A stretch of DNA of 64,000 nt from an uncultured Thermoleophilia bacterium (GTDB taxonomy: Bacteria > Actinomycetota > Thermoleophilia > Gaiellales > Gaiellaceae), in contig CAVUMS010000006.1 in assembly GCA_963742615.1 (NCBI GenBank), positions 38,877 to 102,876 on the forward strand, read 5' to 3'. Shown here piece after piece: positions 1 to 64,000 of the stretch. The position numbers and the translations under genes are program-made. Position 1 is the first letter of the stretch; the number at the start of each line of letters is the position of its first letter. The notes under the pieces are model-generated. The model made no database searches. It was not told the DNA's origin and saw only the letters and a program-made list of their open reading frames with translations.

Positions 1-1
1 C

Positions 2-1498
2 TGCTCGCGCTCGCTGACCAGCCGCTGCACGGGCGACGCGAACGCGAAGCCCGACCCGCTCCCGGACGAGCCGGGCGGCTACGACGGCTTCAACGCGCTC
101 TACGGCTCGAAGTACGTGAACCCGGCGATCACGAGCCCGTCGAGCGGGTGCGTCAACAACACGGCCGGGATGCCGATCCCGGATCCGAAGGGCAACTGCG
201 GCTTCCCGGGCTTCGACGGGATGCTCGCGACGAACACCCTCGGCTAGGTCGCGCAGATGCAGGAGAACGGCGTGCCCGTGACCTACGGCTACATCTCGGA
301 CGCGCACGACATCCACGTCCCGAACACCGGCTCGGACTCGTTCGTGTCGACCGCCGCCGGGCCGGGGCAGTTCGAGTACCAGCAGCAGCTGAAGGCGTAC
401 GACGACGCGTTCGCCGCGTTCTTCACGAACCTTCAGGCACACGGGATCGACAAGTCGAACACGCTGTTCGTGATCACCGTCGACGAGGGCGACCACTTCG
501 CCGGCGGCATCGGCTCGCCCGATCCGCAGCATCCGGGGGCGCTCGCCTACACGCACGCGAACTGCGCCGCGAACGCGCAGGGCATCCTCAACTGCCCGGC
601 GAACCAGATCGGCGAGGTCAACGCGAACCTGCAGCCGCTGACGGGACGCACCGACTTCTCGGTGCACTCGGACGACGCGCCGACCTTCTACCTCAACGGC
701 AATCCGAGGCCGAGCAGCTCGACGGTGCGGAGCCTCGAGCACCAGCTGGCGAACATGAAGCTCTCCGACCCGTACGTGAACAACGGAGCGCTTGCGCCGA
801 TCGCCGTCAACTTCGCCGACCCGGTCGAGGAGGCGACGCTGCACATGGTCAACACCGATCCGAGCCGGACGCCGACGTTCACGATGTTCGGCAACGACGA
901 CATCTTCTTCACGGCCGGCCCGACCGGCCCGTCGTGCGGAAGCAACCCGTGCGTCGCTCCGGCCTTCGCGTGGAACCACGGTGACATCCAGGAGGAGATC
1001 GGCAACACGTGGGTCGGCATCGTCGGGCCGGGCGTCGCCCCGAACGGCGTCGACGCGACGACGTGGACCGATCACACGAACCTGCGTCCGACGATCCTGG
1101 CGCTGACCGGCCTGAAGGACACTACCGCGACGACGGCGCCGTGCTCTCGCAGGCGCTGACACCGGCCGGCACGCCGTCGGCGGTGCAGTCGCAGAAGGCG
1201 ACGTTCGAGCAGCTGCAGCAGCTGTACGAGCAGCTGAACGCGCCGTTCGGGCAGTTCGGGACGGACACGCTCGCAGCGTCGACGCGAGGCATCGAGAGCA
1301 ACTTCATCGGTGACCTCACGTACCTCGTGACGGAGCGGAACATCACCAACCTGACCGGCGCAGCGGAACCAGCTGGCAGGTGAGATCCACAGTGCGCTTG
1401 CAGGCGCGGCGTTCGACGGGACGCCGATCAACCCCGTGCAGGCGGCGCTCTGGCAGGTGCGGGGGGCGAGCCTCCTGGCTCTCGCCCACAGCCTCTGA
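2..1498 (+). pseudogene. Phosphoesterase / alkaline-phosphatase-superfamily protein (AcpA/PlcN-like), 5' partial, disrupted
   Basis: Frame-2 translation from the window edge (..YDGFNALYGSKYVNPAI..GFDGMLATNTLG) hits an in-frame TAG at 245-247. It continues as ORF 257..1159 (YGYISDAHDIHVP..LFVITVDEGDHFAGG). The frame changes at 1120/1121 (ORF 1009..1383, ..YRDDGAVLSQAL..) and again near 1365, into a third frame ending TGA 1496-1498 (NQLAGEIHSALAGAAFDGTPINPVQAALWQV). Family call is from motif memory only. Confidence 0.6.
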
Positions 1499-1505
1499 CG
1501 GGCGG

Positions 1506-2222
1506 TTAGCGACGGCGCGATACGGAGGGCTGCCCCTGGGCGGCCCTCCGGAGCGCCTCCACCTCGCCGGCCTCGAGCTCGCGCCACGCGCCGGGCTCGA
1601 GCCCGGCGAGCGTCAGCGGCCCGTAGCGGCTTCTGTGCAGCGCCACGACCGGATGCCCGACCGCCTCGAGCATGCGCCGCACCTGGCGGTTCTTGCCCTC
1701 GTGGATCGTCAGCTCGAGCGTCGACGGGCCGAGCCTCACGACGCGCGCCGGCGCGGTGCGCCCGTCGGTCAGGTCGATCCCGGCGGCGAGGCGCGCGACG
1801 ACCGCGTTCGTCGGCTCGCCCTCCACCTCGGCGACGTAGACCTTGTCGACCTCGTAGCGCGGGTGGGCGAGCCGGTGCGCGAGCGAGCCGTCGTTGGTCA
1901 GGAGGAGCGCGCCCGTCGTCTCGGTGTCGAGGCGCCCGACGGGGACGACGCGCACCGGGTGCTCGACGAGCCCGACGACGGTCGGGCGGCCCTGCGGGTC
2001 GCGCGCGGTCGTGACGACGCCGGCCGGCTTGTGCAGGAGGACGTAGGCGAGCTGCTGCGGGGAGAGGGGCTTGCCGTCGAGGCGCACCTCGTCCTGCCCC
2101 TCGACGAAGGTGTTGAGCTGCCCGCGATCGCCGTTGACGGTGACGCGCCCGGCCTTGATCAGCTCGTCGGCACGCCGCCGCGAGCCCACCCCCGCCCGCG
2201 CGAGCCAGGCATTCAACCGCAT
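1506..2222 (-). CDS. rluB: 23S rRNA pseudouridine synthase, RsuA/RluB family
   Basis: Uninterrupted 238-aa ORF. S4-like N-terminus (MRLNAWLARAGVGSRRRADELIKAGRVTVNG) and synthase core (HKPAGVVTT, VGRLDTETTGALLLTNDG). Confidence 0.9.
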   Translation of the reverse strand: MRLNAWLARAGVGSRRRADELIKAGRVTVNGDRGQLNTFVEGQDEVRLDGKPLSPQQLAYVLLHKPAGVVTTARDPQGRPTVVGLVEHPVRVVPVGRLDTETTGALLLTNDGSLAHRLAHPRYEVDKVYVAEVEGEPTNAVVARLAAGIDLTDGRTAPARVVRLGPSTLELTIHEGKNRQVRRMLEAVGHPVVALHRSRYGPLTLAGLEPGAWRELEAGEVEALRRAAQGQPSVSRRR

Positions 2223-2270
2223 GCCCGAAGTCTGGCACTCGGGCCACGGCCCGCATGCCCCAAACCGGTG

Positions 2271-2813
2271 CTAGTAGAGGGCGGTCGCGAGCCGGCGGCG
2301 GTACTGGACGGTCAGCGGATGCTCGTGGCCGAGCTCGCCGAAGAGGCGCACCATCAGCTCGCGCGTCTCGTCCCGCGACTCGGGGTCGCGCTCGACGCGC
2401 TCGAGCAGCAGCCGGAACGCGCCCTCGTAGTCGCCCGCCTGCAGCAGCGGCGCGAGCTCCTCGTCCTCCACCGTCTCGGCCACGGGCGGCTTCGTGAGCT
2501 CGTCGAGAAACGCCTCGACGCCTGCCCGCGCCTGCGCACCGACGAACTCGGCGACGACGTGCCCGTTCCGGAATGCCTTCACGGCCGGGATCCCGCGGAC
2601 GTCGTACTCGAGCGCGATCTGCTGGTTGGCGTCGACGTCCACCTTCGCCAGTCGCACGCTTCGCTCCGCGGTCGCCTCTTCGAGGAGCGGTCCGAGCTGC
2701 TTGCACGGCCCGCACCACTCCGCCCAGAAGTCGACGACCACCGGCTCGGTGGCCGACCGCTCGATCACCTCGGTCTCGAACGTGGCGTCTGTGACGTCCA
2801 TCGACAACCTCAA
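2271..2813 (-). CDS. Thioredoxin-domain protein with helical C-terminal extension (YbbN/CnoX-like)
   Basis: Uninterrupted ORF with a WCGPC active site (VVVDFWAEWCGPCKQL). The probable start is MDVTD at 2801. Confidence 0.85.
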   Translation of the reverse strand: MRLSMDVTDATFETEVIERSATEPVVVDFWAEWCGPCKQLGPLLEEATAERSVRLAKVDVDANQQIALEYDVRGIPAVKAFRNGHVVAEFVGAQARAGVEAFLDELTKPPVAETVEDEELAPLLQAGDYEGAFRLLLERVERDPESRDETRELMVRLFGELGHEHPLTVQYRRRLATALY

Positions 2814-2908
2814 CGCTCGCTCGGCCCGATTCGTTCCGCGATGAGTTTGCGGTTGGCGCGCGGTCGGTATGCAGTGAACGTCACAACGAGCGAGGGGAGC
2901 AACACGGA

Positions 2909-3277
2909 ATGGGACAGCCGGTCGTGCACTTCGAGATCATCGGCAAGGATGCCGACAAGCTGCAGGGCTACTACGGCGAGCTCTTCGGCTGGACGTTCGA
3001 CGCGAACAATCCGATGCGCTACGGCACGGTCGAGCGCGAGCAGAACCTCTCGCCCGACGGCGTGGGGATCGGCGGCGGCGTGGGCACAGGCCCCGACGGC
3101 TACGAGGGTCACGTCACCTTCTACGTCGCCGTTCCCGACATCGAGGCGGCGCTCGCCAAGGCGGAGAGCCTCGGCGGCAAGCGCGTGATGGGGCCGGAGA
3201 AGGTGATGGAGTCGATCGAGATCGGCCTGTTCACCGACCCCGAGGGTCACCTGGTCGGCGTCGTCAACCCGAGCTGA
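2909..3277 (+). CDS. VOC (glyoxalase/bleomycin-resistance) family protein
   Basis: 122-aa ORF with the pattern typical of small VOC proteins: [53 protein letters not shown]. Confidence 0.8.
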
Positions 3278-4612
3278 GCGCGTACAGGCGCCACTCGCCG
3301 GGCACGCCCTTCAGCTCGGCCGCGCCGCGGTCCAAGAACTCGAGGCCGGAGCCGGCGACGAGGTCCTTGACGGTGCTCGACACGAGGACCTCGCCCGGCT
3401 CCGCCTGAGCCGCGACGCGGGCGCCGATGTGCACGGCGATCCCGCCGACCTTGTCCTCGATCACCTCGCACTCGCCGGTGTGAAGCCCCGCGCGGACCTC
3501 GATGCCGAGGTCGCGGACGCCGTCCGAGATCGCCTGCGCGCAGCGAATCGCCCGCGCGGGGCCGTCGAACGAGGCGAAGAAGCCGTCGCCGGCCGTGTCG
3601 AGCTCGCGGCCGCGATAACGCGCAAGCTGGCCGCGCACGACGACGTGGTGCCGCTCGACGAGCTCGCGCCAGCCGCGGTCGCCGAGCTCGACCGCCTTTG
3701 CCGTCGAGCCGACGATGTCGGTGAAGAGGATGGTCGCGAGCACCCGGTCGGGCTCGGAGGCATCCCAGCCTCCGCCCTCGTAGACCCCGGTGACGAAAGC
3801 CTCGAGCTCGTGCACGCAGCGAATCCGTATCGCCGTAGTACGGCATGTGCGGCCCGCCGGGAAGCTCGACGAAGCGTGCACCGGGGATCTGGTCCGGCGG
3901 TCCAGCGGGCGACCTCGATCGGCAGGTCGTCCTCGCTGCGGTGGAGCACGAGCGTGGGGACACGGATCGTCGGGAGCACGTCGCGCACGTCGATCTGCGC
4001 GTTCATCTGCTCCAGCGCGATGATCGCCCCCGGGCTCGCACTCAGGCGCTGGCGGGAGGCGTGCCACTTGACCTCTTTCTCGGTGGGCTCCCTGCCCTGG
4101 CGCTGCAGGAACTCGACCGCGGCTTCGTCCGTCCCCCAGCTCCGCGACCATTCGTCGGCGTCGCGCATGTACTCGTCGAGCGGCTGGCCGAGCGGGAAGT
4201 CGGGCGCCCACACGAAGCGCGGCATCGATCCGTAGACGACCAGCGCCGGCGTTCGTTCGGGGTACGTCGCCGCGAAGAGGATGCTCATCGGCCCGCCTTC
4301 GGAGGCTCCGACGAGCGCAGCGCGCTCCGAGCCCACTGCGTCCATCACGGCCCGGACATCGTCCATCCGCGTCTCCAGGTTCGCGATTCCCGCGACGCGG
4401 TCCGACGCGCCGGTCCCTCGCTTGTCGAAGACGATCAAGCGGCTGAAGGAGGCGATCCGCTCGAAGAACGCGGCGCGCGCGGGATCCTCCCAGATCAGGT
4501 CGACGTTCGAGACGGCACCCGGGACGTAGACGAGATCGAACGGCCCGTCGCCGACCACCTGATAGGCGATGCTGACGTCGCCGCTTCTCGCGTACCGCGT
4601 CTCGGGCTGCAC
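3264..4612 (-). pseudogene. Alpha/beta-hydrolase - class III adenylate/guanylate cyclase fusion, two frameshifts
   Basis: N-terminal hydrolase fold in ORF 3461..4612 ([22 protein letters not shown]). A short middle block ([25 protein letters not shown]) sits in ORF 3247..3963. The cyclase domain is in ORF 3264..4211 ([45 protein letters not shown]). Frame changes lie near 3900 and 3820. Confidence 0.75.
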
Positions 4613-4634
4613 GCCCGTAGTGTGTCGCGCTCGG

Positions 4635-5240
4635 CTACGCGGTGCGCTTCTCGGCGACCGCTTCGAGGCGCTCGCGGATCTCGCCCACGTCGGCGCCGAG
4701 GTCGTCGACCCGCGGCAGCGCCGCGAGCGACTCCAGGCCGAACACCCGCTCGAAGAGCGGCGTCGTGCGGTAGCGGATCGCCCCGAACTCGTTGTCGCGC
4801 CCGCCCTCGGCGATCAGCCCGCGCTCGACGAGCCCGGAGACGACGCCGTCGACGTTGACCCCGCGGATCCGCGCGATCTCCGGCCGTGACACCGGCCCGA
4901 GGTAGGCGACGATCGCGGCCGTCTCGAGCGCGGCCTGCGACAGCCCCTTCTCGGCCGGACGCTCGAAGAGGCGCGCGCACGCCTCGGCGGCGTCGGCGGA
5001 GGCGCGGAAGGCGAACCCGCCCGCGACGTGCTCGAGCACGATCCCGCTCGAGCCCTCCGCGTAGCGCTTCCAGAGCAGCTCGAGCGCGTCGCCGATCTCC
5101 TCCGCGTCGGCCTCGCAGGCCGACTGCAGCTCCTCGAGCGGGAGCGGCTGCGACGCGACCACGAGCAGCGCCTCGATGGTGCGCGCCAGCTCGGCTGACT
5201 GCGTCGTCTCGGTCGGGATCAGGCGGAGCGGACGTTCCAA
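4635..5240 (-). CDS. scpB: Segregation and condensation protein B
   Basis: Uninterrupted 201-aa ORF (IEALLVVASQPLPLEEL..GGFAFRA..LSQAALETAAIVAYLGPVSRPEIARIRGVNVDGVV). Overlaps the scpA stop by 22 nt. Confidence 0.9.
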   Translation of the reverse strand: MERPLRLIPTETTQSAELARTIEALLVVASQPLPLEELQSACEADAEEIGDALELLWKRYAEGSSGIVLEHVAGGFAFRASADAAEACARLFERPAEKGLSQAALETAAIVAYLGPVSRPEIARIRGVNVDGVVSGLVERGLIAEGGRDNEFGAIRYRTTPLFERVFGLESLAALPRVDDLGADVGEIRERLEAVAEKRTA

Positions 5241-5977
5241 GAGAGACTCCTTTCGGCATCGGCGCGGGAAATCCTTATCGGCGCGAACGGCCCGGCCTGC
5301 GCGATCGCGATCTCGTCCTGCTTGCGCAGCTCGAGCAGCGCCAGGAACGCGACGGCGACCTCCACCCTGGACAGCCCGCGGACTTCGCTGTCGAAGTCGA
5401 AGCGGCTGCGGCGGCGGAGCAGCGAGCGCCAGCGCTCGAGGAACTGCGAGACCGGCGGGAACCGAAGCGCCATGTGGGCCAGCGACGGCGCGGGCGGCTC
5501 GATCGCGAGCACGCGCAGCGCGCCGGCGAGCTTCTCCGGGTCCTGCGGCGCGAGCTTGCGCTCGACCTGCGGCGCAAGCGGCGCCGGCCCGAGCCGGAAG
5601 AACAGGTTGCGCCGCTCCTCGATCCGCCGGCGCAGGAACTGCGCGGCCTCCTTCGCCCGCCGGTACTCGGCGAGCCGGCGGGCGAGCTCCTCGGCCGCCT
5701 CCTCGGGCTCGAGCTCGGCGAGCTCTGCGTCCTCGTCGGGGAACATCGCGCGCGCCTTCAGCTCGAGCAGCGCCGAGATCAGCACGAGGAACTCGCCGCA
5801 GGCGTCGAGGTCGAGCTCGCCCTTCCGGTCGAGGTGCTCGACGAACGCGATCACCACCTCCGCGAGGTCGATCTCGCGGAGCGGCAGCTCCTCGCGCAGC
5901 ACGAGCGAGAGCAGGAGGTCGAACGGGCCCTGGAACGCGTCCAGGTCCAGCTCGAGCTCGTGGACGGAGACCGTCAC
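5219..5977 (-). CDS. scpA: Segregation and condensation protein A
   Basis: C-terminal 252 codons of ORF 5219..6874, starting at GTG 5977 (VTVSVHELELDLDAFQGPFDLLLSLVLREELPL..). The start was computed by codon count from the ORF end. Confidence 0.85.
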   Translation of the reverse strand: MTVSVHELELDLDAFQGPFDLLLSLVLREELPLREIDLAEVVIAFVEHLDRKGELDLDACGEFLVLISALLELKARAMFPDEDAELAELEPEEAAEELARRLAEYRRAKEAAQFLRRRIEERRNLFFRLGPAPLAPQVERKLAPQDPEKLAGALRVLAIEPPAPSLAHMALRFPPVSQFLERWRSLLRRRSRFDFDSEVRGLSRVEVAVAFLALLELRKQDEIAIAQAGPFAPIRISRADAERSLSWNVRSA

Positions 5978-5997
5978 CGCGCGAAACGCTATCGGCG

Positions 5998-6874
5998 CTA
6001 GCGGACGCGGCCCTTGGGGATGGCCATCGCCGGCCCCTGCTTCGGTTCCGGCCGTTTCGGCTCGCGCACGCCGCGCGCGGGGTCGCGCCGCTGCCACCAG
6101 ATGAAGAAGCCGGTCGAGCAGATGAACACGATCAGCGACACCCAGGCGTTCAGGCGCAGCCCGGCGATGTGGTGCGCCGGATCGACCCGGATGAGCTCCT
6201 CGAAGAAGCGGCCGAAGCAGTAGTAGGAGACGTAGAGCGCAAAGAGCGACGGCGGCCGCAGCTTGAAGCGCCGGTCGACCCAGATCAGGAGCCCCACCCC
6301 GGCGAAGTCCCAGATCAGCTCGTAGAGGAAGGTCGGGTGGAAGGTCGCGCGGTCGAAGTACTGGATCGGCCGGTGGCTCGGGTCGATCTTGAGCCCCCAC
6401 GGCAGCGTGGTCGGCTTGCCGAAGAGCTCCTGGTTCCACCAGTTGCCGATCCGCCCGATCCCCTGCGCGAGCAGGAGGCCCGGCGCGGCGGCGTCCATGA
6501 ACTTCGTGACCGAGTAGCCGGAGCGCCTGACGACGACGGCGCCGGCGATCGTCCCGAAGAGGATCCCGCCCCATACGCCGAGGCCGCCCTGCCAGACCTC
6601 CCAGATGCCCTTCCACTTGGGGCTCGGGACCTCGCTCCAGGAGGTGATGTCGTGGTAGAGGCGCGCGCCGACGACCCCGAAGCCGACGCCCCAGACGGCG
6701 ACGCGCGTGACGAGGTCCCAGTCGCCGCCCATCTTCACCCAGCGGCGCCCGGTCAGCCAGATGCACGCGAGGATGGCGACGAGCAGCGTGAGCCCGTACA
6801 TGTGCAGCTGCAGCGGGCCGAGGTCGACCGACGCCGCTGTGAGGCGATGGGATGTAGGCGATGAGAAGCCGCAT
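5998..6874 (-). pseudogene. lgt: Prolipoprotein diacylglyceryl transferase with one frameshift near codon 15
   Basis: ATG 6874 gives MRLLIAYIPSPHSGV. The rest continues in the frame of ORF 5998..7191 (VDLGPLQLHMYGLTLL..GGLGVWGGILFG..GRIGNWWNQELFGKPT..). The junction agcggcgtcGgtcgac at about 6829/6830 looks like one extra G. Confidence 0.85.
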
Positions 6875-7504
6875 CTAGACCCTGGTCCGGGGCAGTGAAG
6901 CAGGTCCCTCGGAGGGAACGGCGGCGAACCCGCGGACGAGCGTCCCGAGCGCGTCGCGCCAGAAAGCCTCCTCGCGACCGGCGGGCAGCAGGCCTCGGAG
7001 CTCGAGCGCCGCGAGCCCCTCGCAGAGCGCGTGGAAGGAGCAGGCGGCGTCGAACACCGTGCGCCCGCCGAGCAGTCCAGCCGTCTCGAGCCGCCCGACC
7101 TTCGCCTCGAGACCGACCCAGGCCTCCCGCGCAACCGACGGGTCGACCGGCGCGTAGCCGGGGCCCTCGAGCGTGCGCTGGACGCTGACACGGAAGAGCG
7201 ACGGATGCGAGACCGCGAAGTCGCGGAAGACGACGATGCCCGCCTCGACGAGGTCGGCCGCCGCGTCGTCCGTCGTCGGAAGCCCCTCGATGCCGATCCG
7301 CAGCAGCTCGTAGGCGCGCGCGCCGAGCGCCGTCACCAGCCCGTCCTTCGAGCCGTAGAGGCTGTAGACGGCGCGCGTGGTCGTTCCGGCCGCTTCGGCG
7401 ACGCGGCGGACGGAGAGCGCGCCGACGCCCTCCGTCTCGATCAGGCGCTCGGCCGCGTCGAGCAGGTCGTCGGCGATGCGCGGCTGATGACGGGGCCGTC
7501 CCAT
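6875..7504 (-). CDS. TetR/AcrR family transcriptional regulator
   Basis: Uninterrupted 209-aa ORF with an N-terminal HTH (LLDAAERLIETEGVGALSVRRVAEAAGTTTRAVYSLYGSKDGLV). Its stop codon abuts the lgt start. Confidence 0.85.
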   Translation of the reverse strand: MGRPRHQPRIADDLLDAAERLIETEGVGALSVRRVAEAAGTTTRAVYSLYGSKDGLVTALGARAYELLRIGIEGLPTTDDAAADLVEAGIVVFRDFAVSHPSLFRVSVQRTLEGPGYAPVDPSVAREAWVGLEAKVGRLETAGLLGGRTVFDAACSFHALCEGLAALELRGLLPAGREEAFWRDALGTLVRGFAAVPSEGPASLPRTRV

Positions 7505-7521
7505 GGGCTTGTGTAGCGTAT

Positions 7522-7539
7522 CACCGTTACGTTACAGTG
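7522..7539. promoter_or_regulatory. Imperfect 18-bp palindrome, candidate TetR operator
   Basis: caccgttacgttacagtg matches its own reverse complement at 14 of 18 positions. It lies in the 60-bp divergent spacer between the TetR gene (start 7504) and the hydrolase gene (start 7565), which is locally AT-richer. Confidence 0.35.
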
Positions 7540-7564
7540 TTGCGAAACGGACGAGGGGATCGAG

Positions 7565-8375
7565 ATGACGACGTTCTTCGGAGAGATGGCAGGCGACCTT
7601 TCAGGCTCGACGGACGCACGGCCGCCGGTCGTGCTCGTGCACGGGCTGACCTTCGACCGGGCCTCGTGGCGGCCCGCACTGGATGAGCTCGGGCGCCTCG
7701 ACCCGGGCCGGCGGGTGCTCTCGCTCGACCTGCCGGGGCACGGCGAGTCGCCGCCCCGCGACTCCTACCGGATGGCGGAGACCGTCGAGCGCGTGCACGC
7801 GGCCGTCGAGGAGGCAGGGCTCGTCGCGCCGGTGCTGATCGGTCATTCGATCGGCGCGGTGGTCGCGACGATCTACGCGACCGAGCATCCGGTCAGCGGC
7901 GTCGTGAACGTCGACCAGTCGCTCGAGGTCGAGCCGTTCGGCTCGCAGATACGGGCGCTCGCGCCCGCGTTCGCCGGCCCGCAGTTCCCGCAGGTGTGGG
8001 CGGGCTTCTGGGCGAGCATGGAGATCGACCGCCTGCCGCCCGCGGCGCAGGAGCTGCTCGAGCGGGCGACGAGCGCCCAGCTCGGAGCTCGTGCTCGGCT
8101 ACTGGGCCGACCTGCTCGAGCGCCCGGACGAGATGCTCGAGTGGGCGACGGCACGGGCTACGCGACGCTGCGCGCACGGCGGGGTGCCGTACGAGGCCGT
8201 GGTCGGGCGCAACGTCGACGCCGAGCGCGCCTGGTACGCGCGCGAGCTGGCGCACGCGGTCGTCACCGAGATGCCGGGCTGCGGGCACTTCCCCCAGCTC
8301 GCACAACCGCAGGCGTTCGCCGCGCGGATCGCGGCGACGAACGACTGGGCGCAGGCGGTCTGGAGGGCCGCGTAG
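7565..8375 (+). pseudogene. Alpha/beta hydrolase, at least one frameshift
   Basis: ORF 7565..8422 carries VVLVHGLTFDRASW..LDLPGHGES..LIGHSIGAVVA. The C-terminus continues in ORF 8091..8375 (LGYWADLLERPDE..EMPGCGHFPQLAQP). The junction ctcgGagctc at 8084/8085 looks like one extra G. Confidence 0.75.
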
Positions 8376-8378
8376 AGG

Positions 8379-8600
8379 CTAGAGCAGGATCTGCTTCGCG
8401 AGCTCGGGCGAGCAGCCCTTGAGCAGGAGCTCGATCGCGCGATGGAGGTCGATGTCCATGCGGACGGCGATCGCCGCCGCGTCGGCGGGGCCGAAGCCGG
8501 CCCGCTCGAGCTCCTCGGCCCGCCAGCGCTCGACGAGCTCTTGCTCGGTGGGGCGGGTGGTGAGGTCGGCGGTCGGCATCATCGAATCTCTTTCTTGCAC
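8379..8600 (-). CDS. Small hypothetical protein (73 aa)
   Basis: Uninterrupted ORF (..ELVERWRAEELERAGFGPADAAAIAVRMDIDLHRAIELLLKGCSPELAKQILL). No family recognised. The start could be GTG 8600 or the internal ATG-ATG pair. Confidence 0.5.
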   Translation of the reverse strand: MQERDSMMPTADLTTRPTEQELVERWRAEELERAGFGPADAAAIAVRMDIDLHRAIELLLKGCSPELAKQILL

Positions 8601-8733
8601 ATTCTGTTCGGTTAAACGACGGATGTGGTTCTCCCCACAGTGGGGGATTCGAAGGATTTACGAATCGCTAACGGTTCCTCCGCAATCCACACTTCGCTCA
8701 ACCGCAAGCAGCGGCTTTTTGGTTGACGTCGTG

Positions 8734-11700
8734 TTACGCGATCGCCGACTCGCCGAGCAGCACTTTTACCTCGGCGTAGAAGTCGGGAGCAGGCCGCACC
8801 TTGTGCTGCGGGCCGAAGGCGTAGGTCTTCCGTCCCTGCGAGGTGACGCAGTCGACGAAGACGGGTGAGTCGCCCGGGAACTCGCGGATCACCTGGGCGA
8901 GCTCGCGGATGATCCCGGCGCGGATCGTGGTGGCGTCGACCTTCAGGCGCACCTCGCGCTTCTCGGCGACCGCCTCGAACGCGGCCACCTCCATCGCGAC
9001 GAGCTTCGTCTCGCCCTCCTTGCGGTCGACGCGGCCCTTGACGATCAGGATGCGGTCGGTCACGCAGAGCTCGCGCGCGTTCGCGTACGTCGAGTTGAAG
9101 ACGACGGTGTCGACGCCGCCGGTGACGTCCTCGATCCGCAGGAAGACCATCGCCTCGCCGCGCTTCGTCGTCATCTGGCGCATCGCGCTGACGATCCCGC
9201 CGATGATCACGACCTCTCCGTCGCGGCGGCGCTCGAGCTCGGCGATCGTCGTGTCGGCCTTGCGCCGCAGCTGGTCGCGGATCTCCGAGAGCGGGTGCTC
9301 GGTGACGTAGAGGCCGAGCACCTCCTTCTCCATCGCGAGGAGCTCGTTCTTCTCGAACTCGTCGGCCGCGATCGGCGCGTGCTTGCGCGGCTTCTCGTCG
9401 CTCTGGTCGAGGTCGAAGATCGAGCCCTGGCCGGCGAGCCGGTCGGCCTGGTACTTCTGGCCGGTGGCGAGCGCGCGGTCGAGCACCTCCCAGCTGCCCT
9501 TGCGCGAGCCTGGGATTGCGCCGCACTTGACGAGCGCCTCGACGACGCGCCGGTTCGCGATCCCCGAGTCGACGCGCTCGGTGAAGTCCCAGATCGACTC
9601 GAACGGGCCGTCCTCGTCGCGCGCGGCGATGATCACGCGGCACGCGCCCTCCCCCACGCCCTTCACGGCGTTGAGGCCGAAGCGGATCTTGCCGGCGACG
9701 ACGGCGAAGTCGGTCTGCGACTCGTTGACGTCGGGCGGCAGCACCTCGATCCCGAGCTCGTGGCACGCGTTGACGTAGAACGGCACGCGGTCCTTCGTGC
9801 TCATCACCGACGAGATGAGCGCGGCCATGTACTCGCACGGGTGGTTCGCGCGCAGCCACGCTGTTCTGTACGCGATCAGTGCGTAGCACGCGGCGTGCGA
9901 CTTGTTGAAGGAGTAGTCCTGCGACTTCTCCATGTCGTCCCACAGCTGCTTCGAGACCTGCTCGGAGGTCGAGTTGGCGATGCAGCCCTCGATGAACTTC
10001 GTCTTCAGCGACGCCATCAGCTTGTGGTCCTTCTTGGAGATGGCGCGGCGGAGGTCCTCGGCCTCGAAGAGCGAGAAGCCGGCGATCTCGCTCGCGATGT
10101 GCAGGCTCTGCTCCTGGTAGATCGAGATCGCGAAGGTGTTGCCGGTGATCGCCTTCAGGCGCGGGTCGATGTAGCTGATCGGCTCCTTGCCGTTCTTGCG
10201 GTTGGCGTAGCACGGGATGTACTGCATCGGGCCCGGCCGGTAGAGCGCGACGAGCGCGATCAGGTCCTCGAACTCGGTCGGCTTGACCTGGCGGAGCGCC
10301 TCGCGCATGCCCGACGACTCGAACTGGAAGACGCCGGTCGCCTCGCCCTTGGCGAGCATCGCGTAGGTCTTCTTGTCGTCCATCGGGATGGCGGAGATGT
10401 CGAGATTGCCGAGCAGCTCGCAGGCCTTGTCGATCACGTCGAGGTTGCGCAGGCCGAGGAAGTCCATCTTCAGCAGGCCGAGCGCCTCGATGTCCTTCAT
10501 CGGGAACTGGGTGACGACCTCCTGGTCGGCGCCCTTCTGCTGCAGCGGCACGATCGTCATCAGCGGCTCCGCGCCGATGACGACGCCGGCGGCGTGGATC
10601 GAGTCGGCGCGCGTCAGCCCTTCGAGCGGAATCGCGAGCTCGAGGATCTCCTTCGCCACCGGGTCGTCCCTGACGGCCTTCTGCAGCTCGCCCGCCTCGG
10701 CGAGCATCTGGCCGGGACCTTCCGGGATCAGCTTCGCGATCTTGTCGACGACGCCGTAGGGCACCTCGAGCACGCGGCCGGCGTCGCGGACGGCGGCGCG
10801 GGCGGCCATCGTCGAGAAGGTGATGATCTGCGCGACGCGGTCGCGGCCGTACTTCTCGGTGACGTAGTTGATGACGCGCTCGCGGCCGGCGACGGCGAAG
10901 TCGATGTCCATGTCGGGCATCGACTTGCGCCCCGGGTTGAGGAAGCGCTCGAACAGCAGGTCGTAGCGGATCGGGTCGATGTCGGTGATCTCGAGGCAGT
11001 AGGCGACGAGCGAGCCGGCGGCCGAGCCGCGGCCGGGGCCGACGCTGATCGAGTGCCCGCGCGCGAAGTGGATGAAGTCCCAGACGATCAGGAAGTAGTC
11101 GGTGAAGCCCATCTCCTTGATCGTCTTGAGCTCGTACTGCAGCCGTTCGTTCAGCTCCGAGGTCGCCTTGCCGTAGCGCTTTTGCAGGCCTTTCTCGCAG
11201 AGCTCGACGAGGTAGTCGAACGCGTCGCGGCCCTCGGGCGTCGGGTAGACGGGCAGCAGGATGCGGCCGAGCTCGAGCTCGACGTTGCAGCGCTCGGCGA
11301 TCTCGAGCGTGCGCCGCATCGCGTCTGAGTGGCCGGGGAAGTCGAGCGCCATCTCCTCGGGCGTCTTGAAGTAGAAGTGGTCGGTCTCGAACTTCCAGTG
11401 GTCGGGGTTCTTGAGCGAGTCGCCGGACTGGATGCAGAGCAGCGCCTCGTGCGCGCGCGCGTCCGAGTGGCGGAGGTAGTGCACGTCGCCGGTCGCGACG
11501 GTCGGCATCTTCGCCGCGGTCGCGAGCTCGACGAGCTGCGGGAGGATGCGCTCCTGTACCGGCAGGTGCGCGTTCTGCAGCTCGGCGTAGACGTTGTCGG
11601 CGCCGAACACCTGCTGCAGCCGGTCGAGCTCGGCGCGGGCGTCGTTCGGGCGGTTCTCCTCGAGCGCCTTGCACACCCTTCCGGAGAGGCAGCCGCTCAG

Positions 11701-12063
11701 CGCGATCACGCCGGCGCTGTGCTGCTCGAGCAGCTCCCAGTCGACGCGCGGCTTGTAGTAGTAGCCCTCGAGGTAGCCGAGCGACGAGAGCTTGATCAGG
11801 TTCGCGTAGCCGGCGTTGTCGGCGGCGAGCAGCGTGAGGTGCGCGTTGCCCTTCTCGTGCGCGCGGCGGTCGTCGGCGACGTAGACCTCGCAGCCGACGA
11901 CGGGCTTGACGCCGGTGCCGCGCGTCGCCTTCCAGAGCTGCACGGCGCCCGCCATCGAGCCGTGGTCGGTGAGGCTGACCGCCGGCATCTGGAGCTCCTC
12001 GGCCCGGGCGACGAGGTCGGAGATCCGGCAGGCGCCGTCGAGGATCGAGTACTCCGAGTGCAC
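8734..12063 (-). CDS. dnaE: DNA polymerase III alpha subunit
   Basis: Uninterrupted 1109-aa ORF with a PHP domain (HSEYSILDGA..SLTDHGSMAG) and the polymerase core through the C-terminal OB region. Conserved AEFVHLH is encoded in frame upstream of the GTG without a start codon. ATG 12109 is in another frame (see finding). Confidence 0.95.
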   Translation of the reverse strand: MHSEYSILDGACRISDLVARAEELQMPAVSLTDHGSMAGAVQLWKATRGTGVKPVVGCEVYVADDRRAHEKGNAHLTLLAADNAGYANLIKLSSLGYLEGYYYKPRVDWELLEQHSAGVIALSGCLSGRVCKALEENRPNDARAELDRLQQVFGADNVYAELQNAHLPVQERILPQLVELATAAKMPTVATGDVHYLRHSDARAHEALLCIQSGDSLKNPDHWKFETDHFYFKTPEEMALDFPGHSDAMRRTLEIAERCNVELELGRILLPVYPTPEGRDAFDYLVELCEKGLQKRYGKATSELNERLQYELKTIKEMGFTDYFLIVWDFIHFARGHSISVGPGRGSAAGSLVAYCLEITDIDPIRYDLLFERFLNPGRKSMPDMDIDFAVAGRERVINYVTEKYGRDRVAQIITFSTMAARAAVRDAGRVLEVPYGVVDKIAKLIPEGPGQMLAEAGELQKAVRDDPVAKEILELAIPLEGLTRADSIHAAGVVIGAEPLMTIVPLQQKGADQEVVTQFPMKDIEALGLLKMDFLGLRNLDVIDKACELLGNLDISAIPMDDKKTYAMLAKGEATGVFQFESSGMREALRQVKPTEFEDLIALVALYRPGPMQYIPCYANRKNGKEPISYIDPRLKAITGNTFAISIYQEQSLHIASEIAGFSLFEAEDLRRAISKKDHKLMASLKTKFIEGCIANSTSEQVSKQLWDDMEKSQDYSFNKSHAACYALIAYRTAWLRANHPCEYMAALISSVMSTKDRVPFYVNACHELGIEVLPPDVNESQTDFAVVAGKIRFGLNAVKGVGEGACRVIIAARDEDGPFESIWDFTERVDSGIANRRVVEALVKCGAIPGSRKGSWEVLDRALATGQKYQADRLAGQGSIFDLDQSDEKPRKHAPIAADEFEKNELLAMEKEVLGLYVTEHPLSEIRDQLRRKADTTIAELERRRDGEVVIIGGIVSAMRQMTTKRGEAMVFLRIEDVTGGVDTVVFNSTYANARELCVTDRILIVKGRVDRKEGETKLVAMEVAAFEAVAEKREVRLKVDATTIRAGIIRELAQVIREFPGDSPVFVDCVTSQGRKTYAFGPQHKVRPAPDFYAEVKVLLGESAIA

Positions 12064-12203
12064 GTGGAGGTGGACGAACTCGGCAGTGACTCGAAGAGGC
12101 GGTGGCCATCGCGGAGGGTCAGTTTACGGAGCGGTCCTGACGGGCCCGAAGAGCCCGGTCTCAGGGCGCCTTGCAGCTGCAATCAGCCCAGAAAGGTTGA
12201 TCA

Positions 12204-12250
12204 CCCCCGTGGTAAGGAGGGGGTCGACGGTTCGAGTCCGTCATAGGCTA
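12204..12250 (+). tRNA. tRNA-Thr(GGU)-like 3' fragment (orphan anticodon arm to acceptor 3' strand); not a complete tRNA
   Basis: The anticodon arm is ccccc/gtggtaa/ggagg, with U33, anticodon GGU, A37 and one C-A mismatch. The variable loop is gggtc. The T arm gacgg/ttcgagt/ccgtc is perfect. The acceptor 3' strand is ataggct plus discriminator a. No complementary 5' acceptor strand (AGCCTAT or a G-U variant) occurs in the 100 nt upstream. Confidence 0.4.
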
Positions 12251-12333
12251 AAGCCGTCTCGACATCACCCTGGACGGCAACACCGCATGGGGCTGCCCAA
12301 GGCTCGCTCGACGCCGTCCCCACGAAGTGTCGC

Positions 12334-14804
12334 TCACCTGTACGACAGGCTGGCCAACGTCATCGCGTCCACCTCTGACCGTCCACCGCTGACGTCGCGA
12401 CGCGCCTGTCGGGACGAGTAGTCGCGCTCGGCCTTGTGCAGGTCGACGAAGAACACGTCGCTCTTCGCCTGCGGAACCCAGAGGATTCCGCCCTGGGTGA
12501 CCTTCGGCTTCACGCCTTCGCCGAAGCCGAGCGCGGCGACGACTTCCTGCCGGGAGTAGCGCGCGTGGAGCGTGAGCGGGATCTCGGCCGGCAGGGGCGA
12601 CGGCGAGGCCGGCGTGCTCGACCGCTGCGTCGATGACGTCGAGCAGCTCGAGGAGCTCGTCGCGGACCGCGTCCTCGCGCCAGAGCGCCTCGAGAAAGTC
12701 CGCGAGCGACTCGCGGCCGGCTGCGCCGGAGCCGAGGCCCCAGGCGAGCATCGTCAGCAGCCGCTGCTGACGCTCGTCGAGGTCGCTCTCGCGCGGCGGC
12801 TGCGTCGCTCGAAGCAGCTGTCGCGGTAGAACGCGACTCGCTCGGGATCGTCGACGTGCGTCAGCCGAGCGAGCGCTCTCAGCGTCCGCGCTTCGAGCGC
12901 CGGGTCCGCGGCGGGCGCGGTCGTCCGACCGGCGTCGCGGCGCAGTTGCGTCCAGCTTGCCGCTGCGGTAGACGTCCTCGAGCCGATGGTCGTGGCGATC
13001 CAGGAACTCGACGAGCTCGAGTGCTGTCCGGCTCCGTCCGGAGATCGGCGACGAGCGTCGCCCAGCGCGAGCGGCGGACGGCTGCTCGAGGTTGTCGAGC
13101 ACGATCTCGCGGCTCTGGCGGTCGAGGTCGACGGTGCAGCCGGCCGGCAGGAACGGGAAGTCGGCCGCGACCTGGTCGACGACCGGGCCGCGGCGCGGTC
13201 GACGATCGCGCTGCAGGCGGTCTTCGAAGCGGAACTCGCGGCGGTGCTGGCCGATCAGGTCGATGACCGTCAGGTGGCTCTTGCCGGCGGCACGGCGCAG
13301 ACCGCGGCCGAGCTGCTGGGTGAACACCGTCGCGGACGCTGTCGGGCGAAGCAGCAGGACGCAGTCGACGTCGGGCACGTCGACGCCTTCGCCGAGCACC
13401 TCGACGGAGAAGACGCAGCGCAGCCGACCTGCCCGCAGATCGCGCGAGGCGCCGGTCGCGCTCGTCGGGCGGGTCGTCGCCGGTGAGCGCGACGCTCTCG
13501 AGGCCGGCCTCGGTGAACTTCCGCGCCATGTAGCGCGCGTGCTCCTTGGAGACGCAGAAGCCGAGCGCGCGCATCGCGCCGGGGTCGAGCACGATGCGCT
13601 CGACCGCCTCCAGGAGCTTCGCGACGCGCAGGTCGTCGTTCGAGAGGACGTTGCTGAGCTCCTCGAGCGACGTAGCCGCCACGCCGCCAGGTGAGCTGGC
13701 TGAGGTCGGTTCCGTCGGCGACGCCGAAGTACTGGAACGGCACGAGGAAGCCCTGGTCGATCGCCTCCCAGAGCCGCAGCTCGACGGCGATGCGCTGGTC
13801 GAACCACTCGGTGACGTCCTGGCCGTCGAGCCGCTCGGGCGTCGCGGTGAGCCCGAGCAGCTCTTGCGGCTCGAGGTGCTTGAGCAGCCGGTCGTAGGTC
13901 GCGCGGCGGCGTGGTGGAACTCGTCGACGACGACGACGTCGAACGTGTCCGGCGCGATCTGCTCCGAGCCGCGCCTCGTGCAGCGACTGGACCATCGCGA
14001 AGACGTGCCGCCCTGCGGCGATCCGGCCGCCGCCGTGGATCTCGCCGAACGACGCCGTCGCGCAGGACGGCGCGGAACGTCGCCAGCGACTGCCTGAGGA
14101 TCTCCTCGCGGTGCGCGACGAACAGCAGCGACAGGTCGCGGCCGCGCGGTCGACGAGCTGCCGGTAGTCGAGCGCGGCGACGACGGTCTTGCCGGTGCCG
14201 GTCGCGGCGACGACGAGATTGCGGTGACGGTCGTGGCGCTCGCGCTCGACCGTGAGCGCCTCGAGCATCCGCTGCTGGTGCGGGTACGGGCGCACGTCGA
14301 GGTTCGCGAACGAGATCGTCGAGGCCTCGCCCAGCGAGCGGCGATCGTGCTCGCGAGCGCCTGCGGCCGAGCTCGTCGCCGTTGACGGCCGGGTCGTAGG
14401 CCTCGAAGTGCTCCGAGGCCCAGTGGCTCTCGAAGGTCATCCGGACGCGGTCGATGACATGCGCCGCGTCGATCGACGAGAGCCGCACGTTCCACTCGAG
14501 CCCGTCGAACAGCGCCGTGTGCGAGAGGTTCGACGAGCCGACGAACGCCGTGCTCAGCCCGCGACGCGCGCTCGAGCAGCCACGCCTTCGCGTGCAGCTT
14601 CGTCGTCCGCGCGTCGAACGCGACGCGGACGTCGGCGCCGAGCGCGCACGAGCTCGTCGACGGCGCGCTTCTCGCGTCGCGCCCATGTACGTCGTCGTGA
14701 TCACCCGGACCCGGCCGCCGCGCGTCCATGACGCCGCGAGCGCCTCGCGGAGGTGGCGGACGCCGGACCAGATCGACGAACGCGCAGATCAGGTCGACGA
14801 TCTG
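12334..14804 (-). pseudogene. PLD-nuclease / SF2 helicase / DUF3427-like protein, N-terminally truncated, at least 10 frameshifts
   Basis: Conserved blocks are scattered over all three reverse frames (ORFs 12248..14704, 12879..14906, 13270..14295). They include the PLD motifs (QIVDLICAF, ITTTYMGAT, TKLHAKAWLLE, FVGSSNLSHTAL), helicase motif I (VVAATGTGKT) and motif II (VVVDEFHH), LGLTATPER, and FSVEVLGEGVDVPDVDCVLLLRPTAS. The C-terminal block is GVKPKVTQGGILWVPQAKSDVFFVDLHKAERDYS. Confidence 0.75.
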
Positions 14805-15120
14805 TGTCCTGAAGGAGACCCGACTGCTCGATGCAGCCCACATCATTGGCGATGTAGATCCGGCCGGCGAGCCGGTGATCTCAAACGGGCTCAGTCTCTG
14901 CTCCATCCATCACCGGGCGCTTGACGAGGATCTGATCGGAGTCTCGCCCAACTACGTGGTGCAGGTTCATCCGCGCCTCCGCGACGAAGAGGACGGACCG
15001 ATGCTCGCGGTTCTCAAGGAAGCACACGGTGCGTCCATCGTCGTGCCGCGGCGGCGTGAATGGCATCCTGATCGTGAGTTGCTCGCGCTCCGGTTCGAAC
15101 GGTTCCAGGCCGCTGGCTGA
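14803..15120 (+). pseudogene. HNH endonuclease (HNH_2-like) fragment lacking its 5' part
   Basis: The C-terminal part of ORF 14728..15120 reads CVLKETRLLDAAHIIGD..NGLSLCSIHHRALDEDLIGVSPNYVVQVHPRL..DGPML. The sequence 5' of about 14803 is the reverse complement of the helicase PLD domain, so no plausible start is present. Confidence 0.65.
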
Positions 15121-15142
15121 CCCCCACGTCGCGCTGACAGCG

Positions 15143-16096
15143 TTAGGCCGCGGACAGGCCCGCGCCGAGCCCGAGCAGCAGCCCGTCGGCGACCGACCGC
15201 CGGGCTCGAGGTGATGAAGAGCACGACGCCGTCCTGCGGCGCGACGATCTCCTCGAGCACGTCGCCCCAGAGGTCGCGGATCCGCGCCGAGCAGCTGGCC
15301 GCTCGGCCACCTCGTCGCCCGCCTCGACCGTCCAGCTCCCACCAGCCCGCCGTCCGGCGAGCGCAGCCAGACGAAGCTGCCGACCTGCCGCTGGTCCGCG
15401 CGGCGGCGGATCCGGCGTCGCCGGGCAGCATCCCGAGCTGCCGCAGCGCGTTCGCGCACGCCCGTCGACGAGCAGCGACGTCGCCTGCTCCTCGAGCAGG
15501 CCGCGCCCGCCGGCCTCGGCGATCACGCCCGGGATGCCCGCCTGCGGCCGCCGCGCTCGTCGTCATCCCGCCGAGGCCGCCTCGGTCGCGCTCCTCGCGC
15601 ACGACGTACGGCAGGTCGAACGCGACCGCGAGCTCGTGCGCCCGCTCCTCGACCGGCGACGCGTCGTAGATCGCGAACGGCTCCAGCGCCTCGACCATGG
15701 TCGCCGCCGTGCAGGTCGAGCAGCACGTCGGCCGGCTCGATCAGCTCGTCGAAGATCGACGCGCGCGAGCACGTCGCGTGTACGTGCCGTCGTACGAGCC
15801 CGGGAAGCAGCGGTTCAGGTTCTTGCCGTCCTCCGGCACGACGAACGGCGAGCGCTGCCGGAACGACTCCATGCTCACGACCGGCACCGCCGTGATCGTG
15901 CCCGGCGAGCTCGCTCGTGTCGAGCTCGTTCATGAACCGCGTCACCGCGGCGATCGACGAGTACTCGCAGCCGTGGATGCCGCCGATCAGCGACAGCTGC
16001 GGCCCGTCGCGCCGCGCCGCGCGCCTCGAAGCGCGGGATGCTCGAGCCCCGCGAGCAGCTCGTGCTCGAAGCACGATCGTGCGTCCGCTCGATCAT
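15143..16096 (-). pseudogene. Succinylglutamate desuccinylase/aspartoacylase (AstE/M14-like) family protein, multiple frameshifts
   Basis: Blocks are GPQLSLIGGIHGCEYSSIAAVTRFMNEL, IFDELIEPADVLLDLHGGD, MVEALEPFAIYDASPVEERAHELAVAFDLPYVV, RNALRQLGMLPGD and WGDVLEEIVAPQDGVVLFITSSP, spread across ORFs 15523..16074, 14967..15698 and 15143..15526. ATG 16096 overlaps the stop of the upstream ATPase gene (ATGA). Confidence 0.65.
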
Positions 16097-17134
16097 CGTC
16101 GCCTCCTCCAGTCGACCTCGGGAACGTGCGCCGGCGGCCGCTCCGTCCACGCGAAGTGGCAGGCGGCGACGTGCTCCGGCCGCTGGCCCGGCACGAGCGC
16201 CGGATCCTCGGTCGAGCAGAGCGGCTCCTGCGCGATCGGGCAGCGCGGATGGAAGCGGCAGCCGGTCGGCAGGTCGATCGGGCTCGGCGGGTCGCCGACG
16301 ACGCCCGCGGCTCTGCGACGCGCGGCCCGGAACGAGCCGCGGGACCGCGCGTCAGCAGCCCCTGCGTGTACGGATGCCGCGGGTTCGTGAACAGCTCGTC
16401 GGTCGGCGCCGTCCTCGACGATCCGCCCCAGGTACATCACCGCGACGCGGTCGCACGACGTGCCGCACGACCGCCATGTTGTGCGCGATCAGCAGCACCG
16501 TCAGCCCGAGCTTCTCCCGCAGCTCCTCGAGCAGGTTCAGCACCGTCGCCTGCACCGAGACGTCGAGCGCCGACACCGGCTCGTCGGCGACGAGCAGCTC
16601 CGGCTCGAGCGCCAGCGCGCGCGCGATCGCACACGCGCTGCCGCTGCCCGCCCGAGAACTGCCGCGGGTGCGCGTCGAGCGCGCGCGGGCCGAGCCCGAC
16701 GAGGTCGAGCAGCTCGCGGCAGCGCGCGTCGACCCGCTCCTTCGGCACCATCTCGTGCGCGCGCAGCAGCTCGGCGAGCGTCTGCCGCACCGTCATGCGC
16801 GGGTTGAGCGACGAGTACGGATCCTGGAACACCATCTGGATCCGCCGGCGCTGTCGCGCGCTCGCGCTTCGCCGTCAGCGCCTGCGCCCTCGATAGCGGA
16901 CCGTCGCCCGCCGTCGGCTCGTACAGGCCGACGATGCAGCGGCCGAGCGTCGACTTGCCGCAGCCGGACTCGCCGACGAGCCCGAGCGTCTCGCCGCGCG
17001 CGAGCTCGAGGTCGACGCCGTCGACCGCGCGCAGCACCTCCGCGGCTTCCCGCGCACGCGCCGCGGCCGACGCCCGCCGCGCAGCGCGAAGTGCACGTGC
17101 AGGTCGTCGCAGCCTCGAGCAGCGGCTCAGCCAC
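16093..17134 (-). pseudogene. Oligopeptide/dipeptide ABC transporter ATP-binding protein (OppF/DppF-like), multiple frameshifts
   Basis: Blocks are [46 protein letters not shown], the signature region ([12 protein letters not shown]), [39 protein letters not shown] and the C-terminal [18 protein letters not shown]. They span ORFs 16093..16440, 16352..16576, 16437..16835 and 16875..17096. The GTG start at 17134 is approximate. Confidence 0.8.
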
Positions 17135-17141
17135 TCGGCGA

Positions 17142-18155
17142 TCACCGGCTCGCGCCGCACGTCCGTCGGCGCACGCGCTCGTGGTGGAGGCACGCCGCCG
17201 CGCGGTCGCCGCCGAGCTCGACGCAGCGGGACCGCGCCCGTCGAGGCAGTCGTCCTGCACGAACGGGCAGCGCGGGTGGAAGCGGCAGCCCGGCGGCGGC
17301 GACGGCGAGGTCGGGCGGCGCGCCGGGGATCGACGACGAGCGTGCTCGCGCACGACGTCGAAGTCGGGCACCGAGCGCAGCAGGCCGAGCGTGTACGGAT
17401 GCCGCGGCTCGCGGAAGACGTCGTCGACCGCGCCCGTCTCGACCACCTGGCCCGCGTACATGACGGCGACGCCGCCGGCACGTCTGCGCGATCACCGCGA
17501 GGTCGTGCGAGACGAACACGAGGCTGACGCCGAGCTCGCGCTGCAGCGTGCTGCAGCAGCTTCAGGATCTGATCCTGGATCGTCACGTCGAGCGCCGTCG
17601 TCGGCTCGTCGCAGAGGATCAGCTTCGGGTCGCCCGAGAGCGCGATCGCGATCATCACGCGCTGGCGCAGCCCGCCCGAGAGCTCGTGCGGGTACGCCTC
17701 GGCGCGGCGCTTCGGGTCGGGGATGCCGACGAGCGCGCATCAGCTCGAGCGCGCGCGCCTGCGCGCTGCGCCGCGACGTGCCCGAGCCGCACGAGCGGCT
17801 CCTCGGCGATCTGGTCGCCGACGCGCATCACCGGGTTGAGCGCCGTCATCGGCTCCTGGAAGATCATCGACGACGCGTCGTGCCGCGCAGCTCGCGCCGC
17901 GTGTCCTCGCTCGGCGGCGGTCACGTCGACGCCGTCGAACTCGATCGTGCCGCCGGTGAGCCGCGCCGCCGCGCGGCAGCAGGCCGACGAGCGCGCGCAG
18001 CGCCATCGTCTTGCCCGAGCCCGACTCGCCGACGAGCCCGAGCGCCTCGCCCGGCTCGACGTCGAACGAGACGCCGTCGACCGCGCGCAGCGACGCCGCG
18101 CGCGAGCGGGAACTCGACCCGCAGGTCGCGGACGCGGAGCAGCGGCTCGCGTCAC
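17142..18155 (-). pseudogene. Oligopeptide/dipeptide ABC transporter ATP-binding protein (OppD/DppD-like), multiple frameshifts
   Basis: Blocks are [26 protein letters not shown] (read in a shifted frame), [105 protein letters not shown] and [19 protein letters not shown] 18155 overlaps the permease stop (GTGA). Confidence 0.8.
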
Positions 18156-19028
18156 TCGGGCCTCAGCAGGTCGGCGAGCCCGTCGGCGAGCAGCGAGAGC
18201 CCGAGCGCGGTGATCACGACCGCGATCCCGGGGAACGTCGAGAGCTCCCAGTGCGTCGTCAGGTACGTCTGCCCGTCGGCGATCATCGTCCCCCAGTCCG
18301 GCGTCGGCGGCTGCACGCCGAGCCCGAGGTAGCCGAGCGTGACGATCGCGAGGATGTCGAGCACGATGTCCGAGCATCGCGAAGACGATCGCCTGCGTGA
18401 TCACGTTCGGCAGCAGGTGGCGGAAGAGGATGCGCGCGTCCGAGAGCCCGCCGGCACTCGCCGCGAGCACGTAGTCGCGCCGCTTCGCGACGAGCACCTC
18501 GCCGCGGATGATCCGCGTGTACGAGACCCAGCCGACGATCGTGATCGCGATGTAGATGTTGCGCGTGCCCGGAGCCGAGCGCGAAGACGAGCGCGATGAT
18601 CAGCACGTAGAACGGGAACGCGACGACGACGTTGACGAGCCAGCTCGCGATCGTGTCGATCCAGCCGCCGTAGTAGCCGGCGAGCGAGCCCGATCATCGT
18701 GCCGATGATGAACGGGAAGCAGCACGGCGAGGAACGCGATGCGCAGGTCGGTGCGCGCGCCGTAGACGAGCCGCGACCAGACGTCGCGGCCGAGGTCGTC
18801 GGTGCCGAGCCAGTGCGAGCTCGACGGGCCCTGCAGCGTGTGCAGCAGGTCCTGGCTCGGTCGGGTCGTGCTGCGTGATCAGCGGCGCGGCGAGCGCCGC
18901 GAGCACGATCAGCCCGAGGATCGTCACGCCGGCGACGAAGCTCGGCGTGCGGTACCAGCGGCGGCGGAAGCCGCGCCGGTGCTCGATGACCGGCGCCTCG
19001 ACGACGGTCTTCGGCGGCGACGCGCCAT
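18152..19028 (-). pseudogene. ABC transporter permease (DppC/OppC-like), multiple frameshifts
   Basis: Blocks are TILGLIVLAALAAPLITQHDPTEP, IGLARRL.., MLIIALVFALGSG, LVAKRRDYVLAASAGGLSDARILFRHLLPNVITQAIVFAML and [69 protein letters not shown] (ORF 18152..18364). ATG 19028 overlaps the upstream stop. Confidence 0.8.
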
Positions 19029-19980
19029 CACTCGAACCGCACCCGCGGGTCGAGCAGCGCGTGCGCGACGTCGGTGAGCAGGTAGACGAGCACGACCATC
19101 ACCGCGAAGACGAGCGTCACCGCCTGCACGACCGGGAAGTCGCGCTGGAAGATCGAGTTGATCATCAGCTGGCCGATGCCCGGGCAGGGCGAAGACCTGC
19201 TCGATCACGAGCGTCCCGCCGACGAGGTAGCCGATGTTGACGCCGAGCACCGTGACGGTCGAGATGATCGCGTTGCGGAGCGCGTGCTGCGCGAGCACGC
19301 GCCGCTCCGGCAGGCCCTTCGAGCGCGCGGTCGTGACGTAGTCCGACTCGAGCACCTCGAGCAGGCTCGCGCGCAGGCTGCGGATCAGGATCGGCGCGAG
19401 TGCCGAGCGCGACCGTCAGCGCCGGCAGGAACATCGAGTGCAGGTGGCCGAAGAACCCGTTGCCGTAGCCGCCGACCGGGAACGCGCGCCCGAGGTGCAG
19501 CCCGAAGACGAGCAGCAGCACGATCCCGAGCCAGAACGGCGGGAAGCCGAGCCCGACGAGCGGCACCGCGCGGACGACGTGGTCGGGCACGCGGTCGCGC
19601 CTGCGTCGCGGCGATCGCCGCGAGCGGCACGGCGATCAGCACCGCGAAGCAGCGCGCCGAGGCCGATCAGCCAGAGCGTCACCGGCAGCCGCTCGAGCAC
19701 GAGGTGGCCGGCCGAGACGCCGTAGAAGAGCGAGTCGCCGAGGTCGCCGTGCACGACCCGGCCCATGAACTTCCCGTACTGCACCGGCAGCGGCTTGTCG
19801 AGCCCCCACTCGTGGCGGAGCAGCGCGACGCGCGCCGGCGTCGCCTGGTTCCCGAGGATCGTCGCGCGCCGGATCGCCCGGGCACGAGGTGGATCAGGAA
19901 GAAGACGAGGATCGTGACGCCGAGCGACGATCGGGATCAGCTGCAGGAGGCGCCGCGCCGACGTAGCCGCCGAGGCTCAC
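19028..19980 (-). pseudogene. ABC transporter permease (DppB/OppB-like), multiple frameshifts
   Basis: GTG 19980 gives VSLGGYVG.. Further blocks are QYGKFMGRVVHGDLGDSLFYGVSAGHLVLERLPVTLWLIGLGALL, PDHVVRAVPLVGLGFPPFWLGIVLLLVFGLHLGRAFPVGGYGNGFFGHLHSMFLPALTVALG and LESDYVTTARSKGLPERRVLAQHALRNAIISTVTVLGVNIGYLVGGTLVIEQVFALPG. The stop is TGA 19028-19030. Confidence 0.8.
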
Positions 19981-20011
19981 GCCCCTACCTCGCTTCCGCG
20001 CCGAGCTCAGA

Positions 20012-21583
20012 TCACTTGCCGAGCCAGGCGTCCTCCAGGTGGTAGTTGCCGAGCGGGTAGACGAAGAACCCGTGCAGCTTGCTCGAGTACGCGTAGCGGA
20101 ACGGCGAGTAGTAGAGGAAGCCCAGGAACGCGTCGTGGGCCGCGATCTTCTGGATCTGCGCGTAGAGCTGCGCCCGCTTGGCCGACGTTCGTCTCGCGCT
20201 GCGCCTGGTGCGAGAGCTTGATCACCGTCGGGTTGTTGTAGTCGCGTGTAGAACGAGTGCGCGCCGCCCGCCGGATCGACCGCGAACGTGACGAGCTCGT
20301 CCGGGTCGGCGATGTCCATCGTCCAGTAGCTGAAGCCGAGCTGGTACTTCTGCTTCTGGATGTTCTGGAACTCGGTCGATCGTGTCCTGCCTGCTTGAAG
20401 GTCACGTCGATGCCGAGCGGCTTGAGCGCGCTGCTGCATGATCTGCCCGATCGCGGTCTCGACCTGCGCGCCGGCGCCGACGAGCATCTGACACCTTGAA
20501 GCCCTTCGGGTACTTCGACTTCGCCATCTCGGCCTTCGCCTTCGCGATGTCGTACTGCAGGCCGCCGCGAGTTCGGGTCGTAGAACGGCACCTGCGGCGG
20601 CAGGAACGAGTTCGCCGGCGTGCCGTAGCCGAACAGCACCGACTTGACGATCGCCGTTGCGGTCGATCGCGTACGAGATCGCGCGGCGCACGTGCACGTC
20701 GGCGAGCGGCGCGTACTTCTCGTTCATGTCGAGGTAGTCGGTGCGCGTCGACGGGAACAGCGTCATCGTCACGCCCGGACGTGTTCTGCAGCTTCGTGAT
20801 CGAGTTGAACGGCGGGAACTCGTCGACCTGGATCTGGCCGCCGCGCAGCTGCAGCTCGCGCGTGTTCTCGTCGGTGACGTACGTCCAGGTGACCGAGTCG
20901 AGGTACGGCTTGCCCTTCTGCCAGTAGTTCGGGTTGCGCTTGAACGTGACCGACTGGCCGACGACGCGCTTGTCCCACATGAACGGGCCCGGTGCCGATC
21001 GGGTGCTTGTAGAACGCCGTCCGCGTCTGGCCGGCGAAGTTGTTCGGGATGATCCCGTTCGCGAACAGCGCGATGTCGGCGAGGAACGGCGCCCACTGGA
21101 ACTTCAGGTGGAAGACGACCGTGCTCGGGTTCGGCGCCGTGATGTTCTTGATCGCCGCGTCGAGGTAGCCCCAGCCCTTCGACTGCGCGCGCGCGTCGTC
21201 GATCGAGAACTTGACGTCGGCCGACGTCATCGGCTGGCCGTTCGAGAACTTGACGCCCTGGCGCAGCTTGAAGGTGTACGTCTTGCCGTCGCTTCGAGGC
21301 CGTGTAGCTCGTGGCGAGCCACGGCTTCAGCGTCTTGCCGTCGGGCGCGACCGTGTAGAGCGGCTCGATGATCTGCTCGGCGAGCCAGATCGACTCGTTC
21401 TGGAAGACGTTCGTCTTGTCGAACGACTGCGAGTCCTCGATGCGCGCGATCGTGATCGAGCCGCCGCGCTTCGGCGTGGCGGACGCGCTGCTCGAGCCGT
21501 TGCCGCCCGCCAGCGCGGCCGCGGCTCCGGCCGCCGCGACCAAGGCGAGGGCAAGGACAGAGGAGGGTTCTACGTGCCTTCAC
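20012..21583 (-). pseudogene. ABC transporter substrate-binding protein, family 5 (peptide/nickel type), at least 11 frameshifts
   Basis: GTG 21583 follows aaggag and opens a signal-like N-terminus. Blocks are GGSITIARIEDSQSFDKTNVFQNESIWLAEQIIEPLYTVAPDGKTLKPWLATSY, MTSADVKFSIDDARAQSKGWGYLDAAIKNI, WDKRVVGQSVTFKRNPNYWQKGKPYLDSVTWTYVTDENTRELQLRGGQIQV, TMTLFPSTRTDYLDMNEKYAPLADVHVRRAISYAIDR and YQLGFSYWTMDIADPDELVTFAVDP. The end ..NYHLEDAWLGK is followed by stop TGA 20012-20014. Confidence 0.8.
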
Positions 21584-21620
21584 GGTCACTCCTTCGGAAC
21601 GGGGACGCCAGGTGGGGTTC

Positions 21621-21628
21621 TGTATACA
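21621..21628. promoter_or_regulatory. Perfect palindrome TGTATACA, candidate GntR-family operator
   Basis: It lies in the 63-bp divergent spacer between the SBP gene (start 21583) and the GntR gene (start 21647), inside the only AT-rich patch there (ttctgtatacaacacaca). It fits the GT-N-AC core used by GntR/FadR-type regulators. Confidence 0.4.
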
Positions 21629-21646
21629 ACACACAGCACACCCGCG

Positions 21647-22349
21647 ATGCGAATGCTCGACCCCCCGCCCCAGCTCGCCTCCGACGAGGAGCCGCCCCAT
21701 CCGGCGGACCACAAGCTGCTCTCGCGGACGGTCGCCGACTGGCTGGCGGAGCGGATCATCACCGGCGAGGAGGCGCCTGGCGCCCGCCTGACCGAGACGA
21801 AGCTCGCCGACCGGGCCGGGGTGAGCCGCTCGCCGGTGCGGGAGGCGCTGCGGATCCTGCAGAGCGAAGGGCTCGTCGAGATCGTCCCGCGGCAGGGAGC
21901 GCTGGTCGCGCAGATCGGGATCACCGACGTCGAGGACCTCTACGCCTGCCGGATGCTGCTCGAGCCGGTCTCGACCCGGCTCGCGGTCGAGACGCTGACC
22001 GAGGACGCCGTCATCGAGCTCGACGTCAAGCGGAAGCGGATGGAGCAGGCGGTGGCGGATCACGACCCGCGCCGCTTCCTCGGCGAGAACATCGTCTACT
22101 TCAAGTCGCTCCACCTCCGTTGCCCGAACGAGACGCTGCGCGAGCTCGTCGACCTGACGTGGAAGAAGTCGGTGCGCTACTGGAGCATCTTCGCCCGGCT
22201 GCCGCAGTACGGGCACCTATCGCTCGTGCAGCACCGCGTGCTGCACGCAGGCCGTGCGCGCGCGCGACGGCGAGGCAGCCGAGCACGCCGACCGGCAGAT
22301 CCTCGAGCGCGCGCTCCAGACGATCGTCGACACATTCGAGCACCGGTGA
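21647..22349 (+). pseudogene. GntR family (FadR/FCD-type) transcriptional regulator, one frameshift near 22250
   Basis: The winged-helix region is GARLTETKLADRAGVSRSPVREALRILQSEGLVEIVPRQGALV. The FCD-like helical C-terminus is DLYACRMLLEP..LHLRCPNETLRELVDLTW.. The last about 30 codons (..DGEAAEHADRQILERALQTIVDTFEHR) are in another frame, ending TGA 22347-22349. Confidence 0.8.
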
Positions 22350-23322
22350 GCGAGTACGTCGTCGTCGGCGCCGGCGCGATCGGCGGCACGGTCGGCGCGC
22401 GGCTCGCGCGCGACGGGCACGTCGGTGCTCTTCTGCGACGCCGATCGCCGAGCACGTCGCCGCGATCAACGACGCGCGGCCTGCGCGATCGAGGGGCCGG
22501 TCGAGCAGTTCACGGTCGAGGCGCCGCGCCGTCTCGCCCGGACGAGCTGCCCGGACGAGCTCGGCGCCGTGCTGCTCGCGGTCAAGTCGCAGCACACCGA
22601 GGCGGCGCTCGCCGCGATCGCGCCGCGGCTCGCGCCGGACGGCTTCGTCGTCTCGCTCCAGAACGGCGTCAACGAGCCGCTGATCGCGTCGGCCGTCGGC
22701 GAGGAGCGGACGGTCGGCGCGTTCGTCAACTTCGGCGCCGACTACCTCGCGCCGGGCCGGATCTTCGTCGGCGGGCGCGGCGCCGCTCTACGTCGGCGAG
22801 CTCGACGGCCGCCGCAGCGAGCGGGTCGAGCAGCTCGTGCGCGACCTGCCGGACGCGAAGGAGACCGCGCAACATCCTCGGCTTCCTCTGGGCGAAGGAG
22901 GCGTACGGCGCGATGCTGTTCGCGACCGCCGTCTCCGACCTCTCGATCGCCGACGCGCTCGCCGAGCCGCGCTACCGCCCGCTCTTCGTGCGGCTCGCGC
23001 GCGAGGTGCTCGCCGCCGCGCCGGTGCCGGTCGAGCCGTTCGACGGCTTCGACGCCGACGACCTCGACGGCTCGATCGACCGGCTCGTCGAGTTCAACCG
23101 CCGCTCGGCGAAGACGCACTCCGGCATCTACCGCGACCTGTGGTGCGCAAGCGGCCAGACCGAGAAGGCGATCCTCGACGGACATCGACGGGCCGCTGCT
23201 GCGGCGCACGCTCGAGCTGATCCAGCGAGATCGAGGACGGGCCGGCGCGACGTGCGAGGTCGCGAACCTCGAGCTGCTCGCCGCGTACGCAGCGCCTGCG
23301 AGGAGCGGGCGCCGCGCGCTGA
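22346..23322 (+). pseudogene. Ketopantoate-reductase (PanE/ApbA) family oxidoreductase, multiple frameshifts
   Basis: GTG 22346 overlaps the GntR stop (GTGA). Blocks are the Rossmann N-terminus VSEYVVVGAGAIGGTVGARLARDGH, LGAVLLAVKSQHTEAALAAIAPRLAPDGFVVSLQNGVNE, NILGFLWAKEAYGAMLFATAV and RSAKTHSGIYRDLW. The 3' end is approximate. Confidence 0.65.
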
Positions 23323-23327
23323 ACGCG

Positions 23328-24494
23328 GTGATCACCGAGCTGCCGCCCGGCGAGCGCGCCGCCGACGGGCCGCTGCACGGCGTCGCCGGTCGCGGTCAAG
23401 GACAACATCGACGTCGCGCGGCGTCGTGACGACGAACGCCTCGACGGTCGGCGTGCCGCCGCCGGCCGCGCGCGGACGCGACCGGTCGTCGCGCCGCCTG
23501 CGCGCCGCCGGCGCCGAGCTGCTCTGCAAGACGAACCTGCTCGAGTACGCGGCCGGCAGCGTCAACCCGGCGTACGGGATGACCTACAACCCGCGCGACC
23601 GAGAGCCGCACCTCGGGCGGCTCGAGCAGCGGCTCGGCCGCGCTCGTCGCGGCCGGCGTGTGCGACTACGCGCTCGGCACCGACACCGGCGGCTCGATCC
23701 GGATCCCGGCCGCGTACTGCGGGATCGTCGGGCTGAAGCCGACGCTACGGCCTCGTCCCGGTCGACGGCGTGTTCCCGCTCTCCGACAGTCGTGCGACCA
23801 CGTCGGCACGCTCACGCGCACGGTCGAGCAGACGGCGACGCTGCTCGGCGTGCTCGCCGGGCCGCCGGTCGAGCTCCGCCGGTCGACGGGGCTGCGCATC
23901 GGCGTGCTGCGGCGCCAGCTCGACGATCCCGACCTCGTCACCGCGGCGTGCGCGACCGCGTGCACGAGGCGATCGACGCGCTCGGCGGCGGCCGGCTTCG
24001 AGCTCGTCGACGTCGACGCTGCCCGAGCTCGACCTCGTCGACGAGGCGCTCGGCGCGATCGTCCTCTACGAGGCGTGGGAGGTGCACCGCGAGCTCTTCG
24101 AGCGCGACGGCGGACGGCTACGGGCCCGGCACGCGCGCGCTGCTCGAGCTCGGCGCGAAGGTCGACGACGAGGCGACTACCGCGCCGGCGCTCGCCGACC
24201 GGGAGCGGGTCGCCGCCGGCTTCGCCGCGCGTGCTTCGAGCGAGGTCGACGTGCTCGCCGGGCCGACCGTCGCCTACCCGGCGCCGCCCGAGGATCCGCC
24301 GGTCGGCACGCCCGAGGGCGACGTCGAGGGCGCGCTTCACCGGCCCGTACAACCTCGCCGGGCATCCCGGCCGTGTCGCTGCCGTGCGGGATCGCCGAGG
24401 GGACGCTGCCCGCCGGGCTCCAGCTCGCGGCCGCCGTCGGCGACGACGCGCTGCTGCTGTCCGTCGCCCGCGCTACGAGGAGGTCGCCGCATGA
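23328..24494 (+). pseudogene. Amidase (amidase-signature family), multiple frameshifts
   Basis: Blocks are [45 protein letters not shown], the AS signature region ([29 protein letters not shown]), [23 protein letters not shown] and [42 protein letters not shown]. The stop is at 24492-24494. The start is approximate. Confidence 0.75.
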
Positions 24495-25212
24495 GGATCG
24501 AGGACTGCAACTGGATGCAGCTCGAGGAGTACCTGCGAGAGCGACGACCGGATCGTGCTGCCGCTCGGCTCGGTCGAGCAGCACGCCTACCTCTCGCTCG
24601 GCGTCGACCTGATCCTCTCCGAGCGCGTCGTCGGTCGAGGCGGCCGAGCCGCTCGGCGTGCCCGTGCTGCCGTCGCTGCCGTACGGGCTGACGCCGTACT
24701 TCGCCGCGTACCCCGGCAGCCCGACGCTGCAGCGTCGAGACGTACGGCGCGCTGCTCGCGCGACCTGCTCGACTCGCTCGCACGACCAGGGCTTCCGGCG
24801 CTTCCTGCTCGTGAACGGGCACGGCGGCAACGACGCCGGCGGCGCGCCGGCGACCGAGGAGTGGCAGCGCGGCGCACCCGGACGCCGCAGGTGCTCTGGC
24901 ACAACTGGTGGAACGGCCCGCGCACGTGCGGCGGTCGTCGACGTCGATCGACGCCGACGCGTCGCACGCGTCGTGGTTCGAGAACTTCCCGTGGACGCGG
25001 CTCGCCGGCGTCGAGCAGCCGCGACGAGCGCAAGCCGATGGCGGACATCTCGCACGATGCGCGCAGCTCGACCCGCAGGCGGTGCGCGAGCTGCTCGGCG
25101 ACGGCTCGCTCGGCGGCCTCTACGAGCGGCCCGACGACGACGTGCTGCGCGTCTGGCAGGCGGGCGTCGAGGAGGTGCGCGAGCTGCTCGAGAACGGCTG
25201 GTCGATGCCTGA
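24491..25212 (+). pseudogene. Creatininase (creatinine amidohydrolase) family protein, multiple frameshifts
   Basis: ATG 24491 overlaps the amidase stop (ATGA). Blocks are [75 protein letters not shown] and DADASHASWFENFPW. The 3' end is uncertain (see finding on read-through into the SDR gene). Confidence 0.7.
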
Positions 25213-25911
25213 CCTCGCCGGCCAGGTCGCGCTCGTCACCGGCACGGCGCACGGGATCGGCGCGGCGATCGCCGCCGCGCTCGAGGCGCACGGCGCGACC
25301 GTGCACGGCGTCGACCGCGACACCGTCGACGTCACGCGACGCGCGCGCAGGTCGCCGACGCTCGTGGCGAGCGCATCGGCCGCGTCGACATCCTCGTCAA
25401 CAACGCGGGCGGCGTCGTCGGCCAGGTCGGCCGGCCGCTCGAGGAGGTCTCGCGACGACGACTGGCGCGCGGTCGTCGACGCGAACCTGACGAGCACGTT
25501 CGTCTGCACGCGCGCGGTCGCGCCGGGGATGAAGGAGCGCCGGCTACGGGCGGATCGTCAACATCTCCTCCGGCGCCGGCCGCAGCGTCAGCCTGACCGG
25601 CATCCAGGCGTACGCGAGCGCGAAGGCCGGGCAGATCGGCTTCACGCGCCAGACCGCGCACGAGCTCGGGCCGTTCGGGATCACCGTCAACGCGATCGCG
25701 CCCGGCTTCGTGCTCTCGAACCCGACCTCGATCGCGCAGTGGGAGAGCTACGGCGAGGAGGGGCAGCGCGCGGCTGCTCGAGTCGATCGCGACGCGCCGG
25801 CTCGGCACGCCCGAGGACATCGCGAACGGCGTGCTCTTCTTCGTCGCCGACGAGGCGTCGTGGGTGACCGGCCAGGTGATCTCGATCGATGGCGGCCACT
25901 CCATCTTCTGA
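25205..25911 (+). pseudogene. SDR family oxidoreductase (FabG-like), multiple frameshifts
   Basis: Blocks are MPDLAGQVALVTGTAHGIGAAIAAAL, DILVNNAGG, NISSGAG, the catalytic YASAKAGQIGFTRQTAHELGPFGITVNAIAPGFV and WVTGQVISIDGGHSIF. The stop is at 25909-25911. Confidence 0.8.
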
Positions 25912-27242
25912 CGCGCGCTGCGCTACGCGAGCTGGCCGCGTTCCTCGCGATCCCGAGCGTCAGCCTCGACCCGGCGCGACGCGCGGCGACATGCGCGCGC
26001 GCGGCGGAGTGGGTCGCGGCGCAGCTCGCGTTCGCGAACGGGCGCGTCGTCGAGACCGACGGCCACCCGGTCGTGCTCGGCGAGCGGCTCGGTCGCCACG
26101 GACGCGCCGACGATCCTCGTGTACGGCCACTACGACGTGCAGCCGCCGGGCGACGAGGCCGCGTGGACGACGCCGCCGTTCGAGCCGAGCGTCCGCGACG
26201 GCCGCATCTACGGCCGCGGCGCGACCGACGACAAGGGGCCGGTGCGTCGTCGCGCTCGAGACGGCGCGGCGTTCCTCGCGCGACGCGCTGCCGCTCAACG
26301 TCCGCTTCCTGATCGAGGGCGAGGAGGAGATCGGCAGCCCGAGCCTGCCGGCGTTCCTCGAGCGAGCATCGCGACGAGCTCGCGCGCCGACCTCGTCGTG
26401 TCGGCCGACGGGGCGATGTGGCGGCCGAGCGAGCCGTCGGTCGCCGATCGCGGCGAAGGGGCTGCTCGCGCTCGACCTCGTCGTCACGCGGGCCGGCGTC
26501 CGACCTGCACTCGGGCCGCCACGGCGGCGCCGTCCAGAACCCGAACCACGCGCTCGCGCGCGATCGTCGCGAGCCTGCACGACGCCGGACGGCGCGCGTC
26601 GCGGTGCCGGGCTTCTACGACGACGTCGCGCGCTCGCCGCGGCCGACCGCGACGGCGCTCGAGCGCGTGCCGTTCGACGAGGAGGCCTACCGCGCGCGAG
26701 GTCGGCGTGCCGGCGCTGCACGGCGAGCCGGGCTACTCGACGCTCGAGCGGCTGTGGACGCGGCCGACGCTCGAGGTGAACGAGCTGTCGCGGCGGCGGC
26801 GCGTTCACCGTGATCCCGCGCGAGGCACGCGCGCACATCACCTGCCGGCTCGTGCCCGACCAGGATCCGGACCGCGTCTTCGCGGCGATCGCCGCGCACG
26901 TCGCGGACGCGTCGCCCGCCCGGCGTCGAGCGTGCGCGTCGAAGCCGCAGCCCGGCGCGCGTGCCGGCGTACGCGATCGCGGCCGACCACCCGGCCGTCG
27001 TCGCCGCGCACAGGCGCTGCGCACCGTCTACCCCGACCGGGAGCCGCTGCTCGTGCGCATCGGCGGCACGCTGCCGGCGGCGGTCGCTCTTCGAGCGCGT
27101 CCTCGGCCTGAAGACGCTGCTCTTCTCGTTCTCGACCGCCGACGAGAACCTGCACGCGCCGAACGAGTTCTTCCGGCTCGAGCCGCCTCGACGAGGGCGA
27201 TGCGCGGCCTGGGCCGAGCTCTGGCGGCTCCTGGCGGCCTGA
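25889..27242 (+). pseudogene. M20 family dipeptidase/peptidase, multiple frameshifts
   Basis: Blocks are [123 protein letters not shown] and LFSFSTADENLHAPNEFFRL. The end is WAELWRLLAA (ORF 26961..27242). The proposed ATG 25889 requires a frameshift within the first 10 codons. Confidence 0.75.
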
Positions 27243-27248
27243 TCCGGT

Positions 27249-27572
27249 TCAGAAGAGCCCGAGGATCCGCTTCAGCGACTCGTCGAGCTCCTGCAGCTCG
27301 GCAGGCGAGAGACGACCCAACGAGCGACCGACACGGCTCCTGTCGACCGTCGATACCTGGTCGGTGAGCAACCTCGTCCTCTGCCCGCGAACCGTGACCT
27401 CGGGACGGAAGATCGCCGGCTGGGCACTCGACGAGGTCGGAACGACGATCACCGTCGTCAGCCAGGCGACCTCGTCGGCCTGGACCACGACGGCATAGCG
27501 CCGGCCGCGCTGCGCAAGACCGAGGGCGCCGCGAGCGGGCCGAACCGCGACCGCGTCACCGCGGTGAATCAA
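27249..27572 (-). CDS. mazF: Type II toxin, PemK/MazF family endoribonuclease
   Basis: Uninterrupted 107-aa ORF with the MazF pattern (RGDAVAV..GLAQRGRRYAVVVQADE..TVIVVPTSSS..LLTDQVSTVDRSRVGRSLGRLSPAELQELDESL). It has a TTG start and overlaps the antitoxin gene by 17 nt. Confidence 0.85.
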   Translation of the reverse strand: MIHRGDAVAVRPARGALGLAQRGRRYAVVVQADEVAWLTTVIVVPTSSSAQPAIFRPEVTVRGQRTRLLTDQVSTVDRSRVGRSLGRLSPAELQELDESLKRILGLF

Positions 27573-27822
27573 GCTCGTCCATGAACGCCCGCACGGCTGC
27601 TATCTCCGCGCGATCGCTCGGATCGTCGGCGAGGCGCTCCGCATCCATGCGCGCCTGCTCGAGCCAGGCTGAGCTCGCCGTGTCGATCAACGCGCGACGA
27701 ATCGCCTCCGACTGGGACTGCCCACGCTCCATCAGCCTGCGGAGTGCGCGCTGGGACTCGTCATCGAGCCTCACCGAGATCGCCTTGTCCGGCACGGAAT
27801 TGGATTGTATCGCGTTTGTCAT
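27556..27822 (-). CDS. Type II antitoxin, ribbon-helix-helix (CopG-like)
   Basis: 88-aa reading frame from ATG 27822 within ORF 27556..28152 (AISVRLDDESQRALRRLMERGQSQSEAIRRALIDTA). It lies immediately upstream of the MazF gene and overlaps it. Confidence 0.8.
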   Translation of the reverse strand: MTNAIQSNSVPDKAISVRLDDESQRALRRLMERGQSQSEAIRRALIDTASSAWLEQARMDAERLADDPSDRAEIAAVRAFMDELDSPR

Positions 27823-28034
27823 ACGCCGCTGCCGTCTCCCGGTCAGGCGGTCGAGTTCCACTCCGGCCGTGCGGCGTCTGCGAGCAACTCCGCACAAACC
27901 AGCGCTCCAGACGTCGTCCTCGGCGGGCGTGCGAGGCAGGGGCTCACGCGCGATCTGCAACTCGGCTGCGAGTGCATGCACCGAAGACTGACACAGCCAC
28001 TTTCGCGGTTCTACCGGCGGCCGTCGTCGGCCCT

Positions 28035-28802
28035 TTAGCGCGTGACTTTGACAAGGAATGAGGCGTGGCCGAGGTTCGCGCTCGCGTCGGCAGCCGAGCA
28101 GGTGACCCGGGTCTTCCCGATCCGGAAAATGCTGCCGGAGGGATGGTCGCACGACGACTTGACGCTGCCCTCGACACTATCCACGGCCGAGACGGAGAAG
28201 TGAACTCGTGCGCCTGCTGCACTCGACGCCTTCGCTGTGCGGTTCACGGCACCACGGAAGGCCGGCGCGGTGAGGTCGAAGGTGAACGAAGGAGCGTTGA
28301 GGGTTCCGGTCACCTGGATCGCGGTACCGTTGCTCGAAATCGACCCCGAGCCGGTCATGCCGCTCAGCCGACCGGTTCCGCCCGTCGCGGTGAAGTCGAT
28401 CGTGGTTCGGTTGAACGTCACACTGAACGGCGTCGAGCAGCCTTGGACCGTGCCGTCGAGCGTGAACGTGCCCTTCCCAGGTGTGGTGACGACGAACTGC
28501 TCCGTCGACTTCCCACAGGACGGATCGGTGGTGTCGGTCGTGCCCGTCGCCGTGAACTGCACGGCCCCGAGCCCTCTGATCGCGCCATGTCCCGCCGCCG
28601 AGAACCCAGCGCAGTCCGCACAATCGGGGCCGCCGATGTAGGTGAGCGTCGCACCAATCGTCAGTGATCCCGCGGTCGCAGCGCCCGCGAGCATCAGAGC
28701 GCTAGCACCAACGGTGCTTGCAAGCAGGGCGCAGCGGCGAAACAGGGCCCGGCGACCAGGGAGACGCTGCTGGATCCTTCCGCTGCGACCGGTCGACCGC
28801 AC
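28035..28802 (-). CDS. Secreted protein with C-terminal HYR (hyalin-repeat) domain
   Basis: Uninterrupted 255-aa ORF. It has a signal-like N-terminus (RRALFRRCALLASTVGASALMLAGAATA), a Thr/Gly-rich beta-type middle region with paired Cys residues, and a C-terminal HYR pattern (HFSVSAVDSVEGSVKSSCDHPSGSIFRIGKTRVTCSAADASANLGHASFLVKV). Confidence 0.7.
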   Translation of the reverse strand: MRSTGRSGRIQQRLPGRRALFRRCALLASTVGASALMLAGAATAGSLTIGATLTYIGGPDCADCAGFSAAGHGAIRGLGAVQFTATGTTDTTDPSCGKSTEQFVVTTPGKGTFTLDGTVQGCSTPFSVTFNRTTIDFTATGGTGRLSGMTGSGSISSNGTAIQVTGTLNAPSFTFDLTAPAFRGAVNRTAKASSAAGARVHFSVSAVDSVEGSVKSSCDHPSGSIFRIGKTRVTCSAADASANLGHASFLVKVTR

Positions 28803-29276
28803 GAGGGCTCCGAGTATCGGTTAGCCGCCGACGCCAGTCAATACGCGCGCGGACGAGCGTCGCGCACATCGACAGTCGGAGGGTCGTTGAGGTTAGTGAT
28901 GCTGCCGGGTACAGCACCGGGACACTCCTCACCAGGATCTCAAGGGCGCTTGCTGCCGAAGTGCGTGTCACTCTCGCGGCAATCGCGCGCGAGATGCCTC
29001 CCGGTGGAGCATGCCTGTCGGCCGGTTCGTCGCGGTCGATGGCTCAACGGTGCCGCATGGCGCCTCAGCACTCAACGGTTGTCGACGGCCACCACGACGC
29101 CGGCTCGAGGCCCGTGCCAAACGCAATACACCCCAAGCCGGAGTGCGCCGGTATCAGCGGAAATTCAACGACCAACTGGATCCTCGCGATTTGCAGCGCC
29201 TTTGTCAGTCGCAGAACCGTAATCGATTCTGCAATCAAGCAGTTGTGAGATTTTCGCGCCGCTTGGGCGATGGCGG

Positions 29277-32200
29277 TCAGGTACTCGTGCCGATGAGGTT
29301 GCGGACCTCCCGCACCGCCACCGACAGGCGGGCGAGGTCGACCGCGCCTCCGGTGCGGATGTCTGCGAGCACGCGTAGGCAGCGGTCGACGCCCTCGCGG
29401 TTCTGGGCGAGCCACTCGTCGACGCGTACGAGCGGCGCCGCGCCGTCGAGATGCACGCTCATCACCTGGTGCGTCAGCGCTGCCTGCTCGGAGTAGACGT
29501 CGTCGCGCAGCGCGGCGCGTGCCATCGACGCCCAGCGCGAGTCACGCGGCAGCGCGACGATCCGCTCGCGTAGCCACCACAGCTCCAGGCGGGCGCCGAG
29601 CGCGTAGTACGCCTGCGCGACCGCGGGGACGCTGAGGCCGGTCGCCTCCGAGATCTGCACGAGGTCCGGCGACGGGACGAGCGCCACGAGGTGCGCGACC
29701 CGCGAGGCGAGCATGCGCGGCACGCGGGCCTGCACGAGCTCGTCGGCGATCGCGCGCGCCGTGCTCGCCTCCGCCTCGCCGAGCATCCCCGGCAGGAGGT
29801 CCGCCAGCTCCGCGAACCCGGTCGTGAACCGCTCGATCGCGGCCTCGACGTCGAGCGGCCGAGGCAGGTTGCGGAGCAGCCAGCGCGCCGTGCGCTCGAG
29901 CAGGATCCGCGCCCGCAGGAACATCGCGATCTGCGTCCCGGCTGCGACGAAGCCGTCGAGCGCCTCGATCTCGGCCCAGAGCGAGCGGAACGAGTACAGC
30001 TCGCGCGCCGCCGTGAATGCGCGGGCGACGTCGTCGGGCGACGCGCCGGTCTCCTCCTGCAGCCGGAAGAGGAACGTCGTGCCGCACCGGTTCACGAGCT
30101 CGTTCGCGACCTGCGCGACGATGATCTCGCGCCGCAGCGAATGCGCGCGCAGCTGCCCGCCGAACTGCTCGCGCACCTTCGTCGGGAAGTACCGCTCGAG
30201 CTCGGATGCGAACGCCGGCTCGTCGGGAAGCGTCGAGCCGAGCAGGTCGTGCTCGAGCGCGAGCTTGGTGTACGAGAGCAGGATCGCGACCTCCGGCGGA
30301 GTCAGCCCGCCGCCGTCACCCTGACGCTCCTCGAGTACCTCGTCCGTCGGCAGCGCCTCGAGCTCGCGGTTGAGGCCGTTCTGCTCGAGCTGCCGGATGT
30401 AGCGCTCGTGCACCTCGACCATCGAGCCGGCCTGCGCCATCGACGTGCGAGATCGCCTGCGCCTGGTCGTAGTTGTCGCGCAGCACCTGCGTCCGCGACC
30501 TCGTCCGTCACGTCCGCGAGCAGCGCGGTTCCGCTCCTCCTTCGTCAGGCCGCCTTCGTCGACGATCGCGTTCGAGCAGGATCTTCAGGTTCACCTCGTG
30601 GTCGGAGGTGTCGACGCCGGCGGAGTTGTCGATCGCGTCCATGAAGATGCGGCCGCCGCCGAGCGCGTAGGCGACACGCGCGCGCTGGGTGAAGCCGAGG
30701 TTGCCGCCCTCGCCGACGACGCGGGCGCGCAGGTCGGTCGCGTCGACGCGCACGGCGTCGTTCGCCTTGTCGCCGACCTCGGCGTTGCGCTCGTCCTTCG
30801 CCTTCACGTAGGTGCCGATCCCGCCGTTCCAGAGCAGGTCGACCGGCGCCTGCAGGATCGCGCGGATCAGCTCGTTCGGCGTCACCGTCTCCGCCTCGAT
30901 CGCCGAGCGCCGCGCGCGCCTCGCGCCGACAGCTCGATCGACTTCGCGCGTGCGCGGGTAGACGCCGCCACCGCGCGAGATGCAGGCCCGGGTCGTAGTC
31001 GGCCCACGACGAGCGCGGGCAGCCGGAAGAGCCGCAGCCGCTCGGCGAAGCTCGCCGCGGGATCGGGATCCGGGTCGACGAAGACGTGGCGGTGGTCGAA
31101 CGCGGCGACCAGCTTGAGGTGCCGCGAGCGCAGCATCCCGTTGCCGAACACGTCGCCCGACATGTCGCCGATGCCGACCACGGTGATCTCGGCCGTGTCG
31201 GCGTCGACGCCGAGCTCGCGGAAGTGGCGCTTCACCGACTCCCACGCGCCGCGCGCGGTGATGCCCATCTCCTTGTGGTCGTAGCCCGGCCGATCCGCCC
31301 GACGCGAACGCGTCGCCGAGCCAGAAGCCGTACTCCTCGGCGAGGTCGTTCGCGATGTCGGAGAACGTCGCCGTGCCCTTGTCGGCGGCGACGACGAGGT
31401 ACGGGTCGTCGCCGTCGTGGCGCACGACGTCCGGCGGCGGGACGACCGTCGCCGGCGACGATCGTGTCGGTGACGTCGAGCAGGCCGCGACATGAACGTC
31501 CGGTAGCAGGCGACGACCTCGGCCTGCAGCTGCTCGCGGTCGGACGGCGAGCCGCTGCACGACGAAGCCGCCCTTCGCGCCGACCGGGACGATCACCGCG
31601 TTCTTCACGGTCTGCGCCTTCATCAGCCCGAGCACCTCGGTGCGGAAGTCCTCGCGCCGGTCCGACCAGCGGATGCCGCCGCGCGCGACCCGGCCGCCGC
31701 GCAGGTGGATCGCCTCGACGCGCGGCGAGTAGACGAACATCTCGACGAGCGGCCGCGGCTCGGGCAGGTCGGGAACGAGCTTCGAGTCGAGCTTGAGCGA
31801 CAGGTACGGCTTCGGGCTCGCCGTCGGCGCCGGTCTGGAACCAGTTCGTGCGCAGCACGGCGCGGATCACCTTGAGGAAGCCGCGCAGGATGCGATCCTC
31901 GTCGAGGCTCTCGACCGCGTCGATCGCCTTGACGATCGCGCGCTCGAGCGCCGCCCGCCTCGTGCGCTCGTGCGCAGCGGGTCGAGCCGAGCCTCGAAGA
32001 GCTCGACGAGGTTCGCGCGCGATCTCGGGATGCGCGGCGAGCGTCTCCTCCATGTACTGCGTGGCTGAACGGCATCCCCGTCTGGCGCAGGTACTTGGCG
32101 ACCGCGCGGAGCACGACGATCTCGCGCGCCGCGAGCCCGGCGCGAGAGCACGAGCTTGTTGAAGCCGTCGTTCTCGATCTCGCCGCGCCAGGCGCGGGCG

Positions 32201-34105
32201 AACGCGTCCTGGAAGCGCTCGCGCACCTCGTCGGGCGCGAGGTCCTCGCCCTCGTCGCGCCGCAGGCCGAAGTCGTAGATCCACACCGGCGGGCAGTCGC
32301 GGCGGTGGATCTCGTACGGCCGCTCGTTCGTGACGGTCGACGCCCATGTTCTCGAGCAGCGGCAGCACGTCCGAGAGCAGCAGCGGCTGGCCGCGACCGC
32401 AGCGAGCTTGAACGCGAGGTCGTCGTCCGGCGACGCGTGCGGGACGTAGAGGCTGAGGCTCAGGTCGCCCGCCGGGTCGAGCCGCTCGATGCGCTCGATG
32501 TCGAGCACGGCCTGCGTCGCGGGGAAGTCCTCCTGGTAGGCGATCGGGAACGCATCGGCGTAGCCGTGCGCCAGCACGCTCGCCCGCTCCTCGCCGAGCT
32601 GCTCGATCAGCTCGTCGCGCAGGTCGTCGGACCACTCGCGCGTCGCCTCGGCGAGCCTGCGCCTCGATCCCGGCGACGTCGTAGACCGGCGGGTCGCTCG
32701 GGTCGACGTGGATCACGTAGTGCAGCCGCGCCAGCACCGACTCGGTGACGCGCGTGCCGTAGTCGAGCGTCTCGCCGTGCGAGCTCCTGGTCGAGGATCG
32801 CCTCGATCCGCTCGCGGTTGCGCGTGTTGAAGCGGTCGCGCGGGATGTAGACGAGGCACGAGAGGAAGCGCCCGAAGTTGTCGCGGCGCACGAACAGGCG
32901 CACGCGGCGGCGCTCGCCGAGGTGGAAGATGCCCATCGCGATCTCGTAGAGATCGTCCTCGCGAGATCTGCAGCAGCTCGTCGCGCGGGTAGGTCTCGAT
33001 GATGTCGACGAGCGCCTTGTAGTCGTGGCCGCCCGTCGGGCAGCCCGGCGCGCTCGAGCACGCGGCGCGCCTTGCGCCGGATGACGGGGATCTCCCAGGG
33101 CGTCGCGCTGTACGCGGTGTGCGTGTAGAGGCCGAGGAAGCGCCGCTCGCGCGACGACCTCGCCGTGCTGCGTCGAAGCGCTTGACGCCGATGTAGTCGA
33201 GGTACGCGGGGCGATGCACGGTCGCGCGCGAGTTCGCCTTGGTCAGGTTGAGCAGGTGCTTGTGCCGCGCCATCCGCCGCACGTCCGGCGGCAGCCGCGC
33301 GAAGCTGCGCCGAGATCGGCGGCCCGCCCGTTCTGGCGCAGGATCCCGAGCCCGGAGTCCGGCACGGCGCGCAGCACCTCCTCCCCGTCCTCGTCGGCGA
33401 TCTCGTACTCGCGGTAGCCGAGGAAGGTGAAGTTCTCGCGCATCCAGTCGAGCAGGTCGATCGTCTCGGAGAGCTCCTCCGGGTCGACGGGCGGCGGGCG
33501 CCGCTCGAAGTCCTCGACGATCGAACGCGCCTCCTCGAGCATCTTCGGCCAGTCGGTGACCGCGGCGCCACGTCGTCGAGCACGCGCACGAGGTCGTCGT
33601 GCAGCTCGGCGAGCGCCTGCGGGTCGGTCTGGCGGTCGATCTCGACGTGGATCGTCGACTCGGGGATGCCGCCGTCCTCGACGAGCTCCTCGAGGTTGCC
33701 CTGCTCGTCGCGCCGCACGCGGACGATCGGGCGGATCATCAGGTGGAGGCCGCTGCCGTGCCGGGTGATCTCCATCGAGATCGAGTCGACGAGGAACGGC
33801 ATGTCGTCGTTCACGAACTCGACGACGGTGTGCGGCGACTCCCAGCCGTGCTCTTCGAAGGTCGGGTTGTAGACGCGCACCTTCAGCTCGCCCGGCAGCC
33901 GCTGCTGCATCAGGCTCCAGTGCGCGAGCGCCGCGCCGGCGAGCTCGTCCGCCGAGCGGGCGGCGAGGTCCTCGGGCGGAACGTGCGCGTAGTAGGTGCG
34001 GACCCACCGCTCGACGTCGTCGGCGTCGGTGCCTGCCTGTGCGCGGGCCCGCGCCACGGCCGCGTCCAGGATCGTCGCCTTCGCCTCGTCGATGCGCGTC
34101 GTCAC
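29277..34105 (-). pseudogene. gdh: NAD-specific glutamate dehydrogenase, large (about 1600 aa) type, many frameshifts
   Basis: The N-terminus is in ORF 31232..34105 (VRVYNPTFEEHGWESPHTVVEFVNDDMPFLVDSISMEI). The catalytic region is in ORF 30508..31740 ([60 protein letters not shown]). The intact C-terminal 387 aa are in ORF 29277..30440. Many intervening blocks lie in other frames (e.g. ORFs 31867..32577, 32607..32936, 32713..33282). Confidence 0.85.
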
Positions 34106-34152
34106 GTCCCACTCGGAGTATGCCGCGTTTCGCGGGGGATACGCTCAGGGGC

Positions 34153-35022
34153 ATGATGCGGGCGCGCCTCCTGCTCCTGGCGCTGCTCGTCGCGTGGCTG
34201 TTCTCGCCGCCCGGATGGCGCTACGCGATACCCCTCTGGCTGCCGTTCGCGCTCGCGCTCGGGCTCGAGCTGCAGTTCTTCGTGAGCGGGCTCGCCTCGC
34301 GCACCGAGCCGGCGGAGCGCGGCCGTGCGCCGCAGCGGGCGGACCTCGAGCGGTTCGGCTGGGAGGGGGAGCCGCCGGAGGAGGACGACCCGGAGTTCTG
34401 GCACTCGCCGCCCGTGCCGCGCGAACGGCGTCATGTTGCACGCAGGCTGCTCGGCTCGGCTCTCGTGCTGGCGGCGGTCGCGCTCGTCGTCTGGGCCGTG
34501 AGCGTTCGCCGCGGCTGGGAGTCGCTCGACTCGTCGACGCAAGCGCGCGTCGAGCACGCGCTGACCGGCGAGGCGCGGAAGATCGCGGGCCATCCGGTCA
34601 CGGTGATCTGCGACACCTCCGGCCATCACGTCGGCGCCGTCCAGGAGGCCGACGGGCTCGCCGAGGTCGGCGGCAGGCGTGCGTGGCTCACGCCCGGGAT
34701 CTGCTACCAGCTGGAGCGGGTGATCGACGGCCACGACCCGCGGCCCGGCCGCGGCACCGGGCACGCGATCGCGGTGCTCGCGCACGAGTCGTGGCACCTC
34801 CGCGGCGTCGACGACGAGGGAATCGCGAACTGCTACGCGTTCCAGTCGGGGGTCGGCGTGGGCGTGGGCCTCGGCCTGAGCCGCGAGACGGCGCAGCGCC
34901 TGATGCGGCAGCAGCTCGCGGACAACCCGACCGACGCGAGCGACGCGCGCTACCTCGTCCCCGCGGGCTGCACGAACGGCGGCCGCTACGACCTCCACCC
35001 CGCGTCGTCGAGGTTCCCCTGA
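34153..35022 (+). CDS. Hypothetical membrane-anchored protein with an HExxH motif
   Basis: Uninterrupted reading frame from MMRARLLLLALLVAWLF within ORF 34039..35022. It has two or three hydrophobic segments and a possible zincin motif (AVLAHESWHLRG). No family recognised. Confidence 0.55.
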   Translation: MMRARLLLLALLVAWLFSPPGWRYAIPLWLPFALALGLELQFFVSGLASRTEPAERGRAPQRADLERFGWEGEPPEEDDPEFWHSPPVPRERRHVARRLLGSALVLAAVALVVWAVSVRRGWESLDSSTQARVEHALTGEARKIAGHPVTVICDTSGHHVGAVQEADGLAEVGGRRAWLTPGICYQLERVIDGHDPRPGRGTGHAIAVLAHESWHLRGVDDEGIANCYAFQSGVGVGVGLGLSRETAQRLMRQQLADNPTDASDARYLVPAGCTNGGRYDLHPASSRFP

Positions 35023-35082
35023 GACAGCGCGCTGCAGAGAAGACCTCCCCCGGTCGATTATCCGCGGAACCCTAGTCGCTCG

Positions 35083-37276
35083 TCAGCAGCTGAAGCCCCC
35101 TCCGTCGAGGCCGGGAGCGGTGATCTGCGGCCGGTTGTCGCCGCCGCCGGGCGGATAGACGGTGTCCCACCACTGCGTGAAGAACTGGCGCGAGCTCCGC
35201 CCGGCACGAGGCGGTCTGGACGGGCAGGAACGACGTGAAGGCGGATTCGAGCTGCGGCTCGGTGATGCTGCCCTGGCGGTAGGTCTGCTGGATCTGCTGC
35301 AGAGCGGCGTCGAAGTTCGCCGGCCCGAGGATCCGCCGCAGCGCGATGTACGCGATCCCCGGCCGAGCGTAGGTCCTCGCGCCGGAGAAGAGCGTGGACG
35401 GGCGCGGGTCCGAGGGCGCGCCCGTCCACAGGGAGTCGGAGCCCGCATAGATCTGGTCGAAGCGTGTCGACGAGGCTCTGCTCGAACGCCGCAGCTCGAG
35501 CCGCCCGCGGCCGCCTGCGCGTTCGCGGCACTGAAGAAGAACTCGCCGAGCGTCGCGAGCCCCTCCTTGAAGAAGGTGAGGTTGTAGTTCGCCTCCGAGA
35601 CGTTGTCGCCCCACCACTGGTGCATGTTCTCGTGGTGGAGCGTGTCCAGGTCGATCGCCTCGTTCGCGAAGGTGATCTTGGTCTGCATCTCCTCCTCGAA
35701 GCCGGCGTTCGGCATGCCGATCACGACGCCGTCCGTCGTGAACGGGAACGGCCCGTTGAAGCCGCTCTGGAAGTTCAGGATGTCTCTCCTGCATGTCCAT
35801 GATCGCCTTGTTCGCGGCGGCGCGGTTCTTCGGGATCTGCGAATCCTGCGCCTCGTAGTACTGGATCCCGCTCGAAGCGAGGCGCACGCTCAGGTCGTAG
35901 GAGCCGATGCTGTTCTCGACGAGGTACGAGGCGATCCCCTCGGGCGAGTGCCAGTGCCAGGTCGTCGAGCCGCCCGGGAAGTTTGCGTCTGGAAGGTTCG
36001 CGGCCTGCGAGACGAGCTCGCCGTTGGCGATCGCCGTCTTGCCTGAGCGGCACGGTGTCGTAGAAGTCGTAGGTCGGCTTCGCGCTCGGGTGGTCGTTCA
36101 GCGGCATCCAGTCCTCGGTCGCGACCGGCTCGGTGGTCACGAAGCCGCCGCGGTCGGCCGGCTGGTCGACCCGGAACCACCCCTCGGTGGTGCCGTCGCC
36201 GTCGTTGTGCACACCCGGACGTCCGGCGTAGTCGACCTCGACGATGAACCTCGCCCCGCTCGCGATCGGGCTCGACGGCGTGATCACGAGCTTGTTCGCC
36301 GGGCATTGCGTGCCGTCCAGGTCGAACAGCTTGTTCGGGTTCGGCGTCAGCAGCTCGGGCGAGCACGCGGGCGGGAATGGGTTGTTCCCGGGCCCGCCGA
36401 CCGGCGTGAGCTGGCCGGCCTCGTGGGCGCGCGGGTCGGGATCGTTCTGCCCGTTCGGGTCGCCCGGATAGGTCGGCTGCACGAAGGTGAACGCCGCCGG
36501 CTGGCCGTTCACGAGCACTGCGCCGACGGTCATGTTCGGCCCGTCCTTCGTGTTCGCCGACGTGCGCTCGAAGTCGAGGCTGAAGTCCGTCAGGCATTGC
36601 GTCGCCTGGTCGGTGAGAACGACGTGCGTCCCCGGCAGGAAGAGGTTGGACTCGGTGTCGTAGTTCAGGAAGACGTCCGAGTGGAGGCTCGTGTAGCCGC
36701 CGTTGCCGGTCTCCGGGTAGACGTGGGCTCCGAACGACGAGAGCGAGTGTGCGCCGGACGAGCATTTGGCGGCCGTCGTCGAACGGACGAGGGTCACGCT
36801 CGTACGGGCGGCGGGGCCGATCTGGAGATGGCGCTCCGCGGTCGCGCAGCTTTGTCGCGTACAGGCGACGAGCGCGTACGACCCGTCGTGGAGCACGGAC
36901 GGCAGCCGCACGCGAACGCGCGTACACGACCAGGCGGTGTGCCGGCAGGCGGACGGAGGTCCTCCCGACGGCGACCGGTGCGGCTCCCGACGCGGAGCAG
37001 ATGCACGACGACGAGGCGGGAAGTCGCGGTGCCTCCCTCGTTCACGACGGCTCCGCGGAGCACGAACGTGCGTCCCGCCCGGGCTTCGGCCGGCGCCGAG
37101 TCGAGCCTCGCCACGACGACGCCCGCGCCCGTCGCAAGAGCGTCAGGCGCGAACAGCGAAGGCAGCGACACGGCCGCGGCGAGTGGTGTCGGCGGCCGAG
37201 CCCCGGCAACGAGCGGCGCCGACAGCGCCACCAGCAGCGTCACACCCACAGACGACAGCGTCCGCCAAACGGTCAT
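35083..37276 (-). pseudogene. Secreted M1-family (aminopeptidase N-like) metallopeptidase, multiple frameshifts
   Basis: ATG 37276 follows gggggagca and opens a signal peptide (MTVWRTLSSVGVTLLVALSAPLVAG). The N-terminal beta-domain is RAGRTFVLRGAVVNEGGTATS..DGSYALVAC. The core is in ORF 35775..36911. The active site HHENMHQWWGDNVSEANYNLTFFKEGLATLGE fits HExxH-X18-E (ORF 35083..35724). The C-terminus ..QFFTQWWDTVYPPGG..GLDGGGFSC ends at 35083. Confidence 0.75.
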
Positions 37277-37329
37277 TGCTCCCCCTTTGCTCGCAGTGGC
37301 GCCGTTTATCTGCCGCCCGCGGGTCGATG

Positions 37330-38136
37330 TCAAGCCGCCGCGAAACGCACGGTGTCGCCCGGCCGGAGCTGGCCGGCGAGCCACAGATCGTCCGCCGCGA
37401 CGACCGCGAGCACCGGGTAGCCGCCCGTCGTCGGGTGGTCGGGCCCGAGCAGGATCGGCCGGCCGTTCGGAGGAACCTGCAGCGCACCGGCCACGACGCC
37501 TTCCGACTCGAGCTCCCCGTCGCGCGCCCGGCCGAGCCGCGGGCCGTCGAGGCGGAGACCGACACGGTTGGAGTCGGGACGCACGCGCCACTCCGACGCC
37601 GTGAGGGTCTCGAGCGAGCCCGCGGCGAACCAGTCGGCGCGCGGGCCGGGCGAGACGCGGAGCAGCGGCCCGTCCGGAAGCTCGTACGGCTCGGGGTCCA
37701 CCGGTGCAGCCGTGTCGGCGCCGACCTGGAGCACGTCGCCGGGCCGGAGCGGCGCGGGGCCGATGCCGCCCATCAGGTCTGTCGAGCGGCTGCCGAGCAC
37801 CCGCGCCGCGTCGATCCCGCCGCGCACGCAGACGTAGACCCGCACCCCGCGCCGGTACGGGCCGACGTCGAGCTCGTCGCCGGCCTCTGCCTCGAACGGG
37901 CCGCGCTCCTGGGCGCCCGTCAGCGCGACGACAGCCGGCACGAGGAAGCGGAGCCGAGGGCCGGCGAGCGTGCACTCGAGCGCCGCGGCGCCGGGGGCAT
38001 TGCCGACCAGCCGGTTGCCGCGGTCGAGCGCGCGGCGGTCGGCTGCTCCCGACGGCGAGACGCCGAGGTGCGCGAAGCCCGGGCGGCCGTGGTCCTGCAC
38101 GGTCGCGAGCGGCCCCGGGTCGAGAACCTCGATCAT
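37330..38136 (-). CDS. pxpC: 5-oxoprolinase subunit C (KipA / allophanate hydrolase subunit 2 family)
   Basis: Uninterrupted reading frame from MIEVLDPGPLATVQDHGRPGFAHLGVSPSGAAD within ORF 37330..38232. ATG 38136 overlaps the pxpB stop (ATGA). Confidence 0.85.
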   Translation of the reverse strand: MIEVLDPGPLATVQDHGRPGFAHLGVSPSGAADRRALDRGNRLVGNAPGAAALECTLAGPRLRFLVPAVVALTGAQERGPFEAEAGDELDVGPYRRGVRVYVCVRGGIDAARVLGSRSTDLMGGIGPAPLRPGDVLQVGADTAAPVDPEPYELPDGPLLRVSPGPRADWFAAGSLETLTASEWRVRPDSNRVGLRLDGPRLGRARDGELESEGVVAGALQVPPNGRPILLGPDHPTTGGYPVLAVVAADDLWLAGQLRPGDTVRFAAA

Positions 38137-38738
38137 CGGACGAAGCGCACGCGGTCGCCCGCGACCATCAGCGCGGGCCGCTCGCGTGAGGCGTCGAACA
38201 GCACTGCGTCGGTGCGACCGATCAGCCTCCACCCGCCCGGCGACTCGCGAGGGTAGACACCGGCGTACGGCCCCGCGATCGCGACGCTCCCGCCCGGCAC
38301 GCGCGTCCGCGGCTCCGCGCGCCGCGGCACGACGAGCCGCTCGTCGAGGCCTAGCAGGTACGCGAAGCCGGGGGCGAAGCCCACGAAGCCGACGACGTAC
38401 TCGGCGGCGCGATGGCGTTCGACGACCTCCTCCGGCGACAGCCCCGTCAGCCCGGCGACCTCATCGAGGTCGGGGCCGTCGTACGTGACCGCAATCTCGA
38501 CCTCTCGGCCCTCAGGCGCGTGGGAGTCGGCGAGCGCCTCGACGGCAAGCTCCTCCAGCCCGGCCGGCGCGCGGACGCCCTCCCAGGTGACGAGCACGGT
38601 GCGGTGGCCCGGGACGACGTCGACCAGATCGGGGCGCTCCGCGCGCAGGCGCGCGGCTACCCGCACCGCTGCGTCGTTGTCGGCGAGCTCGAGCAGCAGC
38701 GCCCGGTCACCGGACGGGCGAAGCTCGACGTCGCTCAT
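38133..38738 (-). CDS. pxpB: 5-oxoprolinase subunit B (KipI / allophanate hydrolase subunit 1 family)
   Basis: Uninterrupted reading frame from MSDVELRPSGDRALLLEL.. to ..GFAPGFAYLLGLDERL..PGGSVAIAGPYAGVYPRESPGGWRLIGRT within ORF 38133..39074. The start, by codon count, is 38738 and overlaps the pxpA stop. Confidence 0.85.
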   Translation of the reverse strand: MSDVELRPSGDRALLLELADNDAAVRVAARLRAERPDLVDVVPGHRTVLVTWEGVRAPAGLEELAVEALADSHAPEGREVEIAVTYDGPDLDEVAGLTGLSPEEVVERHRAAEYVVGFVGFAPGFAYLLGLDERLVVPRRAEPRTRVPGGSVAIAGPYAGVYPRESPGGWRLIGRTDAVLFDASRERPALMVAGDRVRFVR

Positions 38739-39412
38739 GCGAACGCGCGCAGCTCGACCCCGGCGGCGCCGAGCGCCGCGCCGACGGCACGCGCCACGGC
38801 AACGGCGTCGGGCGAGTCGCCGTGCACGCAGATCGACTCGACCTGCCCCGCGATCGCGACCGCCTGCCGCGCGGCCGCCGCGGCGACAAGCACCGCGCCC
38901 GGCTCGCCGCGCGGCACGAGCGACCCGTCCGGCGCGTAACCGCGGTCGGCAAAGCCCTCCGCGACCGCGGTGAGACCGGCCGCCTCCGCCGCGCGGGCGA
39001 GCTCCGAGCCGGGGAAGGCGAGCAGCACCCTGACGCCGCATGCCGCCGTGCCGGCGACGATCGCGCCGGCGCACTCGGCGTCGACGGACGCCCGGTGATA
39101 GAGCGCGCCGTGCGGCTTGACGTAGGCGACCGGCGCGTGCCGCTGCAGCGCGCGAATCTGCTCGATCGTCTCGGCCTCGACGGTCGCGACGGGGACGCCC
39201 AGCTCGCGCCGCCCGAATCCCTCACGGTCGCGGTAGCTCGTGTGCGCGCCCACGGTCACGCCGCGCTGAAGGGCGGCGGCGCACACCGCGCTCATCGTCG
39301 CGTCGTCCCCCGCGTGAAAGCCGCAGGCGACGTTTGCACTCGTCACGACCTGGATCAGCTCGGCGTCGGTCGCGAGCCCCTCGCCGACGTCGGCGTTCAG
39401 GTCGACCGACAT
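38735..39412 (-). CDS. pxpA: 5-oxoprolinase subunit A (LamB/YcsF family)
   Basis: Uninterrupted 225-aa ORF (MSVDLNADVGEGLATDAELIQVVTSANVACGFHAGDDATM..YVKPHGALYH). Confidence 0.9.
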   Translation of the reverse strand: MSVDLNADVGEGLATDAELIQVVTSANVACGFHAGDDATMSAVCAAALQRGVTVGAHTSYRDREGFGRRELGVPVATVEAETIEQIRALQRHAPVAYVKPHGALYHRASVDAECAGAIVAGTAACGVRVLLAFPGSELARAAEAAGLTAVAEGFADRGYAPDGSLVPRGEPGAVLVAAAAARQAVAIAGQVESICVHGDSPDAVAVARAVGAALGAAGVELRAFA

Positions 39413-39425
39413 GGCGGGGAGCTTC

Positions 39426-40250
39426 TCAGCTCGCGTGGCGCAGCTGCTCGACCACCTGCTGGGCGGCCTGCGACTCGGGGTCGAGCTTCTCGAGCGCCGC
39501 CTCGAGCAGGCGGCGCGCGTGGTCGTCGTCGCCCTGCCGGAGGAGCGTGAAGCCGAGGTTGGCGGTCACCTTCCCCTCGTGGCGCTCGTCGTCGAGGTCA
39601 CGCAGGATCTCGAGTGCCTCCTCGAACCGCTCGACCGCGGCGTCCGTCTCGCCGGCGGCGTCGAGGGCGAGCGCGAGGCTGTTCAGTGTCGGCGCCTCGC
39701 CGTGGCGGTCGCCGAGCGCGCGGAAGATCGCGAGCGCCTGGCTGTGCTGCTCGGCCGCTTCCTTCGGACGTCCCTCGCCGCGGAGCTGCGCGCCGCGCGC
39801 GTTCAGGCGAAGCGCGCGGCGGTGCTGGGCGTTGCTGTCGGTGGGAGTGGCCGGTGCGGGCGTGGCGCCCGCGTAGGGCCACCCGCTCCAGTCGACGGCT
39901 CGCGCCTTGGTGGCGGCGCGGGTCGCGAACCCGGCGACGACCGGCGTGACGTCTCTCGCGCGGCGCTGGACTGCGCTGACCGCCGGAGCGGCGTCGCGCG
40001 CTACCCGTGCGCCGAGGCGCCGCGCCGGACGCAGGTCGATGCGCGGCAGGCCTCGCCGCTGGACGAGCCAGGCGACCGTCGCGAGCAGCAGGCCGACGAG
40101 GCCGGCGCCGACGAGGAAGAGGACGAGCGACCCGAGACCGACCGCGAAGAGCAGTCCCGCAAGGAACACGGAGGCTCCTGCCAGCACCGCGACACGGCGG
40201 CGCAAACGCTCGCCGCGCGGCGAGTTCTCTCGGAGCAGCTGCCACGCCAT
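39426..40250 (-). CDS. Membrane-anchored tetratricopeptide-repeat protein
   Basis: Reading frame from MAWQLL within ORF 39426..40331. It has two hydrophobic helices (VAVLAGASVFLAGLLFAVGLGSLVLFLVGAGLVGLLLATVAWLV) followed by TPR-like repeats (AAEQHSQALAIFRALGDRHGEAPTLNSLALALDAAGETDAAVERFEEALEILRDL). Confidence 0.65.
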   Translation of the reverse strand: MAWQLLRENSPRGERLRRRVAVLAGASVFLAGLLFAVGLGSLVLFLVGAGLVGLLLATVAWLVQRRGLPRIDLRPARRLGARVARDAAPAVSAVQRRARDVTPVVAGFATRAATKARAVDWSGWPYAGATPAPATPTDSNAQHRRALRLNARGAQLRGEGRPKEAAEQHSQALAIFRALGDRHGEAPTLNSLALALDAAGETDAAVERFEEALEILRDLDDERHEGKVTANLGFTLLRQGDDDHARRLLEAALEKLDPESQAAQQVVEQLRHAS

Positions 40251-40356
40251 TTCAGACCCACCTCCCGGGCGTACGAGGTTGACCCTTCGACCTCCCCGCC
40301 CCGCGTCCTTCCGGGGAAGGCACGAAGCCAAACCCCCGGGAGCTAGTAACAGCCTG

Positions 40357-41994
40357 TTACTTGCTCGCGTTCGACTCGCCGCGGGCGAGCGGGAACTCGG
40401 CCCGGAGCAGCGTCCCGGCGTTGCCCGAGCTCGAGATGCTGAGCGAGCCGCGGAGGGCCTCGACGCGGTCGGTGAGCCCGATCAGGCCGGTGCCGCGCTC
40501 GGGGTCGGCGCCGCCGCGACCGTTGTCCTGCACCATCACGACCAGCACATGCCCGTCGCGGCGCGCGCTCACGCGTGCGGACGCGGCCTCGGCGTGCTTG
40601 ACCACGTTCGTGAGCGCCTCGGCGACGACGTAGTAGGCCGCGACCTCGACCGTCGGGTGGAACCGCTCGTCGGCGACATGCTCGACCTGCACCTCGAGCG
40701 GCGCCCGCCGTGCGAGCGCCGCAATCGCCGGCGGCAGCCCGCCCTCGCTGAGGATCGGCGGATGGAGCCCGGTCGCGAGATGGCGCAGCTCGGACAGCGC
40801 CTCGCGGGCGTCGCGCTCCGCGGAGGCGAGCAGCTCGCCGATCGCGTCGTCGGTCACCTTGCGCCGCGCGACGCCGATCGAGAGCACGAGTGTGACGAGC
40901 CGTTGCTGCGCGCCGTCGTGCAGGTCGCGCTCGAGCCGGCGTCGCTCCTCGTCGGCGGCGGCGACGAGACGCGTGCGCGAGACCATCAGCTGCTCGCGCG
41001 CCTCGGCGCTCGCGACCGCCAGCGCGAGCAGCGCCGCGAACGGCGCGAGCCGGTGCTCGACGTCGTCGTTGAGCGGCTCGTCGGTGCCCGACGCGACGAT
41101 CACCGCGCCCCAGGGCTGGTTCGAGAGGAGCACGGGCGCGGCCGCGGCCGAGACGTAGCCCGCCTCGCGCATGCGCGTCGCCACGGCGCCCTCGCCGTAC
41201 GCGTCGACGCGCGCGGACGCGCCGGTCCGTTGCACCGCGCCGAACGCCGTGTCGTCGCCGACCGGCACCACCGACCCGACCGGGAACAGCTCCTCCTGCG
41301 AGGCGCAGCTCCAGCGCCCGACCACCGTGGCGCTCTCGGGGCCGTAGCGCACGACGGCAGCCGTGCGGACGCGGGCGAGCCTGCCGGTCTCGACCGCGAC
41401 CGCCTCGAAGATCAGCGCCGGATCGGCCTCGCCGGCGACGAGCGTCGCGACACGGCGAAGCGCCGCCTGCTCGCGGGCGAGCACCTCGACCTCGGCGAGC
41501 CGCTCCTCGAGCTCGCTGTGCAGTGCCTCCACCTGCGCGGCGGCGCGGTCGCGCTCCGAAAGGTCGAGCCCGACGGTGAGCAGGCCGGTGACCGTCCCGT
41601 CCTCGTCGGTGATCGGCCGGTTCGACCAGGCGATCTGGCGGCGCTCCCCGTCCTTCGTCAGCCAGTGGCCGACCTGCGGCCTCGACACCGCGATCTCGGC
41701 GAACTGCTCGAGGAAGACGCCGAACGCGTTGCGTTCCTCGGCCGGGATCACGACGTCCCGCGCGTCGCGGCCGATCACCTCGGCCGCGGTGAAGCCCGTC
41801 ACGCGCTCGCAGGCGTCGTCGAACGTGAGAATGCGGCCCGAGCGGTCGAGCTTGCAGACCATGCCGAGGCCGGTACGCGCGAGCACGTCGACGTACTCCT
41901 CCGGCGAGAGCAGTGAGACCTCTTGCATCTCCTGCGAAGGCATCGCACAACGGTACCGGCGAATGACGCCCGCGTCACCGCGGGGTAGCCTCAT
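40357..41994 (-). CDS. PAS-GAF sensor histidine kinase (HisKA_3 / NarL-partner type)
   Basis: Uninterrupted 545-aa ORF. It has a PAS region (RILTFDDACERVTGFTAAEVIGRDARDVV), a GAF-like region, the H-box DLHDGAQQRLVTL, and HATPase blocks (EALTNVVKHAEA..VQDNGRGGAD..GLIGLTDRVEALRGSL). The alternative start is MPSQEM at 41943. Confidence 0.85.
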   Translation of the reverse strand: MRLPRGDAGVIRRYRCAMPSQEMQEVSLLSPEEYVDVLARTGLGMVCKLDRSGRILTFDDACERVTGFTAAEVIGRDARDVVIPAEERNAFGVFLEQFAEIAVSRPQVGHWLTKDGERRQIAWSNRPITDEDGTVTGLLTVGLDLSERDRAAAQVEALHSELEERLAEVEVLAREQAALRRVATLVAGEADPALIFEAVAVETGRLARVRTAAVVRYGPESATVVGRWSCASQEELFPVGSVVPVGDDTAFGAVQRTGASARVDAYGEGAVATRMREAGYVSAAAAPVLLSNQPWGAVIVASGTDEPLNDDVEHRLAPFAALLALAVASAEAREQLMVSRTRLVAAADEERRRLERDLHDGAQQRLVTLVLSIGVARRKVTDDAIGELLASAERDAREALSELRHLATGLHPPILSEGGLPPAIAALARRAPLEVQVEHVADERFHPTVEVAAYYVVAEALTNVVKHAEAASARVSARRDGHVLVVMVQDNGRGGADPERGTGLIGLTDRVEALRGSLSISSSGNAGTLLRAEFPLARGESNASK

Positions 41995-41998
41995 CTCG

Positions 41999-42983
41999 AT
42001 GCCCGATCAGCATTCACCGGACGTGACCTTCATGTTCACCGATATCGAAGGCTCTACCGTGCTTCTGCAGCGGCTCGGCACCGACTACGCGGTCGTGCTG
42101 GAGCGGCACCGCGAGCTGATCCACGGCGCCGTCACCCTGAACGGCGGGCCGGGTCGTGGACTGCCGCGGCGACGAGTCGTTCGCGGCGTTCGCCGACGGC
42201 GCGTCGGCCGCCGCGGCGGCCGTGGCTGCGCAGCTGGCGCTGCTCGGCGAGCGTTGGCCGGAGGGCGTCCAGGTGCGCGTGCGCATGGGCCTGCACCGCG
42301 GTCGGGCGCAGGTGGTGGGTGACGGGTTCGTGGGCATGGCGGTGCACCACGCCGCGCGTGTGAGCGCGACGGCCCGCGGCAGCGAGATCCTCGCGTCGGC
42401 CGAGACGGTCGAGTACGCCGGGCTCGAGATCGTCGACCTCGGCGAGCACCAGCTGAAAGGGGTGCCGCGGCGCACGCGGCTCGTCCGCGTGCTCGCGCCG
42501 GGCCTCCCGGCCGACTTCCCGTCGCTCGGCGACACCGGCGCGCCCCCTGCGAGCGTCGTCCGCGTCGCGCTCGCCGACGACTCGGTGCTGTTGCGCGAGG
42601 GGATCGCGCGCCTGCTCGAGGAGGAGGGCTTCGAGATCGTCGGCCAGTCCGGTACGGCCGAGGACCTGCTCGTGCTGATCGACGAGACGCTGCCCGACGT
42701 CGCGATCGTCGACATCCGCATGCCGCCGACGAACACCGACGAGGGCCTGCGCGCCGCGCGCGAGATCCGCCGCCGGCACCCGCACACCGGCGTGCTGCTG
42801 CTCTCGCAGTACGTCGAGCTCGAGAACGCAGTCGAGCTGCTCGCCGACGACGCGACCGGTGTCGGCTACCTCCTGAAGGACCGCGTTGCCGACGTCGAGG
42901 AGTTCACGCAGTCGATCCGCCGCGTCGCCGAGGGCGGCGTGGCCGTCGACGTCGAGATCCTCGACCAGCTGCGAACGGCGTAG
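41999..42983 (+). pseudogene. Class III cyclase domain fused to a NarL-type receiver domain, no HTH; one frameshift at 42149/42150
   Basis: ATG 41999 gives MPDQHSPDVTFMFTDIEGSTVLLQRLG..TLNGG. After one extra C the sequence continues RVVDCRGDESFAAF..GLHRG..GMAVHHAARV..LGEHQLKGV (ORF 42156..42983). The receiver domain follows (VRVALADDSVLLREGIARLLEEEGFEIV..DVAIVDIRMPP..LLLSQY..GYLLKD) and the protein stops right after RRVAEGGVAVDVEILDQL. Confidence 0.75.
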
Positions 42984-42989
42984 CGCCGG

Positions 42990-44109
42990 TTAGCCCCAGA
43001 CCTCCTCGGCGACCTCGACGATCAGGCGCAGCTTGCGCCACTGCTCGTCCTCGGTCAGCCCGTTGCCCTCGACCGTCGACGAGAAGCCGCACTGCGGCGA
43101 CAGGCAGAGCTGCTCGAGCGGCGCGAACCGCGCCGCCTGCTCGATCCGCCGCTTCAGCTCGTCCTTCGACTCGAGCTCGCCGCGCTTCGTCGTCACGAGC
43201 CCGAGCACGACGCACTTCTCGCCCTTCGGCAGGAAGCGCAGCGGCTCGAAGCCGCCCGAGCGCTCGTCGTCCCACTCCATGAAGAACCCGTCGACCTCGA
43301 GCTCGTTGAGCAGCGCCTCCGCGACGAAGTCGTAGCCGCCCTCGGCCGCCCACGACGAGCGGAAGTTGCCGCGGCACATGTGCGTCGTCACCGTCATGCC
43401 CGTCCGGCCGTCCGGCGAGCGCCTCGTTGATGTGACGGATGTACTCGACGTGCTGGCGCTCCGGGTCGCCGCCGATCGACGCGACGTACTCGCGCTGGTG
43501 CGGGTCGTTCATGTAGGCGAGGCTCGTGTCGTCGAACTGCAGGTAGGTGCAGCCGAGCTCGCCGAGCCGGCGCACCTCCTCGGCGTACGCGGCGGTGAGG
43601 TCGGCCCAGAACGCGTCGAGCTCCGGGTAGACCGACTGCGTCGATCGCCGCCTTGCCGCCGCGGTAGTGGACCATGCTCGGCGACGGGATCGTCAGCTTG
43701 GGCACGTTCGCGTCACCGACTCGCGCAGGAAGGCGAAGTCGTCGCCGAAGATCGTCTCCGAGACGCCGAGCTTGCCGTCGACGTGCAGCGCGGCCGGCGT
43801 GAACTCGATGTCGCCGTCCTCGTTGTGGAACGCGACCGCGATGTGCCCCGCCTCCTTCGTGATCCCGTCGAGCGGGTAGATGAAGTCCATGTGCCAGGAG
43901 GCGCGGCGGAACTCGCCGTCGGTGGCCGACTGCAGCCCGACCTCCTCCTGCCTGCGCACGACGTCGCGGATCGCGTCGTCCTCGACCGCGCGCAGCTCGC
44001 CGCGTCGATGTCGCCGTGCGCGAAGTCGTCGCGCGCCTGGAGCAGCCGCGTGCGGGCGCAGCAGGCTGCCGACGTGGTCGGCCCGGAACGGCGGCTTCGT
44101 CCGCGGCAC
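42990..44109 (-). pseudogene. Cobalamin-independent methionine synthase II family (MetE C-terminal-domain-like) protein, multiple frameshifts
   Basis: GTG 44109 gives VPRTKPPFRADHVGSLLRP. Further blocks are QEEVGLQSATDGEFRRASWHMDFIYPLDGI, NVPKLTIPSPSMVHYRGG, LGCTYLQFDDTSLAYMNDP and TTHMCRGNFRSSWAAEGGYDFVAEALLNELEVDGFFMEWDDERSGGFEPLRFLP..CLSPQCGFSST (ORF 42990..43397). Confidence 0.75.
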
Positions 44110-44123
44110 GACGCGATCCCCTA

Positions 44124-47100
44124 CTAGGCGGAACGAGACGCGGTCGCCCGCACGACCGCCTCGGCCTCGGCGATGCGCGGCCCGGCCCCCGCCCGGCGGA
44201 AGAACGCGGCGGCCGCGCGCGCCTCGGCCTCGGGATCGACGGCGTCGCCGGACCTGGCGAGCCGCAGCCGCGATTCCGCCTCGTGGAGCTCGTCTCCCGC
44301 CTCCCGGTACCGATCGGCAGCGGCCGAGTAGTCGCCGCGCGCGAACGCCTCGGCGGCGGGGCCCCAGGGCGAGTCCCGGATGTCGGCCGCAATCCGCCCG
44401 AAGTCTTCGGAGCGCCCGAGCAGATCGAGGGCGAGGGCGGCGTCCGCAAAGGCGGCGTCGCCCCGGTCGGCCACGGCGATGAACTCGTCGAGGAGCGGGT
44501 GTGCCTCCGCCGCGCGGCCGGCCCGGACGAGCACGCACGCGTGCGTCACGAGCGCCGGGAGGACGACCTGGTGGTCGCGCGCCGCGCGTGCCAGCTCGAG
44601 CCCGCGTACCGACTCCCGGACGCCCTCGTCAGGCTCCCCCCGCTCCGCCTTGATGCGACCGAGGAGCAGGTGGGCCGGAGTTTCCATGTAGTGGTCGCGC
44701 TCCCCGAGCCCGTCGACGAAGGCGCGGACGTGCTGCAGCGCGGCGTCCCAGTCGCCCCGAAGGCACTCGAGCCAGGCGAGCTCGACGTCGAACCAGCCGA
44801 CGTGGAACGTGTCGCCGAACCTGGTCGCGACGACGCGACCTTCCTCGGCGACTGCGCGGGCGCGCTCGAGCTCGGCATGCACTGCGACAAGGGACTGGAG
44901 GTTCTTGTAGCCGCGCACGACGACCGTCCCGTGGTTGAGGCGTCGCGCGAGGTCGAGCCCCTCCTCGATCTGTCCCAGGCCCTCGCGCTCGCCGTCCACT
45001 CCCCGGATCGAGCCGATCGTGATCAGCGCGTCGGCGCAAAGCCATTCCGCGCCGATCTGCCGCCCGATGTCGAGCTCGAGTGTCGCGTGGCGGATCGCGT
45101 CCTCGCTCATGCCGTCGAGCATGAGGTTGATCGCGTACTCGCCGTGGATGAATGCGCTCGTCGTGGAGGGCGGCCGGTCCTCGAGCAGCGCGAGCCCCTC
45201 GCGGAGCAATCTCCGTGCGTCCTCTGCACGCCCCCGGTTGAAGGCGACCCAGCCGCGGGCGGCCATCGCATCCGCCGCCTCCTCGACCTTCCCGGCGGCG
45301 AGCAACCGCTCGGTCGCTTCCGCGAGCTCGGCGTCCGCGTCGAGGCCGGCACGCGACGCAGCGCGCCCGTACCGCCACAGGAGCTGGGCACGCTCGGGGT
45401 CCTCCGCCGGCGTCAGCGAGAGCGCGCGGCCGTACAGCTCCCCGGCGGCGTCGACGGCTCCGAGCCGGAAGGCACGCTCGGCGGCCACGACGAGCGCGGT
45501 CCGCGCATGCGCGTCGAGCTCGGGATCGGACCGCCCCGCTGCGCGCGTCAGCTCGAGCGCCTGCAGCCAGTGGTACGCGGCGACCTCGGCGTGGTCCTCG
45601 CTTCGCTCGACGGAGAGCTGCTGGATCCACTCGGCGGCCTCGCGGTGCTTGCGCGCGCGATCGATCCGCGGGATCTGGCCGTAGGCAACGTCACGGACGA
45701 GCGCATGCCCGAAGACGTACTCCGTCTCCTCACCTACCGAGCTGCGGCGCTCCCGCCGCACGAATCCCTTTCTCCCCAGTGCGTGCAGAAGCACCTCGAG
45801 CTCGCGCCGCTCGGTGTCCTCCCCGTCGAGGGCGCCGAGCCAGAACACCTTCCCGACGACGGCGGCGTCCTGCAGCAGCTGCTTCTCGGCCGCCGGCAGC
45901 CCGTCGAGGCGAGCGGCGATGATCCCCTGCAGCGTCTCCGGCAGCGGCAGCTCCTCGGCCCCGGCGAGCTCCCACCCTCTCGCACCGCGGACGAGGAGGC
46001 CGCGGTCGACGAGCATCCGCACGTACTGCTCGGCGTACAGCGGGTTGCCCTCGGCCCGCTCGAGCAACACGTGCTGGAGCGCGGCCGGCAGCAGCGGCTG
46101 CTCGAGCAGCGTCGCCACGAGCCGCGCCGAGTCCTCCGGCCCGAGCGGCGAGAGCGCGAGCGTGACCGCGTTGAGCTTTCCGCCACCCCACGCCGGCCGC
46201 CGCTCGAGCAGCTCCGGGCGCGCCGAGCAGACGACGAGCAGCGGCACGCCCCCGGCCCACTCGACGAGGTAGTCGACGAAGTCGAGCAGCCCGTCGTCGG
46301 CCCAGTGGAGGTCCTCGAACACGAGCACGACCGGGCGCTGCTCCGCCAGCGACTCGAAGTAGAGACGCCAGGCGCCGAAGGCATCCGCGCTCGACCCCGA
46401 CTCACCGGCCAGGCCGACGAGCGGACGCAGGTGCGACGTCACCCAGTCGCGGTCCTCGGGCGGAACGGCCACGGCGACAGCCGCGTCGAGCTTCTCGCTC
46501 GCGACGTCGGCGACATCGGTCTCGAGCATGCCCGCCTGCGCCTTGACCATCTCGCCGAGCGCCCAGAACGCGATCCCGTCGCCGTACGGGAGACATCGCC
46601 CCTGGCGCCAGGTGATCAGGTCGGGATCGTCGTCGACGATCCCGAACAGCTCCCAGACGAGGCGGCTCTTGCCGATCCCCGGGACGCCGATCAGCGTCAC
46701 CAGCTGCGGCGCGAGCTCGGTGCGGACGCGGGCGAGTGCCTGCGCCAGCACGTCGCGCTCGCGCTCACGGCCGACCAGCGGCGTGCGCACGTCGAGCAGC
46801 ACGTCGACCCCGAAGCTCGACCGAACCGCGGCGACCTCCCAAACCGCGATCGGATCTGCCTTTCCCTTGGCGACGACCGGGTCGCGCGGCTGGAGGTCGA
46901 ACGCCGGCTCGACCGCCCGCCGGGTCGGCTCGTCGACGAGGATCCCGTCCTCGGGCGCCTCGGACTGCAGGCGCGCGGCCGTGTTCACGACATCGCCCGC
47001 GGCCATCCCCTGACCGGCGTCCGGCCGCGCGTCGAGGGTGACGAGCGCCTCGCCGGTGGTGATCCCGACGCGGACGTGCAGGTCGCGACCGGGATCGGCC

Positions 47101-47471
47101 TCGTTCAGCTCGAGGATCGCCCCCCGGATCTCCAGCGCCGCCCTGACGGCGCGCTCCGGGTCGTCCTCGTGCGCGATCGGCGCCCCGAAGAGCGCCATCA
47201 CCGCGTCGCCGATGAACTTCTCGACCGTCCCGCCGTGCCGCTCGAGCTCGTGCTTGAGCCGCGAGTGGTAGGCCTCGAGAATCGCGCCGACGTCCTCGGG
47301 GTCGAGCGACTCCGCGCGGCTCGTGAACCCGACGAGATCGGCGAACAGCACGGTCACGACCTTGCGCTCCTGGCGCAGCTCCCCACCGGCGAGCGACGCC
47401 CCGCATGCGAGGCAGAAACGCGCCGCCTCCGGATTCTCTTGCCCGCACCGACCGCAAACCGCCATGGGCAC
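44124..47471 (-). CDS. Zinc-ribbon / class III cyclase / AAA(STAND) ATPase / TPR multidomain protein
   Basis: Uninterrupted 1115-aa ORF. Domains in order are a zinc ribbon (CGRCGQENPEAARFCLACG), the cyclase (VTVLFADLVGFTSRAE..KFIGDAVMALFGAP..GITTGEALV..GDVVNTAARL), a P-loop (LIGVPGIGKSRL), Walker B (VLVFEDLHWADDG) and long helical/TPR repeats. There is no HTH at the C-terminus, which ends in a double stop. Confidence 0.9.
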   Translation of the reverse strand: MPMAVCGRCGQENPEAARFCLACGASLAGGELRQERKVVTVLFADLVGFTSRAESLDPEDVGAILEAYHSRLKHELERHGGTVEKFIGDAVMALFGAPIAHEDDPERAVRAALEIRGAILELNEADPGRDLHVRVGITTGEALVTLDARPDAGQGMAAGDVVNTAARLQSEAPEDGILVDEPTRRAVEPAFDLQPRDPVVAKGKADPIAVWEVAAVRSSFGVDVLLDVRTPLVGRERERDVLAQALARVRTELAPQLVTLIGVPGIGKSRLVWELFGIVDDDPDLITWRQGRCLPYGDGIAFWALGEMVKAQAGMLETDVADVASEKLDAAVAVAVPPEDRDWVTSHLRPLVGLAGESGSSADAFGAWRLYFESLAEQRPVVLVFEDLHWADDGLLDFVDYLVEWAGGVPLLVVCSARPELLERRPAWGGGKLNAVTLALSPLGPEDSARLVATLLEQPLLPAALQHVLLERAEGNPLYAEQYVRMLVDRGLLVRGARGWELAGAEELPLPETLQGIIAARLDGLPAAEKQLLQDAAVVGKVFWLGALDGEDTERRELEVLLHALGRKGFVRRERRSSVGEETEYVFGHALVRDVAYGQIPRIDRARKHREAAEWIQQLSVERSEDHAEVAAYHWLQALELTRAAGRSDPELDAHARTALVVAAERAFRLGAVDAAGELYGRALSLTPAEDPERAQLLWRYGRAASRAGLDADAELAEATERLLAAGKVEEAADAMAARGWVAFNRGRAEDARRLLREGLALLEDRPPSTTSAFIHGEYAINLMLDGMSEDAIRHATLELDIGRQIGAEWLCADALITIGSIRGVDGEREGLGQIEEGLDLARRLNHGTVVVRGYKNLQSLVAVHAELERARAVAEEGRVVATRFGDTFHVGWFDVELAWLECLRGDWDAALQHVRAFVDGLGERDHYMETPAHLLLGRIKAERGEPDEGVRESVRGLELARAARDHQVVLPALVTHACVLVRAGRAAEAHPLLDEFIAVADRGDAAFADAALALDLLGRSEDFGRIAADIRDSPWGPAAEAFARGDYSAAADRYREAGDELHEAESRLRLARSGDAVDPEAEARAAAAFFRRAGAGPRIAEAEAVVRATASRSA

Positions 47472-47474
47472 AGC

Positions 47475-48650
47475 CTACGGCGGCAGCTCGAGCCCGACGT
47501 AGTTCTCGGCGAGCGACCGCGCCGCGGCCTCGGACGTGACGACGTAGCGGAGCTGCGAGAGCTGCAGCTGCAGGTCGAACGGGTCGTCGCCGAGGTGGTG
47601 CAGCATCGACGTCATCCACCACGAGAAGTGCTCGGCGCGCCAGACGCGGCGCAGGCACTGCTCCGAGTACGCGTCGAGCGGGACGGCGTCGCCGCTCGCG
47701 TACCAGCGCTCGAGCGCGCTCGCGAGAATCGTGACGTCGGTGATCGCGAGGTTCAGCCCCTTCGCGCCGGTCGGCGGGACGATGTGCGCCGCGTCGCCGG
47801 CGAGGAAGAGCCGCCCGTGCTGCATCGGCTCGACGACGAAGCTGCGCATCCCGGTGACGCCCTTCTCGAGCACCGGGCCCTCGTTCAGCGTCCAGCCGTC
47901 GAGCGCGGTGCGCAGCGCGCAGCTCCTCCCAGATGCGCTCGTCGGGCCACTCCGCGAGGTCCTCGTCCGGCCGGCACTGCACGTAGCAGGCGGCTCAGCG
48001 CCGGCGAGCGCAGGCTGAGCAGCGCGAAGCCGCGCTCGTGGTGCGCGTAGACGAGCTCGTCGCTCGACGGCGGCGCCTCCGCGAGGATGCCGAGCCAGCC
48101 GAACGGGTACTCGCGCGAGAACGCGCGCAGGACGCGCGTCGATCGCCGGCCGGCAGACGCCGTGGAAGCCGTCGCAGCCGGCGATGACGTCGCAGTCGAG
48201 GCGTGCTGGCTCGCCCTCGTGGTCGAAGGTGACGAACGGGGCCGTCGGACTCGAGGTCGTGGACGTCGACGTCGCTCGACCTCGAACAGGAGCGGCAGCG
48301 CGGCGTCGAGGCGCGCTGCGATCAGATCCTTCACGACCTCCGTCTGGCCGTAGATCACGATGTGGCGGCCGCCGGTCAGCTCGCTCAGCGGCAGGTGGTG
48401 CCGCTCGCCCGCGAACTGCAGGTGGATGCCGCCGTGGACGATCCCCTCGCGCTGCAGCCGCTCCCCCGACGCCCGCGCCGGTGAGCAGGTCGACCGTTCC
48501 CTGCTCGAGCACGCCTGCGCGGATCCGCTGCTCGACGTAGTCGCGGCTCCGGTTCTCGAGCACGACGGACTCGATCCCGGCGCGGTGCAGGAGCTGGGCG
48601 AGCGTCAGGCCGGCCGGCCCGGCGCCGACGATCGCGACCTGCGTGCGCAT
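47475..48650 (-). pseudogene. pobA: 4-hydroxybenzoate 3-monooxygenase, multiple frameshifts
   Basis: ATG 48650 gives MRTQVAIVGAGPAGLTLAQLLHRAGIESVVLENRSRDYVEQRIRAGVLEQGTVDLL. Further blocks are MIYGQTEVVKDLIAARLDAALPLLFEV (ORF 47885..48358) and GVTGMRSFVVEPMQHGRLFLAGDAAHIVPPTGAKGLNLAITDV..WRAEHFSWWMTSMLH (ORF 47475..48806). Confidence 0.85.
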
Positions 48651-48655
48651 CCTCG

Positions 48656-49029
48656 TCACACCGCGCCTTCCTCCTGCAGCACACGGCTCGCGATGGCGAA
48701 CGCGCTGTTCGCGGCCGGGACGCCGCAGTAGACCGCCGCCTGCAGGAGCACCTCCGTGATCTCGTCGCACGGTCAGGCCGTTTCGCAGCGCCGCGCGCAC
48801 GTGCATCGCGAGCTCCTCGTGGCGGCCGAGCGCGACCAGCGCCGTGAGCGTGATGCAGCTGCGCGTCCGGCGGTCGAGGCCCGGCCGCGTCCAGATCTCG
48901 CCCCAGGCGTAGCGGGTGATCAGGTCCTGGAAGTCGGCGTGTGAAGGCGTTCGTCTGCTCGATCGCGCGGTCGACGTGCTCGTCGCCGAGCACCTCGCGC
49001 CGGACGCGCATGCCGTCGTCGTCGCTCAC
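48656..49029 (-). pseudogene. pcaC: 4-carboxymuconolactone decarboxylase, frameshifted
   Basis: MSDDDGMRVRREVLGDEHVDRAIEQTNAFT (ORF 48385..49029) continues in shifted frames as DFQDLITRYAWGEIWTRPGLDRRTRS..LVALGRHEELAMHVRAALRNGLT..EVLLQAAVYCGVPAANSAF. The stop at 48656-48658 was assigned by frame arithmetic. Confidence 0.75.
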
Positions 49030-49722
49030 AGGAACTCCTCCAGCAGTCGGTTGAACTCGGCCGGGCGCTCGACGTTCGCGAGGTGCGCGGCGCCTCGGAG
49101 ATCACCGCGAAGCGCGCGCCGGCGATCGCCGCGGCGAGCAGCTCCGATCTCGGCGGGCGGCGCGGTCGGGTCCTCGGCGCCCGCGACGCACGAGCGTCGG
49201 CGTCGTCGATCCGCCCGAGCGCGGCGCCGACGTCCCAGCGGGCGAGCGCCTCGCAGCAGCGTGCGTAGCCCTCGGGCGCGGTCGCGAGGATCATCTCGCG
49301 GTACGCGGGAACGCCGTCGAACGCCGGCGTGAACCAGCGCGCCGAGCACCGCGTCGACGATCGCCTCCAGCCCCTCCGCGCGCACGGTCTCGGCGCGCTC
49401 GAGCCACTGCGCGGGCTCGCCGAAGCGCGCAGACGGTGCACGCGAGCGACGAGCCGCTCGAGCCGCTCGGGCGCGTCGAGCGCGAGCCGCATGCCCGACG
49501 CAGCCGCCGAGCGAGAGCCCGACGAAGGAGAACGTGCCTTCGACCTGGTCGAGGACGCGGCGCGGCGAGATCGCCGACGTCGCGCGACCTCGACGAGCGG
49601 CGCGCCGCCGTGGCCCGGGTGGTCGATGCGAACGACGTCGTCGCCCCACGAGCGCGGGCGCCTGCGCGTCCCAGATCCGCGAGGTCGACGCCGAGCGAGC
49701 CGCAGAGGACGACCGCGCTCAC
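49026..49722 (-). pseudogene. pcaD: 3-oxoadipate enol-lactonase, multiple frameshifts
   Basis: MSAVVLCGSLG (ORF 49291..49722) is followed by DDVVRIDHPGHGG, FSFVGLSLGGCVG (nucleophile elbow), RFGEPAQWLERAETVRAEGLEAIVDAVLG and AEDPTAPPAEI..GAAHLANVERPAEFNRLLEEFL (ORF 49026..49649). Confidence 0.8.
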
Positions 49723-50900
49723 GCGCCGCGATCTTCGAGCGCGCGGTCGACGAACGCGCCGGCCGAGCCGAGGTAGTCCTCGGGGCGCTCGGCGTCGATG
49801 CCCAGGCGCTTCGCCTCGGCGAGCGTGTCAGCGGACGATGTTCGCGCGCATCCGCTCGGCGTCGACCTCGAGCCCGTCGAGCGAGCGGCGCACCGCGCCG
49901 CCGCGCCGCCGGTGGCCGCGAGCGCCGTCGAGAGCGCCTCCCACTCCGCGTGCCAGGCACCGGCCGCGCGCTCGTGCTCGTGCTCGGCGAGCGACGCGAG
50001 CAGCGCCGCGTTCGCGCTGCGCGTGCCGCGCGCACGCGCGCGGCGAGCACGGCGCGCGACGGGGTTGCGCTTGTGCGGCATCGTCGACGAAGCGACCGCC
50101 GGCTCGGCCTCGCGCGACCTCGCCGACCTCGGTCTGCGCGAGCAGCACGACGTCGCCGGCGATCTTCGCAGCGCGCCCGCGGCAGCCGTCGAGCGCGCCG
50201 GCGAGCTCCGCGCATCGGCGCGCGGAGCGTGTGCCACGGCAACGCGCGGCTCCGCGAGGTCGAGCTCGGCCGCGAACAGCGCGCAGCACCTCCGGGCCGT
50301 CGCTCGCCGAAGCGCGGCGAGCGTGCCGCGCGGCGCCGCCGAGCTGCGCGGGCAGCGCCGCCGCGCTGCGGCGAGCCGCTCCCGCGCGTCGACGACCGCG
50401 ACGAGCCAGCCGGCCGCCTTCAGCCCGAACGTCGTCGGCACGGCCTGCTGCAGCAGCGTCCGCGCGGCCATCACCGTGTCGCGGTGCGCCCCGGCGAGCT
50501 CGGCGCAGAGGCCGCCGACGCGCGTCGAGCTCGTCGTCGATCAGCGCAGGACGCCCGCGCGCGACGAGCATCGCCGCCGTGTCGAGGATGTCCTGGCTCG
50601 TCGCGCCGCGGTGGACGTGCTCCGCGTACTCGTCGCCGACCTGCGCGCGCAGCGCGCGCACGAGCGGCTCGACCGGGTTCCCGGCGGCGCGGCCCGTCGC
50701 GCGCGAGCTGCTGCTCGTCGTAGAGGTCGGCGTCGCAGGCCGCGGCGACCATCGCCGCGGCGTCGGCCGGGACGACGCCCGCGAGCGACCCGGCGTTCGC
50801 GAGCGCGCGCTCGGCGTCGAGCATCGCCTCGAGCCACGCGCGGTCCGACACGGCCTCGCGCAGCCGCCTCGGGCACGAAGATCGCCTCGAACGGCGTCAC
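49719..50900 (-). pseudogene. pcaB: 3-carboxy-cis,cis-muconate cycloisomerase, multiple frameshifts
   Basis: GTG 50900 gives [11 protein letters not shown]. Further blocks are [31 protein letters not shown] (ORF 50471..50851), [42 protein letters not shown], the fumarate-lyase signature [10 protein letters not shown], and WHAEWEAL (ORF 49719..50474). Confidence 0.8.
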
Positions 50901-51378
50901 GCGCGAAGAACACCGTCTGCGCGTCGCCCTGCATGCGGATGTCGAAGCGCAAGCCGTCGCCGTCCGCCGCCGGCGACCAGCGTCGCGCGGTCGGCCGGCG
51001 GCGAGCGCCGAGAGCACCGGGTCGGCGGCGTTCGCGCCTGCCTCGTCCGGGAAGTAGATGCGCGTCAGCTGGTGCCGCAGCAGGCCGCGCGCGAAGACGA
51101 GCACGTCGAGGCGCGGCGCCTCGCCGGCGGTCGCGGCGGCTTCGCGACGACGAACGAGAACGCGCCCGTCGGGCTCCGTGCCGCTCCGCCCCCACGCGCC
51201 CGCCGTCGCCGCCCACACCTCGATCACGCCGTCGGGGATCGGCTCGCCCTCGCCGTCGAGCAGCCGGCCGCGTCGAGCGCGATCGCCGTCCGGCGACGAG
51301 CTCGTTCTCCGGCCGGCGGCAGAGCCCGATCGCGTAGAACGGCCCGACCGTCTGCGACGGCGTGCGCGCGAGCGTCAC
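50897..51378 (-). pseudogene. pcaG: Protocatechuate 3,4-dioxygenase alpha subunit, frameshifted
   Basis: GTG 51378 overlaps the pcaH stop (GTGA). Blocks are [84 protein letters not shown] (ORF 50541..51227) and [18 protein letters not shown]. The 3' end is approximate. Confidence 0.75.
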
Positions 51379-52105
51379 TCGTCCTCGAGCGGCGTCGTGC
51401 CGGCCGCCGCGGCCGAGCACGATGTCCCAGCGGAAGCCGAGCGCCCACTCGGGCTCGGTCGTCTCGAGGTCGAACCGCGGAGACGAGCAGCTGCGCGCGC
51501 CTTCGGGTCGCGGACCGAGTTGAAGATCGGGTCGTACGGGAACAGCGGGTCGCCGGGGAAGTACATCTGCGTGACGAGCCGCTGCGTGAACGCGCGGCCG
51601 AAGACCGAGAAGTGGATGTGCGCCGGCCGCCACGCGTTCTCGTGGTTGCCCCACGGATACGCGCCGGGCTTGATCGTGACGAAGCGGTAGCGGCCGTCGT
51701 CGTCGGTGAGGCAGCGGCCGGCGCCGGAGAAGTTCGGGTCGAGCGGCGCCGGATGCTGGTCGACCTCGTGGCGGTAGCGGCCGGCCGGCGTTCGCCTGCC
51801 AGACCTCGACGAGCGCGCCGCGGATCGGCCGCCCGTCGTCGTCGAGCACGCGGCCGGTGACGACGATCCGCTCGCCGAGCGGCTCGCCCGTCGTGCTGCC
51901 GCGTCAGGTCGTGCGTCGAGCTCGCTCGAGCGCGTCCTCGCCGAAGACCGGGCCCGGCGAGCGCGTGGAGCTCCTCGGGCAGCGTCACGAGCGGCCGCGT
52001 CGGCGCGCGCCAGCGCGTCGAGCGGTAGCCCGGGTAGTCGACCTGCACCTCGGGCCCGAAGCTCGGATCGTCGGGCAGGACGATCGGCGACTCGGTCGAC
52101 GTCAT
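51375..52105 (-). pseudogene. pcaH: Protocatechuate 3,4-dioxygenase beta subunit, frameshifted
   Basis: ATG 52105 (by codon count) gives [49 protein letters not shown]. The C-terminal block is [90 protein letters not shown] (ORF 51375..53312). Confidence 0.85.
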
Positions 52106-52808
52106 GCCGGTCCGTTCGTCTCGAGCGCGCGCAGCGCCGGCAGCTCGCGCGTCGGTCGGCGGCTCGCGTCTCGCGCACGTCGTCGGCGACGCGCAGCTCC
52201 CAGCCGGTCGCGGCGCGCACCTCGTCGACCGTCGACGCCCGGATGCACCGCCGACGAGCGTCAGCTCGCCGTCGCGCGGCTCGAGGATGCCGAGGTCGGT
52301 GACGACGACGCGCACGCGCTCGCCGACGCTCGTCGGAAGTCGAGCTCGCTCGACGAACGCGCGGCGCGTCTGGCGCAGCATCACGAACACGTCGCGGACA
52401 CCGGTCGCGATCTCGGGCGCGCCGCCGCCGCCGGGCAGCCGCACCTTCGGGCTGTCGTAGTCGCCGATCACGGTGCTGTTCAGGTTGCCGTGGCGGTCGA
52501 TCTGCGCGGCGCCGAGGAAGCCGACGTCGATGCGGCCGCCCTGCAGCCAGTACGCGAACATCTCGGGCACCGAGACGACCGCGTCCGCGGTCTCGGCGAG
52601 CTCGCCGTCGCCGATCGAGAGCGGCAGCCGCGTCGGCTTCGCGCCGATCGTGCCGCTCTCGTAGACGAGCACGCAGCCCGGCGCATGCGTGCGCCGCGCG
52701 AGGTTCGCGGCCAGGCTCGGCAGCCCGATCCCGACGAAGCAGACCGTCCCGTCGCGCAGCCGCCGCGCGGCCTCGACGGCCATCATCTCGTCGGCGGTGT
52801 ACGCTCAC
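52102..52808 (-). pseudogene. pcaJ: 3-oxoadipate CoA-transferase subunit B, frameshifted
   Basis: GTG 52808 overlaps the pcaI stop. The main block is [93 protein letters not shown] (ORF 51224..52786). The C-terminal block [21 protein letters not shown] is in another frame. Confidence 0.8.
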
Positions 52809-53632
52809 GTCAGACCTGGACCGTCCTCCGAGCACGTGCTCGCGCATCCACTCGGGGAACGCGTCGCGGTCGCGGCTGATCTCGTCCCAGGCGACGTAGA
52901 AGTCGTTGTCGCGCTCGTAGTAGCCGTGCGCGTACGACGGGTGCGCGCCGCCCGGGCACGCACGGCGACCGCGTCGACGACCCACGCCGGCAGCACGATC
53001 CGCGCCCGGCCGCGGCTCGAGCTCGTCGACGATCTCCTCGACGGTCACGATCGAGCGCGCGGAGGCGAGCACGACCTCCTTCTGGACGCCGGTGATGCCC
53101 CAGAGCTGCACGTTGCCCGCGCCGGTCGGCCTGCTGCGCGTGGACGATGCCGACGTCGGGCCGGAGCGCCGGCACCGCCGCGAGCTCCTCGCCGGTGAAC
53201 GGGCAGGTCGATCCGCCGCGACGCGCGTGTGCGCGGGCAGGTCGGTGCCCGCGTAGCCGCGCAGCACGCCGAACGGCAGGTTCGCCGCGCCGGCCGCGTA
53301 CGCCGCCGCCATGCCCGGCGTGCGAGTGCTCCTCGAGCTCGAGCGGCGCCGGCCAGCCGTGCTCGACCGCGTCGCGCAGCCGGTGCAGCGAGCCGACGCC
53401 CGGGTTGCCGCCCCACGAGAAGACGAGCTTGCGCGCGCAGCCCATCCCGATCAGCTGGTCGTAGACGACGTCGGGCGTCATCCGCACGAGCGTCAGGTCG
53501 CGCCGCCCCTGCCGGATCAGCTCGTGCCCGGCCGCGTGCGGGATCAGGTGCGTGAAGCCCTCGAGCGCGACGACGTCGCCGTCGCGCACGAGCTCCGCGA
53601 CCGCCTCCGCTGAGCGCGACGATCTCGGCCAT
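52805..53632 (-). pseudogene. pcaI: 3-oxoadipate CoA-transferase subunit A, multiple frameshifts
   Basis: MAEIVAL (ORF 53045..53632) is followed by [91 protein letters not shown] (ORF 52810..53589). The next block is [98 protein letters not shown] (ORF 51375..53312). Confidence 0.8.
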
Positions 53633-53638
53633 TCGCGC

Positions 53639-55126
53639 TCAGAACGGGAAGGGGTGCGTGCCGCTCTGGACGGTGATCCAGCGGAGCTCGGTGAACTCGT
53701 CGATCACCGCCTGGCCGCCGAAGCGCCCGAAGCCGCGAGTCCTTGACGCCGCCGAACGGCATCTGCGGCTCGTCGCCGACCGGCTGGTCGTTGACGTGGA
53801 CGATCCCGGCCTCGATCTGCTGCGCGAGCGCGAAGCCGCGGTCGGGGTCGGTCGTGATGATCCCCGACGAGAGCCCGTACGTCGTCGCGTTCGCGCGCGC
53901 GACCGCCTCGTCGGCGCTGTCGACGACCTCGATCGCGCGCGACCGGGCCGAACGTCTCGTGCCGCGCGAGGTCGGAGTCCTCGGGCACGTCGGTGAGCAG
54001 CGTCGCCTGGTAGCACGGCGCCGACGGCCTCGCCGCCGGCGAGCACCTTCGCGCCCTTCGCGACCGCGTCGTCGACGCGCCCGCTTGACGAGTCTGCGAG
54101 CGCGTGCGTCGTTGATCAGCGGGCCGATGATCGTGTCGTGCTCCTTCGGATCGCCGGCCTTGAGCGCCTTCGTCTTCTCGGCGAGCCGCGACGTGAACTC
54201 GTCGGCGATCGGGCGCTCGACGATGATCCTCCGCGCCGACATGCAGATCTGGCCCTGGTGCAGGAACGCGCCGAACGCGGTCGCGTTGACGGCGTACTCG
54301 AGGTCGGCGTCGGCGAGCACGATCAGCGGGTTGTAGCCGCCGAGCTCGAGCACGACGCGCTTCAGGTTGCGGCCGGCCGCCTCGGCGAGCTTGCGGCCGG
54401 TCGTCGGTCGAGCCGGTGAAGTTGATCCGGCGCACGGCCGGGTTCTCGACGAGCTCGTCGCCGATCGGCCCGGCCTCGCCGGGCGCGTGCGTGACGATGT
54501 TCAGCACGCCCGGCGGGCAGCCCGGCCTCGGCGAAGATCTCGCCCCAGAGCAGGCCGCCGACGACGGGCGACCACTCGGACGGCTTCAGCACGACCGTGT
54601 TGCCGAGCGCGAGCGGCGCCGCGATCGAGCGCGCCGACAGGATCAGCGCGGCGTTCCACGGCGCGATCGCGCCGACGACGCCGACCGGCCTGCGCAGGCC
54701 CATCGCGAACGTGCCCGGGTTGTCGGACGGGATCACCTGGCCGATCGGCGCGTACGGCGAGCGCCGCCGCCTGGCGGAAGCAGGCCCGGCACGAAGTGCA
54801 TCTGGAACATGCCGAAGCCGAACGTGCAGCCGGTCTCGCGCGCGAGCAGCGAGACGACCTCGTCCTGCCGGCTCTCGAGCATGTCGGCCGCCTTCAGGAA
54901 GATCGCCTGCCGCGCCGCCGGCGGCGTCTGCGACCAGGCGGGGAACGCGGCGGCCGCCGCCTCGATCGCGCGCGCGCGTCGGCGCGCGCCGCCGGCCGGC
55001 ACGCGCGCGACGACGTCGCCGGTGAACGGGTCGAGGTCGTCGAACGTCGCGCCGCTCGGCGGCGTCGACCCACTCGCCGCCGATGAACTGCTTGACCTCG
55101 CGAACCTCTGGCTGGACGGTCGTCAT
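53639..55126 (-). pseudogene. NAD(P)-dependent aldehyde dehydrogenase (aromatic-aldehyde type by context), multiple frameshifts
   Basis: MTTVQPEVREVKQFIGGEWVD (ORF 54362..55126) is followed by FPAWSQTPPAARQAIFLKAADMLESRQDEVVSLLARETG, VGVVGAIAPWNAALILSARSIAAPLALGNTVVLKPSEWSP, and MLELGGYNPLIVLADADLEYAVNATAFGAFLHQGQICMSARRIIVE with the catalytic Cys (ORF 53544..54353). The end is PFGGVKDS..EFTELRWITVQSG. Confidence 0.8.
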
Positions 55127-55145
55127 CGAACGCTCCTTTCCCCTC

Positions 55146-56241
55146 CTACATGCACAGCACGGCCTTGATCACGCTGCCGGACTCGGCGTCGTGCGCCGCC
55201 TGCTCGATCTGGTCGAAGTCGTAGAAGGTCATCATACGGTCGACCGGGAAGCGGCCGTCCGTGCCAGAGCGAGTAGAGGTACGGCAGGAACACGTCGGGG
55301 ACGCTAGTCGCCCTCGACGATGCCGCGAACGACCCGGCCGCCGGTGAGGAGCGTGTTGACGTCGAGCGACACCTCGGTGCCGAACGCCGGCGCGCCGATC
55401 ACGCCGGTGACGCCGCGTCGGCGCGGTGCAGTCGACGCACCAGCGCAGCACGTGCGGCGACCCGTCGCCTCGAGCGCGAAGTCGACGCCGCCGCCGGTCG
55501 CTTCGCGCGACGCGCTCGACCGCATCCTCGCTCACGCGCGTCGACGACGTGCGTCGCGCCGAGCTCGCGGGCGAGCGCGAGCCGCTCGGGAACGATGTCG
55601 ACCGCGACGATCGTCGAGCAGCCGGCAACGACGCCGGCCAGCACGGCGGCGAGGCCGACCGAGCCCGCGCCGAAGACGGCGAGGCTGCTGCCGGCGGGCG
55701 CGGCGAAGCACCGTTGAGCACCGCGCCGGCGCCGGTCTGGATCCCGCAGCCGAACGGCGCGGCGACCTCGAGCGGGATCTCGTCCGGGAGCTTGACGACG
55801 TTGCGCTCCGCGCGACCGAGTGCGTGGCGAAGCTCGACTGCCCGAAGAAGTGCGCGCCGACGTCGCCGAAGCGCGCTCGAGCCGTCGACCGGACGAGACG
55901 CGGCGAAGTTGTGCTCGAAGAACAGGTGGCAGTACGCCGACTTCGTGCACCGGCAGGTCGGGCACTCGCCGCAGGCGGTAAACGTCATCCCGACGCGGTC
56001 GCCCGGCGCGACCTTCGTGACCGCGTCGCCGACCGGCTCGACGACGCCCGCGCCCTCGTGCCCGAGCACGGCCGGCAGCGGGGTCGGGATACAGCTGGTC
56101 GCGGCAGATCAGGTCGGTGTGGCAGATCCCCGACGCCGCCACCTCGACCAGCACCTCGTCCGGGCGCAGCTCGCCGAGCGAGAGCTCGCGGAGCGCGAAC
56201 GGCGCGCCCTTCGACGCGACGACTGCGGCCGTGACGTTCAC
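55146..56241 (-). pseudogene. Zn-dependent alcohol dehydrogenase (aryl-alcohol dehydrogenase-like), multiple frameshifts
   Basis: GTG 56241 overlaps the livM-like stop (GTGA). Blocks are VNVTAAVVASKGAPFALRELSLGELRPDEVLVEVAASGICHTDL, LGHEGAGVVEPVGDAVTKVAPGDRVGMTFTACGECPTCRC (ORF 55146..56069), AVFGAGSVGLAAVLAGVVAGCSTIVAVDIVPERLALARELGATHVV and the end FDQIEQAAHDAESGSVIKAVLCM. Confidence 0.8.
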
Positions 56242-57279
56242 GAGCGCTCCTTCACGCGGTAGCCGACGGGCAGCAGCCGCAGGTCGAAGCGCTCCTGCAC
56301 CGTCCCCCAGAGCCCGCGCGGCAGGAACAGCGCGAACGGCGATCGCGATCGCGCCCAGCCCGACCAGGTACCAGATGCCCGCCGACGAGACGTACGTCTG
56401 GATCAGGAAGAGCACGATCGCACCGAGGATCGGCCCCTCGAACGTGCCGAGGCCGCCGACGAGCACCATGAAGATCATGTAGGCCGTCCAGTTGAACGCC
56501 GAAGATCGAGTCGGGCTCGAGCGACGAGATCGACAGCTGTTCGCGAGGATCACCGCCCCCGCCGCCGCCGCAGCCGACGCGCCGCGAGCACGAACAGGAC
56601 GCGCTTGCCGAGCGAGCACGCGCACGCCGAGCGACGCGGCCGCCTCCTCGTCGTCGCGGATCGCCTGCAGCGACGCGCCGAGCCGGCTGCGCAGCAGCAG
56701 GAACAGCGACCACCAGGAAGACCGCCGCGGCGCCGAGCGCCAGCCAGTAGGTGTACGCGCAGCCGCTGCGTCGGGCGTGTAGCGGAGGTTGAAGCGCGAT
56801 CAGCGACGTCCCGGTGCCGCCGCCGAGCGACGGGTCGAGCGAGACCAGGATCGCGAACGACCTCGGCGACGACCCACATCGCCGATCGCGAACTGGCGCC
56901 GCCGCGCAGCCGCAGCACGACGACGCGAGACGGGATCGAGACGAGCGCCGCCGAAGAGCGTCGCGACACCATCGCGAGGTACGGGTTGAGCCGTGGCTGC
57001 ACGAGAGCCAGACGATGCCGTACGCGCCGATCCCGATGAACGCCTGCTGGCCGACCGAGACGAGCCCGCCGTAGCCGGCGAGCGCGTTCCACATCGACCG
57101 CGAGCATCACGAGGAAGAGAGCTCGTCAGCTTCTGAGTCGCGTTCTGCGCCGAAGAGGTACCGGGACGAACGCGAGCAGCGACGATCAGCCCGGCGAGCG
57201 CCGGCCGTGAACCCGCGCCGAGACCGCGTCCAGCGCTGGACGCGCAGCGGGCCTCGGGATCGCGACGGCCTGCGGTCAT
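56238..57279 (-). pseudogene. Branched-chain-amino-acid-type ABC transporter permease (LivM-like), multiple frameshifts
   Basis: ATG 57279 overlaps the LivH-like stop. Blocks are MWNALAGYGGLVSVGQQAFIGIGAYGIVWLS (ORF 56252..57094), MWVVAEV.., YTYWLALGAAAVFLVVA and FNWTAYMIFMVLVGGLGTFEGPILGAIVLFLIQTYVSSAGIWYLVGLGAIAIAV (ORF 55399..56625). Confidence 0.75.
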
Positions 57280-58180
57280 GCCGTCACCGTCCGCGAGCGA
57301 GAGCTGCGGAGGCCGCCGGCGGCGACCGCGCGCACGACGAGCACCGCGAGGAAGACGAGGTGGCCGGCCAGCGCGAAGTACTGCGGGTCGATCTGCGCTC
57401 CGACCGTCTGGGCGACGCCGAGCACGATGCCGCCGAGCAGCGTGCCCCACAGCGAGCCGACGCCGCCGATCACGACCGCCTCGAACGCGAAGATCAGCTG
57501 CGTCGGGCCGGCGAACGGGTCGAACGTCGAGCGCATCGCGTAGGAACACGCCGGCGAGCGCCGCGGTCGCCACCGCGATCGCGGTCGCGCGCGCGTAGAC
57601 GCCGCGCGCGTCGATGCCGACCAGCTCGGCCGTGTCGGGGTCCTGCCGCCGTCGCGCGCATCTCGCGGCCCGAGCTGGGTGCGCGAGAGGAAGAGCTGCA
57701 GCCCGCCGAGCACGCAGATCGGCGACGCCGAGGATCAGCACGCCGAACGCACGGGATCGTCGATCGTGCTGGAGATCTGCCAGCTCGCGGTGCCGATCCC
57801 GCGCCGCGCGCCGAGCGAGTGCACGTCGGGCGAGAAGACGTACTCGAGCAGCAGGTTCTGCGATCACGATCGAGCAGCCCGAACGTCGTCAGCAGCGGCA
57901 CCAGCTCGCCCGCGCGCAGGCTGCGCTCGAGCATCGTCACGCTGCAGCACGTAGCCGAGCGAGCAGCATCGCCGGCAGCACGGCGACGAGCGCGAGGAAG
58001 GCCGAGACGCCGGCGTGCTCGCAGCGACGAAGCGACCAGGTACGCGCCGAGAACGGCGAGGTCGCCGTGCGCGAGGTTGATGATCCGCATCACGCCGAAC
58101 ATCAGCGACAGGCCGCACGCGAGCAGCGCGTAGACGCCGCCGAGCAGGATCCCCTGGATGACCGCGTTGACCCAGGTCAT
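57276..58180 (-). pseudogene. Branched-chain-amino-acid-type ABC transporter permease (LivH-like), multiple frameshifts
   Basis: ATG 58180 overlaps the ATPase stop (ATGA) and gives [48 protein letters not shown] (ORF 57494..59272). The C-terminal block is FDPFAGPTQLIFAFEAVVIGGVGSLWGTLLGGIVLGVAQTVGAQIDPQYFALAGHLVFLAVLVV (ORF 57276..57713). Confidence 0.8.
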
Positions 58181-58909
58181 CCGGCCGCCCCCGCCGCGCG
58201 GGCGAGCCCGAAGTACGCGCTCGGTGACCTGCTCGCGCGTGAGCGTCGCGCGCCGGCCCTCGAGCACGATGCCGGCCCTCGAGCATGCAGACGACGCGGT
58301 CGGCGACGGCGAGCGCGCGCGCGAGGTCCTGCTCGACGAGCACGATCGTCGTCCCGCGCTCGATCGAGCGTCGGCGAGCGAGCGCGTAGACGCGCCTCGA
58401 CGACGACGGGCGCGAGCCCGAGCGAGACCTCGTCGAGCAGCAGCAGACGCGGGTTCGTCATCAGCGCGCGGCCGATCGCCGTCGCCTGCTGCTCGCCGCC
58501 CGAGAGGGTCGCCGCCGCGGCGGCAGCGCAGCGGCTGCAGCAGCGGGAACGCCTCGAGCACCGCCTCGACGTCCCACGGCCCCGGCGTCGCGCCGCCGCG
58601 GCGACGAGCAGGTTCTCCTCGACGGTCAGGCCGCGGGAACAGCCGACGGCCCTCGGGCACGAGCGCGATGCCCATGCGCACGCGCTCGTGCGCGCGGCAC
58701 GCGCGTGACGTCGTCGCCGTCGAAGACGATCGCGGCCGGCGCGCGGGCCGGTGCGCGCCGGCGATCGTGCGCAGCAGCGTCGTCTTGCCGGCGCCGTTCG
58801 CGCCGACGAGCGCCAGCGTCTCGCCCTCGTCGACCTCGAGCGACACGTCGCGCACCGCCTGCAGCAGGCCGTGGCGGGCGTCGAGCGCCTCGACCGCAGC
58901 AGGCGTCAT
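58177..58909 (-). pseudogene. ABC transporter ATP-binding protein (LivF-like), multiple frameshifts
   Basis: ATG 58909 (by codon count) gives [51 protein letters not shown]. Further blocks are [30 protein letters not shown] (ORF 58177..58461), and the end ..AYFGL.. with its stop at 58177. Confidence 0.8.
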
Positions 58910-59660
58910 GCGACCGCCCGCCCGAGGTAGGCGTCGATCACGGCCGCGTCGCTCATCACCGCGCCGGGCTCGCCGTCGGCGATCACGCGGCCCTGCGTCC
59001 ATGCAGACGAGCCGCTCGACCACCTGCACGAGCACGTGGACGATGTGCTCGATCCAGACGATCGCGATGCCGCGCCCGCGAACTCCGGCGATCGTCGCGA
59101 GCAGCTCGTCCGCCTCGGCGTCGGTCAGCCCGCCGCCGATCTCGTCGAGCAGCAGCACCGACGGGCTCGGTCGCGAGCGCCCGCGCCAGCTCGAGCCGCT
59201 TGCGGTGCAGCAGCCCGAGCGTCTCGGCGCGGCGGTTCGCGAGGCCGCGCGAGGTCGCACAGCGTCGAGCACCTCGATGCGCGCGTGCGTAGACGTCGGA
59301 CCGCGGCCCGCCGGCCGCCTGCTGCCGCGCCGACGAAGACGTTCTCGAACACCGTCATGTCGCCGAACGGCCGCGGCACCTGGTGCGCGCGGCCGATGCC
59401 GAGCCGGCAGCGTCGTGCGGCGCCGCGCCGCGTGACGTCCGCGCCGTCGAGCTCGACACGCCCTGCGTCGGGGCGCAGCGCGCCCGCGAGGACGTTCAGG
59501 AGCGTCGTCTTGCCGGCGCCGTTCGGCCCGACGATGCCGACCGCCTCGCCGTGCCCGACGGCGAAGTCGACGCCGTCGAGCACCACGAGCGCGCCGAAGC
59601 GCTTGCGGATCCCGACGGCGGCGAGGATCGGCTCCGACTGTCGCGGTTCGGCGCTCAGGT
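58906..59660 (-). pseudogene. ABC transporter ATP-binding protein (LivG-like), multiple frameshifts, start unresolved
   Basis: Blocks are [87 protein letters not shown] (ORF 59125..59868) and [42 protein letters not shown] (ORF 57494..59272). No canonical start codon is visible in frame near 59650. Confidence 0.75.
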
Positions 59661-60997
59661 CGTGTACGGCTTCAGCTTCGCCGCCGATCGGGATCTTGTG
59701 GTCGTCGGAGTGCTCGCAGATCACGAAGTCGAGCTTGTACTTGCTCGTCGACCTTGACGCCACTGGCCGCCGAGGATCGGCGTCGGCACGACGTTGTACG
59801 GCACGCCGGGGCGCTTCTTCGCTCCAGTCGAGCACGCCGATCGGCGTCTCGACCTTCAGCGTCTTCATCGCGTTCGCGACCGCCTGCTTGTCCTTCGGGT
59901 TGCCGCTCGCCTTGAGCGCGGCCGCCGCGACGTCGAAGAGCGCGAGGCTCGGGCCGACCTGCTGGTTCCACTGCTTGCCGCGTCTTCGCGTGTAGCCGGC
60001 GGCCGAGCTGCTTCGAGGTGACGCCGGTCAGCGACGAGGAGTACGGCCACGTCGGGTGCCAGTAGCACGGCGCTCGCCAGGTTGTTGCCGATCGCGCCGA
60101 GCGCCGTGACCTGCGAGGGGAACAGGCCGGTCTTCGCGATCTGCGCGATCTTGATCTGCTTGGTCAGACCCTGCTGGGCCGCCTGCCGCCAGAACGTCGC
60201 GAAGTCCGGCGGGATCGGGAACGTGTTGAAGATCTGCACGTCCTCCGACTTGAACTTCGAGATCTGCGCCGAGTAGTCGTTCGTCCCGTCCTGGTAGGCG
60301 CCCGGATCGACGATCGTGTAGCCGGCCTTCTCGAGCAGCGGGCCGAGCGCCGCGCGGATCGCGTTGCCGTCGGCGTCGTTCGGCCACATCACGCCGACCT
60401 TCTTGTTCGTCGGGACCTGCGGCCACAGGTGCGTGTACGCGTTGGAGAAGTTCGCGACGCCGAAGCAGAAGTGGTAGCCGTAGCGGAACGGCGAGGCTTG
60501 GCCGGGTCCTTCGCCCCGCGCCCGAAGTACCACGCCTCCCACGGCACGACCGTCGAGATGTACGGAACGCCGGCCGCCTCGGAGGCGTCCGCCACCGGGT
60601 TGACCGTCTCCGGCGTCGACGTCGCGAGCATCAGGTCGACCTTGTCGCTGTGGATCAGGTCGCTCGCGACCTGGCGCCGCGTGCGACGGGGTCGACTGGC
60701 TGTCGCGGTTCGACGATCTGGACGTTGTAGTGCTTGCCGCCGATCGTGAGCCCCTTCGCGAGCGTCTTGCGGGCGAGGCCGAGGACGTAGCGGTCCGGCT
60801 CGCCGAAGCCCGAGGCTGGCGCCCGTGATCGGGCTCACGAAGCCGATCTTGATCGTGTTGCTCGCGTCGGCGGAGCGGGGCCGCGCCCAGATCGGCTCGG
60901 CGAAGGACCCGGCGACGACCACGCCGCCGGCGCCGACCCCTGCGCGCTTGATGAGCTCCCTCCTCGAGATCCGACGCGCTTCGAACTCGCCAGGCAT
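59655..60997 (-). pseudogene. Tat-signal periplasmic/extracellular substrate-binding protein, Leu/Ile/Val-binding-protein family, multiple frameshifts
   Basis: ATG 60997 follows gaggagg and gives MPGEFEARRISRRELIKRAGVGAGGVVVAGSFA, with a twin-arginine motif SRRELIK. Further blocks are NTIKIGFVSPITG, VASDLIHSDKVDLMLATSTPETVNPVADASEAAGVPYISTVVPWEAWYFGRGAKDPAKP, and SPFRYGYHFCFGVANFSNAYTHLWPQVPTNKKVGVMWPNDADGNAIRAALGPLLEKAGYTIVDPGAYQDGTNDYSAQISKFKSEDVQIFNTFPIPPDFATFWRQAAQQGL (ORF 59865..60542). The stop is at 59655-59657. Confidence 0.75.
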
Positions 60998-61088
60998 GTA
61001 CGACCTCCTCGGGTCGGTTAGGGGGACCAGGGCGGACGTCTTCGTGCCGGCCGACGCTACGACGGCGCTTGTCCGATTGTCAAGACAC

Positions 61089-61107
61089 TGTTCTAATAGG
61101 TGGAACA
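61089..61107. promoter_or_regulatory. Inverted repeat TGTTC-N9-GAACA, candidate IclR operator
   Basis: tgttctaataggtggaaca has 5-bp perfect arms, lies in an AT-rich patch, and ends on the A of the IclR start codon (61107). It sits in the 109-bp divergent spacer facing the SBP gene. Confidence 0.4.
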
Positions 61108-61892
61108 TGGCGGGCACGGCCTCCTACTCGCAGTCGCTCGAGCGCGGGCTCGCAATCCTCTCCGCCTTCCGATCGGGCCGCCCGACCTCGGGATCTCCGA
61201 CCTCGCCCGCGAGCTCGGGCTCGGCCGCTCGACCACCCACCGCTACGTCGCCACGCTCGCTTCGCTCGGCTACCTGCAGCAGGACCGGACGACGCGGAAG
61301 TACCGGCTCGGGCCGCGCGTGCTCGACCTCGGCTTCTCGGCGATCAACTCGATGGAGCTGCGCGAGCTCGCCGCGCCGCACCTCCAGCAGTTGAGCGACG
61401 AGACCGGCTTCACCGTGAACATGGCGATCCTCGACGGCGTCGACATCGTCTACGTCGAGCGCTGCCGGAGCTCGCGGCGTCGCCCAGCGCGAGATCGACC
61501 TCAACCTTCACGTCGGCTCGCGCATGCCGGCGTACTGCACGTCGATGGGGAAGGTGCTGCTCGCGTTCCTCGAGCCGGGCGAGCGCGAGGCGATGCTCGA
61601 CCGCTCGACGCTCGCTCGCCGCGGGCCGAACACGCTCACGACACGGAAGGCGCTACGCGCCGAGCTCGATCGCGTGCGTCACGACGGGTTCGCGATCAAC
61701 AACGAGGAGCTCGCCTACGGGCTGCGCTCGATCGCCGCGCCGGTGCGGCAGAGCGACGGAGCGGTCGCCTCGGCGGTGAACCTCGCCGTGCACAGCTCGA
61801 TGGTCTCGATGCAGGAGCTCGTCGCGCGACTCACGCCGGCGCTGCTGCAGACGGCGGCCGAGATCTCGGCGCGGACGGGCTACAGGCCCTAG
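61107..61892 (+). pseudogene. IclR family transcriptional regulator (PcaR/PobR-like by context), two frameshifts
   Basis: MAGTASYSQSLERGLAILSAF (ORF 60825..61394) is followed by the HTH block LGISDLARELGLGRSTTHRYVATLASLGYLQQD..YRLGPRVLDLGF..LAAPHLQQLSDETGFTVNMAILDGVDIVYVER (ORF 61100..61924). The effector domain is MPAYCTSMGKVLLAFL..GFAINNEELAYGLRSIAAPV (ORF 61524..61892). Frame changes lie near 61170 and 61480. Confidence 0.8.
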
Positions 61893-61893
61893 T

Positions 61894-62334
61894 TCAGCGG
61901 GCCGAGATGTACTCGGTCAGGTAGCGGACCTGGAAGCTCTGCTCCTCCGACTGCAGCCGCACCAGGTCGCCGATCGAGACCATCCCGGCGAGCTCCCCGC
62001 CGTCCGCGACGACGGGAATGTGGCGGATGCGGCGGTCGGTCATCAGCGCCATCGCCTCCTCGACGGTGGTCTCGGGCGTGATCACGACCACCGGGGCCGT
62101 CATCACGTCGCGCACCGGGGTCTCGCGCTCGGCGAGTCCCTGGACGGCGACCCGGCGCAGGTAGTCGCGCTCGGTGAAGATGCCCTCGACGTCGTTGGCA
62201 TCGTTGCCGGTGACCAGCAGTGCGCCGACGTTCGCGTCCACCATCGCCTGCACCGCCTCGAGCACGGTCGAGTCGCCGTCGATCCTGATCACGTCGCCGC
62301 CTTTCTGCTCCAGGATCTTCGAGACGGCGGCCAT
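61894..62334 (-). CDS. CBS-domain pair protein
   Basis: Uninterrupted 146-codon reading frame from MAAVSKILEQKGGDVIRIDGDSTVLEAVQAMVDANVGALLV..VRDVMTAPVVVITPETTVEEAMALMTDRRIRHIPVV, within ORF 61894..63207. The start was set by codon count. Confidence 0.8.
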   Translation of the reverse strand: MAAVSKILEQKGGDVIRIDGDSTVLEAVQAMVDANVGALLVTGNDANDVEGIFTERDYLRRVAVQGLAERETPVRDVMTAPVVVITPETTVEEAMALMTDRRIRHIPVVADGGELAGMVSIGDLVRLQSEEQSFQVRYLTEYISAR

Positions 62335-62427
62335 CCTGGAACAATTCCGGTCGGCCCAACTCGTGTCAAGTCCCACATGCGACGGGGCGTTAGGTTTCGA
62401 GCGTGAGCAGCCGTCGAGATCCTGACC

Positions 62428-63372
62428 ATGGGACGCATCGGGGTCGACCTCTACCCCGAGCAGACCGGGGTGCACCTGGCGGACGTCCGGACGTTCCGGA
62501 AGATGCTCGGCGGCAGCGCGACGAATGTCGCGGTGGCGGCTGCCCGCTACGGCCGCAGGGTGGGCGTGATCACGAAGGTGGGCGACGACCCGTTCGGGCC
62601 GTACGCCCGGAAGGCGCTTGCCGAGTTCGGCGTCGACGCCTCCAGGGTCGGCACCCACCCCACGCTGCGGACCCCCGTCGTCTTCTGCGAGATCTTCCCG
62701 CCGGACAGCTTTCCGCTGCTCTTCTACCGCGAGCCGACGGCGCCGGACATGACGCTCGAGGCGGACGAGCTCGACCTCGACGAGATCGCCTCGGTGCCGC
62801 TCTTCTGGACGACGGGCACGGGCCTCTCGGCCGAGCCGAGCCGCTCGGCGACGCTCGCCGCGCTCGCCGCCCGCGGCCGGCGGGAGATCACGATCCACGA
62901 CCTCGACTACCGGGCCGGGTTCTGGAGCTCGGAGGAGGACGCGGGCCACTGGGGACGCGAGGCGGTGGCGCTGGCGACCGTCGCGGTCGGCGGCCGTGCC
63001 GAGGCGGCGCCGCTGGTCGGCGACCGCCCGCCCGAGGACACGGCCAGGGCGCTCCTCGACCTCGGCGTCTCGCTCGCGGTGGTCAAGCTCGGCCCCGAGG
63101 GCGTGCTCGCGGCGACCCAGGACGAGCTCGTGACCGTGCCGCCGGTCGCCGTCGAGGTGGTGAACGGGCTCGGTGCCGGCGATGCGTTCGGCGGCGCGCT
63201 CTGCCACGGGCTGCTGTCCGGCTGGGAGCTCGAGCGGACGCTCCGCTTCGCCAACGCCGCCGGCGCGCTGGTCGCCTCGCGGCTCGGGTGCGCCGACGAC
63301 ATGCCGACCGAGGACGAGGTCGACGCGCTCCTGGGCGCGGTGCCGGGCACCACGGTGCCCGGCACCGGTTGA
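62428..63372 (+). CDS. iolC: 5-dehydro-2-deoxygluconokinase (PfkB family)
   Basis: Uninterrupted 314-aa ORF (MGRIGVDLYPEQTGVHLADVRTFRKMLGGSATNVAVAAARYG..VVNGLGAGDAFGGAL). Confidence 0.8.
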   Translation: MGRIGVDLYPEQTGVHLADVRTFRKMLGGSATNVAVAAARYGRRVGVITKVGDDPFGPYARKALAEFGVDASRVGTHPTLRTPVVFCEIFPPDSFPLLFYREPTAPDMTLEADELDLDEIASVPLFWTTGTGLSAEPSRSATLAALAARGRREITIHDLDYRAGFWSSEEDAGHWGREAVALATVAVGGRAEAAPLVGDRPPEDTARALLDLGVSLAVVKLGPEGVLAATQDELVTVPPVAVEVVNGLGAGDAFGGALCHGLLSGWELERTLRFANAAGALVASRLGCADDMPTEDEVDALLGAVPGTTVPGTG

Positions 63373-63376
63373 CGGC

Positions 63377-64000
63377 GTGCACGTCGGGCTCGCCGGGGCC
63401 GGGCGGATGGGAGCGTTCCACGCGCGGACGCTGCAGACGCTGGAATCGGTCGACGCGCTGACGATCGCAGACCGCGATCCGGCGACTGCCCGGCGCGTCG
63501 CCGACGACGTCGGCGCGAACGCAGCGGATTCGCCGGAGGCGCTCGTCGCGGCGGGCGTCGACGCACTCGTGATCGCGGCGCCGACACCGGTGCACGCCTC
63601 GCTCCTCCGCCTGGCGGCCGCTGCCGGCGTGCCGGCGTTCTGCGAGAAGCCCGTCGCGCTCGAGCTCGCCGACCTGGACGCGGTGATCGCCGACGTCGAG
63701 CGCGCCGGAATCCTCGTGCAGGTCGGGTTCCAGCGCCGCTTCGACGCCGGCTACCGGCGGGCGCGCGAGGCGGTCGCGGCCGGCTCGCTCGGCACGCTCC
63801 TCGTCGTCCGGGCCGCGACCCACGACCCGGCGCCGCCGCCCGAGAGCTACATCGCGCGCTCCGGCGGCATCTTTCGCGACCTCCACATCCACGACCTCGA
63901 CGCGATTCGCTTCGTCACGGGCCTCGAGATTGGACGAGGTCTACGCCGACGGCTCGGTGCGGGCGACGCCATGGTTCGAGCAGCACGGCGACGTGGACGC
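63377..64000 (+). pseudogene. Gfo/Idh/MocA oxidoreductase (inositol 2-dehydrogenase-like), 3' partial, probable frameshift near 63931
   Basis: GTG 63377 lies 5 nt after the iolC stop and gives VHVGLAGAGRMGAFHARTL..VDALVIAAPTPVHASLLRLAAAAGVPAFCEKPVAL..VQVGFQRRFDAGY..GIFRDLHIHDLDAIRFVTGLEI. The expected continuation DEVYADGSVRATPWFEQHGDVD is in the next frame. The gene runs off the window. Confidence 0.7.

Follow-up and report, generated by a model that had tools for sequence, protein, structure and literature searches.

Frameshifts in a Gaiellaceae metagenome contig lie in kilobase blocks and probably reflect long-read consensus errors

The hundreds of one-base frameshifts present in a 64,000-nt stretch of a contig from a soil actinobacterium of the Gaiellaceae (the window, analyzed at its full length) are best explained as long-read metagenome-assembly consensus errors that fall in kilobase blocks, not as gene-selective biological damage (probability about 0.93). 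The lesions were found to be blockwise, to cut through genes, to be private to this assembly and to carry a signature common to nanopore MAGs of the family. The contig was most likely produced by a Nanopore/Flye/Medaka-type pipeline, and its main driver of error may have been either low depth or strain mixing.

Frameshifts were called over the whole window using a six-frame codon-usage Viterbi procedure. The GC content is 72%, and the coding frames are therefore easily read from codon usage. There were 252 same-strand frame switches, comprising 25 gene junctions and 227 frameshifts; the net direction of the latter was +1 in 167 cases and -1 in 60, and the overall density was 2.8 +1 events/kb. 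The initial annotation had regarded about 37 of 58 loci as disrupted, and an independent tally gave about 38 of 57-58. The gene for a family-5 SBP, in which at least 11 switches had been claimed, was found at 20015-21558 as 12 frame segments with 11 switches. Its stitched translation covered positions 2-362 of the 368 in Pfam SBP_bac_5 (333 bits) and, over 95-100% of its length, matched more than 100 intact SBPs at 80-89% identity; other stitched translations were likewise full-length. By these full-length Pfam matches and the identity to intact orthologs, the coding information apart from the frameshifts is intact. Premature stops were as rare as had been stated: TAG at 245-247 was the sole in-gene stop found, and the codon is TAC in the related loci L001 and L002.

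A Poisson check bore out the claim that the events are not uniformly distributed (index of dispersion 2.9 in 1-kb bins, p = 2e-13). The longest intervals without events spanned 3.8-5.2 kb, compared to a mean spacing of about 150 nt in dense stretches. Five dense blocks were delineated (12.6-21.3, 22.2-27.5, 30.4-33.6, 43.4-44.2 and 47.9-61.5 kb), each with 6.3-8.1 events/kb; outside of them the density was 0-0.5 events/kb. Two sources were used for close comparison: a short-read MAG of a sister species (SMAG_U15814, contig DATIOD010000049.1, loci L003 and L082) and L081 (ENA ERZ25039575 contig_71525), a long-read-style contig of the same species as the window. The layout was as follows.

1-12088: low-density block, about 0.5 frameshifts/kb (Viterbi), with rluB, trx, glyoxalase, scpAB, lgt, TetR and the dnaE body; single-base lesions occur in isolation at 1122 (a deletion), 1362, 3815, 3895, 6833 and about 8063-8212 (Viterbi and L003 alignment)
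8737-12110 (minus strand): dnaE, with a 3.35-kb body free of frameshifts
about 12087-12089 (minus strand): lesion at the dnaE 5' end, a single 1-nt insertion at codon 7/8, 20 nt from the ATG
12089-27468 (both strands): dense block with 6.9-7.3 detected frameshifts/kb, which the Viterbi path divides into 12596-21292 and 22245-27468; some 13 genes (Pfam on stitched translations), with PLD/ResIII helicase, AstE-like, opp-type ABC importer with the family-5 SBP, GntR, PanE-like, amidase, creatininase, SDR and M20
27235-30446: clean block, made up of an island and the GDH 3' 1155 nt; the 2-kb island is absent from L082 and holds MazF (27249-27572), RHH and a HYR-domain ORF
29292-34128 (minus strand): NAD-GDH, one gene; 29292-30446 clean, 30447-33567 dense (3.1 kb, at least 25 events, 25 by Viterbi), 33568-34128 (the 5' 561 nt) clean
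35187-36981 (minus strand): mini dense block, M1 peptidase gene; 7 window-private insertions relative to L081; gene absent from L082
36982-43397: clean block with a TPR protein, pxpA/B/C, PAS-GAF histidine kinase, response-regulator/cyclase gene (insertion at 42145) and the MetE-like 3' 399 nt; at 38139, 38741 and 39429 the frame changes because one gene gives way to the next, not through a frameshift
43398-44053 (minus strand): mini dense block, MetE-like gene; 5 window-private indels, none in L081 or L082
44054-47915 (minus strand): clean block of 3.86 kb, with the STAND/adenylate-cyclase ORF (44124-47471) and the pobA 3' 432 nt
47916-61475: dense block, 6.3 detected events/kb, about 16 genes, with pobA, pcaC/D/B/G/H, CoA-transferase, ALDH, Zn-ADH, branched-chain ABC importer and IclR
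61476-64000: clean or low-density block with the IclR 3' end, CBS, iolC and the start of an oxidoreductase gene

Regions that had been described as clean (the dnaE body, STAND, 37.3-42.0 kb, rluB, trx, scpAB, TetR, CBS and iolC) proved to be so, and alignment to other assemblies confirmed base-resolved junctions at 1121/1122, about 6833 and 42145. The interval 27249-28802 was also clean, but it contains three genes (those of the island) and is not a single unit. The initial annotation had further held that the state changes at gene boundaries, and this did not survive: transitions fall within GDH, pobA, the MetE-like gene and IclR, with a joint probability of about 3e-10 if switching occurred at gene boundaries. 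Gene-selectivity is contradicted above all by GDH, which passes from clean to dense to clean within one gene. The pobA flank of STAND, thought to be shredded up to the gene edge, is not, as the clean stretch (44053-47916) extends 432 nt into this neighbor, and the MetE-like gene is likewise clean over its 3' 399 nt. The block edges at 12089, 27200, 35187 and 44053 lay about 35-180 nt from structural breakpoints relative to sister genomes. GC content did not discriminate the two states; the SBP region is dense at 67% GC, and STAND is clean at 73-74%.

Housekeeping genes were enriched in the clean set and catabolic genes in the dense set. The preponderance of uptake and catabolism among the genes that were hit superficially fits relaxed selection, i.e. 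a real, recent mass pseudogenisation of accessory or catabolic genes, possibly with an insertion-biased mutator. This reading is very improbable, since the lesions disregard gene limits (pobA, the MetE-like gene and IclR each have a clean 3' part), codon usage is preserved along with full-length domain matches, and there is a single premature stop. The comparisons with close relatives also contradict it. The SMAG_U15814 contig is syntenic with window positions 1-12160, 15130-16945 and 26026-51698; all compared genes are intact there, GDH being one intact gene of 1599 aa. In 15130-16945, alignment to L003 showed 28 insertions of one base in the window as opposed to 3 deletions. The comparison with L082 gave about 20 or more insertions and 2 deletions across 26026-27235, all of one base; in 30447-31549 of GDH it gave 13 indels, every one a 1-nt insertion (0 deletions).

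L081 encodes a histidine kinase protein 100% identical to that of the window, and the two contigs differ at 0.6-1.5% of bases in blocks that are clean in both; with a divergence of 1-4%, L081 represents another strain and does not re-assemble the window's own genome. Private indels were counted in a three-way alignment of 16.6 kb. The window had 27 private one-base insertions, none of which occurs in L081, and 4 private deletions; 14 of the 27 insertions fell in GDH 31820-33331. The 25 insertions and 22 deletions private to L081 were sited elsewhere, chiefly in the STAND gene, a clean region of the window. Over 44054-47915, the indels private to L081 numbered about 45 and its private substitutions reached 63/kb, and substitutions in its bad block were distributed over the codon positions as 55:55:58, an error-like pattern. 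The lesions are private to the window's assembly.

One-base insertions, mainly of G or C, made up about 85-90% of the errors (insertion:deletion ratios of 27:4 and 28:3 versus relatives). In the dense GDH block there were about 8 indels/kb and about 19 window-private substitutions/kb. The latter figure is raised, and the substitutions showed no third-position bias in that block (13:7:14), which is a point in favor of pseudogenisation; clean blocks had 4-5 window-private substitutions/kb with third-position bias. The pattern in the dense block is, however, also that of L081's bad block and as such fits consensus error. Pseudogene decay in bacteria is deletion-biased and substitution-dominated, the opposite of this spectrum, and the substitutions are too few for natural decay.

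The indels had been described as adjoining an identical base. This was not the case for 24 of the 26 base-resolved insertions, which were not homopolymer extensions; 2 touched an identical base. Moreover, only 39 runs of at least 5 identical bases occur in the whole window, compared to more than 227 events. These counts, together with the failure of GC to separate clean from dense blocks, render unlikely the variant in which homopolymer indels (long-read, 454 or Ion) escaped patchy short-read polishing or hybrid assembly and the clean blocks mark where short reads or their contigs were available, even though two states with a uniform density in dense blocks are what polished and unpolished sequence would be expected to give. 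The initial attribution to uncorrected long-read consensus indels was thus essentially correct, except for the homopolymer type and the gene-boundary pattern. The existence of +1 shifts is the one point in favor of programmed recoding, in which ribosomal frameshifting or transcriptional slippage would restore the frames in vivo. The more than 227 sites share no common slippery motif, A and T runs are near-absent from the window, and the sites are missing in the orthologs of relatives; recoding is accordingly of negligible probability.

As a technology control, the same Viterbi procedure was applied to 80 Gaiellaceae dnaE loci, 43 from Microflora Danica nanopore MAGs and 37 short-read-style. 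The median density of +1 events was 0.21/kb in the nanopore loci versus 0.09/kb in the others (Mann-Whitney p = 1.2e-5), and 6/43 versus 0/37 loci exceeded 0.6 +1 events/kb. Dense patches on the kilobase scale were found in nanopore MAGs (e.g. L047 201-2083, L001 70-6079 and L029 17939-23276); no +1-biased kilobase patches were found in the family's short-read MAGs in this comparison. The recurrence of the signature at other places in nanopore MAGs, and never in short-read MAGs, argues against pseudogenisation, and the patchiness of Nanopore-only MAGs that had no short-read polishing argues against patchy polishing. Microflora Danica MAGs were assembled with metaFlye and one Medaka round, and Nanopore-associated errors are acknowledged for those of lower coverage (PMC12313526). 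Indel and frameshift errors of Nanopore-only MAGs have been tied to lower coverage (PMC12313526, PMC9262707). The Flye read-coverage cut-off in that study was 8 for large data sets (PMC12313526); very low depth would need explaining if the contig came from this pipeline.

Strain mixture could be the chief driver if the reads of two co-occurring strains were collapsed in the dense blocks and a likelihood or neural consensus that penalizes deletions less than substitutions wrote out the two alleles of many SNPs one after the other, thereby producing +1 insertions; clean blocks would be those in which the strains are near-identical. Such a process would explain why insertions prevail and why they lie outside homopolymers. 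At 8/18 and 7/18 non-homopolymer insertions (15/36, about 40%), both alleles of a site variable among relatives were kept, against backgrounds of 15% (p = 0.002) and 21% (p = 0.065), respectively; the same test on the raw-like errors of L081 showed no enrichment. True strain divergence was also greater in the dense GDH block (23 L081-private substitutions/kb, third-position biased, versus 7/kb in clean blocks), and structural breakpoints lie near block edges. On the other side, about half of the insertions are at sites invariant in all references, and the dense-block window-private substitutions are not biased toward the third position, as the alleles of a second strain should be. The inserted bases are 85% G/C, mostly implying C<->G pairs, whereas transitions make up 52% of the real SNPs between strains and C<->G changes 28%; allele doubling cannot explain all insertions. 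Strain mixing, which the initial annotation had listed, has some support as a contributing cause from the both-alleles insertions and the edges near structural breakpoints; as the chief driver it is possible but somewhat doubtful.

Under the preferred reading of blockwise consensus error, the source would be an uncultured Gaiellaceae population, and the contig a patchwork of well- and poorly supported segments. Well-supported segments would yield a correct consensus. The poorly supported ones (0.7-15 kb) are probably low-depth or strain-specific paths, or merged reads of two co-occurring strains, and their consensus would retain about 0.7-1.5% spurious single bases, overwhelmingly G or C insertions. 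Each such base would shift the frame, so that genes in bad segments look shredded and those in good segments pristine. Segment edges would be placed by changes in read support, often at structural differences between strains; these tend to be intergenic, and gene selectivity would thus be imitated, not real.

Among known systems, pseudogene-rich genomes (Mycobacterium leprae, recent host-restricted pathogens) resemble the window in having many interrupted genes beside intact ones, with catabolic and transport genes preferentially struck. Real pseudogenes have mixed lesions of varied sizes, with deletions outnumbering insertions, nonsense mutations, IS elements, decayed codon bias and gene-unit boundaries; the window, by contrast, has one-base insertions of uniform density that disregard the limits of genes and occur in a single assembly. 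Collapsed-strain (microdiversity) artefacts share with it blocks similar in scale to recombination or graph-edge segments, edges near structural genome differences and insertions that hold both alleles of variable sites. Descriptions of such artefacts usually concern fragmentation or chimeric SNP patterns rather than dense +1 insertions, and the case for them in the window is statistical and partial. In Nanopore-only MAGs (metaFlye and Medaka, e.g. Microflora Danica), as in the window, one-base indels fragment gene calls and only some MAGs and some regions are affected. Nanopore errors of the textbook kind are miscalled homopolymer lengths, in most cases deletions; the window instead has G/C insertions outside homopolymers, at rates reaching about 1%, and its 2.8 +1 events/kb lie above 1.9, the highest value among the 80 comparison loci. 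The same +1-biased, kilobase-patchy signature is nonetheless found in the family's Microflora Danica MAGs, the loci of the two closest relatives included.

At 72% GC, the coding frame could be read from codon usage alone. A codon model was trained on four long clean ORFs and applied to the whole window as a seven-state Viterbi segmentation (six frames plus a non-coding state). The output comprised 320 segments with 252 same-strand frame switches. At 25 of these the upstream frame ends in a stop codon, and they were removed as gene junctions. The remaining 227 events, of which 167 are net +1 and 60 are net -1, were treated as frameshifts. Translations joined across the switches ("stitched") looked like normal proteins, and their internal stops were limited to the in-frame TAG at 245-247 and one junction stop. 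This TAG is located in a low-error block; the codon is TAC (Tyr) in L001 and L002 (nanopore loci of relatives from the Microflora Danica, MFD, set) and GAA in the short-read sister-species MAG SMAG_U15814 (locus L003). It stems from one third-position C-to-G difference, which is either an erroneous substitution or a genuine nonsense allele.

The stitched product of the family-5 solute-binding protein (SBP) gene was matched to Pfam SBP_bac_5 over positions 2-362 of 368 (333 bits), and other stitched products gave full-length matches to Amidase, Creatininase, ABC_tran, ResIII and PLDc_2. More than 100 intact SBPs of 511-522 aa were 80-89% identical to the stitched SBP over 95-100% of its length. 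No same-species copy (95% identity or higher) was present among the results of this search, so it supplied no second assembly for the largest dense block. Because tblastn with the best SBP match fused frames, the switches in this gene were counted from the Viterbi path, which reads 12 segments and thus bears out the 11 switches of the initial annotation. The gene tally (about 38 of 57-58 disrupted) likewise agrees with the roughly 37 of 58 frame-hopping loci counted there. The dnaE body (8734-12063, minus strand) was clean; its protein is 93% identical to those of L001 and L002, both from MAGs labelled Thermoleophilia, and 90% identical to that of SMAG_U15814, a Gaiellaceae MAG assembled with MEGAHIT. 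The window is accordingly assigned to an uncultured Gaiellaceae-like actinobacterium, whose species was not found among the species-representative genomes searched.

The frameshifting is not only dense but uneven, as had been claimed: for the 227 events, the index of dispersion was 2.9 (p = 2e-13) with bins of 1 kb and 4.9 (p = 4e-18) with bins of 2 kb, and a uniform Poisson model failed at both bin sizes. The Viterbi path delimited the following regions:

12596-21292, dense block 1
22245-27468, dense block 2
30442-33566, dense block 3
43414-44152, dense block 4
47919-61475, dense block 5
35187-36981, a weaker patch in the M1 peptidase gene

The five dense blocks were nearly equal (6.3-8.1 detected events per kb, mean spacing 130-161 nt), and the density outside them and the M1 patch was 0-0.5 events per kb. 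Each large block contains 13-16 genes on both strands, and the state changes only about ten times in 64 kb; this block structure is simpler than a "gene-selective" one. Identity to SMAG_U15814 was equal in clean and dense blocks (about 88-90%), so that the dense state cannot simply be put down to fast gene evolution. GC content was rejected as the determinant of the two states.

Contig DATIOD010000049.1 of SMAG_U15814 (113,594 nt; loci L003 and L082) is syntenic with window positions 1-12160, 15130-16945 and 26026-51698. All genes compared with this close relative were intact in it: pcaHGBDC, pobA, the STAND/cyclase ORF, the MetE-like gene, the response regulator, the histidine kinase, TPR, pxpABC, NAD-GDH and M20. 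Gaps in the window that were not a multiple of three relative to this contig were nearly all one-base insertions (28 insertions and 3 deletions in 15130-16945).

A second assembly was located through the histidine kinase (40357-41994), whose protein is 100% identical to one on contig_71525 of ENA ERZ25039575 (L081), the sole carrier found. L081 covers window positions 31789-48425, and 0.6-1.5% of bases differ in blocks that are clean in both. Given this divergence and the kinase identity, L081 was assigned to the same species, in another strain or sample. Indels were polarised in a three-way MAFFT alignment of the window, L081 and L082. Private to the window were 27 one-base insertions and 4 deletions, located in the GDH, M1, response-regulator, MetE-like and pobA genes; 14 of these insertions fell within 31820-33331 of GDH. 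Private to L081 were 25 insertions and 22 deletions, mostly at 45231-48299, in the STAND gene, for which the window has no lesion. The shredded genes thus differ between these two same-species assemblies, with the reservation that L081, the sole same-species comparison, is a different strain (1-4% divergent). Three independent comparisons agree that the frameshift lesions belong to the assembly. We put the probability that the frameshifts are an assembly artefact at about 0.93, and it is almost certain that the organism itself carries unbroken copies of the shredded genes.

Positions 1-3528 of L081 are an inverted copy of the adjoining stretch (aligned to window 44421-48339) at 78-84% identity with many gaps; this is a fold-back or hairpin chimera of raw-read quality at the contig end. 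At 33038 and 33169, an extra base is found in both the window and L081, in different local sequence, which hints at context-dependent (systematic) miscalling. A shared modification motif was considered for this pair, but none could be derived from just two sites with unlike surroundings.

The initial annotation had also held that the state changes at gene boundaries. This pattern is not real. GDH (29292-34128, minus strand) is a single gene, with one intact, collinear 1599-aa ORF in SMAG_U15814. Relative to that MAG, its positions 29292-30446 (1155 nt) contain no indels and positions 30447-31549 contain 13 one-base insertions and no deletions; 25 Viterbi frameshifts fall in 30442-33566, and the gene is clean again from 33568 up to its start codon (561 nt). 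An exact-protein look-up of the clean ORF at 29277-30440 was empty; this ORF is no separate gene but belongs to GDH, as its 3' part. Around the STAND ORF, the sequence is clean from 44053 to 47916, which takes in the 3'-terminal 432 nt of pobA. In the MetE-like gene the 3' 399 nt are clean as well, and in IclR the last 408 nt. Under switching exactly at gene boundaries, the joint probability of these clean tails was about 3e-10, assuming that shredded genes have an event every 150 nt and leaving out dnaE. The latter was dropped as a within-gene transition; it has a single insertion in codon 7/8, 20 nt from the ATG.

Three or four block edges (27200, 35187, 44053 and 12089) do sit near gene ends. 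Comparison with sister genomes places structural breakpoints within about 35-180 nt of them, namely those of the PLD-helicase island, of the 2-kb MazF/RHH/HYR island, of the M1 peptidase insert and of a dodecin-gene indel. Structural breakpoints are usually intergenic, and as block edges they can mimic a gene-boundary effect. The features in and around these regions were:

12185-12250, plus strand, tRNA-like element with a perfect T-arm and a truncated D-arm, at the edge of the PLD-helicase island
12248-14805, minus strand, PLD-like nuclease/ResIII-helicase gene
27235-29292, insert of about 2 kb absent from L082, in which M20 and GDH are adjacent
27249-27572, minus strand, full-length MazF/PemK toxin, in the 2-kb insert
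27556-28152, ORF with an RHH antitoxin domain, in the 2-kb insert
28035-28802, HYR-domain ORF, in the 2-kb insert
41983-42971, plus strand, cyclase-receiver fusion with an adenylate/guanylate-cyclase domain
44124-47471, minus strand, STAND protein (zinc-ribbon-cyclase-AAA_16-TPR)

The interval 27249-28802, previously listed as one clean unit, accordingly resolves into the MazF gene and the RHH- and HYR-domain ORFs; the insert also holds about 500 nt without coding signal. The PLD-helicase gene fills a 2.7-kb gap (12126-14797) that measures 0.7 kb in L001 and has another filling in L003; the region is a variable, defence-like island beside dnaE. The tRNA-like element scored 18 bits against the Rfam tRNA model (gathering score 29) and may represent what remains of an attachment site, or else a tRNA disrupted by these same errors. 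ARAGORN reported neither tRNA nor tmRNA genes for the window or for the five loci scanned (L001, L002, L003, L004 and L005), and an Rfam scan of the window at gathering thresholds returned no RNA family. The M1 peptidase gene (35010-37336) is present in the window and L081 and absent from L082. A 334-nt dodecin gene lies between the STAND and MetE-like genes in L082 and is absent at 44108 of the window and from L081. Two cyclase-domain proteins flank 41983-47471, next to a PAS-GAF histidine kinase, and this arrangement is conserved in L082.

Among the base-resolved window-private insertions, 13 were G, 9 were C, 3 were T and one was A, and 24 of the 26 had no identical neighbouring base; an extra G ahead of a C, or an extra C with a G on either side, was typical. 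Since, in addition, the whole window contains only 39 runs of five or more identical bases, the artefact is not of the homopolymer subtype. Of the proposed long-read, 454 or Ion homopolymer indels, therefore, the consensus artefact stands and the homopolymer type does not. In the dense GDH block, about 8 indels accompanied about 19 window-private substitutions per kb, the latter without third-position bias (13:7:14 over the codon positions); in clean blocks, private substitutions numbered 4-5 per kb and were third-position biased. The bad block of L081 had 63 private substitutions per kb, spread evenly over codon positions (55:55:58).

Genuine pseudogenes under relaxed selection, the mass pseudogenisation proposed earlier, would account for such a window only superficially, and that proposal is not sustained. 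The lesions are private to the assembly, and the state is not a property of the gene as a unit, for GDH passes from 1155 clean nt through 3.1 dense kb to 561 clean nt. One-base insertions make up about 85-90% of the lesions and outnumber deletions at 28:3, 27:4 and 13:0, there is one stop codon, the codon-usage signal traces every frame, and the stitched products are full-length and 80-89% identical to intact orthologs. Bacterial pseudogene decay is deletion-biased and substitution-dominated; the ratio of indels to substitutions, the excess of insertions, the preserved codon bias and the lone stop make the spectrum seen here unlike it. Programmed frameshifting or slippage shares none of its features with these events: the contexts are heterogeneous, no conserved slippery motif is found, and at these positions the orthologs keep their frame. 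We consider it very improbable that any real biological process lies behind the frameshifts. Equally improbable is that the extra bases are real in the DNA of this strain and reflect insertion-biased mutation of contiguous kb-scale tracts, not of genes. Such a process would have to place about 7 one-base G/C insertions per kb in stretches of 0.7-15 kb before substitutions accumulated; candidates would be tracts of error-prone repair or replication, or segments of DNA that had lately been damaged or had recombined.

For an assembly artefact, the sequencing technology was controlled by running the same Viterbi procedure on 80 dnaE loci (43 MFD nanopore and 37 short-read-style). In the short-read-style loci, the median density of +1 events was 0.09 per kb (the junction-level background) and the density never exceeded 0.47, whereas the nanopore loci had a median of 0.21 (Mann-Whitney p = 1.2e-5), with 6 of 43 above 0.6 compared to 0 of 37. 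Dense patches on the kb scale were found in the nanopore MAGs (L047, 201-2083; L001, 70-6079; L029, 17939-23276; L056, 17551-20205). The MFD MAGs were made from Nanopore reads alone using metaFlye and one round of Medaka, and their authors remarked on Nanopore-associated errors in lower-coverage MAGs (PMC12313526); about 40-fold coverage has been quoted for near-finished R10.4 genomes (PMC9262707). The shredded stretch of L001 (MFD00991.bin.1.29, the closest relative) is the same opp/SBP operon as window 14797-21401, with similar non-homopolymer G/C insertions. Either this is a coincidence or the region is hard to assemble in these populations.

Two technical models fit the blocks, and they may act together. 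In one, low-depth or strain-specific graph edges with little read support keep a near-raw consensus; this agrees with the two levels of density and with block edges lying close to structural breakpoints, as well as with L081, which resembles a low-support contig in that its first 3.5 kb are a fold-back chimera. In the other, the consensus was drawn from a mixture of reads from two strains and retained the two alleles at some SNPs. Restricted to non-homopolymer insertions, the inserted base and its neighbour corresponded to both alleles occurring among relatives in 8 of 18 cases with L081 and L082 as references (background 15%, p = 0.002) and in 7 of 18 with L001-L003 (background 21%, p = 0.065). 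The raw-like errors of L081 had no such enrichment (5 of 18 vs. 24%), and real strain divergence showed a roughly threefold increase in the dense block of GDH. Against merging, 85% of inserted bases are G/C, whereas 52% of strain SNPs are transitions, and half of the insertion sites are invariant in all references. A codon-phase test (7, 4 and 3 events at the three codon junctions) was powerless to distinguish SNP-derived from random insertions.

The value of these observations is as a quality warning, not as biology. A contig of this kind gives about two-thirds broken gene calls; it would depress estimates of completeness and coding density, pollute protein databases with fragments, and create false pseudogenes and falsely lost pathways (here pca/pob, GDH and two ABC importers). 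Because the insertions are non-homopolymer and occur in blocks, homopolymer-aware polishing would not remove them and a uniform-error assumption would not predict them. In genomes of 70% GC or higher, a simple codon-usage Viterbi places such errors within about 25 nt and is reference-free. Should strain mixing indeed contribute, the positions of the errors also chart, if crudely, the places in which co-occurring strains differ.

Among known systems, pseudogene-rich genomes bear only a superficial likeness to the window. The closest is the frameshift-type consensus error of nanopore-only MAGs, from which the window differs in that its errors are non-homopolymer, insertion-biased and unusually dense.
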